From an uncultured Acidobacteriota bacterium (GTDB lineage: Bacteria > Acidobacteriota > JAQAZP01): a stretch of 64,000 nt of DNA. Positions 1 through 64,000 of this stretch are shown here, piece by piece. The notes beneath the pieces are model-generated. The model saw nothing but the letters and a program-made list of their open reading frames with translations. It searched no databases and had not been told where the DNA came from. The translations under genes were made by a program, and so were the position numbers. Position 1 is the stretch's first letter. Each line of letters begins with the position of its first letter. The stretch spans positions 2,240,001 to 2,304,000 of the forward strand of contig CAWIIB010000009.1 of NCBI GenBank assembly GCA_963836075.1, in the 5' to 3' direction.

Positions 1-990
1 CTCGGCATCGGCACGGGCCACACCAACCACCCGGATGGCCTCGGCTTCCTTCTGCTGGGCTTCCAGTTCGCCCTCGGCGCGGATGATACGCGTTTGCTTG
101 TCCTGCTCAGCGGTCACCACCTGGCGGTCCTTCTCGATCTCTTCCTGCTTGACCTGCTCGACCCGGCGCACGTCCATGGTGCGCTCCTGGGTCAGCTTTT
201 CCTGCGTGAGCACCTCCTGGCGCGACTGCTGCAGGGCGATGCCGACGGCCTTGTCCTTTTCGGCCGTGCGCTGGCCGACGGCTTCGGCCGCTTCCTGGTC
301 GCGCACATCGATGACCTGCTGGGACTCGATCTCGGCGGTTCTGGCTTTCTTGGTGTTCTCCGCGACCTCGGTGCGTGACTCCATCTCGATGAAGGAGGTC
401 TTTTTGGCCATGATGTTGCTGACGTTGCGCGAGCCCTCTCCGTCACGGATGTCCATCAGCTCCATCGACTTTACCGACCGGACGCCCCACTCCTTGAGCT
501 GGTCGCCAACCTCCTCGGTGAAGGCGTTGCCGAATTTGGCCCGCTCGAGCATGATGGAGTCGATGACGTCGTCGGCCAGCACCTTCCTCACCGCGCCCTG
601 GACGATCAGTGAGAGTTGCTCTTCCAACTCCTTGACGTTCACCACACGGCGCGCCGCCACTGCCGTGTCCTCGATGCGGAAGAACGCCGTCACGTCGACG
701 ATGAACGGCACACGGTCCCGGTCATACGCCTCGTAGGCCAGCAGCGAGAGGTCGAAGTTGCTCACCGGGAGCCTGATCACCGTGACACCCAGCCCCGGAA
801 TCCACGAGGGCCACCGGAAGTAGACGTTGCCTGCTTTCTGGCCCGTGCCGTAGGGGGTGGTCTTACGGCGCGACTGGACCACATGGACCATGTTGGTGCT
901 GACCACGGTGCGCATCATGAATGATGCGATGATGATGATGAACACAAAACCGACCGCACCGAGAACAATGGCTGGAGTCAACATAAACAT
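1..990 (-). CDS. SPFH/Band-7 (flotillin-like) membrane protein, 3' end runs off the window
   Basis: Not in the ORF track because it has no stop in the window. Manual translation from ATG at 990 (GAAGGAG-type RBS upstream) gives MFMLTPAIVLGAVGFVFIIIIASFMMRTVVSTNMVHVVQS...AYDRDRVPFIVDVTAFFRIED...LSLIVQGAVRKVLA...ERAKFGNAF, i.e. N-terminal TM, SPFH domain and an Ala/Glu-rich coiled coil. Confidence 0.85.
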   Translation of the reverse strand, partial: MFMLTPAIVLGAVGFVFIIIIASFMMRTVVSTNMVHVVQSRRKTTPYGTGQKAGNVYFRWPSWIPGLGVTVIRLPVSNFDLSLLAYEAYDRDRVPFIVDVTAFFRIEDTAVAARRVVNVKELEEQLSLIVQGAVRKVLADDVIDSIMLERAKFGNAFTEEVGDQLKEWGVRSVKSMELMDIRDGEGSRNVSNIMAKKTSFIEMESRTEVAENTKKARTAEIESQQVIDVRDQEAAEAVGQRTAEKDKAVGIALQQSRQEVLTQEKLTQERTMDVRRVEQVKQEEIEKDRQVVTAEQDKQTRIIRAEGELEAQQKEAEAIRVVGVARADAE

Positions 991-1459
991 TCCTTCTCTC
1001 CTTCGCTACCCTCGCCCGAACAACAGGGCATTCAGTTGTTGAGACCCGATCCTATCACGAGTGACTTCTGACTTGTACGTTGGGTATTGTACTTAAGGCA
1101 GTATAAAAGTAACTCATGCACAACTCCTCCAGGTGATCCCATACTTTGTTATACGCAGCGACCACGTCGGATATTTTCTTCCCTTTCGAGCGAGCGCCGA
1201 TCAGCTTGCAGATGGTCACCGCGGAACCGCTCAGCCGCTCGCGGTTGGGGCAGGTTTCTGCCGGTGCGGCGAACAGCCGGGCACCGCTCTCATGCAACGG
1301 GGTTGACAAGAGGGCGGTGAACTACAATATTGGTCGATGTGGTCTAAGTTGTTGCAAGAACTAAATATATCGACATGGTGGTCATTCGCACACCGGGTCC
1401 CGCCGGTGGGGCAGCTGGTGTCGTTTCTTGCCGGTCGATAGTGGCGAAAGGAGCAACGC

Positions 1460-2161
1460 ATGGCGCAGGAGAAGGACGGGTGCGTCAAGCCGGCAAGGGG
1501 CCCGATCATGCCGGCAGAATCGGAAGGCAGTCCAGGCGGCGGTGAAAAAAAGGAGGTGATCGCCATGCAGGCACGAGTGGGACGGGAAGCGCCGGATTTC
1601 GAGGCCAACGCATACGTGGCCGGTGAGGGGTTCAAGACGGTTCGGCTCTCCGGTTTCAAGGGCAAGTGGATCGTGCTCTGCTTCTACCCCGGTGACTTCA
1701 CCTTTGTCTGACCCACCGAACTGGCGGCGGTCGCCGCCCGTTACGAGGACCTGAAAGGGCTCGGTGTCGTCGTGCTGTCCATGAGCACCGACAGCCGGTT
1801 CGTGCACCAGATCTGGCAGCGCGAGGAACTGGCCAAAATGGTCGACGGTGGGGTGCCCTTCCCGATGCTTTCCGATGCCGGGGGGCTGATCGGCAAACTG
1901 TATGGGGTGTACGATGAGGCCGCCGGAGTCGATATCCGCGGCCGGTTCATCATCGACCCCGATTTCGTCATCCGGGCGATGGAGGTGCTGACCCCCGAGG
2001 TGGGCCGCAATCCCGATGAACTGACCCGGCAGGTCAAGGCGTTCCAGCATGTGGCATCCACCGGCGAGGTGACCCCCTCCGGCTGGCAGCCCGGCGATAC
2101 CACCCTCACGCCGGGCCCCGACCTGGTGGGCAAGGTCTGGGAGGCCTGGAAGGTCAAGTAG
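1460..2161 (+). CDS. prxU: Selenocysteine-containing peroxiredoxin (AhpC/Prx1-like, PrxU type), read through UGA at 1709-1711
   Basis: ORFs 1460..1711 and 1772..2161 are in the same frame. TGA falls exactly at the peroxidatic position [14 protein letters not shown]. The downstream part has the AhpC motifs [12 protein letters not shown] and [18 protein letters not shown] lies before 1460. Confidence 0.9.
1723..1738 (+). promoter_or_regulatory. Putative bacterial SECIS hairpin
   Basis: GGCGGC-GGTC-GCCGCC stem-loop whose loop starts 18 nt after the UGA. The GGUC loop and spacing resemble the E. coli fdhF SECIS. Confidence 0.7.
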
Positions 2162-2183
2162 GGCGAGGGCGCGATCAACAGGG

Positions 2184-2624
2184 CCCGACACGCCGAACCC
2201 CGACCAGGAGGATGCCGACGAGGACGGTGTTGGTGATGCCTGTGACACGGCCTCCGCCACCCTGGCCGCCACTCTGCGCTGTCTGCCCGATGCGGGGACC
2301 CTGCCCTTCACCACCACCATGACGGTGGAACTGGCCAACCTGTATGGCGGGCAAACCCGCCGTCTGGCTGGACGTCTCGAACTGGACCTGGCCGGCGGGC
2401 AGCACTACGGCAGCTGGCGGGCCGGCTGGAGCAACATTGGCCCTTCAAACAGCTACCTCACCAGTTGGGGGCAATTCATCCCCGCCCTGGGATCGCTGGT
2501 GGGTGTCAACACCTTCACCCTGCTGGCCGAGGATGTCACACCGGCCCCGTACAACCAGCCGCCCTACCCGGCAGCCGGCGACCAGGCCAGCGACAACTGC
2601 ACGGTGACCGGAATCCTTCCCTGA
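2184..2624 (+). pseudogene. Headless remnant: one thrombospondin type-3 repeat plus the recurrent PYNQPPYP C-terminal domain
   Basis: The frame reads PDTPNPDQEDADEDGVGDACD-TASATLAATLRCLPDAGTLPF...DVTPAPYNQPPYPAAGDQASDNCTVTGILP*. There is no ATG/GTG/TTG between the upstream in-frame stop (2070-2072) and the internal Met at 2319, and no signal peptide. Confidence 0.7.
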
Positions 2625-2635
2625 AGTAGTTTATC

Positions 2636-2665
2636 GACGGCCCGGGGGACGCTCCCCGGGCCGTC
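2636..2665 (+). terminator. GC-rich 12-bp hairpin, terminator-like
   Basis: GACGGCCCGGGG-GACGCT-CCCCGGGCCGTC just after the stop at 2624. It lacks a U-tract. Confidence 0.45.
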
Positions 2666-2693
2666 CGTCCGGCATCCCGCCTGAAATCACTCC

Positions 2694-2722
2694 TTGACGA
2701 GTCTCATTCCTGAACATAAATT
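2694..2722 (+). promoter_or_regulatory. Putative sigma70 promoter for the dodecin gene
   Basis: TTGACG-17 nt-TAAATT. Confidence 0.45.
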
Positions 2723-2886
2723 AGCTTCAAGACAATTGCACTCTCTTTCTCTATGACAACGATCAAGCGCAGCACTCCTGTCGCGAGAGTGCGTGAAACT
2801 ACCACCAGGGCGAGTTGTTGTTGAAGGTCTGCTGCAGGTCGGCAGCTGATTTTCTTTCTTGTCCAATTAGCAAAGGGAGAAGAGCC

Positions 2887-3096
2887 ATGGCCGAGAGCGT
2901 GTACAAAGTCGTTGAAATCGTGGGTACCAGCACCGAGGGTTGGGAGAGAGCCGCGACTGCCGCCGTGGAGCGGGCAAGTCAGAGTCTGCGTGACCTTCGT
3001 GTCGCCGAGGTGACAGCGATGGACCTGGTGCTCAAGGACGGGCAGGTCGAGGCTTACCGGGCAAAGGTCAAGGTCTCCTTCAAATACGAGGGCTGA
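2887..3096 (+). CDS. Dodecin family flavin-binding protein
   Basis: 69 aa, MAESVYKVVEIVGTSTEGWERAA...YRAKVKVSFKYE, typical dodecin signature. GGGAG RBS before ATG 2887. Confidence 0.9.
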   Translation: MAESVYKVVEIVGTSTEGWERAATAAVERASQSLRDLRVAEVTAMDLVLKDGQVEAYRAKVKVSFKYEG

Positions 3097-3139
3097 GCGG
3101 AGGCCGCCGCGGGGCGGCCCCCGAGTCGTCCCGACCCGG

Positions 3140-5365
3140 TCAGGGGGCGTGGGCCACCACCACGTTTGTCTTGGTGCACGTACTTCCCGAAGGCGGGTAG
3201 GGCGGCTGGTTGTATGGGGCCGGCGTTACATCCATGACGGACAACATACTGGTGTTGCTGCCGATGACGCTCCCCAAACTCGGGATGGTCACCGGGAACT
3301 GGGTGTAGTAGAAGGAACCCGGGGCTACGTTGGTGTAGCCCGCTCTCCAAGGGTTGAAGAGGGTGCCGTTGGCCAGGGTCAGGGAGATCTGCCCGGCGAT
3401 CCGGCGGGTGAGGGCCGCGCCTCCGCTGAGGGTGTTGGTCATGGTGATCTGGTGCAGCACCTGGAAGGGCACTGTACCCGAGGAGGGCGTGCAGTTATAA
3501 CTGCAGGTAAGGGTCGAGGTGCTCACGGCGCCGAACCCGGTGGCCCGGAGGCCGTAGTTGCCGTAAACCCCGCTGTCGGCGTAGAAGGTGCCTCCGATAT
3601 AGGTCATGGTCCGTCCGTTCCAGGGTGAGCTGGTGTCCGCGCCGATGTTCGAACCGTTGTAAATGATGTAGAGCACCCAGAAGTCGCCCGAAGCGATCTG
3701 GATGTTCAGGCCGGAGACATCCTCGTAGTCCCAGCTATACCCGGTGGCCCCGGTGCTGGTGAGCACCGAGGTGAGAGGGGAGCCCGGCGAACCGCCGCTG
3801 TCGGACCAGATCTGGTACTGACAGTTCCCGGTGTTCTGATGGATGTGAATCCCCTTCAGGTCGAAGGGGTAGGCGCCTGGCGTCATTCGCACCGCCCAGC
3901 CGTAACCCTCGGCCCAGTTCCAGCCGGTCTCGATGGACCCGTCGTCATAGACCAGGTATTCCCACAGGTCGCCCGGCTGGATGTCCATCTGCATGTCGCC
4001 GGCCGAAGCGGCGATATTGGTGATCGAAACCCCGGAGGCGCTGCCGTCATGCCGGTTGCTCGACGGCGTGGTGGAGGCGGTGAACTGGTCCACCGTGCTG
4101 TAGGGATAGATGTCGCCGCTGTCACCGTAGGGCATGAAGGCTGAGCAGTCGAGGTCGAAGTTGCCGTCCGGCTGCTCCAGGGAGACCAGGTAGTGCGAGC
4201 TGGACGTGCAGTACGGCGCGTCCTCGCAGTCATTGCCGGTGGCGACTTCCTCGTCGATGTGCCAGACCAGCACACCGCCGCCCGGAAGGTTGCTGTCGAA
4301 ACCGTAGCTGTTATCGCGGTGGGAGACCAGCAGGTACTCGGAACCCCGCCAGTTCATCCCGATCTTCAGCACCGTGGCGTTGTCCTCGATCCGCGGCAGC
4401 AGCCGGCCGACAGCCGGTGAGGCCACCACCGTGGGGGTGAGCCAGCCCATCTGGATCTTGGACCAGGCGCAGAGGTGAGTGGGCTGTTCGGGATCGGCCA
4501 CCGTGCCGCCCCATCCGCCGTAGCCCATCAGTCCCCAGACACCGATGCCTGAGCTGAGGGTGTCCATCGGCGGCCCGCAGACGAACCCGGTGTCGTTCAG
4601 GTCGGGCAGGCCTAGCATGTGGCCGAACTCGTGGCAGTACACGCCGATCTTGACGTGGGTCAGCGGCGAGGCGTCCTGCAGTTCCGGAACGCAGAGGTAG
4701 GAATCAATGGTCTTGCCGTCGTAGGACCGTGCCGTGCCGCCCATGGCGCTGATCGAGCTGAGGTGGCTGTGGATATCGTTGGTGTCCAGGCTGGTCTCGT
4801 GCCCCTCGCCGCAGTGCACCACGAAGATCGATTCGGCCACCCCGTCGCCGTCGTTGTCGTACTGGGAGAAATCAACCCCGGCGGTCTCGGCGGCATCCAC
4901 CGCCTCCTCAACCAGCGCGGCCGCGTTCCGGGGGTACGCGCCCCAACCCTGTTGCGCATTGCCGTAATAGGCCCGGGTGTTGGCCGCCGTATACCAGCCC
5001 ACGCACAGACCGGCGAGCTGCAGATTGCCGTACGACACCTCGTTGAAATAGTCGTTCATACTGTGTGGCGACCAGGGGCCGAACACCATGTTGTCAAAGG
5101 AGCCGGCCGTGTAGTTGCTGGTGACGTCCGAGAAACGGATACAGATCACCAGGATGTTGTGCGTTGCCCGCCAGCCCCCGTCGGGGATCCGGGCCGGCTT
5201 GTCGATCCAGGGCGGCTTGACCATCAGCTGCCGCCCATCCAGGGTCAGTCCGGGATTGGCCGGATCCAGAGCCCTGGGATCAACCGTGATCGCCTGGGCC
5301 AGAAAGCCGGGGAAGGAAAAGAGCGTGCACAACAAAAGCACCAACAGAAAATACTTGATATTCAT
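3140..5365 (-). CDS. Secreted M6-family (immune inhibitor A-like) metalloprotease with a variant of the recurrent C-terminal domain
   Basis: Signal peptide, SMNDYFNEVSYG, DFSQYDNDGDG and the zinc motif HEFGHMLGLPDL. C-terminus ...DVTPAPYNQPPYPPSGSTCTKTNVVVAHAP. Confidence 0.88.
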   Translation of the reverse strand: MNIKYFLLVLLLCTLFSFPGFLAQAITVDPRALDPANPGLTLDGRQLMVKPPWIDKPARIPDGGWRATHNILVICIRFSDVTSNYTAGSFDNMVFGPWSPHSMNDYFNEVSYGNLQLAGLCVGWYTAANTRAYYGNAQQGWGAYPRNAAALVEEAVDAAETAGVDFSQYDNDGDGVAESIFVVHCGEGHETSLDTNDIHSHLSSISAMGGTARSYDGKTIDSYLCVPELQDASPLTHVKIGVYCHEFGHMLGLPDLNDTGFVCGPPMDTLSSGIGVWGLMGYGGWGGTVADPEQPTHLCAWSKIQMGWLTPTVVASPAVGRLLPRIEDNATVLKIGMNWRGSEYLLVSHRDNSYGFDSNLPGGGVLVWHIDEEVATGNDCEDAPYCTSSSHYLVSLEQPDGNFDLDCSAFMPYGDSGDIYPYSTVDQFTASTTPSSNRHDGSASGVSITNIAASAGDMQMDIQPGDLWEYLVYDDGSIETGWNWAEGYGWAVRMTPGAYPFDLKGIHIHQNTGNCQYQIWSDSGGSPGSPLTSVLTSTGATGYSWDYEDVSGLNIQIASGDFWVLYIIYNGSNIGADTSSPWNGRTMTYIGGTFYADSGVYGNYGLRATGFGAVSTSTLTCSYNCTPSSGTVPFQVLHQITMTNTLSGGAALTRRIAGQISLTLANGTLFNPWRAGYTNVAPGSFYYTQFPVTIPSLGSVIGSNTSMLSVMDVTPAPYNQPPYPPSGSTCTKTNVVVAHAP

Positions 5366-5730
5366 GGCCGGTCCTCCATTTATTACAGGGATATGATCTG
5401 CGTTCAGTTAGGTAGTGCGAGGAAGGGAAAGTAATCTCACAACAAAATATAGGTATTTTTCTTTTATGACGCCATAATTTTCTGATGTTTTTGGTTTTCG
5501 CTTCTGTGGGTCACAAAGTGACTGATACTGTTGAGGTTATCATTGCTTGAAGTCGTCACGCCTGAAACCGACATCTTCTGGAATCGAATGGGTTTCAAGC
5601 TCTTCTGGCGGATGCCCCCGCAATTCCCACTCCGAATTGTCACTATTGTAATTTGGTTGGACCCATCAGCACGTCGGTTGGATATTCAGGAGCAACACCA
5701 GTGGGTTGACACAGAAGGAGGCTGTATTGG

Positions 5731-5762
5731 CATCTCTAGTTCGAGTCCGGCCCGGGGAGCCA
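5731..5762 (+). other. tRNA 3'-end-like fragment (T-loop, acceptor strand, CCA; tRNA-Asn-like), possible att scar
   Basis: CATCTCTAGTTCGAGTCCGGCCCGGGGAGCCA. No matching 5' half (TCCCCGG...) lies upstream, so this is not an intact tRNA. Confidence 0.5.
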
Positions 5763-5953
5763 GCATTCGGCACATGAAATTCGCTGCAGGGCACACGAGG
5801 TATAATCTAATATCGGTATATTCAGGAAATTCCCATGAATCGTGACCAGTTAGAGGTAAAACCATGACAATGATTCAGATGGTATCCGGCAACAACTGGT
5901 GGTAGAGGAATCTAATAGGCGGGGGTGTTACCTGGAATGGAGGAGAACAGGAA

Positions 5954-7474
5954 ATGAAATATCAATCATATATCATCGTCCTTCTTGTTACCCTGATGTT
6001 TGCCATGGTGGGAAGTTACGCCAGAGCCCAATGGAATCCTCCCGAGCAGATTACCTACAACAACAAAGATGAACTGATCACGAACGGAAGTCTTGCCATC
6101 GATGGCAACGATATCCTTCACATGGCCTGGGCACAGTACGATGGCATGGGAAGCAGCAAGCAGATCGTCTACATGGAGGGCTCCAGCGGAAACTGGGGGG
6201 ATATCGTGGAGATTACCCCCAGCAGCCTTGACTGCACGACTCCGAACCTCGCCGTCCACTCGAGTGGAGACTCCCATCTCGTGTGGCTGCAGGACAACGG
6301 GAGCGCCGGCGAGCTTTTCTATGCCACCAATTCCTCGGGAACCTGGATCACGGAACGGATCACCAACAACACGACAACCGACATCGGTCCGGTTGTTGGT
6401 GTCGACGGCGCAAACAGCCCGCACATTGCCTGGGCTGGATACGATCCGGCCTCCGGCGAAGGCAAGATCTTCTATGGAAAGCGTTCCGGAGGGATCTGGA
6501 ACAAACAGGTCCTCGAGAATTCTTCTCTCGGTGATTACTGGACCGGCGCCTATCCAAAGATCTCGGTCTCCCCTGCGGGGATTGTCCAGATCACCTACCG
6601 CGGGGGCGGATACGGCTACTACCATATCCATCAGGCGACCAATGCGACCGGGGACTGGACGATTCAGATCCTCCATAGCACGAATCTCAATGATTTTTCC
6701 TCTTCCGTGCGCACCGATCCTTTCAACACCTGCTATCTCGCTATGAGCGGAGATTACGGATGGGGAATGCCCGGTGAGGTCTATTACCGAGAAAGCAGCG
6801 ATCAGGGACTCACCTGGTCCGCGGCCGAACTGGCCTCAGGTTATCACGGAACATCGAATCCAGTGCTCGAAGTGGACGGGGAGGGTCACGCCCATATCGC
6901 CTGGGAGGAAGTCAGCGGCAGCATTTACACGGGAACGATCTTTTATTCCACCAATCGAGGCGGCGCCTGGACTACCGAACAGATGACGGGAAGCAGTGAC
7001 TACTTCAGCCCCTCTCTCGTGATGGACGGTTCGGGGAGGGTTCACATGATCTACCTGCAGGAAATCCATCCCCAGCCCTCCGAGATATTCTACCTGACCA
7101 ATGCGACATCGACCGTGACCGCGGACATCACCTGCACACCCTCATCGGGCACCTTGCCGTTCAGCACCTTCATGACGATGACGATGACCAATCTCCACAC
7201 CGATCGGCGCAGGATCGCCGGCCGGCTCGGCATCACCCTGGCCAACGGCACCAGTTACGGCACCTGGCGGGCCGGGTACACCAACATTGGTAGCGGGGAA
7301 AGTTACGTCACCTCCTGGGTCCAGAGCATCCCGGCCCTGGGCTCGCTGGTCGGGGACAACGTCTTCTCGCTCACCGCCGAGGATGTGACCCCGGCGCCGT
7401 ACAACCAGCCGCCCCACCCGCCGGCGGGCGACACGGATACGGCCCAATGCACGGTGACCGGCGTGGCGCCGTAA
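5954..7474 (+). CDS. Secreted beta-propeller-like protein (BNR/Asp-box-like repeats) with the recurrent C-terminal domain
   Basis: Signal peptide ending ARA, repeated 'D..G..HIAW' and 'YxTN..G.W' units, Asp-box SSDQGLTWS. C-terminal DVTPAPYNQPPHPPAGDTDTAQCTVTGVAP. GGAGGAG RBS. Confidence 0.8.
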   Translation: MKYQSYIIVLLVTLMFAMVGSYARAQWNPPEQITYNNKDELITNGSLAIDGNDILHMAWAQYDGMGSSKQIVYMEGSSGNWGDIVEITPSSLDCTTPNLAVHSSGDSHLVWLQDNGSAGELFYATNSSGTWITERITNNTTTDIGPVVGVDGANSPHIAWAGYDPASGEGKIFYGKRSGGIWNKQVLENSSLGDYWTGAYPKISVSPAGIVQITYRGGGYGYYHIHQATNATGDWTIQILHSTNLNDFSSSVRTDPFNTCYLAMSGDYGWGMPGEVYYRESSDQGLTWSAAELASGYHGTSNPVLEVDGEGHAHIAWEEVSGSIYTGTIFYSTNRGGAWTTEQMTGSSDYFSPSLVMDGSGRVHMIYLQEIHPQPSEIFYLTNATSTVTADITCTPSSGTLPFSTFMTMTMTNLHTDRRRIAGRLGITLANGTSYGTWRAGYTNIGSGESYVTSWVQSIPALGSLVGDNVFSLTAEDVTPAPYNQPPHPPAGDTDTAQCTVTGVAP

Positions 7475-8111
7475 GGAATCTCTGACACGGGCGGGGGCTG
7501 TGCCCCCTCCCGCAATCCTCCTTGACTCTCACCGGCAGTGGGGTGCAACAAACACCTTCCGAAAAGTTCTACCTTCTGCTGGGCCCGGGGAGCCAGGCTT
7601 TTGTACAGCGAATCTGAAGGCCGATCTGGTTAACAGACAATATGACTCTTATTGTTGGACGTCTACCATATGGGTAAGCTTACGGTCTGTCTCCAATTTT
7701 TATCACTAACTCTCTGTTCGCGATGCACTGGTTGGATGAAGCACACCCCCCCCCAAAAAAATAAGCATTTATCCGATGGGAGCCATACCTTTATAGTTAT
7801 GGATTAATGTTGTACGAAGCAGGTCTAAAGTCTTACAGTTACTCTGCAAGCACGATCCCATCAAATTATTGTTTTACAGTTGCCTCAACATTATCGAGCC
7901 ACAAGGCTCTATATTTCACCGATCATGGCGTGGCTCCATCCCTGATGAGTCATTCCGTCAGCTTGTTCATGGAAATCTGAATCACACTCCACTCAGCGGT
8001 GGAAAACCCCAGGAGAGCGTGATAACAGCAGTGCTCAATTGAATCGAACAGTCGAAGTCAAATATGTTCAGACGCATTAGCAGGAATGAAGTACCAAAGG
8101 AGAAACGTACG

Positions 8112-9809
8112 ATGACCAATAAGATAATATGGCAGGCCCTCGCTCTTGGACTCATGGCACTGTGGTTGGCGGTACCGGCGGCCCAGGCCCAGGTCGAGGA
8201 GGCCTGGGTGTCTCAATACATCGGCCCCCCTCCCCTCGAGGGCTGGCACCCTTCGGACTATGTAACAGATCTGGCGGTGCGTGACGGCTACGTCTATGTC
8301 ACCGGATACGAATCTCGGTTTACCGCCTACTGGGCCACCGTGAAGTACGACTATACCGGGCAGGAGGTATGGGTCCAGAGAGTTGTGGACGGTCAGTCAC
8401 AGACCGCCGAGGGGATCGCGGTTGACGCGGCCGGCAACGTTTATGTGACCGGCTACCAAAAACAAGTTGGTGCCGGCGGTGATGCGTTGACGGTGAAGTA
8501 CAGCCCGGAGGGCGTGATCCTGTGGGAGAAGCTCTACGTGAGCCCTGGCGGTAACAACCGACCAAATGACATAGCGATCGATGCATCCGGGAACATCTAC
8601 GTCTCCGGTGCCTCGTGGGTCACCGAGCAAGAGGAGTTTGACATGCTCCTGCTCAAGTACGACTCCGACGGCGAATTGCTATGGGATCGCACGTTCGACG
8701 ATGGGGAAGAAAATTGGGACTCCGGTCTCGCATTAGCCATCGATCCGGATGGCAACACAATTGTGGCAGGTTTCACCGAACCCGAAGCCATGCTTGTGAA
8801 GTACAGCCCCACCGGCGACCTGCTCTGGTATGACAAGCACGTGAGCTATGCGCCCTGGGACCAATGGGCACGAGTCATAACTGACTCGACGGGCAACATC
8901 TACGTTCTAGGGGAAATATCTCTCCCGGGGACGCCAAAGTACCTGTGGACGGCCAAGTACGATCCCGACGGCAACATTCTGTGGGAACAGCCCTACACCG
9001 GCACCGCGGACGAATCCTGTTACGATGGCAACCTGGCCCTTATGCCCGACGGCGGCGTGGTGGTCACTGGCCAGAGTTGGGAGGTGTCCGGCATCAGCAT
9101 CGTCACGATTCGTTATGATAAGGAAGGCACTGAGCTCTGGCGGCGGCTCGAAAACGCCGGGTACGCGCATACCAGCGGCGACGATGTGGCCGTCGACGCG
9201 GAAGGCCGTATCTACGTCACGGGCTACGGCTATAACTATAGCTACTGGGAGGACAACATTACTCTGGGTTACTCACCCGACGGCGACCTGCTCTGGACAC
9301 AGATCTACGCCAATCCCCAGCCCGATGGATCGGACTATCCGCAGGCGATCGCGGTGGATGAAGACGCGAATGTGTTCGTCGCGGCGCACTCCTGGAGTAG
9401 CGAAACCAGCAACGACTACACCACGATCATGTACCGGCAGGGTGCTCTGTCTGCCGAGTTGACCTGCCTTCCCTCATCCGGCACGCTCCCGTTCTCCACG
9501 GTAATGACCGCAACGCTGAGCAATCTATACACTGAACAGAGCCGCCGCATCTCCGGCCACATCGACGTCACTTTGGCCAGCGCTCAGCTATTCACCAATT
9601 GGCGGGCTGGATTTACCAATATTGCTGGTGGCGCAAGTTACGTCACGACCTGGAATCAGACCATCCCGGCCTATGGGAGTGTGGTCGGTGAAAACGTCTT
9701 CCAGCTCCTGGCTCAGGACGTCACACCGCCACCATACAACCAACCGCCCTACCCACCGGCAGGGGACACGGCCACGGCCACCTGCACTGTGACGGGGATA
9801 GCACCCTGA
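8112..9809 (+). CDS. Secreted SBBP-repeat beta-propeller protein with the recurrent C-terminal domain
   Basis: AAGGAG RBS before ATG 8112, signal peptide ending AQA, repeats 'IAVDxxGNVYVTG...TVKY(D/S)xxG..LW', then the CTD. Confidence 0.85.
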   Translation: MTNKIIWQALALGLMALWLAVPAAQAQVEEAWVSQYIGPPPLEGWHPSDYVTDLAVRDGYVYVTGYESRFTAYWATVKYDYTGQEVWVQRVVDGQSQTAEGIAVDAAGNVYVTGYQKQVGAGGDALTVKYSPEGVILWEKLYVSPGGNNRPNDIAIDASGNIYVSGASWVTEQEEFDMLLLKYDSDGELLWDRTFDDGEENWDSGLALAIDPDGNTIVAGFTEPEAMLVKYSPTGDLLWYDKHVSYAPWDQWARVITDSTGNIYVLGEISLPGTPKYLWTAKYDPDGNILWEQPYTGTADESCYDGNLALMPDGGVVVTGQSWEVSGISIVTIRYDKEGTELWRRLENAGYAHTSGDDVAVDAEGRIYVTGYGYNYSYWEDNITLGYSPDGDLLWTQIYANPQPDGSDYPQAIAVDEDANVFVAAHSWSSETSNDYTTIMYRQGALSAELTCLPSSGTLPFSTVMTATLSNLYTEQSRRISGHIDVTLASAQLFTNWRAGFTNIAGGASYVTTWNQTIPAYGSVVGENVFQLLAQDVTPPPYNQPPYPPAGDTATATCTVTGIAP

Positions 9810-9835
9810 TCGACCAGACAGCACCGGCTCGGGAC
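9460..9835 (+). repeat. Copy 1 of a 376-bp near-identical direct repeat (CTD coding region plus 26 nt past the stop)
   Basis: Aligns without gaps to 10955..11330 (offset 1495). Both copies include the downstream GACCAGACAGCACCGGCTCGGGAC. Confidence 0.9.
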
Positions 9836-9846
9836 AATGTGCGATG

Positions 9847-9888
9847 ATTGCTCCATTCCTGCCCTTCAAGGGGCAGGAATGGAGCAAT
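9847..9888. repeat. Perfect 18-bp inverted repeat
   Basis: ATTGCTCCATTCCTGCCC-TTCAAG-GGGCAGGAATGGAGCAAT. Confidence 0.85.
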
Positions 9889-9920
9889 GAAAAAGACCGC
9901 CGATATTCGGCTGAGATTTA

Positions 9921-11304
9921 TTGAACTGGAGGGATATCGTGAGAGTTTTCTTATTCTGCGTTGTGTTGGTTTTGACACCCGCCGTGATGTGCCTTGCCCA
10001 AACTCCAGTCATGCAGTTGGTTCCCGCCGGGGAGTACCGAGATGGGGGACCACCTGGGAACGGGATATTACCAGGAACTCCCTGTTCATGCGGTGTACAT
10101 AGACGCGTTCTACATGGACACATTCGAGGTGGCCAACGAGGGGTACGGCACCTACTTGAACTCGGCCTACAGCCAGGGATTGATCGAGGTATCCGGGGGC
10201 GTGGTGTACAAGAACAACGACACCGAAGCGTACTGCTCAACAACCTCTGCACCTCCGGGCGTTCCTTTCTTTGGCGAGTCCAGCCGTATTTCCTGGAACG
10301 GAAGCACCTTTGCGGCCACCGCGGGCAAGAAGGAGCACCCCATGGTGCTGGTGAGCTGGTGGGGGGCTGCGGCGTACGCGAATTGGCGAAGCGAGCAGGA
10401 AGGACTGACGCCCTGTTACAACCTGGCAACCTGGGAGTGCGACTTCGGTGCGGACGGATACCGGCTGCCCACGGAAGCGGAGTGGGAGAAGGCGTCCCGG
10501 GGCGGTGAGCACACACCTTATTACGATTATCCCTGGGGCAATAGCATTGATGGGTCAAAGGCGAACTACTATGATTCCGGTGATCCGTATGAGACGGGTG
10601 CCTTCCCTCACACAACACCGCAGGGGTATTACGACGGCAACCAGATCCCTTCCGGCGTAGATATGGCCAACGGGTACGGCCTGTACGACATGTCGGGAAG
10701 CGTATGGGAGTGGTGCAATGATTGGTACGATGATCAATATTACCAGGCCTGCGTGGACTACGGGATATACGACAACCCGACAGGACCTCCGTATAGCCCT
10801 TATGGCTATCGTGTGTATCGCGGCGGTTCGTGGTTCAGCTATGGGATCAACCTGCGTTGCTCGGTCCGCGAAAGAAACTACCCCATCATTCTGCCCGAAA
10901 TTGTCGGGTTCCGACTGGTCCGGGGTGCATCAAACAGTACCGTAGCTGCTGACCTGACCTGCGATCCCTCATCCGGCACGCTCCCGTTCTCCACGGTAAT
11001 GACGACAACGCTGAGCAATCTATACACTGAACAGAGCCGCCGCATCTCCGGCCACATCGACGTCACTTTGGCCAACGACCAGTTCATCGCCAACTGGCGT
11101 GCCGGTTACACCAACGTGGCCGCAGGCGGAAGTTACGTCACGACCTGGAATCAGACCATCCCGGCCTATGGGAGTGTGGTCGGTGAAAACGTCTTCCAGC
11201 TCCTGGCCCAGGACGTCACACCGCCACCATTCAACCAACCGCCCTACCCACCGGCGGGGGCCACGGCCACGGCCACCTGCACCGTGACGGGGATAGCACC
11301 CTGA
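9921..11304 (+). CDS. Secreted formylglycine-generating-enzyme (FGE/SUMF1-like) domain protein with the recurrent CTD; +1 frameshift at ~10038
   Basis: The signal peptide and MQLVPAGEY are in the 9921 frame. EMGD...YRLPTEAEWEKASRGG...NGYGLYDMSGSVWEWC...RGGSW...GFRLV and the CTD are in the 9994 frame. One extra C at TAC-C-GAG separates them (sequencing error or pseudogene). Confidence 0.8.
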
Positions 11305-11330
11305 TTGACCAGACAGCACCGGCTCGGGAC
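10955..11330 (+). repeat. Copy 2 of the 376-bp CTD direct repeat
   Basis: Near-identical to 9460..9835 apart from a divergent patch at ~11075-11129. Confidence 0.9.
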
Positions 11331-11520
11331 TCCCTGGGCCGGTGTTGCTGTGTACGGATAGCGCCAACGGCCGGCGGTGCATTGATTTCCTCACGTGCAT
11401 GCGGCCCTCATTCGTGTACCCATTGCCTGGGCTGGCTGCATACCATATAATATCAACAACTTAGGTGGCATCCCGCAACGATGAATGCATGAAACTCCCC
11501 TGTGAAAGGATCGGTCACCC

Positions 11521-12492
11521 ATGAATGTCCCTGCAACGTTCCTGATTATCGCGCTGCTGGCTGGTGGTGCAACGACACCGGTCATCGAGCGGTGGCAGCC
11601 CCGGATCGTGATCGCTGACCCCACCTTCATCGACGTGGACGGCATCTGCTGTTGCTCAGGGGAAGTCTTCGTGGCCGACACGAAGGCCAGGTCGGTCCTG
11701 GTGTTCAATGGGCAGGGCGACAAGCTCAGGGTGTACGGTGGCCAGTCAGAACCACAGCGTTTCGGCGAACCGATGGGTCTCGCGTGCCAGGGAGATCGGA
11801 TCGTGCTGGTGGATCGGGAAAGAGTGCAGGTCAGCATCCTGACGCTTGATGGTGAGGTGGTCAAAAAGATCGCAGGAGCACCCGGGGCGCCGTTCCTGGA
11901 ACCCAGTGGGGTGACCGTCGGCCCGGGGGGCAGGATCTTCGTAGTGGATTCGGGAAACCGTGTGTTCGTTTTCGACAGGAGTGGGAACTATCTCTTCCGC
12001 TTCGGCTCACAGGGGTCGGAACCCGGGCAGTTGGACGGTGCCGAGTCCATCGCAGTGGACGCCCGGGGCCGCATCGTGGTGGCCGACGAAGGCAACTTCC
12101 GTTTGTCCGTTTTCGATGACAGCGGCCTGTTTCTCCGCACCATCAGTGAACGGGGGCCCGGTCCCGGCAAGTTCACCAAAGACGTCGAGGGGATCATCAT
12201 TGACAAACGGGGTTACATTGTCTGTTTGGACGAAGCCGACGGCCTTGTGGAGGTCTTCGACCTGGAGGGTCACGTGATCGCCACCATCGGGAACGGGGCA
12301 GGCCAGGGGCCCGGCAAGCTCAACAGTCCGGACGGCATGGCCTATGATATGGAAACCGACCACCTCTGGATCGGAGACCAGGGGAACAAACGGGTTCTGT
12401 GCTTCGATCTTGGTCCCCTCCTGGGCCAGACGGAAGCGACCCCTCCAGGCAAGGCTGCCTTACCTTCCGTTGACGCCCCTCATTGTGAGTAA
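11521..12492 (+). CDS. NHL-repeat (beta-propeller) protein
   Basis: Repeats FGSQGSEPGQLDGAESIAVD..GRIVVADEGNFR and LNSPDGMAYD, with a hydrophobic N-terminus. Confidence 0.85.
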   Translation: MNVPATFLIIALLAGGATTPVIERWQPRIVIADPTFIDVDGICCCSGEVFVADTKARSVLVFNGQGDKLRVYGGQSEPQRFGEPMGLACQGDRIVLVDRERVQVSILTLDGEVVKKIAGAPGAPFLEPSGVTVGPGGRIFVVDSGNRVFVFDRSGNYLFRFGSQGSEPGQLDGAESIAVDARGRIVVADEGNFRLSVFDDSGLFLRTISERGPGPGKFTKDVEGIIIDKRGYIVCLDEADGLVEVFDLEGHVIATIGNGAGQGPGKLNSPDGMAYDMETDHLWIGDQGNKRVLCFDLGPLLGQTEATPPGKAALPSVDAPHCE

Positions 12493-12954
12493 GCGCGGGT
12501 TGTCCCTCCTGAATATTCCGTCCGCGTTCATTTCATTAGACTTACGCGACCGCCATCGAAATCAGGAAACTCAACGTCTTACCATACTGTAGTGTGTAAC
12601 CCGATTTGAGTTTTTTGCCAATGCTCTCTGGTCGTCTGGATCGCCACTTCATCCCGGACATGTACGCTCTGAGCCATTAGCCCGGGGAGCCCAGCCGGAC
12701 TCGAACCAGAGGTGTGACCCGCCGTTTTACCTTTAGCTTGCCAATCGTGATCAAAGGTATACGTCTACTTGCACGTCAAGCAGCCTCACCCTCAGCTGTC
12801 AGATCCCCCGCTCCACGACCTTCCACCCTCTTCCCAAGCCTGATAATATAAACTCCAGTGGCCGCTGATGGTCCACCTTGGATTGGTGCCCTTCAGCGGC
12901 CAGTTTCATTTCCATGTCAATCTTGGACTCAGGCTCTCTCCGGGGTATCTGCCC

Positions 12955-14520
12955 TTGATCAACCGCTCCGTCGAACGTGTGACTCGTGCCGCCTGGCTGG
13001 TGATTCTGGCCACCGTGGTGGTGCGTGTGGTGGGGCTGCTCAAGGAAGTGGTGGTGGCCGGCAGCTTTGGTGTGGGCCCGGCCATGGACGCCTTCAACGT
13101 GGCCATTGCCATCCCCTATCTGCTGGCCGGCGTGGTGGTGCCGGCCATCTCCGGGGCGGTGGTGCCCCTGGCCGCGGCGGCCGAGCTGAAGTGGGGGACA
13201 AGGGCTGAGCGCAACAGGCGGTTCTGGGGCACCCTGCTGCTGGTCACCTTTGTGGTGCTTTTTTCCGGGGTGCTGCTGGTTGACCTGTTGTCTTTCGGGC
13301 TGGAGGGGCTCTTTGCCTTTCTCTCACGGTTGATGGGCGGCACCTTCGACGCCGATCTCCAGGTGCCGCTGATCCGCAACCTGCTCTTCATCGTCACGCC
13401 CATGGCTCTGCTGCAGGGCCTGGCCAGCCTCGAGGCGAGCCTGTTCCACATCCGCAAGCGCTTCCTGTTGCCGGCGCTGGCGCCGATCTCCTTCTCCCTG
13501 GCCATGATCCTGCTGCTGGTGCTGCACCCATCTCCCAATGTGGTTCTTCTGGCCTGGGCGGCGCTGATCGGCAATGTGTTCTGGGCTTTTGCGCTCTTGC
13601 CCTACTTCATGCGCAATGCCCGGCCACTATTCAAGCCTGTGGGCGAGGATATCCGTGAGTTCACGGGAACGCTGCTCCCCCTGACCCTGGTGATGCTCTT
13701 TGCCCAGTCGTCGGAGGCCCTGGGGTATTTCCTGGGGATCAGCGTCTCGGTGGGTGGGGCGGCGTCCCTGGGCTATGCCCAGCGTCTGGTGGACATGCCG
13801 GTTCTGCTCTTTGGGGCGGCGCTGTCGGTGGCGGCGTTCCCCTATCTCTCGGACAGTGCGGCCGAGGGTGATCTGAAGCAGCTGTCCGTCGATTTTCGCC
13901 GGGCATTCGGGCAGGTGGCTCTCCTGATGGCGCCGGTGACCGCGGCCTGGCTGGTGCTGGGGAGGCAGATTCTCACCTCGCTCTACAAACAGGGGGCCTT
14001 TGATGAGGCTGCGGTCACCATGACCCTTGGTCCGCTGTTCATGTTCGCCCTGGGCGGGACTTTCAAGGCGCTGAGCTTTACCCAGGGCAAGATGCTGATG
14101 GCGGTGCGGCGCTACAAGGCGCTGATCTTCTTCGGGCTCAGCGCCCTGGTGATCAACTTGACCCTGTCCGTGCCCCTGGGCCGTGTCTTCGGGCCCCCGG
14201 GCCTGGCCGCCTCGGTCTCCATCTCCTATGCCTGCGTGGTGGTGGGCATCACCATCCTCACGGTGCGGGTGCTCGCCCCGTATTTTCTCCTGCGCCCGTT
14301 GCTGGCCATCCTGGCCCGGGCAGCTGCTGCCGCGGGGGGGGCGGGTGTGGCGGCTGCCATCCTTCTCTCTTTCATACCACTGCAGAGTGGCCTGGCCGGG
14401 TTCGGGCGGCTGTTCCTCGGGGGAGTGGTGCTGCTTCTCCTCTACCTCCTGCTCTGCCGGGTCTTTGGTGTACGGCTGAGCGATGTGGGCATCATGCGCA
14501 ACCAGGAGCTTTCCGGCTGA
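12955..14520 (+). CDS. murJ: Lipid II flippase MurJ/MviN family
   Basis: RVVGLLKEVVVAGSFGVGPAMDAFNVA, LGYAQRLVDMPVLLFG and LYKQGAFD in a polytopic membrane protein. Start is uncertain (ORF opens at 12868). Confidence 0.8.
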   Translation: MINRSVERVTRAAWLVILATVVVRVVGLLKEVVVAGSFGVGPAMDAFNVAIAIPYLLAGVVVPAISGAVVPLAAAAELKWGTRAERNRRFWGTLLLVTFVVLFSGVLLVDLLSFGLEGLFAFLSRLMGGTFDADLQVPLIRNLLFIVTPMALLQGLASLEASLFHIRKRFLLPALAPISFSLAMILLLVLHPSPNVVLLAWAALIGNVFWAFALLPYFMRNARPLFKPVGEDIREFTGTLLPLTLVMLFAQSSEALGYFLGISVSVGGAASLGYAQRLVDMPVLLFGAALSVAAFPYLSDSAAEGDLKQLSVDFRRAFGQVALLMAPVTAAWLVLGRQILTSLYKQGAFDEAAVTMTLGPLFMFALGGTFKALSFTQGKMLMAVRRYKALIFFGLSALVINLTLSVPLGRVFGPPGLAASVSISYACVVVGITILTVRVLAPYFLLRPLLAILARAAAAAGGAGVAAAILLSFIPLQSGLAGFGRLFLGGVVLLLLYLLLCRVFGVRLSDVGIMRNQELSG

Positions 14521-14657
14521 TCGTCCCCCCGAACGTTACCCTCCCTGGTCTCGTATAGTGGTACAGTTTCACGAGCTCTGTCCCGGTGCACCGCCGGCAG
14601 TCGGCCGGTGGGACGACGTGTGGCGGGGGAGAGAGAAAACCGAAGCGGGAGAACGAA

Positions 14658-15356
14658 ATGCAGCGTAAAAAAGAAGCGAAGACGGATACCTTGAAGACGA
14701 AGCTGGTCCGGTTCTGGAACTCCTGGGGCAAACTGCTGTTGGTCACCATCCTGCTGGTGACGTCGTTTCGCTCTGCCGTGGCTGACTGGAATGACGTGCC
14801 CACCGGGTCGATGAAGCCCACCATCCTCGAAGGGGACCGGATCTTCGTCAACAAATTGGCTTACGACCTCAAAGTTCCGTTTACCACGATGAGGCTTGCC
14901 CGCTGGTGTGAGCCCCGGCGGGGTGAGCTGGTGGTCTTTTTCTCCCCGGTGGACGGCACGCGGCTGGTCAAGCGGGTGGTGGGGGTACCCGGCGACGTGA
15001 TCACCGTGCTGAACCACCGGTTGCTGATCAACGGCGAGATGGCGACTTACCAGCCCTCCGGTGAGGCCCAGGGGGCTGTCCGTTTCACCGAGACGCTGGC
15101 CGGCTCCAGCCGCACGGTGCAGTTCACTGCCGGCCGGTCGGCGAACGGCTCATTCCCGGAGACGATCCTGGAAGACGGGACCTACTTCATGATGGGGGAC
15201 AACCGCTGCAACAGTGCCGACTCGAGGTATTTCGGGGCAGTGGGGTTGGACCGCATTGTGGGGCGGGTGAGCACCGTGGTGCTCTCCGTCGACCGTGGCC
15301 ATCATTACCTTCCCCGCTGGGACAGGTTCTTCAGGTCACTGGACAATAATTCGTAA
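14658..15356 (+). CDS. lepB: Signal peptidase I
   Basis: VPTGSMKPT (catalytic Ser), LVKRVVGVPGD (Lys) and GDNRCNSADSR. Confidence 0.92.
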   Translation: MQRKKEAKTDTLKTKLVRFWNSWGKLLLVTILLVTSFRSAVADWNDVPTGSMKPTILEGDRIFVNKLAYDLKVPFTTMRLARWCEPRRGELVVFFSPVDGTRLVKRVVGVPGDVITVLNHRLLINGEMATYQPSGEAQGAVRFTETLAGSSRTVQFTAGRSANGSFPETILEDGTYFMMGDNRCNSADSRYFGAVGLDRIVGRVSTVVLSVDRGHHYLPRWDRFFRSLDNNS

Positions 15357-15485
15357 CCGGGATTACGGAATCGTGACCGGCTTGCCCTTTTCCCCTCCCT
15401 CGTTCTGTCCCTGTCATTTTCCTGGTACATATTCAAGCCATTGTAAAATAATGGCTTACGTTTTGTTTGCTGGTTTTTGGCATGG

Positions 15486-15501
15486 TGGAACGGCGGTTGC
15501 A
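15486..15501 (+). promoter_or_regulatory. Putative sigma54 (-24/-12) promoter upstream of the first prepilin
   Basis: TGGAACGGCGGTTGCA = GG-N10-GC, ~95 nt upstream of ATG 15596. Pilin genes are often sigma54-dependent. Confidence 0.55.
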
Positions 15502-15595
15502 CTATGTCAATGCATCTTGACTCACGGCGTTGTCTCCCTTGGTGTGAAAGCGGCGTCGATGGAATGGAATCTGGCTAATCAACAGGAGGGCCGTC

Positions 15596-16030
15596 ATGAA
15601 GAGAGCCAACCGGGGATTCACCCTCATCGAATTGCTGATCGTTGTTGCCATCATCGGCATTATCGCGGCCATCGCTGTTCCCAACCTGCTCAACGCCATC
15701 CAGCGCGGCAAGCAGAAGAGGACCATGGCCGACATGCGGTCCCTGGGCACCGGCATGGGGACTTACGAAATCGACTACAACCAGTATCCCGCGGGACTCT
15801 CGGGGCTGGCGCCCGACTATTTGAAGAACCCCCCGGCGGCTGACGGCTGGAATACGGCCTGGGTGACCACGTTCGGGACACAGGAATATACCTTTGTCAG
15901 CCTGGGCAAGAACCAGGCGGCTGACGGTGCTGGGAGCTATGGTGGGACCACCAGCACCTTCAACGCCGACATCGTTTACTCCTCCGGAACCTTCATCCAG
16001 TATCCGGATGGAAAGCAGACCAACGGCTGA
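15596..16030 (+). CDS. Prepilin / type II secretion GspG-like pseudopilin, copy 1
   Basis: Class III signal G|FTLIELLIVVAIIGIIAAIAVP, then PNLLNAIQRGKQKRTMADMR, DGWN and SLGKN. Confidence 0.9.
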   Translation: MKRANRGFTLIELLIVVAIIGIIAAIAVPNLLNAIQRGKQKRTMADMRSLGTGMGTYEIDYNQYPAGLSGLAPDYLKNPPAADGWNTAWVTTFGTQEYTFVSLGKNQAADGAGSYGGTTSTFNADIVYSSGTFIQYPDGKQTNG

Positions 16031-16425
16031 TTCGGATTGCTTCGTCAGGAGCAGTGACACGCACGCGGGCGGGGAGACAGGACCGCGGAACCTACCCCCT
16101 GCTCCTCGCCCGCAAGGCCCGGAAAACTGATCGCACCCGCAAGGCCCGCACTCGCCATGCCCACAGAAGACCTGGAACTCCCCTCCAGTTGATCGCCCGC
16201 TCCTCCACGGATTCCCCCCGGTCATTTCAAGGCTGGAGATATATATATTGAGCACTAAACGTTTGGCCACGCAGTGACGATATAGTCATGTGAAGGATAG
16301 TGATTGAACCCATTCGGGGTGTCTTGAGCGAGGGCGTCGCGTATCAGTGGGGAACCGGCGTCGATAAAACTATCAGAAGGACGGGACTCGCAGATCTGCA
16401 CCCGTCGAAGCCTGGGAGGGCCGCC

Positions 16426-16860
16426 ATGAAGAGAAACAACCGAGGATTCACGCTTATCGAACTGCTGATCGTTGTGGCGATCATCGGTATCATCGCCGCC
16501 ATCGCGGTTCCCAACCTGCTCAACGCCATCCAGCGTGGCAAGCAGAAGAGGACCATGGCCGACATGCGGTCCCTGGGCACCGGTATGGGAACCTACGAGA
16601 TCGACTACAACCAGTATCCCTCGACGCTCGCCGGCCTGGCGCCCGACTACCTGAAGAACCCCCCGGCGAACGACGGCTGGAATACGGCCTGGGTGACCAC
16701 CTTCGGGACACAGGAATATACCTTTGTCAGCCTGGGCAAGAACCAGGCGGCCGACGGCGCGGGCAGCTACGGCGGCACCACCAGCACCTTCAACGCCGAC
16801 ATCGTCTACTCCTCCGGAACCTTCATCCAGTACCCGGACGGCAAGCAGACCAACGGTTAG
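16426..16860 (+). CDS. Prepilin / type II secretion GspG-like pseudopilin, copy 2
   Basis: 144 aa, differs from copy 1 at 5 residues. GGGAGG RBS before ATG 16426. Confidence 0.9.
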   Translation: MKRNNRGFTLIELLIVVAIIGIIAAIAVPNLLNAIQRGKQKRTMADMRSLGTGMGTYEIDYNQYPSTLAGLAPDYLKNPPANDGWNTAWVTTFGTQEYTFVSLGKNQAADGAGSYGGTTSTFNADIVYSSGTFIQYPDGKQTNG

Positions 16861-16883
16861 CCGTTAACAACGATTGGAATCAG

Positions 16884-16914
16884 AAAGGGACGGCGGTTAC
16901 GCCGTCCCTTTTTT
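16884..16914. terminator. Bidirectional intrinsic terminator
   Basis: AAAGGGACGGCG-GTTA-CGCCGTCCCTTTTTT between convergent genes. Confidence 0.85.
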
Positions 16915-16938
16915 ATGGCCGCTGCCGCTGTGAGTGCC

Positions 16939-17919
16939 CTACTCCCGGCCCTTGGCCCGCAGGGCGCGGAGGATGTAGATTACGCCGGCCGCCAGCAGGG
17001 CGATGGGAAGCAGGATCTTCCCGAACCACTGTCCCCCGCCTTCCACCACCACCACGAAGATCCCCACCCCGGCCAGAGCCACCGCCGGATAGCGGGCCCA
17101 GGCCAATTTGTTTGCTTCGTTGCTGATCAGGTAGAGATAGCCGAAGATCGCGCTCATGCCGAGGAAGAACAGGCAGGGACTCCACGGTTCGCTGATCCCC
17201 AACGTCTCTTCCATCTGGATGATAACGGCGATGAGGCAAAGCACGCCACCGGGGATCACCGGCCACCAGACCCGGCGCCGGCGCAGGTGAATGACCAGGA
17301 AGACCAGGCCCAGAAGAAAGGTGAAGACTGCGGGGCCCAGGTCGCTGTGGGGCAGGAACTCTTCGATGGTGAACACCACGGCCAGCAGCCCGAACACCCC
17401 GGCCACGATCAGCGGCCAGACTTTCCGCCGGTTGATCAGGTGCACGGCGAGAAAGGTGACGGCAAAACCGTAGAAGAGGAAGATCGGATTGTCGGTGTCG
17501 AAGCGGTTCAACAGTTGCTGTATGCCCAGCTCGACGCCGACGAAGAAGAGGATACCCACCGGAATGATCGGCCACCACCGTTGGGGACTGGGACGGAAGA
17601 AAAGCAGGAAGCCCACCGCGATGCTCCACAATATGATCGTGGGCATGAAATGGGCCCCGGGACGCAGGGCATCGATCAGCCATCTGGCGGACAGGATCAG
17701 GAAAATGCCCGCCGGGATCAGTGCCCACCTCATGTTCACGTTCAGCCGGGCCGCAGCCAGGAAGCCCAGCCCGGCCAGCAGGGCCAGAACCCCCTGGGAG
17801 AAGTGCGAGTTGAGAGAGTAGATGCCGAGACTGGCGCCGAGAAAGATCAGGCCGCTGACCAGGAGGGCGATGCCCCCCAGCAGGTACTTGTTGTCGATTT
17901 GCCGTTCTGTGCTGGTCAT
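16939..17919 (-). CDS. Polytopic membrane protein with repeated 'W(W/A/P)xIPxG' TM hairpins
   Basis: Highly hydrophobic with repeated motifs WALIPAG, WWPIIPVG and WWPVIPGG. Function unknown. Confidence 0.7.
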   Translation of the reverse strand: MTSTERQIDNKYLLGGIALLVSGLIFLGASLGIYSLNSHFSQGVLALLAGLGFLAAARLNVNMRWALIPAGIFLILSARWLIDALRPGAHFMPTIILWSIAVGFLLFFRPSPQRWWPIIPVGILFFVGVELGIQQLLNRFDTDNPIFLFYGFAVTFLAVHLINRRKVWPLIVAGVFGLLAVVFTIEEFLPHSDLGPAVFTFLLGLVFLVIHLRRRRVWWPVIPGGVLCLIAVIIQMEETLGISEPWSPCLFFLGMSAIFGYLYLISNEANKLAWARYPAVALAGVGIFVVVVEGGGQWFGKILLPIALLAAGVIYILRALRAKGRE

Positions 17920-18212
17920 TGGTCTCTCTCCCGCCGTCAATCGCTGACCGAAGTATATTCCGTGTTTCGCGCTATGTTACGGCCCGGGACCCGGAAAAGT
18001 TCCACCGACAGCTCCCCTCTTTGGGGGAACGGTTTTTCGACTGTGGAAACCTCAGCCGATCCATGGTGACCCGTGAGGCGCATCGCAGTCAAGACCACCC
18101 TGAATCCACCCCCTTGTTCGTTGACCGTGCCCCCTGTTTCAGCTATCCTTCTTCAAGGGATGGAATTCTCTGAAACAGCGGCGGCCGGGCTGTTTTTATT
18201 CGCCGCCGAGGG

Positions 18213-18986
18213 GTGTGGAACGTGTATCAACAGCAGCGAATCCGGTTCGGTTTCGGGTCGGGGCTGACCCCGGCGGTGAAACTTCTGCTCATCGTCAACG
18301 GCGTGGTTTTCATCCTGCAGAATCTCGCCCCCGATTTCTTCTACCGCTGGTTCGCCCTCTGGCCCTACCTCGTCTGGAGCAAGCTGAACGTCTGGCAACT
18401 GGTCACCTACATGTTCCTGCACGGCGGGTTCATGCACATCCTGTTCAACATGTTCGCCCTCTGGATGTTCGGCTGCCAGATCGAGCGGCTTTTCGGCCGG
18501 AACCGGTTCATCCGTTTCTACCTGCTAACCGGCGTGGCCGCCGGGCTGACGCATCTGATATTCTCCCCCAACTCCATGGTGCCGGTGATCGGCGCGTCGG
18601 GCGCCACCTACGGCATCCTGCTGGCCTTCGGGCTCTACTTCCCCGACAACAAACTGCTGATCTTTCCCTTTGTCTTCACCCCGATCAAGGCCAAGTGGCT
18701 GGTGCTCATCGTCGGTGCCATCGCCTTTCTCGGTTCGATCTCGTCCTCGGGCGGCGGCGGTGTCGCCCACCTGGCCCACCTGGGCGGGATGGTTTTCGCC
18801 TACTTTTACATCCGCCGGCTCCGCTTTCTCAACGACATCCACTACCTGATCCAGCGGATCCGGCAGCGGTCGCTGAGGAAGAAATACAAGATCTATGATG
18901 GTGGAAACGGAGGGGATCGGACGCCTGGAGGATTTCCCCGGCGGCCGCCGGACGGGGACGACGACAACGACTTCACCGTGCACTGA
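18213..18986 (+). CDS. Rhomboid family intramembrane serine protease
   Basis: WQLVTYMFLHGGFMHILFNM, GASG (Ser) and AHLAHLGG (His). Confidence 0.92.
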   Translation: MWNVYQQQRIRFGFGSGLTPAVKLLLIVNGVVFILQNLAPDFFYRWFALWPYLVWSKLNVWQLVTYMFLHGGFMHILFNMFALWMFGCQIERLFGRNRFIRFYLLTGVAAGLTHLIFSPNSMVPVIGASGATYGILLAFGLYFPDNKLLIFPFVFTPIKAKWLVLIVGAIAFLGSISSSGGGGVAHLAHLGGMVFAYFYIRRLRFLNDIHYLIQRIRQRSLRKKYKIYDGGNGGDRTPGGFPRRPPDGDDDNDFTVH

Positions 18987-19009
18987 CCTCAGACCAGGGA
19001 GCTGACGCC

Positions 19010-19951
19010 GTGCGGAAGGAAGAGCCCCCAGCCAACCGTGAAAAGGTTTCGATCATCGGCGGCGGCCGGGTGGGCAAGACCCTCGGTTTTCTGCTGGCCC
19101 GGGCAGGGTATCGCATCCGCGGAGTCTCCTGTCTCAACCTGGCCGAGGCCGAGGAGGCGGTGCGCTTCATCGGCGACGGCGCCCCCTTCGAAGACAATAC
19201 CGCGGTGGTGATGGACAGCGTCATCGTGCTGATCACCACTCCCGACGACGCCATCGCCTCGGTGGCCCGTGGGCTGGCCGGGATACCGGTCTCCTGGACG
19301 TCGAGACTGGTGCTCCACTGCAGCGGGTTTCTCACCTCCGGGGTGCTCCGGCCGCTGGCCGACCAGGGCGCTGCCGTGGCCACCCTCCACCCGCTGCAGA
19401 CCATTGCCAGCCCCCGCGAGGCGGTGACCGCGATCCGCACAGGTTTCTTCTCCATCGAAGGAGATGAGGACGCGTGGCCCACGGTACAGGCCATGGTGAG
19501 CCATATCGGGGCGCGTTACCTGATGATCGACCCGCAGAAAAAGGTGCTCTACCACGCCGCGGCGGTGATGGCCTCCAATTACGTTGTCACCCTCACCGGC
19601 CTCTGTGCCGATCTGATGGCCGAAGCCGGGGTGCCCCGGGAGCAGGGTCTGGAAGCGCTGACTCCCCTGGTCCAGGGTGCGCTGGACAATGTCAAGCGAC
19701 TGGGACACCGCCGTTCGCTCACCGGCCCGATCTCCCGGGGGGATGTGGCCACGGTGCGCGGCCACCTGGAGGGACTGGCCCGCGGCGGCCGGACCACCGA
19801 TGCGGTTTACCGTTCCCTGGGCCTGGCCACCCTCGAACTGGCTTTGGGCGGTCGGGGCGGTCCCTCCCTGGACCGGGCCTGGGAGCTTCGCGAGGCGCTG
19901 AAGAACAGCGACGATGATCAGGGGGTTGTGGGTGGCGACGAATACGAGTAA
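19010..19951 (+). CDS. Rossmann-like plus DUF2520 domain protein (PanG-like oxidoreductase)
   Basis: IIGGGRVG, HCSG, LHPLQT, YHAAAVMASN and LTGPISRGD. Confidence 0.85.
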   Translation: MRKEEPPANREKVSIIGGGRVGKTLGFLLARAGYRIRGVSCLNLAEAEEAVRFIGDGAPFEDNTAVVMDSVIVLITTPDDAIASVARGLAGIPVSWTSRLVLHCSGFLTSGVLRPLADQGAAVATLHPLQTIASPREAVTAIRTGFFSIEGDEDAWPTVQAMVSHIGARYLMIDPQKKVLYHAAAVMASNYVVTLTGLCADLMAEAGVPREQGLEALTPLVQGALDNVKRLGHRRSLTGPISRGDVATVRGHLEGLARGGRTTDAVYRSLGLATLELALGGRGGPSLDRAWELREALKNSDDDQGVVGGDEYE

Positions 19952-19987
19952 CCGAGACCTGGAGCAGCAATCCGGAGGTTTGTTCTG

Positions 19988-21448
19988 ATGCGCAAGATAG
20001 TGCTCACCGCCAGCCTGGTGTTCTTCCTCTTCATTTCCTGCGGCCATGTCGGCTCGGAGAGCGGGGGAGAAGGCGCGGTGTTGCTGGAACCGGCTTCGGC
20101 GTCCGTCCAGGGCCCCGTGACCGGCGGATCGGTCCCGGGCCGTCTGGAGGCCGGTTCGGCCCTGCAGGCTTCCCGGCGCACCGCGGTTGTGGAGGTGGTG
20201 GAGCGGGTGGCGCCGGCGGTGGTCAACATCTCCACCGAACAGGCGGTGGAGGTGAACCCCTTCCTGCGGCGGCAGACGCCGAGCATCTTCGACTGGTTTG
20301 GCGAACCGGACCGCAGTTACACCCGGACCAGCCTCGGTTCGGGGGTGATCATCGACGACCAGGGGCACGTGCTGACCAACCAGCACGTGATCCTCAAGGG
20401 CTCGCGGATCACCGTGGTGCTCTCCGACAAGCGGGAGTTCGAGGCCGAACTGGTGGGCGCCGACCCGACCCTGGACCTGGCCGTGCTGAAGATCGACACT
20501 GGAAACTCGCTGCCCCACGTGCCCATGGGCACCTCCTCCGACCTGATGATCGGCGAGTCGGTGATCGCCATCGGCAACCCCTTCGGGCTCAATCACACCG
20601 TAACCACCGGGGTGGTCAGCGCCACCGGTCGGATTCTGCGAACCGAGGAGAGGGTCTACCGTGATTTCATCCAGACCGATGCCTCGATCAACCCCGGCAA
20701 CAGCGGCGGACCACTGCTCAACATCAACGGTTCGCTGATCGGTATCAACACGGCCATCTATGGCGGAAGCGCCCAGAACATCGGCTTCACCATCCCCATC
20801 GACCGGGCGCGGCGCATCGTTGACGACCTGATCCGCTTCGGCGCCGTGGTGCCGGCCTGGCTGGGGGTGGATGTCCAGGACCTGAGCCGTGATTTGGCCG
20901 AGAGCTTTGATTTCCCCCTGCGCAGCGGGGTGCTGGTCTCCGAGGTGGCGGAGGAGGGTCCGGCCGAGGCCGGCGGTCTCCAGCGGGGCGACATCATCAC
21001 CGCCCTGGGCAGCGACAGCGTCCAGACGGCGCGGGACTTCCGGGAAAGCCTCCGCGGCTACACGGCCGATGACGAGGTAAAAGTGACGTACTACCGCGGT
21101 GGGGAGAAGAGAGAAGGCATGCTGCTCAGCACCGAATTCCCCGCCGGACAGGTGGACCAGGAACTGTGGCGCCGGGTGGGCTTCGAGGTGATCGAGATCA
21201 CTCCGGCCCTGGCCCGCAGCTACAAACTGCCGGCCACGGACGGGGTGGCCATCCGCCGGGTCCGCGACAACAGCCCGGCATATGCCATCGGCCTCGACGG
21301 CGGTGACGTGCTGCTGCACATCGACGGCACGCACATCGGCAGCCTGGAGAATCTGCACCATGCGCTGGTGCCCGCCCTGGGCCGCGGCTCCTTCACGCTG
21401 ATGGTCCAGCGGGGACGACACCGCTATCGGGGGGTGCTGGAGTTTTGA
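19988..21448 (+). CDS. HtrA/DegP-family serine protease with two PDZ domains
   Basis: SLGSGVII, TNQHV, DLAVL and QTDASINPGNSGGPL. Confidence 0.92.
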   Translation: MRKIVLTASLVFFLFISCGHVGSESGGEGAVLLEPASASVQGPVTGGSVPGRLEAGSALQASRRTAVVEVVERVAPAVVNISTEQAVEVNPFLRRQTPSIFDWFGEPDRSYTRTSLGSGVIIDDQGHVLTNQHVILKGSRITVVLSDKREFEAELVGADPTLDLAVLKIDTGNSLPHVPMGTSSDLMIGESVIAIGNPFGLNHTVTTGVVSATGRILRTEERVYRDFIQTDASINPGNSGGPLLNINGSLIGINTAIYGGSAQNIGFTIPIDRARRIVDDLIRFGAVVPAWLGVDVQDLSRDLAESFDFPLRSGVLVSEVAEEGPAEAGGLQRGDIITALGSDSVQTARDFRESLRGYTADDEVKVTYYRGGEKREGMLLSTEFPAGQVDQELWRRVGFEVIEITPALARSYKLPATDGVAIRRVRDNSPAYAIGLDGGDVLLHIDGTHIGSLENLHHALVPALGRGSFTLMVQRGRHRYRGVLEF

Positions 21449-21479
21449 CTGTCCCTCTTCTAGCCCAGAGGATGTGAGC

Positions 21480-21866
21480 ATGCCTTTCTCAATCGATACG
21501 TTCGAGCACCTGGACTTGACCGTCATCACTGCAGATGGAGAGATCATGCCTGGAGAGCCGCTGGAGACGATCAGGGCTTTCTATGGTGGCAGGCCGACAA
21601 GGTATGCGATCTGGGATTTCAGGGCCGTTGCCATGAGCCAGATGTCCACTGATGAGATCCAGCTGATCCTTGATCACGGGTTGAAGAATATCCTCAAGCG
21701 ACAGTTCGGCAAGACGGCTCTGGTGGCCCCGGGGGATCATGACTTCGAACTGGCCCGCAACACCAGCACCATCGGCGATTTGAAGGACGTCCCCTGGGAA
21801 ATGCAGGCTTTCCGGACGATGGAGGAAGCGGCCCGGTGGATTGGCGTCCAGTATCCTGAAGAATAG
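21480..21866 (+). CDS. Small STAS/SEC14 (SpoIIAA-like) hypothetical protein, paralog 1
   Basis: 128 aa with IWDFR, KTALVAP, FELAR and AFRTMEEAARW. Confidence 0.7.
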   Translation: MPFSIDTFEHLDLTVITADGEIMPGEPLETIRAFYGGRPTRYAIWDFRAVAMSQMSTDEIQLILDHGLKNILKRQFGKTALVAPGDHDFELARNTSTIGDLKDVPWEMQAFRTMEEAARWIGVQYPEE

Positions 21867-21961
21867 GCGCCGACCCGTTGCTGTGACGCTCACCAGTGGC
21901 CCGGAAACAGGAAAGACACTATATTCAGTAGAGCATGCACCTGCTGCAGGGGGAGGTTGAC

Positions 21962-22348
21962 ATGCCAATCTCGATCGAACAGTACAAGGATCAGGATCTG
22001 ACCGTCATCGTTGCGGCTGGAGACATCCTGGACGGTGAGCCGTTTGCGGCACAGAGGGACTTCTATGACGGTGAGCCGACGGCCAAGGTTCTCTGGGATT
22101 TCAGGGCCGTATCCGGAGGACAGCTCAGCGCTGACGAAATCAGGCAGATCTTCGACTACGCCATTGTGAACATGCCCAAGCGCCAAAGCGGCAAGACGGC
22201 CTTTGTGGCTCCGGAAGACCACGAGTTCGGCCTGGCCCGCATGACCACCACCATCGGCGAACTGAGAGATGTCCCCTGGGAACTGCGGGCCTTCAGGAAT
22301 CTAGCAGACGCCGTCCGGTGGCTCGGCGTCCAATACGTTCAGGAATAG
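21962..22348 (+). CDS. Small STAS/SEC14 (SpoIIAA-like) hypothetical protein, paralog 2
   Basis: 128 aa, colinear with paralog 1 (LWDFR, KTAFVAP, FGLAR, AFRNLADAVRW). Confidence 0.7.
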   Translation: MPISIEQYKDQDLTVIVAAGDILDGEPFAAQRDFYDGEPTAKVLWDFRAVSGGQLSADEIRQIFDYAIVNMPKRQSGKTAFVAPEDHEFGLARMTTTIGELRDVPWELRAFRNLADAVRWLGVQYVQE

Positions 22349-22416
22349 TAGTTCCACACAGGCCGTTTCCCCGGCCTGGTAATTTCCAGAGCGGGAGCTC
22401 CAAGGAGAAATACGTC

Positions 22417-25400
22417 ATGGACATCCGCGGTACGTCTCTTCTTTGCTTCGCACTATTGATATCTGCTTCGTTCCCGCCACAACGGCCGGGCCACTGCTGT
22501 TCAACACGAGGGTCGAATTCCCGGTGGGTATCTTTCCTTCCTGCGTTGCCCTGGCCGACCTGGATGGTGATGGCCGCCAGGACCTGGCCGTGCCGAACCT
22601 GGTCAGCGACGACGTCTCGGTGCTGCTGGGCAACGGTGACGGCACCTTTCAGGAGGCGGTGAACTACGGGGTGGATGATTCCCCTCTTGCGGTGGCCATC
22701 GGTGACCTGGACGCGGACAGCCATCCGGACCTGGCGGTGGTGAACTATACCGACGGACTGGTCTCAGTGCTGCTGGGCCGGGGCGACGGCACTTTCGAGA
22801 ACGCGGTGAACTACGAGAGCGCCCACTCGGCCAACTCGGTGGCCATCGGCGATCTGGACGGGGATGGCCATCCGGACCTGGCGGTGGCCAACGGCGGTTT
22901 CCAGGCGGTTGCGGTTCTACTGGGCAATGGCGACGGCACCTTTCAGAGCAGGGTGAACTACAGCGCCGGTCTGGGGCCGGCATCGGTGGTCATCGGTGAC
23001 CTGGACAACGACGGTATCCCGGACCTGGCGGCGGCGAATTCCAGCCTCGACTCGGTTGCGGTGCTGCTGGGCAACGGGGACGGCACCTTCCAGACCCGTG
23101 TCCTCCACGAGACCGGGGACAGCCCGGTGGCGGTGGCCATCGTCGACCTGGAGAACGACAACTTCAAAGATCTGGTGACGGCGAGTAGAATCGGTAACAA
23201 CATCTCGGTGCTGGCGGGCAACGGGGACGGCACCTTCCAGGCTGCGGTGAACTACCCGGCCGGGGACGATCCCGAAGCGCTTGCCGTCGGTGACGTGAAT
23301 GACGACGGCCAGGCGGATGTGGTGGTTGCCAATCTGTCCAGCTCTGACGTCTCCATACTGCAGGGCAACGGGGATGGCACATTGCAGGTTGCCCGGCAAT
23401 TCCCCATCGGCCGGGCCCCCGTTTCGGTGGCCATCGGCGACCTGGACGGCGACGGAAACCAGGACCTGACCGCGGCGACTTCCAGCTACAACTATGTCAC
23501 GGTTCTGCGGGGATACGGGGACGGCACCTTTGCCACCGCAGCTGAATACGGTGTCGGCGGTCTCCCTCAATCAGTGGCCGCGGGCGAGCTGGATGGTGAC
23601 GGGCGTGTGGACCTGGTGGTGGCCAACCCCGACGAGGGCACCGTCTCGGTGCTTGCCGGCCAGGGGAACGGCAGTTTCGGCTCCGCGGTACAGCACGGTG
23701 CCGGTGCCGGGGCCTGGTCGGTGGCCATCGTCGACCTCGATGGCAACGGCAACCCGGACCTGGTCACGGCGAACTACAACGGTGACGACGTCTCGGTGTT
23801 GATGAACACGGGTGGCGGCGCCTTCGCCGCACCCGTGAATTACGGGGCCGGCAGCGGCCCATTCTCGGTGGCCGGCGATGACTTTGACAATGATGGCCAC
23901 CAGGACCTGGTGGTGGCGAATTACTACGACAACAACGTGTCGGTGTTGCTGGGCAACGGTGACGGCTCCCTTCAGACGGCAAGTGACTTCGCGGTTCAGG
24001 CTTTTCCCACGGCGGTGGTCACCGGAGACCTGAATAAAGACGGTGACCCGGACCTGGCCGTGGCCAACACGCTCGGCGACTCTGTTTCGGTACTTCTGGG
24101 TCTCGGGGACGGCGCCTTCCAGGCGGCCGTAAACTACGGTGCAGGGAACAACCCGTATTCGCTGGCCCTCAATGACCTCGATGGCGATGGCGCCCTGGAC
24201 CTGGCCGTGGCCAATAACGGCAGCGATTCCGTATCGCTGTTGCTGGGCCAGGGCGACGGCACCTTGCAGTCCGCGGTGTACTATGACACCGGCGTCGGGC
24301 CTGTCTCGGTGGCCATGGCCGACCTGGACGGCGACGGCCGGCTGGATCTGGCCGTGGCCAACCTCGACAGCGACAATGTGTCGGTGTTCCCGGGCCTGGG
24401 GGACGGCACTCTGGGGACCGCGGTGCTCTATGGTTGCGGTGAAGATCCCATCTCCATGGTGTCGGGCAACCTGAACGGTGATGGCTATCCGGACCTGGTC
24501 ACGGCGGACCAGGACCAGGAGACGGTAACGGTGCTGATCAACGGCACCAGTATCTCGTCCCTTTCATCGCTCTATGTCGGTCCGGGCCCGGCCTACGACA
24601 ACAGCCCCCTGGTCCGGCTGTTCCCGCCGTTGCAGGACGCAGCGGCCCAGTCCGAGTTCCCGGCATACGGCGCAACTCATTACGGCGTCAAGGTGAACAG
24701 CGGTGACCCGGACGGTGACGGAGCGGACGAGATCCTCACTGGTGCTGGTCCGGGTGACATCTACGGGCCCCACGTCCGGGGGTTCGAGGTGGACGGCACG
24801 CCCGTTCCCGGGCTCAATTTCCTGGCCTACGGCACGAACAAATACGGCGTGAATGTCGCCGCCGGCGACTTCGACGGCGACGGTTTCGACGAGATCATCA
24901 CCGGTGCCGGTCCGGGTGCGGTGTTCGGGCCTCACGTGCGCGGCTGGACTTACAACGGCGGGTCAGGGGTCACTTCATTGCCCGGGGTGAGCTACTTTGC
25001 CTACGGCACGCCAAAGTGGGGAGTGAACGTGGCCGGCGGTGATATCGATGGCGACGGCTTTGACGAGATCGTCACCGGCGCCGGTCCGGGTGCGGTGTAC
25101 GGCCCCCATGTGCGCGGCTGGAACGTGGACGGCGGTGCGGCGGCAGCCATACCAGCGGTGAGCTACTTCGCTTACGGCACACTGAAGTTCGGGGTCAATG
25201 TCAGCTGCGGCGATGTGGATGGCGACGGTATTGACGAGATCGTCACCGGCGCCGGTCCGGGTGCGGTGTTCGGGCCCCACGTGCGCGGCTGGAACTATGA
25301 CGGGTCCGCGGTCACTTCGCTGCCCGGCTTCAGTTTCTTTGCCTGGCAGACCGAACCGCTCCGCTTCGGGGTCAATGTCTTTGCCGGAACCGACCTGGAT

Positions 25401-25565
25401 GCCGACGGCCGTGACGATCTGCTGGTGGGCCGCGGGCCGGATCCCACCGCGGACAGTGAGGTGAAAGCGTTCTCCTACAACGGGTCGGCCGTGAGCCAGC
25501 TCTTTTCGCTGGACGCATTTCCGGGCCTGACCCACGGGGCCAACGTGGCGGCGGGAAAGAACTAA
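22417..25565 (+). CDS. Large secreted FG-GAP/VCBS-repeat protein with a C-terminal GPHVRGW-type FG-GAP module; apparent 1-nt frameshift in the signal peptide
   Basis: AAGGAG RBS and ATG 22417 encode MDIRGTSLLCFALLIS, while the long frame continues FVPATTA|GPLLF. There are ~14 'GDLDGDGxxDLAVAN...VSVLLGNGDGTFQ' repeats, then repeats 'GDxDGDGxDEIITGAGPG..GPHVRGW'. Confidence 0.85.
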
Positions 25566-25569
25566 TACG

Positions 25570-27003
25570 TTACCCCTTGATCACCGCCAGTGGCACCAGT
25601 CGGGCCACCTTGCGCGAGATCCCCGAGAGGTGCACCGCTTGCACCACGTCCTCCACGTCCTTGTAAGCTTCGGGCATCTCTTCGGCCAGGGTGCCCTTGC
25701 CCCTGGCGCGGACGTGAATCCCCCGGTCGGAGAGCTCGAAGGCGATGGTGCGCTCCCGGGCGGCCTTCCTGGCCTGGCGGCGGCTCATCACCCGGCCGGC
25801 GCCGTGGCAGGTGCTGCCGAAGGTGGTCTCCATGGCCTTGGCCGTGCCTGAAAGCACGTAGGAGCAGGAGCCCATGTCCCCGGGAATCAGCACCGGCTGG
25901 CCCACCGCGCGATAGGCCGCAGGGACTTCCGGGCGGCCGGGGCCGAAGGCGCGGGTGGCCCCCTTGCGGTGCACCATCAGTGTACGCTCCCGTCCCTCGA
26001 AAGTGTGCCGTTCCTTTTTGGCGATGTTGTGGCAGACGTCGTAGACCAGGCCCATGCCCAGGTCGCGCGGGCCGGCCTGGAAGACCTTCTGGAAGATCTC
26101 ACGGGTCAGGTGGCTCATCGCCTGGCGGTTGGCGAAGGCGTAGTTGGTGGCGCAGGCCATGGCCGCCATGTAGTCCCTGGCCTCCCGGGAACCGATCGGC
26201 GCGCAGGCCAGCTGGCGGTCGGGCAGGTCTCTTCTGCCGCTGCGCACCAGCTGTTTGAGATAGTCGTCGCAGACCTGGTAGCCCAGGCCGCGGGACCCGG
26301 AGTGGATCATCACGGTGATGCCGCCCTCGGCCAGACCGTAGGCCGCGGCCGCGGTCTCGTCGAACACGGTGTCCACCAAACCCACCTCGATGAAGTGGTT
26401 GCCCGAGCCGAGGGTCCCCAGCTGGTTGCGGCCCCTTTCCAGGGCCCGCCTGCTCACGGCTGCGGGATCGGCCTCGGGGAGGCAGCCCCGCTCCTCCATG
26501 TATTCCAGGTCGCTCTGCTGGCCGTAACCGTTCTTCACCGTCCAGGCCGCGCCCTGGGACAGCACTTTGAGCTGGTCAGCAGGGGAGAGGCGGATGGCGC
26601 CGCTGGAGCCCACGCCGCAGGGCACCCCGTTGAACAGCGCATCGGCCAGTGCGCGGATCCGCGGTTTCACCGTCTCCAGGTCCAGCCTGGTGCGCATCAA
26701 CCGCACACCGCAGTTGATGTCGTAGCCCACGCCGCCGGGCGAGATGATCCCCTCGTCGAGATCGAAGGCCGCCACCCCGCCGATGGGGAAACCATAGCCC
26801 CAGTGGATGTCCGGCATGGCCAGCGAGTAGCCGACGATGCCCGGCAACTGGGCCACGTTGGTCAACTGGTCCAGGGCCTGGTCCTTGCGGATCTGGTCCA
26901 GGGCCGATTCACGGGCGAAGAACCGGGCCGGCACCCGCATCCGGCCCCGTTTCCCGATCTCCCAGGTGCACTCGCCGATCTTCTTGAATCCTGCGCCGCT
27001 CAT
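25570..27003 (-). CDS. rtcB: RtcB family RNA ligase
   Basis: MPDIHWGYGFPIGG, GYDINCGVR, GTLGSGNHF, HSGSRG, HRKGAT and STCHGAGR. Confidence 0.95.
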   Translation of the reverse strand: MSGAGFKKIGECTWEIGKRGRMRVPARFFARESALDQIRKDQALDQLTNVAQLPGIVGYSLAMPDIHWGYGFPIGGVAAFDLDEGIISPGGVGYDINCGVRLMRTRLDLETVKPRIRALADALFNGVPCGVGSSGAIRLSPADQLKVLSQGAAWTVKNGYGQQSDLEYMEERGCLPEADPAAVSRRALERGRNQLGTLGSGNHFIEVGLVDTVFDETAAAAYGLAEGGITVMIHSGSRGLGYQVCDDYLKQLVRSGRRDLPDRQLACAPIGSREARDYMAAMACATNYAFANRQAMSHLTREIFQKVFQAGPRDLGMGLVYDVCHNIAKKERHTFEGRERTLMVHRKGATRAFGPGRPEVPAAYRAVGQPVLIPGDMGSCSYVLSGTAKAMETTFGSTCHGAGRVMSRRQARKAARERTIAFELSDRGIHVRARGKGTLAEEMPEAYKDVEDVVQAVHLSGISRKVARLVPLAVIKG

Positions 27004-27024
27004 CCCCGGGGCCTCTACTTCTGT

Positions 27025-27456
27025 TCAGACGTCGAAGAGCAGGGTGGCCTCCAGCAGGCCGCCGTTCTCCCGGATGCCTGACTGGTGGTAGGTCACCGCC
27101 TTGATCTCGCAACCTGGGCGGCCTGTCCGCCGCATGATGCACTCGGCCCGCAGGCGTGTCTGGCCCAGCTGCTGAAAAGTGATCGCGTGGGGGATCAGAT
27201 GTCGGGTATCGGCATGGAAGTGCAGTTCCCCCAGCCAGCGCACCAGCAGGTCGTCCGGGTCCAGGCCGTCGAGATCGATGTCGATCCGGGCGGCAAGGGA
27301 CTGCGCGCCACCCGTGGTTCCCTCGTCGGGGAACAGGGTGTCGAACAGCGCCCGGGCGGCCTGCCGGAAGAGACTTTCCCGGTCGGGGGCCCAGAGGCGG
27401 ATACGCAGGTCCGCCGGGTGGTCCACCATCTCATATCCGGCCTCCGGGATTTCCAT
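27025..27456 (-). CDS. Archease
   Basis: YEMVDHPAD...EIKAVTYH...LLFDV, directly upstream of rtcB. Confidence 0.9.
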   Translation of the reverse strand: MEIPEAGYEMVDHPADLRIRLWAPDRESLFRQAARALFDTLFPDEGTTGGAQSLAARIDIDLDGLDPDDLLVRWLGELHFHADTRHLIPHAITFQQLGQTRLRAECIMRRTGRPGCEIKAVTYHQSGIRENGGLLEATLLFDV

Positions 27457-27533
27457 AACAGCACGGTTCCTTCATTGCCAAACGGTTCGCAAGCTGGTCA
27501 TTTGAATAGTATTATTGTACAGGAATCCGCCTG

Positions 27534-30500
27534 GTGACAAGTGAGGACAAGCCCCTGGCCCATAAGAAACCAAGTACAGAAGCGAAGAAATCGAGGAAGA
27601 TTCTGTCAGCGTTCCGCTTCTCCCGAATCGGGCTGGCGGCCAGGATCGCCGGGGCGGTGATCATTCTTTTCTCCATTCTGTTGCTCTACCTCGTGTTCGG
27701 GTCGCCCAGCAGCCGCATCACCTCCAGTCTGCTCACCGGCCTGGTGGAGAAGTATTTCGCCCCGGGGTCGGGGTTTCAGGCGCTGAACCTCGACTTCTAT
27801 TCGGGCGAACTGCTTATCTCGGGCATCCAGCTCGAGATTCCACCCGATCCCGAGGCCCTGCCCACCGCCGAGGGCCCGGCCCCCGGCTGCTCGCTCACCC
27901 TGGAGTCCCTGCGCTTCGCCTTCGGCCCCTCCTTCCACAGGCCTTTCACCTTCGGGGCGCACCAGTTGGATCTCGACGGTCTCGACGTGGATATGGAGCA
28001 CCATTCGCTGATGGCCTTTGTCAACCGCTTCCGCAAGCGGGATAAGAAACCGCCGCGGGACTTCTCGATCAGCCTTCCCGGGGCCAGTATCCGGCGGGCG
28101 GTCTTCCGCTTCGGGCGGCACGAGATTCCCCTGGACATCGAGGTTCGGAACATCAAAGTGTCGCTGGCCCCCACGGACAGCCGCGAGGTCGTCGAGGGCG
28201 TGGTGCAGTGCGGGCCGGGCATGGTGGACGCCAACGGCTACCGCTTTCCGGTGGACTCGCTGGTGGCCGCGGCGGGCCTCGACCTCAGCGGTGTCCGGGT
28301 GCGTCACCTGGAGCTCTCCTCGCCGGTGGCCCAGCTGACCGGCGACGGGGTCATCGGCTTCCGGCGCTACGGAGAGGTTCCCCGGCGGCTGGCCATCCAG
28401 GGCGTCTGCCGGCTGGAACGGGTGGCCCGCTACACCCGGCTGCCCTTTGGTCTGACCGGCAGCGCGGCGCTGGATCTGGAGCTCATCGGCAAGTGGGGCG
28501 AGCCGGACGAGACCGGGCTCTGGACCCTCAGCGGCACCGTCTCCGGTAACCGGGCATGGATCGATGACCTGCCGCTGGATGACTACACCATCCTCGCCGA
28601 GGTGGGCAGCGCCGGGTTGACCGTGCACCGTTTCGACACCGGGCTGTTCGACGGTCGTTGCCGCGGGGCGGGCAGCCTCTTCCCGCTCAACACCCGGGGA
28701 GTGCTGGAGGCCACGCTGGAACTGGACAAGGTCAGCCTGCCGCAGGTCCAGCCCTGGATCCAGCTGGGAGAGGAGTGGCCTCAGGGGCTGGTCAGCGGCC
28801 AGGTCGCCGGGACGATGCCGGTGAAAAACTGGACCGACCTGGTGGCCGCGGGTGATCTGGTGGTGGACTCCGGCCAGAGAAAGGGCACTTTGCAGGCCAT
28901 GGGCCCCCCCTCGTTGCGGGGCCGGGTGGCCTTCCACGCCTTCCAGGGGACGCTGCAGTTCCAGGAGAGCTCGCTGGTGGTGGGGCAGACCGCCGTCCAG
29001 TTCTCCGGGCCTCTCAGTCTGGAGGGCGGTGGATCCCGGGTCAACATCCGGTTGGTTGCCGATGACCTGCGCCGCAGCAAGAACACCCTGGAGCGGATCT
29101 TCGGGCCGCGGTATCCCACGCTCCGTGACGGGGAGGGGCGGACGCCGCTGTCCATGGCCGGGGTGCTGGAGTTCGACGCCACCCTGGTTCGCGAGGAGGG
29201 CGGGCCGTTCCGTTTCGAGGGCTGGATGCGGGGCGACAGTCTCCAGCTGGCCGGGTTCCGGCTGGGGCAGACCGACGGCCGTTTCCACCTGGACCCGGAG
29301 CGCTTCGAGCTGCGCGACCTGGTGTTGGGTGGTGACGGGGTCAACGGCACGGTGGACTATTTCGGCTGGCGGCTGGGGCGGCGTGGTGCCGGCGACGAGG
29401 AGCCGGGTGCGGAAACGGAGAAAGAGCGGGATCTCGTTCTGCAAGTGGATGACCGGATGGCCGGGCCGGCCGTTTACGGCATTCTCGGCCCCCTCGACCC
29501 GCTGATCGGGATACGCTGCGACCTGACCGGTATTCCCCTGGCCACGGTCAGCAACCTGCTGCCCATGCCGCCGGTCAGCGGCGATCCGGCTGATGTCCAG
29601 CTGGCTCTCGACCGGTCCGACCCCTTCTCCCCACTGGCCGGCTGGGGGCTGGTGGAGAGCGGCAGCTGGGACCTCGATCAGTGGCGCTTCGGCACCACCA
29701 GGGCCGGGGTGGAGGTGGACGGCGACGGGGTCCGCTGGCACGGTGAGATCGGGGGGAACGGGCGGATGAGCATCTCCGGGTGGATCGAGCCGGGGTTCCA
29801 TGACGTCCACTTTCGCTGCAACGGATCGGCAGTGGAGTTTGCCGGTGCCTGCACCGTACTGGTGGACGAGGAGACCGGCGAGCCGTATTTCCGGGCGCCT
29901 CTGGACTTCACCGGGCACGGTTCCTATGACGGGGGCCGGTTCTCCCTGCGGGGCGGCTTCTATTTCCCCTGGCTGGCCTCGGGGGCCAACCTGCTGGGCC
30001 CGGGCAAGGCGAGTCTGGCCATGAACGGGGATATCTGGCGGCTGGAGCTGGAGCCGGAAACCGGAAGCGGCCGCATACGTGGGATGCTTTTTGCCGATGG
30101 TCACAACTGGCCGCTCTGGCTGGCCGGCGAACTCTCCTCGCTCCGCGTGCGGCAGTGCGAAGAGGACGCCACCGTTCCCCAGTTCATCCCCGGCCAGTGG
30201 GCCGAGCTCACCGGCCGGGTCTGGCTCCGCGGGCCGGGAGCCGTGGCCCGGCGGATGGTGCTCGGCGGCCTGGTGGAGCACTGCCTGGTCAGCACGTCGG
30301 AGTACTACCGTCTGGAGAGCCGCGGCGCCTTCCCCATCCTGATGGACCAGGGCGTGCGCAGCCTGAAGGTGCCCCGGGCCAGCTTCCAGGGGCCGGGGGG
30401 GTCGCGGATCAGCGCCGGCGGCCGGTTGGCCTTCGAGGGTGTGCCCACGCCTTCCGACATGTTGCTCCTCGGCTCCTTCGACCTCGACGGCCTCGGTATC

Positions 30501-33500
30501 TCCCGCGAGACCTACCAGCTCAGCGGCTCGGGGATGGCCGAGCTGCAACTGGGCGGTTACTACCCCCACCTGACCCAGACCGGCCGGGTGGACCTCACCG
30601 GCGGCAAGCTGACCCTGCCCCAGATCCACTTCGCCTGCACCGGCATCGAAGCGGCCATCGCCCTCGAACCGGACCGTCTCGAACTGCTGAGCATGAGCGG
30701 CCGGATTGGTGGCGGGCCGGTGAGCGGCAGCGGCACCCTCCACTTCGGCCGGGACTACTCGGCGGAATCGTTCCGCTTCGAGGCCGTCGGTCGGGACATG
30801 GTGCTGGCCTACCCGGAGAAGGTGAGCACCCTCTTCGACGCCGACCTGGTGTTGGAAGGGGACCGGCAGGGGCACACCCTCTCCGGCCGGGGCCTGATCC
30901 GCCGCACTGTTTACAGCGGGTCGGTGTTCATCGAGGAGGAGGAACCGTTGCTGGTCGACGACCCGGTCTCCTCGGGGGAGGAAGAGATCGACTGGCTGGG
31001 ACGGCTGGCCCTCGATCTGACACTGGAGGCGCCGGACAACCTCTTTATCCGCAGCGAGGAGGGCACGGTGCAGTTCGCCGGCAGCCTCGAGGTTGGACAG
31101 ACCTTTGCCGAACCCCGGATTACCGGTACGGTGACCTCGGTTCCTGGCGGCCGGTTCCTGTTCCGCGACATCGAGTACGACGTGGAGGAGGCGCGGGTCG
31201 ATTTCATCGATCCCACCGGGGTGCAGCCGGTGCTCTACCTCAAGGCTTCCACAACCGTGGACACCTACCTGATCACCCTGGTGGCCGACGGTCCCTTCGA
31301 GGACCTCTCCTTCGAGGTCACCTCGGTACCTCGGCTCAATGACCGGGACATCATTTCGCTGCTGGCCTTCGGCCGTCTCAGCTCCGAGATGCCCGGGATC
31401 GAGGGGGCGGCGCTGGCCGGCCAGGAGGTGACCTCCTACTTCACCGGCGGGTTCACCGGTGAACTGCAATCGGTGTTCAAGGAGGCCTTCGGGCTCACCC
31501 GCTTCGAGATCCAGCCGATGTTCCTCGAGGGGACCACCGACCCCACCGCCCGCATCACCGTGGGCAAGGACCTCTCCGAAGACCTTTTCTTCACCTACTC
31601 CACCAGCCTGACGAACGTCGAGGAAACGCTGGTGCTGCTGCGCTACCGCTTTGACGAGCGGATGGCCCTGCTCGGCTCCCGGGAGCAGGACGGGTCGTAC
31701 GGCGCCGACTTTCAGTACCGCACCACCATGAGTTTTGCCCAGGGCAAGGATAAGAGGTTGTGGGACAGCCTCCTGGGCCGGCGCAGCCGCACGTCCCCTG
31801 ACCAGGGAACCGCCGCCGACGGCTCTCCCCGGCCGCGGGTGGGCCGGATCAGCTTTGCCGAACCGGAGCAGCTTCCGGTGAAACAGGAGAAACTGGCCGG
31901 CAAGCTCAAGGTGCGATCCGGGGACCTGGTGGAAGCCAAGCGGCTGGTGGACGACCAGGAAAGGCTCACCAAATTCCTGCTCAAGCAGGGGCACCTCCGC
32001 TGCCGGGTGAAGCTGGACCGGCTGCCGCGGGAGACCGCCAGGGCCGATGAGCCGTTAACCGATCTGGTCTGGACCGTGAACGCCGGGCCGCGCTACGGGG
32101 TGAAGTACCGCGGGGGCCGTGTCCCCCTGGGGATGAAAGGAAAGATCCGCAAACTCTGGTCCGGGGAGGCGTTTTTCGATGACAACATCCGCCGGGCCCG
32201 GGAGATGCTGGCCCAGCACTTCCGGCACAAGGGCTTCCCCGACGCCGAGGTGACGGCGGTGCAGGAGCCGGCGGAGGACCGGACGGACCTGGTCTTCGTG
32301 GTGCGGGAGGGTCCGGCCGCCCGGATCGCCTCCATCGAGGTCAGCGGCAACCGGCTGTTCAACACCTCGCAGGCGCTCGCCCTGTTGGAAGGTGGTCCGG
32401 AGGATGTCCAGTTGAAGAGCGGTGTCCTCTACGTGGAGGACCAGGTGCTGCCGGCCCTTGGCCGGCTGCGCACGGCCTACCGCGCCCGGGGCTACAACGA
32501 CTGCCGGATCACCCACTTCACCGGGGCGCCCCTGGCCGGTTCGGCCGACGGCAGGGAGAAGACGGTGCCTTTGCAGATCATGATCAGCGAGGGGCCGCAG
32601 GACGTGGTGCGCCTGGTCCGGTTCAGCGGCCTCAACGGCCTCAACGAGATCGACCTGCGCCACCGTTTCCTCTACCAGGAAGGAGTGCCCTACGACGCGT
32701 TCCGGATGAAGGAGGCCCAGGAAGACCTGGTGCGCTTCATCGACCAGGAGGGTTTTATTGAAGCGCAACTGGAGATCGAGGTCACCCATCTCGATGGCGG
32801 GGAGGACGGTCCGCTGCCGCACCTGATCGAGGTCGGAGTGGAAGAGGGACGGCGCCACCTGGTGGACGACTGGCGGTTTTCCGGCAACGTGCTCACCGAC
32901 AACCGGGTGATCAGCCAGGAGATGGTGATTCTGCCTGGACAGCCGCTCAGCCGATTCGGCATGCTGCAGAGCCAGCGCAACCTTTACCGCACCGGTCTTT
33001 TCGATCAGGTGGTGGTCCGCTACGAACCGCTGCCCGGCCCGGCGGACGGGCCGCTCAACGTCCGCCTGCTGGTGGAGGTGGAGGAGCGGGACAACCTTCA
33101 GCTCACCGGTGCCGTGGGCTACGACACCGAGGAGAAGCTCCGGGGCTATCTGCAGTTCAACAACCTCAACTTCATGGGCGCCCGCCGGATCCTTGGCCTG
33201 CAGCTCAGGGGATCCAGCTTGCGCCAGCGGCTGCAGGTTACCGGCACTGAAACCCGCTTCCTCAACCGTCGCAACATGGAGGCCACGGTGGTGGCCTTTG
33301 CCGCCCAGGAGCAGGAAGTGAGCTACGACATTTCGCGGCTCAGCGCCTCCTTCCAGGTGGACTGGAAGTATTCGCCGCACTGGCGCTTTCTCTACGGCTA
33401 CAACTTCGAGGCCAACCGTCTCGATGAGGTTCGGGTGCTGGAGGATGTGATCGAGGACCGCGAAGAGACGTACCGCATCTCCCGGCTCCGCCTGTCACCG

Positions 33501-34079
33501 ATCTATGACGCCCGGGACGATTTCTTCAACCCCACCCGCGGTCTGTTCGTCCGCGGCGAACTGGAATCGGCCCTCAGGGTGCTCGGTTCTCAGACGGAGT
33601 TCCTCCGTTCTTTGTTCAGCGGCAGTTACTATCAGCCGCTCTCCAACCGTACGGTCTGGATCTCCACCGCGCGGCTGGGGCTGATGGGCTGGCCGGGCTC
33701 CGACCAGTACATCCCGATCTCTCAACGCTTTTTCGCCGGCGGTTCGAACACCGTGCGCGGGTTCCCCCTGGACCGGCTGGGGCCGCAGGATCCCAAGTCC
33801 GGCCTGCCCCTGGGCGGCGAGGCGCTGGTGGTGCTGAACCAGGAACTGCGCTTTCCACTGTACGGCGACCTGGGGGCTTCGGTGTTTGTCGATCTGGGCA
33901 ACGTGTTTCTCACCGTGAGTGACATGTTCGACGACTTCAAACTCCGCCAAACCGCCGGCGTGGGCTTGCACTACCACACGCCGGTGGGCCCGGTGCGCAT
34001 GGAATACGGTTGGAAACTGGACCGCGAGGAGGGGGAGGGAATAGGCGAATTCTATCTGAGCATCGGCAACTCTTTCTAG
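27534..34079 (+). CDS. TamB/AsmA-like (DUF490) protein fused to POTRA domains and an Omp85 (TamA/BamA) beta-barrel
   Basis: 2181-aa single ORF: N-terminal TM, long beta-rich TamB body, DUF490-like end (ARITVGKDLSEDLFFTYS...GADFQYR), POTRAs (GNVLTDNRVI, QRNLYRTGLF) and barrel (RFFAGGSNTVRGF, TPVGPVRMEYG, SIGNSF). Confidence 0.85.
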   Translation: MTSEDKPLAHKKPSTEAKKSRKILSAFRFSRIGLAARIAGAVIILFSILLLYLVFGSPSSRITSSLLTGLVEKYFAPGSGFQALNLDFYSGELLISGIQLEIPPDPEALPTAEGPAPGCSLTLESLRFAFGPSFHRPFTFGAHQLDLDGLDVDMEHHSLMAFVNRFRKRDKKPPRDFSISLPGASIRRAVFRFGRHEIPLDIEVRNIKVSLAPTDSREVVEGVVQCGPGMVDANGYRFPVDSLVAAAGLDLSGVRVRHLELSSPVAQLTGDGVIGFRRYGEVPRRLAIQGVCRLERVARYTRLPFGLTGSAALDLELIGKWGEPDETGLWTLSGTVSGNRAWIDDLPLDDYTILAEVGSAGLTVHRFDTGLFDGRCRGAGSLFPLNTRGVLEATLELDKVSLPQVQPWIQLGEEWPQGLVSGQVAGTMPVKNWTDLVAAGDLVVDSGQRKGTLQAMGPPSLRGRVAFHAFQGTLQFQESSLVVGQTAVQFSGPLSLEGGGSRVNIRLVADDLRRSKNTLERIFGPRYPTLRDGEGRTPLSMAGVLEFDATLVREEGGPFRFEGWMRGDSLQLAGFRLGQTDGRFHLDPERFELRDLVLGGDGVNGTVDYFGWRLGRRGAGDEEPGAETEKERDLVLQVDDRMAGPAVYGILGPLDPLIGIRCDLTGIPLATVSNLLPMPPVSGDPADVQLALDRSDPFSPLAGWGLVESGSWDLDQWRFGTTRAGVEVDGDGVRWHGEIGGNGRMSISGWIEPGFHDVHFRCNGSAVEFAGACTVLVDEETGEPYFRAPLDFTGHGSYDGGRFSLRGGFYFPWLASGANLLGPGKASLAMNGDIWRLELEPETGSGRIRGMLFADGHNWPLWLAGELSSLRVRQCEEDATVPQFIPGQWAELTGRVWLRGPGAVARRMVLGGLVEHCLVSTSEYYRLESRGAFPILMDQGVRSLKVPRASFQGPGGSRISAGGRLAFEGVPTPSDMLLLGSFDLDGLGISRETYQLSGSGMAELQLGGYYPHLTQTGRVDLTGGKLTLPQIHFACTGIEAAIALEPDRLELLSMSGRIGGGPVSGSGTLHFGRDYSAESFRFEAVGRDMVLAYPEKVSTLFDADLVLEGDRQGHTLSGRGLIRRTVYSGSVFIEEEEPLLVDDPVSSGEEEIDWLGRLALDLTLEAPDNLFIRSEEGTVQFAGSLEVGQTFAEPRITGTVTSVPGGRFLFRDIEYDVEEARVDFIDPTGVQPVLYLKASTTVDTYLITLVADGPFEDLSFEVTSVPRLNDRDIISLLAFGRLSSEMPGIEGAALAGQEVTSYFTGGFTGELQSVFKEAFGLTRFEIQPMFLEGTTDPTARITVGKDLSEDLFFTYSTSLTNVEETLVLLRYRFDERMALLGSREQDGSYGADFQYRTTMSFAQGKDKRLWDSLLGRRSRTSPDQGTAADGSPRPRVGRISFAEPEQLPVKQEKLAGKLKVRSGDLVEAKRLVDDQERLTKFLLKQGHLRCRVKLDRLPRETARADEPLTDLVWTVNAGPRYGVKYRGGRVPLGMKGKIRKLWSGEAFFDDNIRRAREMLAQHFRHKGFPDAEVTAVQEPAEDRTDLVFVVREGPAARIASIEVSGNRLFNTSQALALLEGGPEDVQLKSGVLYVEDQVLPALGRLRTAYRARGYNDCRITHFTGAPLAGSADGREKTVPLQIMISEGPQDVVRLVRFSGLNGLNEIDLRHRFLYQEGVPYDAFRMKEAQEDLVRFIDQEGFIEAQLEIEVTHLDGGEDGPLPHLIEVGVEEGRRHLVDDWRFSGNVLTDNRVISQEMVILPGQPLSRFGMLQSQRNLYRTGLFDQVVVRYEPLPGPADGPLNVRLLVEVEERDNLQLTGAVGYDTEEKLRGYLQFNNLNFMGARRILGLQLRGSSLRQRLQVTGTETRFLNRRNMEATVVAFAAQEQEVSYDISRLSASFQVDWKYSPHWRFLYGYNFEANRLDEVRVLEDVIEDREETYRISRLRLSPIYDARDDFFNPTRGLFVRGELESALRVLGSQTEFLRSLFSGSYYQPLSNRTVWISTARLGLMGWPGSDQYIPISQRFFAGGSNTVRGFPLDRLGPQDPKSGLPLGGEALVVLNQELRFPLYGDLGASVFVDLGNVFLTVSDMFDDFKLRQTAGVGLHYHTPVGPVRMEYGWKLDREEGEGIGEFYLSIGNSF

Positions 34080-34097
34080 GCGGAGGATCGGTGGGTG

Positions 34098-35027
34098 ATG
34101 GCGAAGAAGCAGAGCGAGAAGGGCACTGATTTCCGGGTCCGGTTCTGGGGCGTGCGGGGCAGCCATGCGGTGCCCGGCGCCGGGACTTTGGATGTGGGCG
34201 GCAACACCTCCTGCATCGAAGTCAGGACCGCCGGCCGGATTCTGGTTCTCGACGCGGGGACCGGGATTGTCGGTCTGGGTAAATTGCTGGCGGCGGCGGA
34301 GGAATCCCCCGGCGATGGCGGCATCGAACTGACCCTGCTCATCTCCCACACCCACCACGATCACACCCAGGGCTTCCCCTTTTTTCGGCCGCTCTACGAT
34401 CCGCGGTCCACGCTGCACGTCTTCGGTCCGCGCTACGACGGTGAGACCATGGAAGACGCCCTGACCAATGCCCTGCTCTCACCCTACTTCCCGGTCCAGC
34501 TGGAAAGCCTTGCCGCCACGGTGAGGATCAGCAACCTGGAAGGCGGCGAGATCCTCGCCTGGGGCAGGGGGAAGGACGCGCCGGAGCTCCGGCAACGGGC
34601 ACCCGCTGCACGGAGTCTCCCCCGGGTGAGGGTGCTCCGCTGCCGCAATCACCCCGGTTGGGGCGTGCTGGCCTTCCGGGTTGAGCTGGAGGGCCGCAGC
34701 CTGGTCTACGCCACCGACATCGAGGGCAGCGAAGGAGAGGACGGGAGACGTCTGGCGGCCTTCTGCCGGGACTGCAACCTCCTGGTCCACGACGCCCAGT
34801 ACCTGCCGGCCGAGTATGCCGGCCAGGGCGGCGGCCGCCGGGGCTATGGCCACAGCACTTTTGAAATGGCCTGCGAGCTGGCCATCCGTTCCCGGGCCCG
34901 GCGCCTGATGCTCTACCACTTCAGTCCGGACCATGACGACACCATGGTGGCCCGGGTTGAACGTGCCGCGCGCAGCCTTTTCCCCGGAGCGGAGGCCGCC
35001 CGCGAAGGCCTGGTGATCGACCTGTAA
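34098..35027 (+). CDS. MBL-fold metallo-hydrolase (RNase Z/BN-like)
   Basis: FWGVRGS, GGNTSC, LDAGTG, SHTHHDH, YATDIE and HDAQY. Confidence 0.88.
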   Translation: MAKKQSEKGTDFRVRFWGVRGSHAVPGAGTLDVGGNTSCIEVRTAGRILVLDAGTGIVGLGKLLAAAEESPGDGGIELTLLISHTHHDHTQGFPFFRPLYDPRSTLHVFGPRYDGETMEDALTNALLSPYFPVQLESLAATVRISNLEGGEILAWGRGKDAPELRQRAPAARSLPRVRVLRCRNHPGWGVLAFRVELEGRSLVYATDIEGSEGEDGRRLAAFCRDCNLLVHDAQYLPAEYAGQGGGRRGYGHSTFEMACELAIRSRARRLMLYHFSPDHDDTMVARVERAARSLFPGAEAAREGLVIDL

Positions 35028-35154
35028 GAAGTGGTGATCGTCCTCTCATCCCGCCCCTCCTCCCCGCCGATAAGTACCTCATGTTGGTTGAACGGCGGCC
35101 AGATCCGGCTTGCGGGGGTTTGTGTGCGCCGTGCTCCGACACCTGGAGGGGTCA

Positions 35155-37815
35155 ATGAGAGATACCAAACATTTCCGATTCCACTGGTCTGTTGCAGGCC
35201 TGTTGTTCTCCCTGCTTTCGCTGACCGCGACGGCCGGGGGGCCGGCTGGTATGGTGGTTGGTGAGAACCGGGTTCCGCCGGGCCTGCTCTGGGTGGATAC
35301 GAATCACGAGGATGCAGCGGTCAACCGCAAGCAGGTGGCGATCACTGCCGACGGGGAGTTCGTGCTCTCCGGATGGTGGATCAACAACGAGCGGGTGCAA
35401 CTTTACCGGCGGGGCGAGGCCAGAAGCCTGGAGTGGCGCGCGGATATCGCGGGCACCGATTGGTTTCTCCCCCTGGAGAGCGACCGCGAAGGGCGGAGCC
35501 TGGTCTGCGCCACCCGGGGCAACGACATGGAGCTGGAATCTTTGCTCTACCTGTGGGACAAATCCTCCCCGGTTCCGGTGCACCAGATGATGGCACCTCC
35601 GGACCACCTCTGGGTCGATGCGGAAACCTGTGACGACGGAAGATTCTTTTTTGGCCTGGCCCAGGGGCCGTCACCGAACTATGCCGGGCGGGTGATCTGT
35701 TACGACCGGCAGACCGGGATACTGCTCTGGCATCACCAGTTGGGCAACCAGGCCCTGGGCCTGGACTGCTCGGCGGACGGGAGACGGCTGGCCGCTTCCA
35801 GCCGCGGGGAAACCGTGGTGCTGGATACGGCCACCGGGTTTCCCTTGGATCGAGTGGAGCACGAGGGCGGCAGCCAGTCCCTGCCGGCCCTCTCCGGCGA
35901 CGGGATGCTTCTCGCGGTGGGCTCAACCAGGGGGCAGCTGTCGTTGTTCGCCTGGGACGGGGCCGACTACGTCGAACGGTGGTGCTATACCTTTCCGGTG
36001 CTGGACGACGAGTCCTTTGTCAGCTGTGTGGACGTCTCCGATGACGGCAGTACGGTGATTGCCGGTACGCTCGATTTCCCTGCGGTCAACACGTACGGCG
36101 GCAGCTGCCGGATCTTCGACAGCTCGTCGCCGTTGCCCCTGTTCACTGAAACCGGTTTCGGGGACCAGGTCAACGATGTGGAACTGACCGACGACGGATC
36201 GAGGGCCGCGGCGGTCTCCCACGGACAACAGGGGAGCGGAGACGGTTTTCTGCTGGCGGTATTCGACAGGGACAGCGGCCGTACCGTCTTCTCGGTTCCG
36301 GACAACACATTCCAGGGTATCGGATCGACATTCAGTGTCGCCCTCTCTGCCGATGGGGCATATGCGGCATTCGGGGGCAGGGCCGGCCACGCTCGCGAAG
36401 AAGGTTCCGGTGGATACATGGCCATGGCCCGGCTTCCCATGTCCTTCCTCTCCATCCTTGACAGCGGGGGCGGGGAAACGGATGAGATCCTGGTGGGGCG
36501 GGAGATGGGCCTCCTGCTGGAAGACCGTAACGCCGGCACCGACCCGGGGGGGGCCATGGAGACCGTCCAGGTGCGGGTGGTCAACATGACCAGTGCCGAC
36601 GAAGAGATCGCCGCCCTGACTGAAACCGCACCGGGCAGCGGCCACTTCAATGGCACCCTGCCCACACTGTTCTCGCCATCATGCCCGCCGGTGGCCGGGG
36701 ACGGTCGTCTGGATTGCGGCAGCGGAGACCTGGTGCGTGCGGTCTATATCGACGCCGGCGATCCGGAAGACCAGGCGCGGGTTGAAGCACACACCCGCTG
36801 GCCTCTGCAGATCGTCGGTGCTCCGGGGCCGGGGCAAGGCAACCCGGCCCGCGGCCGGATCGTCGATCCCTTTGGCCAGGCTGATCTGGCCGGCGATATC
36901 GAGCCTTATGGGGCAGCGGTGGGCTACGGTCTGCGTCTGGCCCTGGGGGACATCGACGGCGACGGCATCGATGAAATCGTCTGTGGTCCGGGCCCCGGCC
37001 TGGAATACGGCCCGCTGGTCCGGGCCTTCGAGGCCGACGGCAGCCTGGTGACCCGCGTGTCGTTCATGGCGTACGGCACATGGCGCTTCGGGGTCAATGT
37101 GGCCTGTGGCGACGTGGACGGCGACGGCATCGACGAGATCATCACCGGCGCCGGGCCGGGTGAAGTGTTTGGTCCCCACGTCCGCGGCTGGGACGCTGAC
37201 GGCGCTGCGGTGACTCCGATGGACGGGATCAGTTTCCTGGCCTACGGGACAAACCGTTACGGGGTCAACGTGGCCTGCGGTGATGTGGATGGCGACGGCA
37301 TGGACGAGATCATCACCGGCGCCGGGCCGGGCGGGGTGTTCGGTCCCCACGTCCGTGGCTGGAACCACGACGGTGGGACCACCACCTCCCCGATCCCCGG
37401 GTTCAGTTTCCTGGCTTACGGGGCCAACCGCTTCGGCGTCAACGTGGCCTGCGGCGACCTGCAGGGGGACGGCGTGGCCGAAGTCGTCACCGGCCCCGGT
37501 CCGGGTGACATGTTCCCGGCCCATGTCCGGGCCTGGCGCCTGGATGGCTCGGCCGTCTCTCCGGTGGCCGGGGTCAGCTTTCTGGCTTATGACGGTGAGT
37601 ATCGTTACGGCGCCGCGGTGGCCGCCGGCGACCTCGACCTCGACGGGACCGACGAGATGATCACCGCGCCGGGAGCGGACCCCCGGGCCCCCTGCCGGGT
37701 GAGGGGGTTCAAGATGACCGGCACCGGCGTGCAGCAGCTGGACTATTGTGATTTCCTGGCTTTTGACGGCCTGGTGAGCCACGGCGGAAACGTCGCCGCC
37801 GGCAGTTTGCGGTGA
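35155..37815 (+). CDS. Secreted WD40/PQQ-like beta-propeller protein with a C-terminal GPHVRGW-type FG-GAP module
   Basis: GGAGG RBS, signal peptide, 'SxDG' propeller repeats, a middle 'LTETAPGSGHFNG...GDLVRAVYID' domain, and a C-terminal module homologous to 24560-25565. Confidence 0.8.
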   Translation: MRDTKHFRFHWSVAGLLFSLLSLTATAGGPAGMVVGENRVPPGLLWVDTNHEDAAVNRKQVAITADGEFVLSGWWINNERVQLYRRGEARSLEWRADIAGTDWFLPLESDREGRSLVCATRGNDMELESLLYLWDKSSPVPVHQMMAPPDHLWVDAETCDDGRFFFGLAQGPSPNYAGRVICYDRQTGILLWHHQLGNQALGLDCSADGRRLAASSRGETVVLDTATGFPLDRVEHEGGSQSLPALSGDGMLLAVGSTRGQLSLFAWDGADYVERWCYTFPVLDDESFVSCVDVSDDGSTVIAGTLDFPAVNTYGGSCRIFDSSSPLPLFTETGFGDQVNDVELTDDGSRAAAVSHGQQGSGDGFLLAVFDRDSGRTVFSVPDNTFQGIGSTFSVALSADGAYAAFGGRAGHAREEGSGGYMAMARLPMSFLSILDSGGGETDEILVGREMGLLLEDRNAGTDPGGAMETVQVRVVNMTSADEEIAALTETAPGSGHFNGTLPTLFSPSCPPVAGDGRLDCGSGDLVRAVYIDAGDPEDQARVEAHTRWPLQIVGAPGPGQGNPARGRIVDPFGQADLAGDIEPYGAAVGYGLRLALGDIDGDGIDEIVCGPGPGLEYGPLVRAFEADGSLVTRVSFMAYGTWRFGVNVACGDVDGDGIDEIITGAGPGEVFGPHVRGWDADGAAVTPMDGISFLAYGTNRYGVNVACGDVDGDGMDEIITGAGPGGVFGPHVRGWNHDGGTTTSPIPGFSFLAYGANRFGVNVACGDLQGDGVAEVVTGPGPGDMFPAHVRAWRLDGSAVSPVAGVSFLAYDGEYRYGAAVAAGDLDLDGTDEMITAPGADPRAPCRVRGFKMTGTGVQQLDYCDFLAFDGLVSHGGNVAAGSLR

Positions 37816-37820
37816 CTCTG

Positions 37821-39101
37821 CTACGACCTCCGCACCCAGCGCAGGATCTCCATCGGCCCGGGCCGCTTGCCATACATCAGGATCCCCACCCGGAAGATCT
37901 TGCCCACCAGCCAGATCATCGCCACGTTGGTTGCGATGAGCAGGATGACGGAGAGGGCGATCTGCCAGAAGGCCGGCATCACCGTGTTGATCCGCACCAT
38001 CATGATGAAGGGGGTGAAGAAGGGGATCAGCGACACCACCTGGGCGATCATCGACGTGGGGTTGTTCATGAAAAAGAAGACCGTGGAGAGCGGAATGATC
38101 AGCAGCAGGATCACCGGCATCTGTGCCTGCTGGGCTTCCTGCTCGGTGTTGCACACCGCGCCCACCGCCGCGTAGAGGGTGGCATAGAGGAAGTAGCCCA
38201 GCACGTAGAACAGGATCATGTAGATGAACATCGTGGGGGAGAGCCCCTCCAGCAGCGGTCCCAGGGTCTCCTGTGACGAACCGTAGATCAGGAACGCGGC
38301 GCCGGAGAGGGCGTAGACGGTCATCTGGGTCAGCCCCACCAGGGCGATGCCCACCACCTTGCCCATCATCAGCTGGAAGGGGGTGAGCGACGAGAGCAGC
38401 ACCTCGACGATTCGTGAGGACTTCTCCTCGATGACCCCGCGCATGATGGCCACACCCCAGAGGACGAACATCATGTAGAAGAGGAAGATGAAGAGGTAGT
38501 TGGCCACGAAGCCGATCACCCGGGCCGCTTCCGATTTCTCCTTTTCCTCGCCGCTCCTGGTCACCTCCACCACGCTCATCTCAATACCGCGGGTCAGCTC
38601 CCGCAGCTGGTCGCGGTCCAGGCCGGAGTCGGAGTCAGCCAGCCGCAGGTCCAGCGCCACCTTGTACAGTGCGTTGTCCATCCGCTGCTGCTCGTTGAAG
38701 CTGATGTTGCGGGAGAAATACTTGATCCCGCCCTCCTCGTCGAACTCGCGCTCCACCACCAGGTAGGCGTCGAGGGAGCCGTCCAGCACCCGCTGGTTCA
38801 GCTCCTGGCGGGCGGCGGTGGGGCCCTGGTCACCCGGGTCCACCATCTCCAGGGCGTAGCGTGATCGCCCGTCGTCCAGGGTGACCTCGGAGAACGCGTC
38901 CTCCAGGGGCCCGGCAAAACCGCCGTGCAGGTCCACCAGGGCCATCTGCTGCTGGACCGACGGTGAGAGCATCATCATCGCCGAGGGCAGGCCCATCAGC
39001 AGGGCCATCAGCACCGGGCCGAGGATGGTGAAGATGATAAAACTCTTTTTCTTCACCCGGGTCAGATATTCGCGTCGCAGGACGGCCAGTATCTTGTTCA
39101 T
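37821..39101 (-). CDS. ABC transporter permease (NatB/YhaP-like)
   Basis: REYLTRVK, IEEKSSRIVEVLLS, LMMGKVVG and SLIPFFTPF. Confidence 0.9.
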   Translation of the reverse strand: MNKILAVLRREYLTRVKKKSFIIFTILGPVLMALLMGLPSAMMMLSPSVQQQMALVDLHGGFAGPLEDAFSEVTLDDGRSRYALEMVDPGDQGPTAARQELNQRVLDGSLDAYLVVEREFDEEGGIKYFSRNISFNEQQRMDNALYKVALDLRLADSDSGLDRDQLRELTRGIEMSVVEVTRSGEEKEKSEAARVIGFVANYLFIFLFYMMFVLWGVAIMRGVIEEKSSRIVEVLLSSLTPFQLMMGKVVGIALVGLTQMTVYALSGAAFLIYGSSQETLGPLLEGLSPTMFIYMILFYVLGYFLYATLYAAVGAVCNTEQEAQQAQMPVILLLIIPLSTVFFFMNNPTSMIAQVVSLIPFFTPFIMMVRINTVMPAFWQIALSVILLIATNVAMIWLVGKIFRVGILMYGKRPGPMEILRWVRRS

Positions 39102-40006
39102 CACGCGGCCTCCCTTCCCACGATATTGACGAAGATGTTGTGCAGGGTCGGCTCCATCACCTGGAAGCGCTTGAGCCGGCAGCCGTCGGACACCGCCCGT
39201 TCCAGCAGTTGCCGGGGTTCCACGCCCTCGGCCAGGGTGACCTCGGCGTAGTTGCCGTAGCGGTCGATGCTGCCCACCAGGGCCTTGTCGTCGAGGAAGG
39301 CCGCCTGGCCCTCGAACTCCAGGGCGATGGTGTTCGTGCCGTAGCTGTGCTTCACATCGCTGAGCCGGCCGTCCAGCACCTTCCTGCCCTTGTTGATCAG
39401 GCAGATGTATTCGCAGAGTTTCTCCACCTGCTCCATGATGTGGGTGGAGAAGACAATGGTTTTGCCCTGCTGGTGCAGTTCGAGAATGATCTCCTTCAAC
39501 ATGTCGACGTTCACCGGGTCGAGGCCGGAGAAGGGCTCGTCAAGGATCAGCAGCTCCGGGTCGTGGAGCATGGCCGAAACAAACTGCACTTTCTGCTGCA
39601 TCCCCTTGGACAGTTCCTCCACCTTCTTCTCCTTCCAGTCGGTCAGTCCCACCCGGGCCAGCCACTGGTCGGTGCGCTCCTTTGCCGTCCGCGCCGCCAC
39701 GCCCTTGATCGATGCCAGGTAGTGCAGCACTTCGTTCACCTTCATCTTGGCGTAGAGCCCGCGCTCCTCCGGCAGGTAGCCGATCCGTTCCTTGAGCTGC
39801 TCGTTCATCCCCTCTCCCAGCACCTCGATCCGGCCCGTGTCGGGAATGAGGATGTTCATGATCATGCGGATGGAGGTGGTCTTGCCTGCCCCGTTGGGCC
39901 CCAGCAGACCGAAAATGCTTCCCCGGGGGACGGTCAGGTCGAGGCTGTCCACCGCCCGGTGCCCCTCGTAGGCCTTGGTTATCCTGTCGATTTTGATTGC
40001 GTCCAT
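39101..40006 (-). CDS. ABC transporter ATP-binding protein (NatA/YhaQ-like)
   Basis: GPNGAGKTT, GYLPEERGLY, LSKGMQQK and ILDEPFSGLDP. Start taken at MDAIK. Confidence 0.92.
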   Translation of the reverse strand: MDAIKIDRITKAYEGHRAVDSLDLTVPRGSIFGLLGPNGAGKTTSIRMIMNILIPDTGRIEVLGEGMNEQLKERIGYLPEERGLYAKMKVNEVLHYLASIKGVAARTAKERTDQWLARVGLTDWKEKKVEELSKGMQQKVQFVSAMLHDPELLILDEPFSGLDPVNVDMLKEIILELHQQGKTIVFSTHIMEQVEKLCEYICLINKGRKVLDGRLSDVKHSYGTNTIALEFEGQAAFLDDKALVGSIDRYGNYAEVTLAEGVEPRQLLERAVSDGCRLKRFQVMEPTLHNIFVNIVGREAA

Positions 40007-40217
40007 GTTGCTCCACCTGTGGCGTTGCGGTTGTGTCCCGGCGGAACCGGTCCCCGGGCGCTTCCTGCATATACGCAATAGCGCCCCCGAGGTTTCAGCT
40101 GCGGGGAGCGGTGCATGGTTGACAGTTCCCCCCTGCGGCACCTATCTTTATTCCGTGGAGAGTTTTCCGCCGCGGGGAGTGTTCCCGCCCGCTGAAACCC
40201 GTTTCAGGAGTTTTACG

Positions 40218-41756
40218 ATGTCTGCTGGATGTTCACCGTCTGGTCCCATCCTCACCGTTTTTTCCCTGCTGGTGCTGCTGACCCTTCCTGCCACGCCGGT
40301 GGCGGCACAGAACGGGGTGCTGCTGGACCAGCAGCTGGACGGGGACGGCAAGGGCTACTCGGTGATTCACGTCTGGGGTACGCACCACGAGATGGGCTAT
40401 GCTCACGCCTCGCTGCTGGCCGACGAGATCGTCGACGCGGTGGACTACTTCCGCATGATGCTGGACACCGATTACGCGGACCTGCGGGTCACCATGGCCG
40501 CTTCGGACTGGCAGCCGGCGGAGATGGTGGACGAGCTGCAGGGGATGATGGACGCGCTGGCGCTTACGCACCCGGCGGCAAACATCGACCTGCTCGACCT
40601 GAAGATCCTGAACAGCTTCAGCGACTGGGGCTGGGGGTGGGCCTGCCGCTCCCACGCCTGCTGGGGCAGCATGGTCCAGCCGGGGGTGGAGATGCTGGCC
40701 ACCCGCCAGTTGGGCATCGGCACCCCGTTCCCCTCGCTGAACCACCACGTGATCTGTGCCTGGGAACCCGACGACGGTTCACCCTGGTGGATCAACGTGG
40801 CCTGGGCCGGGTATGTGACGGTGATCACCGCGGTCAACGAGTACGGCTCGCAGCTTTCGCTCCACGACTACCTGGTCAGCGGCACCCTGTCGTCCAGCCC
40901 CATGCCGCGCTCGGTGGCGGCCCGGTTCCTGCTCACCCACCCCGACGGCCCGGACATCGAGAACCACCTGGACGGGGGGTTTGCCGAGCTCACCCTCCGC
41001 GATGCCTGGAACAGCAGTTTCATCAATCATTTTTCCCCCGGGGGGCACGGGGGGGTGGTCACCTGCACCACCGACCTCGGCTACTACGAGATGCGCGAGC
41101 CGCAGGCGGTCTACTTCAACGGCGAGGTGCTGGTGACCAGCAACGAGTGGACCGACGGCACTTTCACCCCCGACGGCGCCTGGTTCATGGAAACCTATTA
41201 CAACCTGGGGGGGCCCAAGACGCTGGCCGATCACTGGGACTCCATGGAGAACCTGGGCAACGGGCTGCACCTGGTGAGCACCGAAGTCCGCGGCGGGCGG
41301 GACCTGACCCTCTGGTTCCAGGGGCGTCTCGACCCGGGCCTCACCGGGCGGCTGGAGTGGGAGTGGGACGACCTCTTTGTCCGTGACCCGGCCACCATCG
41401 CGGTGGACCTGGACTGCCAGCCGCTGCAGGGCACCCTGCCCTTCACCCTCCGTTTCGACGTGGACCTGCGCAACCCCACGCCCTGGTTCCGCCGGCTCTC
41501 CGGCCGGATGGACGTGGACCTGGCCCAGGGCGGCTATTTCACCAACTGGCGGCGCGGCTATACCAGCACGTCGCCCTTCGAGATCGTCTCCATCCTCTGG
41601 ACCCAGTACATCCCCGCCCTGCCCGCGGTGATCGGCGGCAGCACCTTCAGCCTCCACGGCACCGACACCACTCCGGCGCCGTACAACCAGCCGCCCTACC
41701 CGGCGGCCGGCGGCACCGCCTCGGACCAGTGCACGGTTACCGGGGTGGCGCCCTGA
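40218..41756 (+). CDS. Secreted C45-family-like Ntn hydrolase/peptidase with the recurrent C-terminal domain
   Basis: AGGAG RBS, signal peptide, VIHVWGTHHEMGYAH, putative nucleophile in ACRSHACWG, and TAVNEYG. C-terminal DTTPAPYNQPPYPAAGGTASDQCTVTGVAP. Confidence 0.72.
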   Translation: MSAGCSPSGPILTVFSLLVLLTLPATPVAAQNGVLLDQQLDGDGKGYSVIHVWGTHHEMGYAHASLLADEIVDAVDYFRMMLDTDYADLRVTMAASDWQPAEMVDELQGMMDALALTHPAANIDLLDLKILNSFSDWGWGWACRSHACWGSMVQPGVEMLATRQLGIGTPFPSLNHHVICAWEPDDGSPWWINVAWAGYVTVITAVNEYGSQLSLHDYLVSGTLSSSPMPRSVAARFLLTHPDGPDIENHLDGGFAELTLRDAWNSSFINHFSPGGHGGVVTCTTDLGYYEMREPQAVYFNGEVLVTSNEWTDGTFTPDGAWFMETYYNLGGPKTLADHWDSMENLGNGLHLVSTEVRGGRDLTLWFQGRLDPGLTGRLEWEWDDLFVRDPATIAVDLDCQPLQGTLPFTLRFDVDLRNPTPWFRRLSGRMDVDLAQGGYFTNWRRGYTSTSPFEIVSILWTQYIPALPAVIGGSTFSLHGTDTTPAPYNQPPYPAAGGTASDQCTVTGVAP

Positions 41757-42583
41757 GCGGCCCGCTGGCCGGCCTCGACCTGGAGGGGTTCCCGCGGCAG
41801 CGCGGCGTCTGGCGGCTGTCCGCCGAGGGTCCCTTTGACGGTCAGCAGGCCCGCTACATCGAGGTGCGGGAACGAGAGGGGCGGCTGCTGGACGACGAAG
41901 TGGTGAGCCGGCTGCCCGAGGTACCCGCCGGCCACCGGTTGGCCGGGGAATGGCGGGTACGGGCCTGGTCGCTGGCCCGGCTGCAGGCGTATCTCGCGAC
42001 CCGGCCTCAACTGCAGGTGATCCTCGACGTGGGGTGCGGCAACGGGTGGATGGCGGCCCGCCTGGCCGAACCGCCCCGGCGGCTGGTCTATGCCCTGGAT
42101 GTCAACGAGCGCGAGCTGGAACAGGGCGCCAGGGTCTTTCACCACAACCCGCGGCTGATCTTCCTCTATGGCGACGTGAGCGGGGAGTCTCTGGCCGCGG
42201 GCCGGGTGGACCTGGTGCTGCTGGCCGGGTCGGTGCAGTATTTTGCCGACCTGCCGGCACTGGTCCCCCGGCTGCTCCGCCTGCTGCGGCCGGGGGGAGA
42301 GTTGCACATCCTTGACAGCCCTTTCTACGGCCCCGGGGAGGCGGCGCGGGCCCGGGTGCGATCGGAGGACTACTACCGCCGCCTGGGCTGTCCGGAGATG
42401 GCGGCCCACTACCACCACCATTGCCGGGACCTTCTGGAGCCTTTCGGCCCGCAGCTGCTGCACGATCCCGCACGGCTGCTTTCCCGGCTGCGCAGGCGGA
42501 TCAGCCGCAGCGGTGAGTCGCCTTTTCCCCCGGCTGTGATCAGAGAGTCGCCAGTGCATCCACGGCTTCGTCGCTGCCGATGA
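41753..42583 (+). CDS. Class I SAM-dependent methyltransferase
   Basis: ILDVGCGNG, ALDVN and LRPGG. Start uncertain (possible CTG overlapping the upstream TGA). Confidence 0.75.
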   Translation: MSGPLAGLDLEGFPRQRGVWRLSAEGPFDGQQARYIEVREREGRLLDDEVVSRLPEVPAGHRLAGEWRVRAWSLARLQAYLATRPQLQVILDVGCGNGWMAARLAEPPRRLVYALDVNERELEQGARVFHHNPRLIFLYGDVSGESLAAGRVDLVLLAGSVQYFADLPALVPRLLRLLRPGGELHILDSPFYGPGEAARARVRSEDYYRRLGCPEMAAHYHHHCRDLLEPFGPQLLHDPARLLSRLRRRISRSGESPFPPAVIRESPVHPRLRRCR

Positions 42584-43229
42584 CCAGCAGGATGTCTCCG
42601 GGCCGAATCCTGCTCTCCGGCATGGGAACCTTGATCAGTTGTCCGCGCCGCGGGCTGTCCTCAGCATCACCATCCTGCGGTTCGGCGGAGCGGCTGATGG
42701 CGGCCACGGTGATCCGGTGCTTTTTTCGGATGTCCAGTTCCTCGAGGGTCTTGTTGTGGAAGACCACCGGGGCGGGAAGCTTGGTCAGGCTGTACCCTGC
42801 GGACAGTTCCAGACGCTCCATGATCGCCGGCGCCATCAGGCGGTTGCGCCAGCGCTCCGCTGACTCCAGCTCGGGGTTGACCACACTGTCGGCGCCGATG
42901 CTGGTAAGGATGGTGGCCCGCCGGTCGGTGGTGGCCCGGCTGATCACACGGGGAACCCCCAGCTGCTTGAGCACCACGGTGGTCAGCAGGTTGGCCTCGA
43001 AGGACGAGCCGATGCCTACGATGGCCACGTTCACCTTGTGAATCCCCTGGGAGCGGATCGCGTCCTCGTCGGTGCTGTCGAGGCAGACCGCCAGGGTCAC
43101 CGCGTCGCGGATCTCGTCCACCAGGGCCTTGTCCCGGTCCACGGCGATAACCTCGGCTCCGGCTTCGGCCAGCAGGGCGGACAGACGCTTGCCGAAGCGT
43201 CCCATCCCGATAACAGCGAATCGTTCCAT
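42540..43229 (-). CDS. TrkA/KtrA potassium uptake regulatory subunit
   Basis: FAVIGMGRFG RCK_N domain, IGADSVVNPE, and an RCK_C domain. Confidence 0.92.
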   Translation of the reverse strand: MERFAVIGMGRFGKRLSALLAEAGAEVIAVDRDKALVDEIRDAVTLAVCLDSTDEDAIRSQGIHKVNVAIVGIGSSFEANLLTTVVLKQLGVPRVISRATTDRRATILTSIGADSVVNPELESAERWRNRLMAPAIMERLELSAGYSLTKLPAPVVFHNKTLEELDIRKKHRITVAAISRSAEPQDGDAEDSPRRGQLIKVPMPESRIRPGDILLVIGSDEAVDALATL

Positions 43230-43233
43230 TTCC

Positions 43234-45069
43234 TCACCCGATGAGTACGTGTTCCGTGGGGTAGCTGTAGTCGGCCGGCCGCAGCCGTGTGGTCAGTGCC
43301 AGGAGAATGGTCAGCGGCCCCACCCGGCCGGCAAACATTGCCGCCATGATGATGAATTTGGCCACGGGTGTCAAACCGGGGGTGATCCCGGTGGTCAGGC
43401 CCACCGTGCCGCAGGCGCTGCTGGCCTCGAAGAAGAGGTCCACCGTCGGAGTGCCGGGCATGATGGCGGCCAGGGCCAGGGTCACCACACCCACCAGCGA
43501 CACGTAGATCACCGCCAGGGCCATGATCCGGCGCACCAGTTCGGCGGAGACGCTGCGGTGGAACAGTTCAAACTCCTTGCGCCGGCGCATGGTGTTCCAG
43601 ATGGCGAGCACCAGCACGGCCAGGGTGACGGTCTTCAACCCCCCGGCGGTGCTGGCCGGGCTGCCGCCCACTGACATCAGCCCGCACATCAGCAGCTTGC
43701 TGGCCGGGGCGAGGGCGCCCATGTCGATGGTGTTGAAACCGGCGGTGCGGGCGGTGATCGACTGGAACAGCGCCTGGCCCATGCCGATCCGGCTGCCGGC
43801 CAGTGATTCGAAGAGCCACAGGCCGCCTGTGCCCAGGGGGACCAGCAGGGCGGTGGCGGCCAGGGTCACCCGGGTGTGCAGGTTGAGCCGGGTTCGGGGG
43901 AGGTGGCGGCGGTCCCAGGGCACCGGCTGGCCCGGCCAGTGGCGGCGGCGGATCAGCGAGCGGATGGTCTGCCCGCAGTTGCGCAGCACCGGGAAGCCGA
44001 TGCCGCCGAGGACGATCAGCGGGGCAAAGACGCCGAGGATCTGCCAGTGGTGGTCCAGCGGCCGGGCCCACCCGTCGGCGGTGCCGTGCATCAGGCTGCC
44101 GCCATAGAGGGAGAAGCCGGCGTTGCAGAAGGCGGAGACGCTGTGGAACAGGGAGTGCCAGACCGCGTGCAGGGTGGAGAGCGGGTGGCCCGCGGCGTCC
44201 AGTCCGCCGGCGAACATGGGGTAGAGCAGCAGGGCCCCCGCCGCTTCCATGGTCAGGGTGGTGAGGACCACGAAGGCGGCCACCCGGCCGATCTCGCCGA
44301 TATTGTCGCTGGCCACCATCTTGCCCAGGGCGCCCGAACCCTGCAGGGTCAGGCCGCGGCCCACCAGCAGGGCGAACACCGTGCCGAAGAGCATGATCCC
44401 CAGCCCGCCGAACTGGATCAGGACCAGAATCACCACCTGGCCGAAAAAGGTGAAGTGGGTTCCGGTGTCCACCACGGCCAGACCGGTGACACAGCTGGCG
44501 CTCACCGCGGTGAACAGCGCGTCCTGATAGCCCCAGTGGGTGCCGGGTTGCGGCTGCACCGCCGCGGGCAGCATCAGCAGGCCCGAGCCAGCCAGGGCCA
44601 GCAGGACGAAACTGCCGATGAGCAACCACCGTGGCGGGATGCCGCTGCCGGAGAGCCTGAGGTTGAGGTTCACCGCCCTGATCACCAGGGTGGCCAGGAT
44701 GTAGACCTGGGTGGTCAACAGGTAGAGCATGCCGGCGTTGAGCGCGGTGCCCCGCAGCTCCAGTGCGGTGATGTAGATCCCCGGCACCGCGGCCAGCAGG
44801 GCGAAGTCGAGCCAGTGGTGCTTCAAATACCAGCGCCGGTCGCGGGCCAGCCAGAGCCGGGCCAGCCGGTCGAAGGCAAAGAAACCGACGATGACCCCCT
44901 CCAGCACGTGCAAGGTCGATTTCAGCACGGGCTTCAGCTGGAAGCCGCCGTCGTCGAGCACCAGCGAGGTCACGGCCAGTATGCTGGTCAGGGCCAGCAG
45001 GATGTCCAGTGTGTGTTCAAAACGGGGGGACCGTGAGCGGCTGTGCGGAAGTTGTTTCGGTCGGTTCAT
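43234..45069 (-). CDS. TrkH/KtrB potassium uptake membrane subunit with an N-terminal TM extension
   Basis: Four pore loops (SASCVTGL, SAFCNAGF, TARTAGF, SACGTVGL), MFAGRVGP and YPTEHVLIG. Confidence 0.9.
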   Translation of the reverse strand: MNRPKQLPHSRSRSPRFEHTLDILLALTSILAVTSLVLDDGGFQLKPVLKSTLHVLEGVIVGFFAFDRLARLWLARDRRWYLKHHWLDFALLAAVPGIYITALELRGTALNAGMLYLLTTQVYILATLVIRAVNLNLRLSGSGIPPRWLLIGSFVLLALAGSGLLMLPAAVQPQPGTHWGYQDALFTAVSASCVTGLAVVDTGTHFTFFGQVVILVLIQFGGLGIMLFGTVFALLVGRGLTLQGSGALGKMVASDNIGEIGRVAAFVVLTTLTMEAAGALLLYPMFAGGLDAAGHPLSTLHAVWHSLFHSVSAFCNAGFSLYGGSLMHGTADGWARPLDHHWQILGVFAPLIVLGGIGFPVLRNCGQTIRSLIRRRHWPGQPVPWDRRHLPRTRLNLHTRVTLAATALLVPLGTGGLWLFESLAGSRIGMGQALFQSITARTAGFNTIDMGALAPASKLLMCGLMSVGGSPASTAGGLKTVTLAVLVLAIWNTMRRRKEFELFHRSVSAELVRRIMALAVIYVSLVGVVTLALAAIMPGTPTVDLFFEASSACGTVGLTTGITPGLTPVAKFIIMAAMFAGRVGPLTILLALTTRLRPADYSYPTEHVLIG

Positions 45070-45324
45070 TCCGTATACCCGCGGCGCGCCGGAGGCTGGC
45101 CGCCGCTGCCGATGATGCTGCCGGTGAAATGAGCGGATCGGACACCATTATAGCCCGGTTGGCCCAGCGCTGCACGGCGGTGCCGGCGGGGTGGGAACAG
45201 CGACGGCAGATGTGACATAATAAGTGAATACTCAGGATCCCCACAGGACGTACCGAGAAGAACTGCAGGAGCTTTCCTGCTCCCGGCCGGGGTGCAGGTA
45301 CGGCGGTCAGACGAGGCAGCGTTG

Positions 45325-46476
45325 ATGAGAGACGAATTCCTGGTTTTCGGCAGCCCGATCATCGAACAGCCGGAAATAGACGAAGTGGTGGACTCGCTGA
45401 AGTCCGGCTGGCTGGGCACCGGGCCCAAGGTGCACCGCTTCGAAGAGATGTTCCGGGACTACAAGGGGTGCCGTCATGCCATGGCGGTCAACTCCTGCAC
45501 CGCCGCTCTGCACCTCTCCATGATCGCCATCGGCATCGGGCCCGGTGACGAGGTTATCGTGCCGGCGATGACCTTCGCCGCCACGGCCAACGCGGTGCTC
45601 CACGCCGGCGGAGTGCCGGTATTTGCCGACTGCGGGCGGGAGACGATGAACATCGATCCCGACGACATCGAGCGGAAGATCACCCCCCGGACCAAGGCGA
45701 TCCTGCTGGTGCACTTTGCCGGCCGCTCCTGCGACATGGACCGCATCATGGCCATTGCCAAACAGCACCAGCTGAAGGTGATCGAGGACTGCGCCCACGC
45801 CATCGAAGCCGAATATCACGGCCGAAAAACCGGCACCTTCGCCGACTTCGGCTGTTTCAGCTTTTACGTGACCAAGAACGTGGTCACCGGCGAGGGGGGA
45901 ATGGCGATCACCGACAACGAGCAGTACGCGGACCAGATCAAGGTGCTCGGTCTGCACGGCATGAGCCGCGACGCCTGGAAGCGGTTCAGTGATGACGGGT
46001 ACAAGCACTACCAGGTGGTCTACGCCGGGTTCAAATACAACATGATGGACATCCAGGCGGCCATCGGTATACATCAACTGCCCCGGGTGGAGGCATACTG
46101 GCAGCGTCGGCGTGAGATCTGGCAGCGCTACGACGAGGCGTTTGCCGGGCTGCCGCTGTTCACCCCCCACCCACCGGAGCCACGGACCCGGCACGCCCAC
46201 CACCTGTATACCATCCTGCTGGACATCGACAGTATCGACCTGACCCGTGACCGTTTCCTCGACCAGATGACCGGGTGGAAGATCGGCGTGGGGGTCCACT
46301 ATCTCGGCCTGCACCTCCATCCGTATTACCGCGAGCGGTATGGCTACAAGCCCGGAGACTTGCCGAACACCGAGTGGATATCGGACCGGACCGTCTCGCT
46401 GCCCCTGTCGCCGAAGCTGACCGGACGGGACGTGGACGACGTGATCGAGGCGGTGCGGGAAATCCTGGCCGGCTGA
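45325..46476 (+). CDS. DegT/DnrJ/EryC1/StrS sugar aminotransferase
   Basis: SGWLGTGP, NSCTAALH, EDCAHA and FSFYVTKNVVTGEGG. Confidence 0.92.
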   Translation: MRDEFLVFGSPIIEQPEIDEVVDSLKSGWLGTGPKVHRFEEMFRDYKGCRHAMAVNSCTAALHLSMIAIGIGPGDEVIVPAMTFAATANAVLHAGGVPVFADCGRETMNIDPDDIERKITPRTKAILLVHFAGRSCDMDRIMAIAKQHQLKVIEDCAHAIEAEYHGRKTGTFADFGCFSFYVTKNVVTGEGGMAITDNEQYADQIKVLGLHGMSRDAWKRFSDDGYKHYQVVYAGFKYNMMDIQAAIGIHQLPRVEAYWQRRREIWQRYDEAFAGLPLFTPHPPEPRTRHAHHLYTILLDIDSIDLTRDRFLDQMTGWKIGVGVHYLGLHLHPYYRERYGYKPGDLPNTEWISDRTVSLPLSPKLTGRDVDDVIEAVREILAG

Positions 46477-46506
46477 GGGCCGGCAACCTGCCGACAATGG
46501 TGAACG

Positions 46507-47223
46507 ATGGCGAGTACCCGCCGCGACTATTACCGCAAATACGGTCTGACCAACCCGGGATGGAATGTGATCCGGATTGCCGGGGCGCAGATCGAGGACC
46601 GGGTGAAGCGCTATTTTTCCGGACGGTTGCTTGAGATCGGCTGCGGGACCAAGGAGAAGGCGCTGCTGGTGGGTGATCGGGTGGATTTCCACCTGGGGCT
46701 GGACCATGCACGAAGCCCCCACGACCTGGGCCGGGTCGACGTGCTGGCCTCGGCCTACGGCATCCCCTTTGTGGAGTCGAGTTTTGACTGCCTGCTCTCC
46801 ACCGCCGTGCTGGAGCACCTGGAGGAACCGCACACGGCGCTGCGCGAAGCCTGCCGGGTACTGCGTCCGGGGGGCTACGCCCTGTACACCGTGCCCTTCA
46901 TCTGGCACATTCATGAAGAACCGCGGGACTTCTACCGCTACACCAGCCACGGTATCCGCCACCTCTTCGAGACCTGTGGTTTTGCCATCGAGGAGATCAC
47001 CCCGCTGGCCGGGTTCTGGATCACCGTGGGCAGCGAGTTCGGCTACTTTATCGAAACCGCCGCCCGGGGGCCCCTGCGGCTGGCGGCCCGGCCGGTGATC
47101 GCCGCAGTGAACCTCGCCGCCCGGCTGCTGGACCGCGCCGACCGGCGGTGGAACCGCGAGTTCTGGCGCTGGACCTGGATGTATCTGGTGATCGCCCGGC
47201 GGGCGGTGGGAAAGGAAACCTGA
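46507..47223 (+). CDS. Class I SAM-dependent methyltransferase (glycan cluster)
   Basis: LLEIGCG, VLEHL, RVLRPGG and HEEPRDFYRYT. Confidence 0.88.
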   Translation: MASTRRDYYRKYGLTNPGWNVIRIAGAQIEDRVKRYFSGRLLEIGCGTKEKALLVGDRVDFHLGLDHARSPHDLGRVDVLASAYGIPFVESSFDCLLSTAVLEHLEEPHTALREACRVLRPGGYALYTVPFIWHIHEEPRDFYRYTSHGIRHLFETCGFAIEEITPLAGFWITVGSEFGYFIETAARGPLRLAARPVIAAVNLAARLLDRADRRWNREFWRWTWMYLVIARRAVGKET

Positions 47224-47226
47224 TTG

Positions 47227-49194
47227 ATGTGCGGTCTGGTGGGCTATTTTTCGCCGACGAGGACCCGGACCGGTCTCGGCCCGCTGGCCCGGGCGGCTGC
47301 ATTGATCCGCCACCGCGGGCCCGACGACGAGGGCTATGCCGCCTTCCACCTGTCCACCGGTGACCAGCGGTCCTGGAGCGGACCCGATTCACCGTCGGAG
47401 GTCCGGGACCGCCTGCCGCAGCTGGGAGCGGCCACCGAGATGCCGCACAACCTGGCCCTCGGTTTCCGGCGCTTCTCAATTGTCGACCTGACCCCGGCCG
47501 GCCATCAGCCGTTCTGGAACGGGGACCAGACCATCTGCCTGACCTTTAACGGGGAAATTTACAACTACGTGGAGCTGCGGGAGGAACTCAGTGCCGCCGG
47601 AAGGGTCTTCCGGACCCGCAGCGACACCGAAGTGCTGCTGGCTGTGCTGGAGGACTGGGGCCCGGACGGCCTGGACCGGCTCAACGGGCCCTTCGCCCTG
47701 GCCCTGCTGGACACCGGGCGCCGGCGCCTGCTGCTGGCCCGGGACCGTATCGGCAAGAGCCCGCTCTACTGGGCTGTCACCGGGGAGACGCTGTTCTGGG
47801 CCTCGGAGATCAAGAGCATCCTGCTGCTGGCCGGACAGGACAGTTTCGATCTCAACGGCCAGGCGGTTCACGACTACCTCAAGCACGGTTGGCGCGACCT
47901 GGACCACGGTACCTTCTGGAAAGGTGTCCAGACCCTGGCCCCGGCCAGCTGGGTGGAGCTGGACCTGGGGGACGCTATTGACGGCCGGGCGCTCACCAGC
48001 GGGGCGCAGTCCTACTGGCGGGTTCCCCGGCAGCGGCTGCAACCTGGTGAGATCTCCTTTGACGAGGCGCGCCGCACCTTTTCCGACCTGTTCAGCGACG
48101 CGGTCCGCCTCCGCCTGCGGGCGGACGCGGAGGTGGCCTTCGGCCTCAGCGGCGGTCTCGATTCCAGTTCCATCGTGGCGGTGGCGGCGTCCGGCGCGGC
48201 GCCCCGCTCCATCGCCACCTACACGGTGAAGTTCGACGATCCGGCGGTGGACGAGGAGCCCTTTGCCCGCCGGGTGCGCGACCGCTGGCCGCAGGCCGTC
48301 GACTACCATGTCTACCGTCCGGAGAACAGTGACTTCTGGGAGCGGGCCGACGATTTCGTCTGGCTGCTGGAGGAACCGTTCCACTCGCCGAACCTCGAAC
48401 TGAACCAGGCCTACTACCGGCAGATGCGGGCCGACGGGTTCCGGGTGCTCATCGGCGGTGCGGCCGGGGACGAACTGCTGGCCGGCTACCCGGAGTACTT
48501 CTACCCGCTGCTGGTGCACCTGCTGAAGCAGGGCCGCTGGTTGCCGCTGGCCGGCAACGTGGCCGGCTACACCGAGCAGCCGCGGACCCGCACCGCGGCC
48601 GATGCCGTTGCCCAGCTCTGGCGGCGGGTCAGCGGGAGGAGCGGGGGCGCGTACCCCGGCGCCGACCTGGCGCGCTACTGCCGGGACGATCCCGGCCGCT
48701 ACCGGGAGCACGACATGGGGCCGCCGCGGAGTTTCAACGAGCGGATGATCGGCAACATGACCCAGTGGAAGATGAACTACTGGATGCGCTCGGGCAACAA
48801 GGCCACCATGGGCGTACCCATCGAGGCCCGGGCGCCGTTCCTCGATCACCGGCTGGTGGAGTTCACCTTCACCCTGCCGCCGGAGTATCTGGTCCGCCGG
48901 GGCTGGCTGAAATACATCCTCCGCCGCAGCGCCGAGCCGCTGCTGCCGCCGGAAGTGGTCTGGCGGCGGAAGAAGACCGGCTTCCCCTTCAACGACCGTT
49001 CCTGGCTCGCCGATGCGCGGCCGGTGGCCCAGGGGCATCTGCGCGCCGCCGCCGACAACCCGTTCATCGACCCCGCCCCGGTGATCGCCGATTACGACCG
49101 GCTCACCGGTGAGCGTCCTGAATTCCTCTGGCGCTGCATCAGCCTCTGTCTCTGGTGGCGCCGGGTCATCCGCGGGGAGCCGCTGTCCGGATGA
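47227..49194 (+). CDS. asnB: Asparagine synthase (glutamine-hydrolysing) family amidotransferase
   Basis: N-terminal MCG, FNGEIYNY, ARDRIG, LSGGLDSS and EARAPFLDH. Confidence 0.9.
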   Translation: MCGLVGYFSPTRTRTGLGPLARAAALIRHRGPDDEGYAAFHLSTGDQRSWSGPDSPSEVRDRLPQLGAATEMPHNLALGFRRFSIVDLTPAGHQPFWNGDQTICLTFNGEIYNYVELREELSAAGRVFRTRSDTEVLLAVLEDWGPDGLDRLNGPFALALLDTGRRRLLLARDRIGKSPLYWAVTGETLFWASEIKSILLLAGQDSFDLNGQAVHDYLKHGWRDLDHGTFWKGVQTLAPASWVELDLGDAIDGRALTSGAQSYWRVPRQRLQPGEISFDEARRTFSDLFSDAVRLRLRADAEVAFGLSGGLDSSSIVAVAASGAAPRSIATYTVKFDDPAVDEEPFARRVRDRWPQAVDYHVYRPENSDFWERADDFVWLLEEPFHSPNLELNQAYYRQMRADGFRVLIGGAAGDELLAGYPEYFYPLLVHLLKQGRWLPLAGNVAGYTEQPRTRTAADAVAQLWRRVSGRSGGAYPGADLARYCRDDPGRYREHDMGPPRSFNERMIGNMTQWKMNYWMRSGNKATMGVPIEARAPFLDHRLVEFTFTLPPEYLVRRGWLKYILRRSAEPLLPPEVVWRRKKTGFPFNDRSWLADARPVAQGHLRAAADNPFIDPAPVIADYDRLTGERPEFLWRCISLCLWWRRVIRGEPLSG

Positions 49195-50687
49195 GCGATT
49201 CCGATACATCCTACGGCATGAGCCGGGAGAACATCCGCCACCGCACCCTCCAGGGGATCGGCTGGAGCGGGGCGCAGCAGGTGGTGCAGCAGCTGCTCAA
49301 GTTCGTCTTTACCATTCTGTTGATGCGGCTGCTCACCCCCGGTGATTTCGGACAGGTGGGCATGGTGCTGGTCTTTGCCGGGGCCGCCCAGCTGTTCAGC
49401 GAGCTGGGCCTGGGGGCGGCGGTGGTCCAGCGCAGAGAGTTGCGGCCCGAGCACCTCGATTCGGTGTTCTGGGCCAACATCGTCGCCGGCGCGGCGCTCA
49501 CCGTTCTCTTTGCCGCGCTGGCCGGGCCCATCGCGACGTTCTACCAGCTGCCGTCGCTGCGGCTGCTGACCGCGGCCATCTCGCTGAACTTCATCATCGG
49601 CTCCTTCCGGGTGATACAGTATTCCCTGCTCCAGCGGGCCATGGCCTTTCGCGAACTGGCCCTGGTGGAGGCGGTGGCGGTGCTGGTCTCCGGCGTCCTG
49701 GCCGTGGGCCTGGCCCTGGCCGGCTACGGCATCTGGAGCCTGGTGGTACAGCTGCTGGCCCTCAACCTCACCGCGGCGGTGCTGCTCTGGGTGATGAGCA
49801 GCTGGCGGCCCTCCTTCTCCTTCCGCTTCCGGGCGCTTCGCGAGCTCTTTTCCTTCAGCCTCAACCTGCTGGGCTTCAGCCTCTTCGACTACAGCGTCAC
49901 CAGAGCCGGCTACCTGCTGATCGGCAAGTTCATCGGCGCCCCGGCCCTGGGGATCTACTCCCGGGCCGACCAGTTGATGCTGATGCCGGTGACCCAGGTG
50001 GCCGCTGTCATCTCCCGGGTGATGTTCCCCGCCCTCTCCGCCATCCAGGACCAGGTGGAGCGGGTGAAGCAGATCTACCTCCGGGCCATCCGCGCCATCT
50101 CCCTCTTCACCTTTCCGGTGATGCTGGGGCTGATGGTCACGGCCAGGCCGTTCGTCCTCGTGCTGCTGGGTGAGCAGTGGGCCGAGGTGATCCCACTGCT
50201 CCAGGTTTTCTGCCTCGCCGGGATAACCATGTCGGTGGGCACCACCGTGGGCTGGATATACACCTCCCAGGGGCGCACCGATATCATGATGCGCTGGGGC
50301 CTCTTCGCCGGCGTGGTGCGGGTCAGCGCCATGGCCATCGGGCTGCGCTGGGGCATTCTCGGTGTGGCCGTGGCCTGGGTGGCCAGCGGCTACCTGATCC
50401 TCTGGTATCCCTCCTGGGCCATCGCCGGCCGGCTGATCAACCTCCGCTTCCCGGAGATGGTTCGCACCCTGGCCGGGAACTTCTTCTGCGCCCTGGGTAT
50501 GGCGGCGGCACTGCTTCTCATCGGACTGGCCGTGCCGGACGGCTGGCCGCTCTGGCTGCTCCTCGGGCTGCAGGTGGCGGCGGGAGGCGTGATATACATA
50601 GTGCTGGTGCTGCTCTTCCGGCTGCGCGCCTGGCGGGAACTGTACCAGCTGTGGGCCGAGCGGAGAAAGGGTCTGGACAATGGATGA
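49191..50687 (+). CDS. Wzx-type polysaccharide flippase (WzxC-like)
   Basis: RLLTPGDFG, ELGLGAAVVQ, IGKFIGAPALGIYSRA and VMFPALS. Confidence 0.88.
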   Translation: MSDSDTSYGMSRENIRHRTLQGIGWSGAQQVVQQLLKFVFTILLMRLLTPGDFGQVGMVLVFAGAAQLFSELGLGAAVVQRRELRPEHLDSVFWANIVAGAALTVLFAALAGPIATFYQLPSLRLLTAAISLNFIIGSFRVIQYSLLQRAMAFRELALVEAVAVLVSGVLAVGLALAGYGIWSLVVQLLALNLTAAVLLWVMSSWRPSFSFRFRALRELFSFSLNLLGFSLFDYSVTRAGYLLIGKFIGAPALGIYSRADQLMLMPVTQVAAVISRVMFPALSAIQDQVERVKQIYLRAIRAISLFTFPVMLGLMVTARPFVLVLLGEQWAEVIPLLQVFCLAGITMSVGTTVGWIYTSQGRTDIMMRWGLFAGVVRVSAMAIGLRWGILGVAVAWVASGYLILWYPSWAIAGRLINLRFPEMVRTLAGNFFCALGMAAALLLIGLAVPDGWPLWLLLGLQVAAGGVIYIVLVLLFRLRAWRELYQLWAERRKGLDNG

Positions 50688-51861
50688 CCGTGCAGTAGAC
50701 AGGCCGTTCGGGGTGGTGCACTACGGGCTCCGCTACCTCCCGCTCACCGAGAACTGGATCTACAGCCAGGTGGCCGGCCTGGAGCAGGTGCGCACCGCCT
50801 TCTACGCCCTCCACGGGGAGAACCGTGAGCAGTTTCCCCTGGAGACCGTCCGTTGCCTCTACGACGACCTGGGCCCGGCCGCGCTCTTCTACAACCGTGC
50901 CTGGTTCAAACTCTTCGGCAGCTACCCGCAGATCCACCGCTGGCTGCGCCGTGACCGGCCGCGGGTGGTCCACGCCCACTTCGGGCCCCGGGGCTGGCAG
51001 TTTCTCCACTACGCCCGGCAGGCCGGCCTGCCGCTGGTCACCAGCTTTTACGGCGCCGACGCGTACCGCTTCCCGGTGGAGGACCCGGCCTGGACCGGGC
51101 GCTACGTCAAGCTCTTTGACCGGGGGCGCCTGGTGCTGGCCGAAGGGCCGGCCATGCGCCGGCGGCTCATCGAACTGGGCTGTCCGCCGAACAAGGTGCG
51201 GGTGCACAACATCGGTGTCTCCCTGGAGCGCTACCAGTACCGGGCCCGGGAAGCGGACGGCCCGTTGCGGCTGATGGTCTGCGGCCGGTTCGAAGAGAAG
51301 AAGGGATTTCCCATCGCCGTCAGGGCGCTGGCCCGGTTGCGAAGCAAGACCGGCCGGGAGGTCACCCTGACCATTGTGGGTGATTCGGACCGCCAGGGGA
51401 CCATGACCCCCGAGAAGCGGAAGATCGTCGACGCGGTGGAGCAGGGCGGCCTGGGGGACGCGGTGCGGATCACCGGCTACGTGCCCCACGATGAGCTGGT
51501 GCGGCTGGTCTACCAGCACCACATCTTTCTCGCCCCCAGCATCCACGCCGCCGACGGCGACGCCGAAGGCGGGTTCCCGGTGATCCTCACCGAGGTGCTG
51601 GGCAGCGGGATGCCGGTGGTGGCCTCGGACCACTGCGACATCCCGGAGATCGTGCGCCACGGCCGCTGGGGCTGCATCGTGCCCCAGAACGACCCCGAGG
51701 CCCTGGCCGGGGCTCTGGAGCAGCTGATCAACGAGCCGGAGCGCTGGCCGGAGATGGGCCGGGAGGGCCGGCGACACGTGGAGCAGAACTACGACATCGC
51801 CATGCTGAGCCGGGACCTGGAATCGATCTACCGCGAAATTGCGGCGGAGGGAGAAGCGTGA
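50680..51861 (+). CDS. Glycosyltransferase family 4 (WcaL-like)
   Basis: VHAHFG, TSFYGAD, GRFEEKKG and DAEGGFPVILTE. Confidence 0.88.
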   Translation: MDDRAVDRPFGVVHYGLRYLPLTENWIYSQVAGLEQVRTAFYALHGENREQFPLETVRCLYDDLGPAALFYNRAWFKLFGSYPQIHRWLRRDRPRVVHAHFGPRGWQFLHYARQAGLPLVTSFYGADAYRFPVEDPAWTGRYVKLFDRGRLVLAEGPAMRRRLIELGCPPNKVRVHNIGVSLERYQYRAREADGPLRLMVCGRFEEKKGFPIAVRALARLRSKTGREVTLTIVGDSDRQGTMTPEKRKIVDAVEQGGLGDAVRITGYVPHDELVRLVYQHHIFLAPSIHAADGDAEGGFPVILTEVLGSGMPVVASDHCDIPEIVRHGRWGCIVPQNDPEALAGALEQLINEPERWPEMGREGRRHVEQNYDIAMLSRDLESIYREIAAEGEA

Positions 51862-53030
51862 AGCGCATACTTTTCGTTTCCCACTCGGCAAAACTCTACG
51901 GCGCCGAGCGCAGCCTGCACCTGCTGGCCGCCGGACTGGACCGCAGCCGTTACCAGCCGCTGGCGGTGCTGCCTGACCGGGGGCCGCTGGCCGAGCTGCT
52001 GGAGCGCGACAGGGTGGAAGTGGAAATTGTCCGTTGCCCCTGGTGGGTGCGCAGCGCCGGCCGCGGTGGGAAAGTCATGGCCCTGCTGGCGCTGCCCGCG
52101 GTGATGGTCCGCGAGGCGCTGGCCACCACCCGTCTCTGCCGCCTGATCCGCCGCCGGGGAATCGACCTGGTCTATACCAATACGGCGGTGATCCTCAGCG
52201 GTATGCTGGCGGCCAGACTCTGCGGCCGGCCTCACCTGTGGCACGTGCGGGAAATCCTGCCCGGCAACCAGGACCTGCTGGCCCTGTTGCCCCTTGGCCT
52301 GCTGCACCGGCTGATCCTGCGGTTCTCCCGAACGGTGCTGACCAACTCGGTGGCCACCGCCGCGCCGCTGGGCCGCTGTGACCGGCAGGGCAAGCTGCAG
52401 GTGGTGCCCAATGCGGTGGCGCCGTTGCCGGCGGACACGCCGCCGGCCGACCTGTGCGCCGTGGAGGGCCTCGACCCGCAGGACTGGGTGGTGGCCTGGA
52501 TCGGGTCGCTCCAGCCGCGCAAGGCGCCGGAGGATGCCATCCGCGCCGTGGCCCTGGCCCGGGAGCGGATACCGCGGCTCAAGCTGCTGCTGATGGGTGA
52601 CGGGTGGGCCGACTATGTCCATGGCCTGCACCGGCTGGCCGTGGAACGCGGGGTTGCCGGGGAGGTGGTCTTTGCCGGGTATCGCCCCGATGCCCGGCAG
52701 CTGCTCTCCGCTTGCCGGGCCCTGGTGATGACCGCTCCTGACGAACCTTTTGGCCGGGTGGTGGCCGAGGCGATGCTCGACGGGGTGCCGGTGGTGGCGG
52801 TGGACGGTGGCGGAGTGGCCGAACTGGTGGAAGACCGGGTGGACGGCCTGCTCTGCCCGCCGGGAGATCCCAGGAAAATGGCCCGCGGCCTGGAGCAGCT
52901 TCACGACGAGCCGGTCCTGGCCGCCCGGTTGGCCCGTGCGGCCCGCCAGAAGGCAGCCGGGGCCTGGGCGCCGGAGAGGTATCTGCGGGAGATCGAAGCG
53001 GCGATAACCGGGGCAATGGGGGACAGGTGA
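51858..53030 (+). CDS. Glycosyltransferase family 4
   Basis: YGAERSL, WHVRE and EPFGRVVAEAM. Confidence 0.88.
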   Translation: MKRILFVSHSAKLYGAERSLHLLAAGLDRSRYQPLAVLPDRGPLAELLERDRVEVEIVRCPWWVRSAGRGGKVMALLALPAVMVREALATTRLCRLIRRRGIDLVYTNTAVILSGMLAARLCGRPHLWHVREILPGNQDLLALLPLGLLHRLILRFSRTVLTNSVATAAPLGRCDRQGKLQVVPNAVAPLPADTPPADLCAVEGLDPQDWVVAWIGSLQPRKAPEDAIRAVALARERIPRLKLLLMGDGWADYVHGLHRLAVERGVAGEVVFAGYRPDARQLLSACRALVMTAPDEPFGRVVAEAMLDGVPVVAVDGGGVAELVEDRVDGLLCPPGDPRKMARGLEQLHDEPVLAARLARAARQKAAGAWAPERYLREIEAAITGAMGDR

Positions 53031-54056
53031 TGGGTGAAGAGCGGCCCGTGGTGTCGGTGGTGCTGGTGCTCTGGAACTGTGAGACCTTCCTCCGTCCCTG
53101 CCTCGACTCCCTCCGTGCCCAGACTCTCGCCGATGTGGAAGTGGTGGCCGTTGACAACGCTTCGGACGATGGCTCAGCCGGGCTGTTCACCGCCGGGATG
53201 CCCGACTGCCGGCTCCAGCGCAACGAGCGCAATCTCGGCTTTGCCGGAGCGGCCAACCAGGGCATCGACATGACCTCCGGCGAGTTCGTGCTGCTGCTCA
53301 ACCCCGACGTGGTGCTGCAGGCCGACTTTCTCGAGCAGCTGACCGCCGCCCTGCGCGGCGCCGGTGACCGCACCGGCTGGGCCGCGGCCCGGCTGCTGCG
53401 CATGAACCAGGGGGAGCCCACCAATGTGATCGATTCCACCGGACACTTCCTCACCCGGGCCCGCTACCCGCACAACCGTGGCTGGGGGGAGGATGACCGC
53501 GGGCAGTACCGACGATGCCCTGGAGGTCTTTGGCAGTTGCGCTGCCGCCGCCCTCTATCGCCGGGAGATGCTCGACGACATCCGGGTGCGGGGCGAGGTC
53601 TTCGACGCCGACTTCAGCAGTTACTTCGAGGACGCCGACCTCGACTGGCGGGCCGTGCTGGCCGGCTGGAGCTGCCTCCATGTCCCCGAAGCGGTGGCCT
53701 GGCACGAGCGGGGCGGGTCGGGCGGGGAAGCCCTGGTCCGGGTGAAGAAGGACATGATCCGCAACCACCTGCTGATGATGGTCAAGAACGACCGGCTGGG
53801 GATGATCATCGCCGATTTGCCCTACATCGCCATGTACTGGATCAGGATGCTGGGCCGGATGCTGACGGCCCCGCGTCTTTTCGGCGGGCTGTTCGCGGCG
53901 CTGGTGCTTCTGCCGCGGATGCTGGGCAAGCGCTGGCGGATCCAGAAGAAGCGCACGGTGTCGAACAGGGAGATGCGTTCATGGTTCGTCGATCTGGGTT
54001 TGCGGGAGAAGGTGGGGATGGTGCTCCAGCGGGCCACGGGAGGCCGGAATGACTAG
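53030..54056 (+). CDS. Glycosyltransferase family 2; +1 frameshift at ~53510
   Basis: VDNASDDGS, NLGFAGAANQG, LLNPD and GQY are in one frame. DDALEVFGSCAAAALYRR, YFEDADL and AVAWH are in the next frame. An extra C lies at TAC-C-GAC. Confidence 0.82.
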
Positions 54057-55206
54057 GGCCACCAGACCGCCGCTGGTGGCCCACTGCCTGGGCACCCTGC
54101 GGCTGGCCGGCACCGAGAAGGAGGTGCTCTCCTTCCTGCGCTACGGCGACCCGCAACGGTTCCGCAACCTGGTGCTGCTGCCCCCCGGCGAGGGGCCGCT
54201 CCGTGGGCTGCTGGAGCAGACAGGCCGGGCCGAAGTGCTCGACGCGCCATCGTCGATTCCCGGCCGGGCTGCCCTTTTCCGCCGCCTGGGTGTCGATCTG
54301 GTCCACGTGCTCGCTTCCCGCCGGGACGCCCTGGCCGGCCGGCTGGCCGGTGCCCTGGTGGTTCAGAAACGGAACCTGCCGATCCGCGGTTACGCCAGCC
54401 GCTATGTCAAACAACCCCTGGCCGACCGACTGCTCACCCGCTGTCTGTGCCACGGCACGGTGACCGTGGCCCGGGCGCTGAAGGACGATCTGGTGACCCA
54501 CGGCGGTTTCGACCCCCGGCGGATCGCCGTGGTGCCCAATGGTATCGAAACCATGCTTTACCGCCCTGGGGAAGGGGAGGCGGAAGCGGTGCGGGTCCGG
54601 CACGGACTGCCGACCCGGGATTCGGGCACCCTGCTGGTGGGTACCGTGGCCCGCCTCCACCCGCAAAAGGGACTGCAGCATCTGCTGGCCTCAGTGCCTG
54701 CGGTGCTGGAACAATATCCGGACACGCTCTTTGTCATTGCCGGCGAAGGTGAGGAGGAGGCCAACCTGAAACAGGCTGCCCGGCAACTGGGGAGTGCCGG
54801 CGAGCGGATCAGGTTCCTGGGGTTCGAGAGCGAGGTTCCGGCCCTGCTCTCCCTGTTCGATGTCTTTGCCCTCTCCAGTCTCTGGGAGGGGATGCCCTTT
54901 GCCATCCTCGAGGCGATGGCCGCAGGCCGGCCGCAGGTGGTCACCGACGTGGACGGCTGCCGGGAGTTGGTGCGGGAAGGGGATACCGGCTTCCTCGTCC
55001 CGCCGGAACAACCCGCGCTGCTGGCTGAGGGGATCTGCCGCCTGCTGGGGGACGTGGAATTACGCCGGCGGATGGGCGGGGCCGCGCAGCGCCGTGCCGA
55101 AGAAGCGTTTTCCCCCGGCCTTTCCGCCACACGCCTGGAGGACGTCTTCCAGGCCCTGCTGGAGGGGCGGTCCGCAGCGTCGGCCAGTGTGGAGGATAAC
55201 AAATGA
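54049..55206 (+). CDS. Glycosyltransferase family 4
   Basis: VVPNG, VARLHPQKG and SLWEGMPFAILEAMA. Confidence 0.88.
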   Translation: MTRATRPPLVAHCLGTLRLAGTEKEVLSFLRYGDPQRFRNLVLLPPGEGPLRGLLEQTGRAEVLDAPSSIPGRAALFRRLGVDLVHVLASRRDALAGRLAGALVVQKRNLPIRGYASRYVKQPLADRLLTRCLCHGTVTVARALKDDLVTHGGFDPRRIAVVPNGIETMLYRPGEGEAEAVRVRHGLPTRDSGTLLVGTVARLHPQKGLQHLLASVPAVLEQYPDTLFVIAGEGEEEANLKQAARQLGSAGERIRFLGFESEVPALLSLFDVFALSSLWEGMPFAILEAMAAGRPQVVTDVDGCRELVREGDTGFLVPPEQPALLAEGICRLLGDVELRRRMGGAAQRRAEEAFSPGLSATRLEDVFQALLEGRSAASASVEDNK

Positions 55207-55940
55207 CTGCACCGGTACCGGATCTGGAGAACCTGTTGGCCGGAGCCCGCAGGGTGGTGGTTTTCACCGGCGCGGGGATATCGGCCGAAAGCGGCATCCC
55301 AACCTATCGTGGCGACGACGGGGTCTGGAACAAGTACGACCCGGCGAAGTATGCCGAGATCGGCAACTTTCTCGCCGATCCGGCTTACTACTGGAGCTTC
55401 TTTCGCGAGGTGCGTTACCCGGTGCTCCGTGAGGCCCGGCCCAACCCGGCCCATCTGGCATTGGCCCGTATGGAGCAGCGGGGGAAGCTGTCGGCGGTGA
55501 TCACCCAGAACATCGACGGCCTGCACCAGGAGGCCGGGTCAAAGAGGGTGCTGGAGCTTCACGGCAACACCAGGCGCATATCCTGTCTCGGCTGCGGAAA
55601 GGGCTATTCACTGGACATAGTGCACGCCCGATTGGAAGAGGTCTTCCCGCCCGACTGCCCGGCCTGCGGAGGCGTGCTCAAACCGGAGGTAGTCTTTTTC
55701 GGCGAGTCTCTGCCTTCGGAGGTGCTTGACGAAGCGGTGAACGAGACCCGTGAGTGCGACCTTTTTCTGGTGATCGGCAGTTCACTGGTGGTCCAGCCCG
55801 CGGCCTCCCTGCCTCCGCTGGCGGTGCAGGGCGGCGCCAGGCTGGTGATCATCAACCGCGACCCCACACCGCTGGACCAGATGGCCCACCTGGTACTGCA
55901 CGAGAAGGCTTCCCACGTCCTGGGCTCGCTGGCCTGCTAG
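55203..55940 (+). CDS. cobB: Sir2-family NAD-dependent protein deacylase
   Basis: GAGISAESGIPTYR, TQNIDGLHQ, LHGN, two CxxC motifs and IGSSLVVQPAA. Confidence 0.9.
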   Translation: MTAPVPDLENLLAGARRVVVFTGAGISAESGIPTYRGDDGVWNKYDPAKYAEIGNFLADPAYYWSFFREVRYPVLREARPNPAHLALARMEQRGKLSAVITQNIDGLHQEAGSKRVLELHGNTRRISCLGCGKGYSLDIVHARLEEVFPPDCPACGGVLKPEVVFFGESLPSEVLDEAVNETRECDLFLVIGSSLVVQPAASLPPLAVQGGARLVIINRDPTPLDQMAHLVLHEKASHVLGSLAC

Positions 55941-56275
55941 AATGCCGACCCGGCCCGGATCAGAATGCCGATGACCTTGTCGTTCTTCAGTTCGGCAACC
56001 ACCGAGGTGTTGGGCCTGACCACAGCCTCGGAGACCCGCAGCATCTGGTCCATTGCCTCCCAGCTGTCGCCCGCACCCTCGATGGCCAGTCCGTTGACCA
56101 GGTGAACCGTGTAACTGACCGATCCGGTGTTCAGCGGATCGAGGTAGACATCGATGGTCTTGACCCGTTCCTGGCCCGAAATGCCCAGGCCGGCCTGTCC
56201 CGGTTCGGACGGGATGAGGAATAGCAGGAAGAACAGGGCGGTGACGGTCAGCAGAGCGATACGATACCTCTTCAT
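55937..56275 (-). CDS. Small secreted hypothetical protein
   Basis: GGAGG RBS and MKRYRIALLTVTALFFLLFLIPSEPGQA signal peptide; 112 aa. Confidence 0.6.
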   Translation of the reverse strand: MKRYRIALLTVTALFFLLFLIPSEPGQAGLGISGQERVKTIDVYLDPLNTGSVSYTVHLVNGLAIEGAGDSWEAMDQMLRVSEAVVRPNTSVVAELKNDKVIGILIRAGSAF

Positions 56276-56410
56276 ATTGTGATCCTCCATTGCTCTCCGA
56301 AAGGGTTGGCGGTCTCTTTTCTCATCGTTTAGAATAAGTATACGCATCTTGGGGGGCTCGTGTACTGACGGGCCCCGGTTATTCATTCCCCTGGATTCAT
56401 GGAGAGGTTG

Positions 56411-57910
56411 ATGCAGCGGTCCGGCCCGCAATCCGATGGCGCTGAACATGACGCACTGGCCCGCCAACTGGCCCTGTTTGGTGTAGCCCTGCTCCGGCGG
56501 AACCCCGACGTGAACTACGGTGATCTGCGCTTTACCTCGCAGTCGGCGCGGACCCTCTCGGTGAAGAACGGAGAAATGGACCGGGTCACCGACAGCGAGG
56601 ACCGGGGTTTCGGCGTTCGCCTGCTGGCCGGCGGATCGTGGGGTTTTGCCGCCTCCTCCGAACTGAGCGAGGAGGCCGTGGTTCGTGCCGCGGCCCGTGC
56701 GGTGGAGGTGGCGCGGACCAGCGCGGCCCTGGGTGGCCGGACGGTGGATCTCTGCGGGTCCGAGCCGGTGGTGGCCGATCACGAGGAGCCGGTGGCCGAG
56801 AACCCGCTGTCCGTTCCGCTGGACCAGCCGCTGGACCTGATGGTCCGGGTCAGCGAACGGATGATGCGGGTGTCGCCGTCGATCAGGGTGGCTTCGGCCC
56901 AGATGGACTTCAGCGGCCACGGCCGCCTGTTCGCCAGCACCGAGGGCTCACTGGTCCGCCAGCGATGGTTGCAGACGGGTGGTGAGCTGGCGGCCACGGC
57001 CATCGAGGGCGGCAAGGTGCAGGTGCGCTCGTGGCCTGCTTCCATGGGCGGCAACCATGTGCGCGGCGGATACGAGTTCATCCGGCAACTGGATTTTCCG
57101 GGCCACGCCGAGCGGGTGGCCGGCGAGGCCGTCGAACTGCTCACCGCACCGCCCTGTCCGGCCGGGGTGACCGACCTGGTGGTTGATTCGTCCCAGATGG
57201 CCCTGCAGATCCACGAATCCTGCGGGCATGCGGTGGAACTGGACCGCGTGATCGGCGACGAGATCAGCCTGGCCGGGGGCAGTTTTCTCGGTCTGGAGAA
57301 GAGGGGGCGGTTTCGCTTCGGTTCCCCGCTGGTCAACATTGTGGCCGACGCCACCCTTCCCGGCGCCCTGGGTTCCTTCGCCTTTGACGACGAGGGGGTT
57401 CCCGGCGCCCGTTTTCACGTGGTGCGGGAAGGTCTGTTCAGCGGCTACCTCGCCTCCCGGGAAACCGCATCGGTGCTGGGCCTGGAGCGGAGCAACGGCA
57501 CCATGCGGGCCGACAGTTGGCGCAACTTCCCCCTGATCCGGATGACCAACATCAATCTTGAGCCGGGGGAGGGCAGTCTCGAGGATCTGGTGGCCGGGGT
57601 GAGAAACGGAGTGTATGTGGAAACCAACCGCAGCTGGAGCATCGACGACATGCGGCTCAATTTCCAGTTCGGCATGGAACTGGGCCGGGAAATCCGCAAC
57701 GGCAGGCTCGGCGGTCTGCTGCGCAACCCCATCTACTCCGGGGTCACACCGCAGTTCTGGGCGGCGTGCGACGGTATTGCCGGGCCGGAGGCCTGGCAGG
57801 TCTGGGGCATCCCCAACTGTGGCAAGGGCGAGCCGCTGCAGGTGGCCCACGTGGGACACGGCTCCTCCCCGGCGCGTTTCCGCAACGTCCAGGTGGGGGT
57901 GAACCCGTGA
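56411..57910 (+). CDS. tldD: TldD family metalloprotease
   Basis: GFGVRLL..GSWGFA, HESCGHAVELDR, FDDEG, RMTNINL and CGKGEP. Confidence 0.9.
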   Translation: MQRSGPQSDGAEHDALARQLALFGVALLRRNPDVNYGDLRFTSQSARTLSVKNGEMDRVTDSEDRGFGVRLLAGGSWGFAASSELSEEAVVRAAARAVEVARTSAALGGRTVDLCGSEPVVADHEEPVAENPLSVPLDQPLDLMVRVSERMMRVSPSIRVASAQMDFSGHGRLFASTEGSLVRQRWLQTGGELAATAIEGGKVQVRSWPASMGGNHVRGGYEFIRQLDFPGHAERVAGEAVELLTAPPCPAGVTDLVVDSSQMALQIHESCGHAVELDRVIGDEISLAGGSFLGLEKRGRFRFGSPLVNIVADATLPGALGSFAFDDEGVPGARFHVVREGLFSGYLASRETASVLGLERSNGTMRADSWRNFPLIRMTNINLEPGEGSLEDLVAGVRNGVYVETNRSWSIDDMRLNFQFGMELGREIRNGRLGGLLRNPIYSGVTPQFWAACDGIAGPEAWQVWGIPNCGKGEPLQVAHVGHGSSPARFRNVQVGVNP

Positions 57911-59253
57911 TCCACAGTGGTGCGGTAGTGGAACGGCTCCGGGATCTGGTGGGGCGCGGTCCGCACCAGGCCGAGGCGGTGTTCAATTCCTCCCGCACCG
58001 GCATGACCCGCTTTGCCGCGTCGAGAATCCATCAGAACCTGGAGCGCCGGGAGGCCGATGTCCTTTTCCGGGTGGCCCTGGACCGGCGGATCGGTGTGGC
58101 CCGGACCAGCGAGCTCAGCCCGGCCGGTCTGGCAGCCTGTCTGGGTCGCGCCCAGGCCATCGCCCGGCTGCAGAAACCCAACCCCTGGTTCACCGGTCTT
58201 CCTGCGGGACCGGCCGACAGTCCACCGGCGGCAGTGGTATTGGCCGATCCGGAACCTGTCCGGCGGCTGGAACTGGCCCACCACCTGTTGCAGGAAGTGG
58301 TGGCGCGGGGTCTGCAGGCCGCCGGTTCCCTCTCAACCGTGGGCGGTGAACTGGCGGTGGTCAACTCCGAGGGCCGGTTCGCCCGCACTCCTTACCGCCT
58401 GGCGGAGAGCGTGCTGATCGCCATGGAGGGCAACGGTGGCGACGGCCCATCGGGCTACGCTTCCTGGGCCGGCCATGACCTGGAGAGTCTCGATACCCCC
58501 CACCTGGCCGCGGTGGCAGCGGAGAAGTGCGTCGCCGGACAGCAGGTGGTGGAACTGGCCCACGGTCCCCTGGACGTGCTGCTGGAACCGCCGGCGGTGG
58601 CCGGCCTGTTCAACTGGCTCAGCTACATCGGGTTCGGCGGAAAACAGTTCAACGAGGGGACCAGTTTCCTTTCAGAGCGGCTGGGCGAGAGGATCACCGG
58701 TTCCGAAGTGACCCTCTACGATGATCACGCGGAGATCGACGGCATGGGACTGGGCATCGATTTTGAAGGGGTTGCGCGGCAACGGGTGGAACTGATTCAC
58801 CAGGGTACGGCCGCCGGCGTGGTCCACGACAGTCTTACCGCCGCCAGGGCCGGGGCGACCACCACCGGTCACGCGCTGATGTCGGATGCCGATTGGGGAC
58901 CGCTGCCCCTGAACCTGGCCATGGTGCCGGGGGACGCCACCCGGGAAGAGATGGTTTGCTCCATGGACCGTGGACTGGTGGTCACCCGCTTCCACTATCT
59001 CAACGGGCTGCTGGACACGCGGCGGGCCCTGTTCACCGGGATGACCCGCGACGGCACGTTCCTGGTCCGCAAGGGCCGGGTTGCGGGATCCGTGGCCAAC
59101 CTGCGCTTCACCGAACCGATGCTCGAGGCCCTTTCCCGCATCGCGGCCATCGGCAGTGAGCGGCAGTCGCTGGGCACCTGGTCCGGCCGCGGGGCCACCT
59201 GCACCGTACCGTCGATCCTGATTCGCGACTTTCACTTCGACAATGGGGACTGA
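57907..59253 (+). CDS. TldD/PmbA (TldE) family protein
   Basis: GTG overlaps the tldD stop. TRFAASRIHQN, DFEG and TGMTRDG are present, with no HExxH. Confidence 0.85.
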   Translation: MIHSGAVVERLRDLVGRGPHQAEAVFNSSRTGMTRFAASRIHQNLERREADVLFRVALDRRIGVARTSELSPAGLAACLGRAQAIARLQKPNPWFTGLPAGPADSPPAAVVLADPEPVRRLELAHHLLQEVVARGLQAAGSLSTVGGELAVVNSEGRFARTPYRLAESVLIAMEGNGGDGPSGYASWAGHDLESLDTPHLAAVAAEKCVAGQQVVELAHGPLDVLLEPPAVAGLFNWLSYIGFGGKQFNEGTSFLSERLGERITGSEVTLYDDHAEIDGMGLGIDFEGVARQRVELIHQGTAAGVVHDSLTAARAGATTTGHALMSDADWGPLPLNLAMVPGDATREEMVCSMDRGLVVTRFHYLNGLLDTRRALFTGMTRDGTFLVRKGRVAGSVANLRFTEPMLEALSRIAAIGSERQSLGTWSGRGATCTVPSILIRDFHFDNGD

Positions 59254-59297
59254 CCGCTTTCCTTGTACGGCATGATGAAGTAGAGTGCAGCGGCGCT

Positions 59298-59394
59298 TGT
59301 CATCGCCAGCGCAGCGAAGCGATCTCCACCACAGCGATACTGACATTCGGGAGATTGCGTCGTTGACGGCTTCGCCGTCTCCTCGCAAATGACA
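59298..59394. repeat. REP-like palindromic intergenic element (GTCAT.GC.AGCGCAGCGAAGC.ATCTC...GAGATTGC.TCG...CTCGCAA.TGAC type)
   Basis: Terminal TGTCAT/ATGACA inverted ends, internal GCGATCTCC/GGAGATTGC pairing and a GACGGC-TTC-GCCGTC hairpin. Confidence 0.6.
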
Positions 59395-59408
59395 TGAGGA
59401 GGTACACG

Positions 59409-60560
59409 ATGTCCGGATCCCACGCCAGTGTGGTGCAGGTTTCCCGCTCCGCACTGGTCCACAATCTGCGGGTGTTCAAGCGGCTGCTCCGCGACGGGCC
59501 GAGCCTGCTGGCCGCCGTGGTCAAGGCCAACGCTTACGGGCACGGCCTGCTGGAAGTGGCCCGCCTGGCCGCGGGCTCGGGGGCGGACTGGCTGGCGGTG
59601 GATTCCCTCGATGAAGCCCGGCGGCTCCGCCGCGCCGGTGTCGACCTGCCGCTGCTGCTGATGGGGTATCTGCCCCTGGATCAGGCCGGCCAGGTTCTTG
59701 AACTGGACCTCCGTCCCACGGTCTTCAACCTGGAGACCCTCGATGCCCTTGACGCGGTTGCCCGGCAGTCCGGTCGTACGGTGCCGGTGCACCTCAAGCT
59801 GGAGACCGGGACCTGCCGCCAGGGATTTACCGAGGACCAGCTGGCCGAGGTGGTCCGGCGGCTGCGGCAGCCGGATGTCCTGGTGGCCGAAGGGGTGAGC
59901 AGCCACTTTGCCAACATCGAGGACACCACCGACCACACGCTGGCCTTTGGTCAACTGGAGACGTTCCACCGTCTGGTGGACCAGCTGAAGCAGGCCGGGC
60001 TCCGTCCTCCGCTGCGCCACGTGGCCTGTTCGGCGGCGGCCCTGCTCTTCAAACGGACACACCTGGAACTGGTGCGAACGGGGGTCTCGCTGTACGGATT
60101 CTGGCCATCGCGTGAAACCATGGTCTCGATGAAGGACGGCAGCGTTCGGGGAATCAGCCTGCAGCCGGTGCTGAGCTGGAAGACCCGGCTGGCCCAGGTC
60201 AAGGAGGTGGCCGCGGGCACCGACGTGGGCTACGGCTGCACATTCCGCACCACCCGTTCCAGCCGGCTGGCCGTGATCCCGGTGGGATACTACGATGGGT
60301 ATGACCGGGGCTTGTCGAACATGGGGCACGTTCTGGTTCGCGGGCAGCGGGCTCCCATCCGCGGGCGGGTCTGTATGAACATGACCATCGTTGACGTCAC
60401 CGACATCCCCGGCGCCGGTCTGGAAGACGAAGCGGTTCTCATCGGCCGCCAGGGGGATGAACTGGTCACCGCCGATATGCTGGCCGGATTCTGCGGCACG
60501 ATCCACTACGAGATCGTCTCCCGCATCCACCCCGAAATCCCCCGGGTCATGATCGACTGA
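59409..60560 (+). CDS. alr: Alanine racemase
   Basis: AVVKANAYGHG, VHLKLETG, SHFA, VGYYDGY and GRVCMN. Confidence 0.95.
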   Translation: MSGSHASVVQVSRSALVHNLRVFKRLLRDGPSLLAAVVKANAYGHGLLEVARLAAGSGADWLAVDSLDEARRLRRAGVDLPLLLMGYLPLDQAGQVLELDLRPTVFNLETLDALDAVARQSGRTVPVHLKLETGTCRQGFTEDQLAEVVRRLRQPDVLVAEGVSSHFANIEDTTDHTLAFGQLETFHRLVDQLKQAGLRPPLRHVACSAAALLFKRTHLELVRTGVSLYGFWPSRETMVSMKDGSVRGISLQPVLSWKTRLAQVKEVAAGTDVGYGCTFRTTRSSRLAVIPVGYYDGYDRGLSNMGHVLVRGQRAPIRGRVCMNMTIVDVTDIPGAGLEDEAVLIGRQGDELVTADMLAGFCGTIHYEIVSRIHPEIPRVMID

Positions 60561-60561
60561 T

Positions 60562-60619
60562 AAAAAAATAGGGACAGGCACCGGTTTCCTGCGGAAATCG
60601 AGAGCCGGTCCCTTTTTTT
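60562..60619. terminator. Long imperfect hairpin with A/T tails between convergent alr and iorB (bidirectional terminator or REP-like)
   Basis: AAAAAAATAGGGACAGGCACCGGTTTCC-TGC-GGAAATCGAGAGCCGGTCCCTTTTTTT. Confidence 0.65.
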
Positions 60620-60625
60620 AGCTGA

Positions 60626-61216
60626 CTAGTTGACCAGGTCGCGCCCTTCCTTGAAGGCGATGCGGTTCACTTCGAGGAACCGCTGGGGGACCCGCTTGTC
60701 CAGCACGCCTTTCCAGTGGTCCTCGTCAAACTCCAGCAGCTTGGACAGCGCGCCGAGGATCACCACATTGACCACGTTCTTGTTGCCGATCCTGTTGGCC
60801 ACTTCCTGTGCCGGCAGCTTGTAGACCTTCTTCGCCTTGTCGGCCAGGCGCTGGTCCAGGTCCATCGGGTATTCGGCCTTGCCGGTGAGCACCGGCATGG
60901 GGGCCAGGCGCAGGTCGTTGACGATCACCATCCCGTCCGGCTTGAGGAATTCCAGGTAGCGGGCCGCTTCGAGAAGTTCGAAGGAGACCACCACGTCGGC
61001 GGTGCCCTTCTCGATGATCGGCGAGTAGACCTTCTCACCGTAGCGCACGTGACTCACCACGCTGCCGCCACGCTGGGCCATGCCGTGGATTTCGGATTTT
61101 TTCACGTCCATGCCGGCCTGCAGTGCCGCGCCGCAGATCAGCTCGGTGGCCAGCAGCACACCCTGCCCGCCCACACCGGAAAAGATCAGATTAACCGTCT
61201 CGTTCTTCCCTGCCAC
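60626..61216 (-). CDS. iorB: Indolepyruvate:ferredoxin oxidoreductase subunit beta
   Basis: GVGGQG, SEIHGMAQRGGSVVSHVR and YSPII. GTG start at 61216 with AGGAG RBS. Confidence 0.92.
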   Translation of the reverse strand: MAGKNETVNLIFSGVGGQGVLLATELICGAALQAGMDVKKSEIHGMAQRGGSVVSHVRYGEKVYSPIIEKGTADVVVSFELLEAARYLEFLKPDGMVIVNDLRLAPMPVLTGKAEYPMDLDQRLADKAKKVYKLPAQEVANRIGNKNVVNVVILGALSKLLEFDEDHWKGVLDKRVPQRFLEVNRIAFKEGRDLVN

Positions 61217-61248
61217 TTTCCGTTCTCCTTCACGGGCGATACCGGCCC

Positions 61249-63015
61249 TTAACTTTGCTCTTCCTTGACGTGGATCGCGCCATGCTTGCAGGTCTGCAGG
61301 CAGGCCTGGCAACCGATACAGAGCAGCGGGTTGATCTTGGTCTTGTCGCCGTCCTGGTCTTTTTCCAGACCCGGGCAGGCGACCTTGAAACAGACGCCGC
61401 AGGACTCGCAGATATCGGTGTCCACCTCCAGCGGCTGGTGCCAGACGGAGCGGTCGGCGATGATACAGGGGTAGCGGGTGATGATCACCGAGACCCCGTC
61501 GAAGGCCAGTTCTTCCTTGAGCGTGGCAAGGGTCTCTTCGAGGTTCAGCGGATTTATCACCTTCACATGCGCGACGCCGACGGCATGACAGAGCGCCTCG
61601 ATGTCGACCTGGGGCGCCGGGTCGCCGCCGATGCTCTTGCCGGTACCAGCGTGTTCCTGGTGGCCGGTCATGGCGGTGGTGCTGTTGTCGAGGATGACGA
61701 TGGTGGCCTTGCGGTGGTTGTAAACCGCCTCCACCAGTCCGGTGATGCCGGAATGCATGAAGGTCGAGTCGCCGAGGGTGGCCACCACCCGGTTCTTCAG
61801 TTTTTCGTCCTCCAGCACAGTGGTCATTCCCAGGCCCATCCCGATGGAGGCCCCCATGCAGATACAGGAGTCCATCGACTTCAGCGGGGGAGAGGCACCC
61901 AGGGTGTAGCAGCCGATATCCCCGGTGACGATACAGCGCAGCTTGCGGAAGGCATAGAAGATGCCGCGGTGGGGGCAACCCGGGCAGAGCACGGGCGGGC
62001 GGCCGGGAAGCTCGGTGACCTCGGCCACGGCTGCGGGAGCAGGTGCGCCGTTGCCGTTTAGCGACCGGCGCACGATGTCGGTGTTCAGTTCGCCGATGTT
62101 GGGGACCAGGTCGTGGCCGTGGACGTCGAGACCGGCGGCTTTGATCTGCTCCTCGAGGATCGGGTCCAGTTCCTCGACCACCACCACCTTCTCAACCTCG
62201 CCGCAGAAGCGACGGATCAGGTTCATCGGCAGCGGGTTGGTCAGCCCCAGCTTGAGCACCGATGCCTCGGGCACCGATTCGCGCACATACTGGTAGGCGA
62301 TACCGGAGGTGATCACCCCCAGCGTGCGGTCGCCGTGGTGCTCGATGAAGTTCAGATCCGATGTCTCGGCATACTCGGCGAGTTTTGCCATCCGCTCTTC
62401 CGCCACCACTCGTCGCGGCCTGGCGTGGGCCGGCAGCATAACGAACTTGGCGAACTGCTTCTTGTACGGCTTGAGCCCCACCTCGTGACGCTCTTTCAGG
62501 TCCACCACCCCCTTGGCGTGGCAGGTGCGGGTGGTCATCCGCAGCAGGACCATGGTGTCGAACTGCTCGCTGAGCTCGAAGGCCAGGCTGGTAAAGTCCC
62601 TGGTCTCCCGGCTGTCCGAAGGTTCGAGCATCGGGATCTTGGCAAAGCGGGCGAAGGTGCGGTTGTCCTGTTCGTTCTGCGAGGAGTGCATACCCGGGTC
62701 GTCGGCGGAAACGAGCACGAAACCGCCGTTGACCCCGGTGTAGGCCCAGGTCATCAGCGGGTCGGCGGCGACGTTGACACCCACGTGTTTCATCGCCACC
62801 AGGCTTCTGGCGCCGGCCATGGAGGCGCCCATGGCCACCTCGAAGGCCACCTTCTCGTTGGGTGCCCATTCGGAGATGATCTCCTTGTATTTGACGACGT
62901 TTTCCAGGATCTCCGTGGACGGCGTACCCGGGTAAGCGCTGGCGAACTTTACGCCGCTCTCATACGCCCCCCGGGCCACGGCTTCGTTTCCTGACAGGAC
63001 CTCTTTCATGGCCAT
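61249..63015 (-). CDS. iorA: Indolepyruvate:ferredoxin oxidoreductase subunit alpha
   Basis: GNEAVARG, YPGTPSTE, MKHVGVNVAAD, RPPVLCPGCPH, GDSTFMHSG and C-terminal 2x[4Fe-4S] motifs. Confidence 0.95.
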   Translation of the reverse strand: MAMKEVLSGNEAVARGAYESGVKFASAYPGTPSTEILENVVKYKEIISEWAPNEKVAFEVAMGASMAGARSLVAMKHVGVNVAADPLMTWAYTGVNGGFVLVSADDPGMHSSQNEQDNRTFARFAKIPMLEPSDSRETRDFTSLAFELSEQFDTMVLLRMTTRTCHAKGVVDLKERHEVGLKPYKKQFAKFVMLPAHARPRRVVAEERMAKLAEYAETSDLNFIEHHGDRTLGVITSGIAYQYVRESVPEASVLKLGLTNPLPMNLIRRFCGEVEKVVVVEELDPILEEQIKAAGLDVHGHDLVPNIGELNTDIVRRSLNGNGAPAPAAVAEVTELPGRPPVLCPGCPHRGIFYAFRKLRCIVTGDIGCYTLGASPPLKSMDSCICMGASIGMGLGMTTVLEDEKLKNRVVATLGDSTFMHSGITGLVEAVYNHRKATIVILDNSTTAMTGHQEHAGTGKSIGGDPAPQVDIEALCHAVGVAHVKVINPLNLEETLATLKEELAFDGVSVIITRYPCIIADRSVWHQPLEVDTDICESCGVCFKVACPGLEKDQDGDKTKINPLLCIGCQACLQTCKHGAIHVKEEQS

Positions 63016-63642
63016 ACCTCGTGAAAACGGTTACTGGATACGGGTGGGAGCCGGCTGGCTGCTGTGAAGCGGCCTCACGACCTCATCCGGTAACGTAAAA
63101 GCGGTTCCTACCACCGGACCAGCAGCATGCGCCAAGTCCGAAGAGTATGCATCTTACCCCAACAACCGATGATTTTCAAAGAAGCGGCCCTGCCCATGGT
63201 CCTGCAGGATTGATTGGCTCCCAAACGCACATTTTTTACCACTCCGGTCAGCTGCCCGCCCACTCTTCACTTGTGCATTGAAAAATGTAGAGAGACGGGC
63301 AGGGTCCGGAGGATCTCAGGTAACACAAGCATATTCAATGAAATATGGACCTGTCCAATGATTTGTCCGGCCGGGGATGGCCGTGGAAAGAGACCCGACC
63401 GAGCCGTCTGTGCCCAGTCCTGGTATGAGACTTGCTCATTTACTAGTGCCGATGAGCGGACACGACAGCTGAGAAAGAATACAAAATTGTTTAAAAAAAA
63501 GACTTACATCGATATACAAGTTGAAGCCGATACATTGATTTCGAATGTCTATCCTGTTATGGTAACTTCTGTCGAAAAGAACCGGAATAAAGTGGAAAAT
63601 ATTTGCACATCTTCCACGGTAACCTCCCATCGGTTCATGCCC

Positions 63643-64000
63643 ATGACCAATTCCCAGCTTCTTATTGCGGTTTTCACGCTCGTCTTTCTGGTCCTCCTGT
63701 TTTCGGCCCCGGCCGGGGCCTACACGCTCTGGAAGGGTTCTCACGTCGACGGCCAGACTGAAATATGGGTCAATCCCAACTGCCTCGACTACAGTGCCGG
63801 CGCCCCTGCCGATCAGATACGGTCCATTCTTGGCGGTGCGGAAGAAGGCGGCGCAGATGCCTGGATCGAGCAGGCGTCCAGCGGCTGGCTCGGTTTCTGC
63901 TTTGCCGGCACCACGACCCTGGAGGAAGTTGATACGGCCGACGGCATCAACCTGGTGGTCTGGAGCGACACCGACGGCAACGGCGCCATCGCCCTGACGT
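63643..64000 (+). CDS. Secreted protein, 5' part only (matrixin-like metalloprotease N-terminus suspected)
   Basis: Manual translation MTNSQLLIAVFTLVFLVLLFSAPAGA|YTLWKG...WVNPNCLD...ADAW...FAGTT...DGINLVVWSD...AIALT, open to the window end. Confidence 0.6.
   Translation, partial: MTNSQLLIAVFTLVFLVLLFSAPAGAYTLWKGSHVDGQTEIWVNPNCLDYSAGAPADQIRSILGGAEEGGADAWIEQASSGWLGFCFAGTTTLEEVDTADGINLVVWSDTDGNGAIALT

Follow-up and report, generated by a model that had tools for sequence, protein, structure and literature searches.

The best explanation we can offer for the Ig tail, a 122-residue terminal domain on unrelated exported proteins, is a docking tag by which enzymes exported via Sec and T2SS would attach to the surface or to a matrix through a putative partner, a reading to which we give a probability of roughly 45%. 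Directly supported are the position of the domain, its fold model, its distribution, its purifying selection, its mutual exclusion with a second tail and the swapping of tails among paralogs. The second tail is an FG-GAP propeller, here called the F tail, and a third one is dockerin-like; these three interchangeable tails probably dock the enzymes at the cell surface. The three genomes of the class are referred to as G000, G001 and G002.

The window, which is the whole 64-kb stretch of G000 analysed here, contains six copies of the Ig tail at the sites given by a first-pass annotation, and each of the ORFs ends in proline followed by the stop codon. Four complete carriers have a signal peptide in frame by inspection, namely an M6 metalloprotease of 741 aa (3140..5365, minus strand; PF05547 3e-22, TIGR03296 3e-51; Ig tail 3140-3520, minus strand), a BNR/Asp-box propeller protein of 506 aa (5954..7474, plus strand; BNR_4 2.6e-6; Ig tail 7103-7474, plus strand), an SBBP beta-propeller protein (8064..9809, plus strand; PF06739 1e-23; Ig tail 9444-9809, plus strand, the copy used for the fold model) and a C45-like hydrolase (40218..41756, plus strand, start ATG at 40218; NF040521 3.6e-10, under the cut-off; Ig tail 41391-41756, plus strand). 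The fifth is an FGE-sulfatase-domain protein (9921..11304, plus strand; PF03781 3e-47; Ig tail 10939-11304, plus strand), for which the earlier assignment of a signal peptide does not hold in frame: the peptide begins at 9921 in a different frame from the downstream part, due to a one-base frameshift near 10037 in the assembly. Since the contigs of three of four public runs do not have the base at 10037, which brings both parts into frame, the break stems either from faulty assembly or from a lesion in the strain. All five cargo types (M6, BNR, SBBP, FGE and C45-like) carry the Ig tail, in agreement with the annotation's view of unrelated exported cargo. The copy at 2256..2624 (plus strand), directly downstream of a peroxiredoxin gene, is an orphan fragment and not the tail of a complete exported protein, with a short TSP3-like fragment ahead of it but neither start codon nor signal peptide. 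The other five Ig tails of the window are 48-66% identical to the copy at 7103. A seventh carrier enters the window with its 5' part only (63637..64000, plus strand; whole gene G000 C9:2303637-2305070), and its divergent Ig tail lies just past the window end. Moreover, two genes of the window are closed by F tails on the plus strand, a six-bladed FG-GAP propeller at 24549..25565 (gene 22524-25565) and an FG-GAP copy at 36799..37815 (gene 35110-37815).

A genome-wide HMM search, as proposed in the first-pass annotation, found 197 full-length copies in 196 ORFs, mostly of signal-peptide proteins, and 191 of the 197 lie within 3 aa of the stop, where random placement would give 2.9; the same HMM had no matches in reversed ORFs. 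The claim that the domain is always single, terminal and Pro-ending holds for all six window copies but has exceptions beyond them. Proline is the last residue in 163 of the 191 terminal copies, one protein of the genome has two Ig tails and another a truly internal one, and among the best 150 outside homologs nine have two copies and three continue for 190-330 more residues. None of the 197 copies is N-terminal. About 4% of genes encode carriers, whose chemistries are unrelated; the cargo includes 25 C25 matches, S8, M6 and multiheme proteins. By a crude heuristic (not SignalP), a signal peptide was called in 113 of the 146 long carriers, compared with 293 of the 1118 proteins used as background. 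The reported lack of a TM helix was confirmed, with no additional membrane helix in the 196 carriers. Two cargo-free proteins consist of a signal peptide and the Ig tail alone and are kept in G001 (58% and 72%); a lipobox-like cysteine is present on one cargo-free copy.

Arg, Asp, Asn and Pro positions of the Ig tail are near-invariant, and its mean charge is net acidic (-3.3). Closure by a disulfide, as suggested earlier, is at most optional: the two Cys covary (Fisher p 2e-11, uncorrected for kinship), but the pair is missing from 66 of 197 copies (both present in 131, neither in 29, one only in 27 and 10). The Ig tail is under purifying selection, with a median dN/dS of 0.33 over 514 close pairs, and some copies are recent and near-identical. 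A mobile element or cassette is ruled out by this dN/dS and by the absence of common sequence 3' of the stop, where the best 10-mer is common to only 5 of ~191 copies.

In a phylum-wide search run with 200 genomes, the Ig tail was present in 3/3 genomes of its Acidobacteriota class and in 0/198 other sampled genomes, so that its presumed lineage specificity stands; a class of three genomes makes phylogenetic profiling almost powerless. The annotation had also treated the family as unnamed, and 109 copies gave no match in Pfam or NCBIfam at E<=1, including 0/109 for the CARDB and PKD Ig profiles. A PDB sequence search reached E 0.65 at best, which is chance level. CARDB-like features in the Atlas scored 0.91, a likeness at feature level only, and a second Atlas search returned unnamed clusters at 0.90-0.91. 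Homology to other unnamed Ig-like tails found no support: with hhalign, the Ig domain of two metagenome loci (L197 and L210) was matched at 4% probability at best (E 0.01) and two further unnamed tail families at <1%, where column-shuffled controls reached 0.6-3% and the target alignments had 2-12 rows only. We found no literature on the Ig tail, also when searching for the literal motif; subscription journals and bioRxiv supplements were outside the search, so domain lists in supplements could escape it. A match to a characterised family and frequent internal or cytoplasmic copies had been named as grounds against the first reading, and we found neither.

The beta-sandwich proposed in the first-pass annotation is what the model of the SBBP copy predicts, a seven-stranded Ig/FnIII sandwich with a pLDDT of 98. 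Its top structural match is the RbmA FnIII structure 4be5 (Z 12.2, rmsd 2.5, 104 aligned; Foldseek TM 0.73), with a sequence identity of 12%. Unrelated Ig domains follow closely at Z 11.1 and 10.8 and the CARDB and PKD folds at Z 10.2 and 9.5; in total 77 chains reach Z>=8. The second domain of RbmA, FnIII-2, binds exopolysaccharide (PMC5605196), while the VIA match spans FnIII-1 and not the VPS-binding FnIII-2. The Pfam model RbmA-like_FnIII (Pfam: PF22021) matched 0/109 Ig tails at E<=1, although it did match L197 (3e-5) and L210 (2e-4); in genome searches it was found in 0/3 class genomes, with the control also silent. A homodimer prediction for the Ig tail scored 0.01 and carries no weight here. 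On the model, the likeness to RbmA is one of shared fold only; it speaks for docking, and the small lead in Z, the low identity, the match to FnIII-1 and the lack of a profile match weigh against it.

In the genome, the terminal slot is occupied by the Ig tail in 196 genes, by the F tail in 140 and by a dockerin-like tail in eight. Among 727 exported proteins no gene has both Ig tail and F tail, where ~38 would be expected if they were independent. The largest cargo family has 68 members, of which 30 carry the Ig tail, 30 the F tail and three the dockerin-like tail, and the tails are swapped among paralogs, with differing tails on cargo as alike as 94.7%. These data bear on a reading, unlikely in our view, in which the Ig tail, spread by domain shuffling, is an accessory module, either an Ig stalk or a binder of substrate, and has no common address function. 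The common fold with its many near-equal structural neighbours, the CARDB-like Atlas features, the moderate dN/dS and the near-identical recent copies suit such a module; it should, however, stack with the F tail, which it never does, and a presence on so many genes of unrelated chemistry with near-invariant residues speaks against it as well.

The top Foldseek match of the F tail is UmbA4 (9oee, E 2e-8), whose six-bladed propeller binds teichuronic acid (PMC13274773). In VIA-align, Kelch and nidogen propellers rank first for the F tail; Bap1 is absent among the fold matches listed, and a relation could still exist. Other lineages place a dockerin, PEP-CTERM or T9SS tail after the same cargo module: PF00404 dockerin was found on L015, PEP-CTERM at L153 and T9SS tails at 3 of 79 metagenome loci (L193, L197 and L210), and at least three further unnamed tail families fill the slot in other uncultured bacteria, as seen in the swap test. 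The dockerin is a docking module. A duplicated calcium-binding loop-helix was not found in the Ig tail, which has no PF00404 match and is modelled as a beta-sandwich, and none of the four cohesin matches in the genome is a multi-cohesin scaffold.

A T9SS-CTD-like secretion signal for the outer membrane, read by T2SS or a novel translocon and maybe cleaved, has a lesser yet appreciable chance of being the right explanation. It would suit the strictly terminal position, the conserved terminal Pro, the Ig fold as in T9SS tails, a cargo typical of T9SS secretomes and the T9SS tails behind the same cargo module. Furthermore, replacement by known signals, which is the criterion for sorting signals in PMC3237569, is what is observed here. 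We searched the genome for the T9SS components SprA, PorP, PorV and type A CTD. SprA, PorP and type A CTD had no match, with the controls silent too; a single PorV-like match scored 48 bits where the cut-off is 90 and resembles a FadL transporter, and no SprA-sized barrel is present among the called genes. TIGR04183 and PF18962 matched 0/109 Ig tails at E<=1, while the same libraries detected the three metagenome T9SS tails. FlgD_ig (Pfam: PF13860) likewise matched 0/109, and genome-wide it hit one unrelated sub-cut-off protein per genome, with the control positive in 6/14. Exosortase (Pfam: PF09721) was found in 0/3 class genomes (control positive in 1/14). A secretion signal is also hard to reconcile with three unrelated folds in one slot and with tandem, internal and cargo-free copies.

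We prefer docking over a single secretion signal because two further unrelated tails occupy the same slot, and three anchors over one receptor because a receptor reading three folds would be less economical. The tandem, internal and cargo-free Ig tails fit a binding module, and the top structural matches, RbmA for the Ig tail and UmbA4 for the F tail, point the same way. Most binding modules are less strictly terminal than the Ig tail, and its strictly terminal position without N-terminal copies suits a signal better. Its net acidic charge is also unlike what is expected for binding an acidic polymer. As a route of export, the GspD secretin was found in 3/3 class genomes, so T2SS is present; T2SS also occurs in other Acidobacteriota without the Ig tail, a point against this reading. 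TamB-Omp85 fusions are present in the genome, and a screen for S-layer or scaffold proteins by codon bias was uninformative since the bias is too weak. The earlier proposal of a sorting or docking role is backed by the shared slot with known sorting and docking tails of other lineages; that of a "system" was not borne out, as neither a reader nor dedicated machinery was demonstrated.

A speculative candidate partner is an exported protein with a FlgD-type Ig domain and a Cys452/His506/Asp519 domain (G000 C9:643176-644891, with signal peptide). It is the candidate for a dedicated enzyme, a cysteine transpeptidase or a cross-linker, to which the Ig tail would serve as substrate or docking site; we consider this reading very unlikely. 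All three class genomes have a single copy of the gene, at 78-82% identity, and none of 248 other Acidobacteriota has it. Its three residues are invariant in 49/49 aligned homologs, the FlgD match holds up (E 4e-6 with a PDB profile; PF13860 at E<=1 in 46/49 members) and a second exported gene follows the candidate in 3/3 genomes. With a class of three genomes, however, any class-specific gene would be expected to have this profile. Many of its 201 homologs are named Planctomycetota, where the Ig tail was not found, no catalytic family is assigned by sequence, the putative triad is read from residue order, and its neighbours are Ig-tail genes in G000 and G001 only.

It is also highly improbable that the cargo stays periplasmic, with the Ig tail binding peptidoglycan or a periplasmic scaffold. 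Signal peptides prove inner-membrane export alone, and the lipobox-like cysteine on one cargo-free copy would agree with it, but proteases and adhesin-like propellers are surface-type cargo and their homologs elsewhere have T9SS or dockerin tails. Under the docking reading, Sec would carry the cargo through the inner membrane; the cargo would fold in the periplasm, with closure of the optional Cys pair possible there, and would probably leave by the T2SS of the class, the sole outer-membrane route for folded proteins that we found. The Ig tail might then tether the enzyme non-covalently to a polymer of the surface or matrix that is specific to the lineage, with a glycan more likely than a scaffold protein. 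The predicted binding surface is formed by the Pro-rich YNQPPY loop together with the conserved Arg, Trp and Asn positions. The F tail and the dockerin would be alternative anchors for the one slot.

Ig tail and F tail together are on ~7% of genes (10% of genome bases) and would define most of the surface enzyme set of the lineage, in which T9SS-type cargo occurs without a detectable T9SS and with the tag replaced. A bolder and rather doubtful extension is an undescribed T9SS-independent surface-display pathway with these two exclusive folded tags, a dedicated reader (possibly the FlgD-Ig Cys/His/Asp protein, which uncultured Planctomycetota also have) and parallel unnamed tails elsewhere. How non-Bacteroidota diderms address hundreds of folded proteins to the surface is testable now, and as the Ig tail is small and folds alone in the model, binding assays should be possible without culturing the host.

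Compared with known systems, T9SS CTD and FlgD_ig tails are, like the Ig tail, many-to-one terminal Ig-like domains on signal-peptide carriers without a membrane helix, and T9SS tails share its cargo classes and its slot behind a common cargo module. They have ~72-79 residues against 122, and unlike the T9SS CTD the Ig tail tolerates tandem, internal and cargo-free copies. PEP-CTERM, LPXTG and GlyGly-CTERM are likewise paralogous C-terminal suffixes on unrelated exported proteins, and PEP-CTERM replaces the Ig tail on one shared cargo module (L153); these follow a motif-helix-basic plan, whereas the Ig tail is essentially all-beta without a membrane-spanning stretch. In Vibrio, an FnIII domain (RbmA of V. 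cholerae) and an FG-GAP propeller (Bap1/RbmC) each anchor proteins to matrix polysaccharide (PMC5605196, PMC10102183, PMC3161981). RbmA is a stand-alone tandem-FnIII dimer, while the Ig tail caps ~200 proteins, and the Bap1 propeller has eight blades, while the F-tail model has six. Dockerin tails (PF00404, NF041540) are non-covalent terminal docking modules on enzymes; the Ig tail is an unrelated beta-sandwich without calcium-loop repeats or a known cognate partner, but the two are interchangeable on one cargo family within this genome.

The Ig tail, a 122-residue C-terminal domain, is a real, uncatalogued and class-restricted domain family. In the window, a six-frame motif search recovered exactly the six copies placed there by the first-pass annotation, each closing its ORF with a proline before the stop. 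The copies are 48-66% identical to the reference copy at 7103, and the tail of these carriers is without assignment in Pfam or NCBIfam. The cargo is unrelated, as had been claimed, with M6 protease, BNR, SBBP and FGE-sulfatase matches in Pfam and NCBIfam and a weak match to C45. The 2256 copy, preceded by a peroxiredoxin gene, is an orphan that lacks a start. The accompanying claim of an N-terminal signal peptide on the complete carriers stood only in part: the signal peptide of the FGE carrier lies in a different frame from the rest of the gene. One base at 10037 is absent in contigs of three of four public runs, so that the FGE gene is continuous in those relatives. The peroxiredoxin gene (1460-2161, +) has an in-frame TGA near 1709, where the active-site residue sits, which we presume to be selenocysteine.

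The 6.23 Mb source genome (G000) holds 197 full-length copies in 196 ORFs, with a mean pairwise identity of 46%, and 32 partial copies, many split across frames. Many single-base frameshifts break up carrier genes in this assembly, and gene counts are therefore approximate. The expected abundance of C-terminal-only copies was found: 191 of the 197 end within 3 amino acids of the stop (2.9 expected by chance), two lie within 20 and four further in; reversed ORFs gave no matches. Of the latter four, one shares its protein with an additional terminal copy, two are apparently frameshifted and one is truly internal. The tail, described as always single-copy, terminal and proline-ending, is mostly so (terminal proline in 163 of 191 terminal copies), with one double and one truly internal exception. 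Selection acts at the protein level (median dN/dS 0.33 over 514 pairs), and the DNA downstream of the stops has no common sequence. A divergent subfamily without the YNQPPY loop and with extra cysteines (C9:2390485, C9:2392203, C1:997671, C1:1708554, C1:1909419 and C9:1048599) suggests a different partner.

All three genomes of the GTDB class carry the Ig tail. A sample of 198 further Acidobacteriota genomes, with at most 22 candidates scored in each, has none, in line with the proposed lineage specificity. In 185,579 species genomes scanned for the motif, 118 stretches were confirmed; from the best 80, 74 loci were listed, all in two MAGs, one of them an Acidobacteriota bacterium. HMMER found 515 matches in 1.84 billion representatives, and among the best 150 the last copy is terminal in 146, nine have two copies and three have one internal copy. 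That the tail belongs to no named family was upheld with 109 copies, which had no consistent Pfam or NCBIfam match and no family matched by more than one member. The literature searched, subscription journals and bioRxiv supplements lying outside the search, contained no account of the domain.

AlphaFold2 (109 sequences) predicts a seven-stranded Ig/FnIII sandwich (pLDDT 98, pTM 0.88), in which the PYNQPPYP motif forms a long loop ahead of the last strand. Its best structural neighbours are RbmA (Z 12.2) and AlkC Ig (11.1), followed at 10-11 by dextranase, transglutaminase and CARDB Ig domains; judging by the model, the fold is common and the lead of RbmA slight. The cysteines sit on the first and last strands and covary. 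Of the suggested disulfide-closed beta-sandwich, the model retains the sandwich, but the cysteine pair is missing in 66 of 197 copies. A preprint proposes an RbmA-like fold as anchor of a CPR pilus (bioRxiv 10.64898/2026.03.03.709456), so the fold may serve attachment in other ways too.

A crude signal-peptide rule was positive in 124 of 196 carriers, and in 113 of 146 long carriers versus 293 of 1118 background genes. Among the 72 negative carriers, 32 have an untailed same-strand ORF immediately upstream, the pattern expected from frameshifts. None of the 196 has an additional membrane helix or a Tat motif, and two have a lipobox-like match. Pfam cargo matches (E<=1e-9) were found in 22 of 47 carriers sampled from the 196, including S8, C25, FG-GAP, LVIVD, sortilin-like, ASST and PETase-like domains. 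Two cargo-free proteins (C1:1239290-1239847; C9:1846342-1846878, with a lipobox-like cysteine) pair a signal peptide with a single divergent copy; of the other two class genomes, G001 has orthologs of both, whereas none were found in G002. The reading of the tail as an accessory module seems distinctly unlikely.

Clustering the C-termini of all 4,733 genes called with our own codon-model caller revealed a second tail, present on 134-140 genes, and a dockerin-like one on eight genes for exported proteins (e.g. C1:2156597-2158108). The second models as an FG-GAP propeller (pLDDT 91), six-bladed judging by structural matches, with the UmbA4 lectin ranked first by Foldseek and Kelch domains by VIA-align. 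It contains a GPHVRGW repeat, occurs in the window at 24549-25565 and 36799-37815, and, with 10 candidates per genome scored, is confined at E<=1e-40 to the three class genomes among 201. Ig tail and propeller never share a gene. The largest cargo family (68 members) bears the Ig tail in 30, the propeller in 30, the dockerin in three and no tail in five, and one cargo pair 94.7% identical over 301 residues bears different tails. An intact C25-family protein (C1:1027241-1029985, -) has neither main tail and stops at its catalytic domain.

Haft and Varghese take replacement by known signals as the criterion for sorting signals (PMC3237569). For 79 metagenome loci, from the best 80 of 323, we read what follows the cargo module directly ahead of the tail, using our own sorting with duplicates retained. 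This was the Ig tail in six, a propeller in two, a dockerin-like tail in 11, a membrane helix with basic tail in seven, T9SS tails in three and other or none in 19. Three unnamed families from other uncultured lineages account for 14 (L184, L189, L191, L192, L199, L201, L211-L214, L216, L218, L223, L224), five (L181, L188, L198, L200, L226) and 12 loci (L159, L167, L173, L180, L182, L190, L205, L206, L215, L219-L221). Neither Pfam nor NCBIfam gave a meaningful match for the representatives scanned; the first two families are alike (hhalign 72%). Homology of the Ig tail to the unnamed Ig-like tails found no support in profile comparison. Library searches with 33 tails confirmed PEP-CTERM on L153 and T9SS/FlgD tails on L193, L197 and L210, and placed dockerin above cut-off on L157, L164 and L208 as well as on L015, which comes from G000. 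An Ig domain ahead of the T9SS tail (L197:2029-2745, L210:1704-2408) has a sub-cut-off match to Pfam RbmA-like_FnIII.

Genome searches found no type A CTD, SprA or PorP, the positive controls being likewise silent, and no SprA-sized barrel or exosortase; the one PorV-like match is sub-cut-off and reads like a FadL transporter. We consider it rather unlikely that the Ig tail is itself a secretion signal. Type IV pilus genes are present, as is an operon read as T2SS, whose secretin (C1:2169991-2172390) ends in a cohesin domain; a T2SS secretin occurs in all three class genomes and both other Acidobacteriota tested. With the eight dockerin-like tails in the genome, cohesin and dockerin may form a link to secretion. 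Periplasmic retention by the tail appears very improbable. Two putative TamB-Omp85-like fusions of ~2,150 aa end in an Omp85 barrel (window 27657-34079, +; C9:1011957-1018487). The window also has a tandem pair of genes for type IV pilins or pseudopilins, almost identical to each other (15596-16030 and 16426-16860, +), with two further copies at C5:7030 and C9:2569194.

A FlgD search returned a candidate reader of the tail, L268 (C9:643176-644891, -), a single-copy exported protein of 571 aa combining a FlgD-type Ig domain with a domain without family match bearing invariant Cys/His/Asp. Its orthologs are L269 and L270, and a conserved exported 283-aa gene comes after it. The type occurs in 3 of 251 genomes and within Acidobacteriota is limited to the class, a profile that proves little in a class of three genomes; many of its 201 homologs, close relatives included, are named Planctomycetota. 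From its sequence it appears to represent a separate, uncharacterised enzyme family. We hold it very improbable that the tail is a site of enzyme-linked processing.

With the readings summed, there is good support for the domain being some sort of address or anchor tag; of the two roles first suggested, secretion signal and surface docking, we favour the latter. Proteins would be exported by Sec and then T2SS and dock non-covalently through the Ig tail (probability roughly 0.45). We favour docking because three unrelated folds, one a known docking module, share the slot; the existence of doubled, internal and cargo-free copies is a further reason. The strictly terminal position, the acidic net charge of the tail and the lack of a ligand found for it count against docking. 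Glycan-binding proteins are among the top structural neighbours of both main tails, a lead only (PMC5605196, PMC13274773, PMC10102183, PMC3161981). The present analysis contributes the exclusivity and swapping of Ig tail and propeller, the catalogue of the slot across lineages and the candidate reader. The Ig tail works like known terminal tags and lies outside every one tested.
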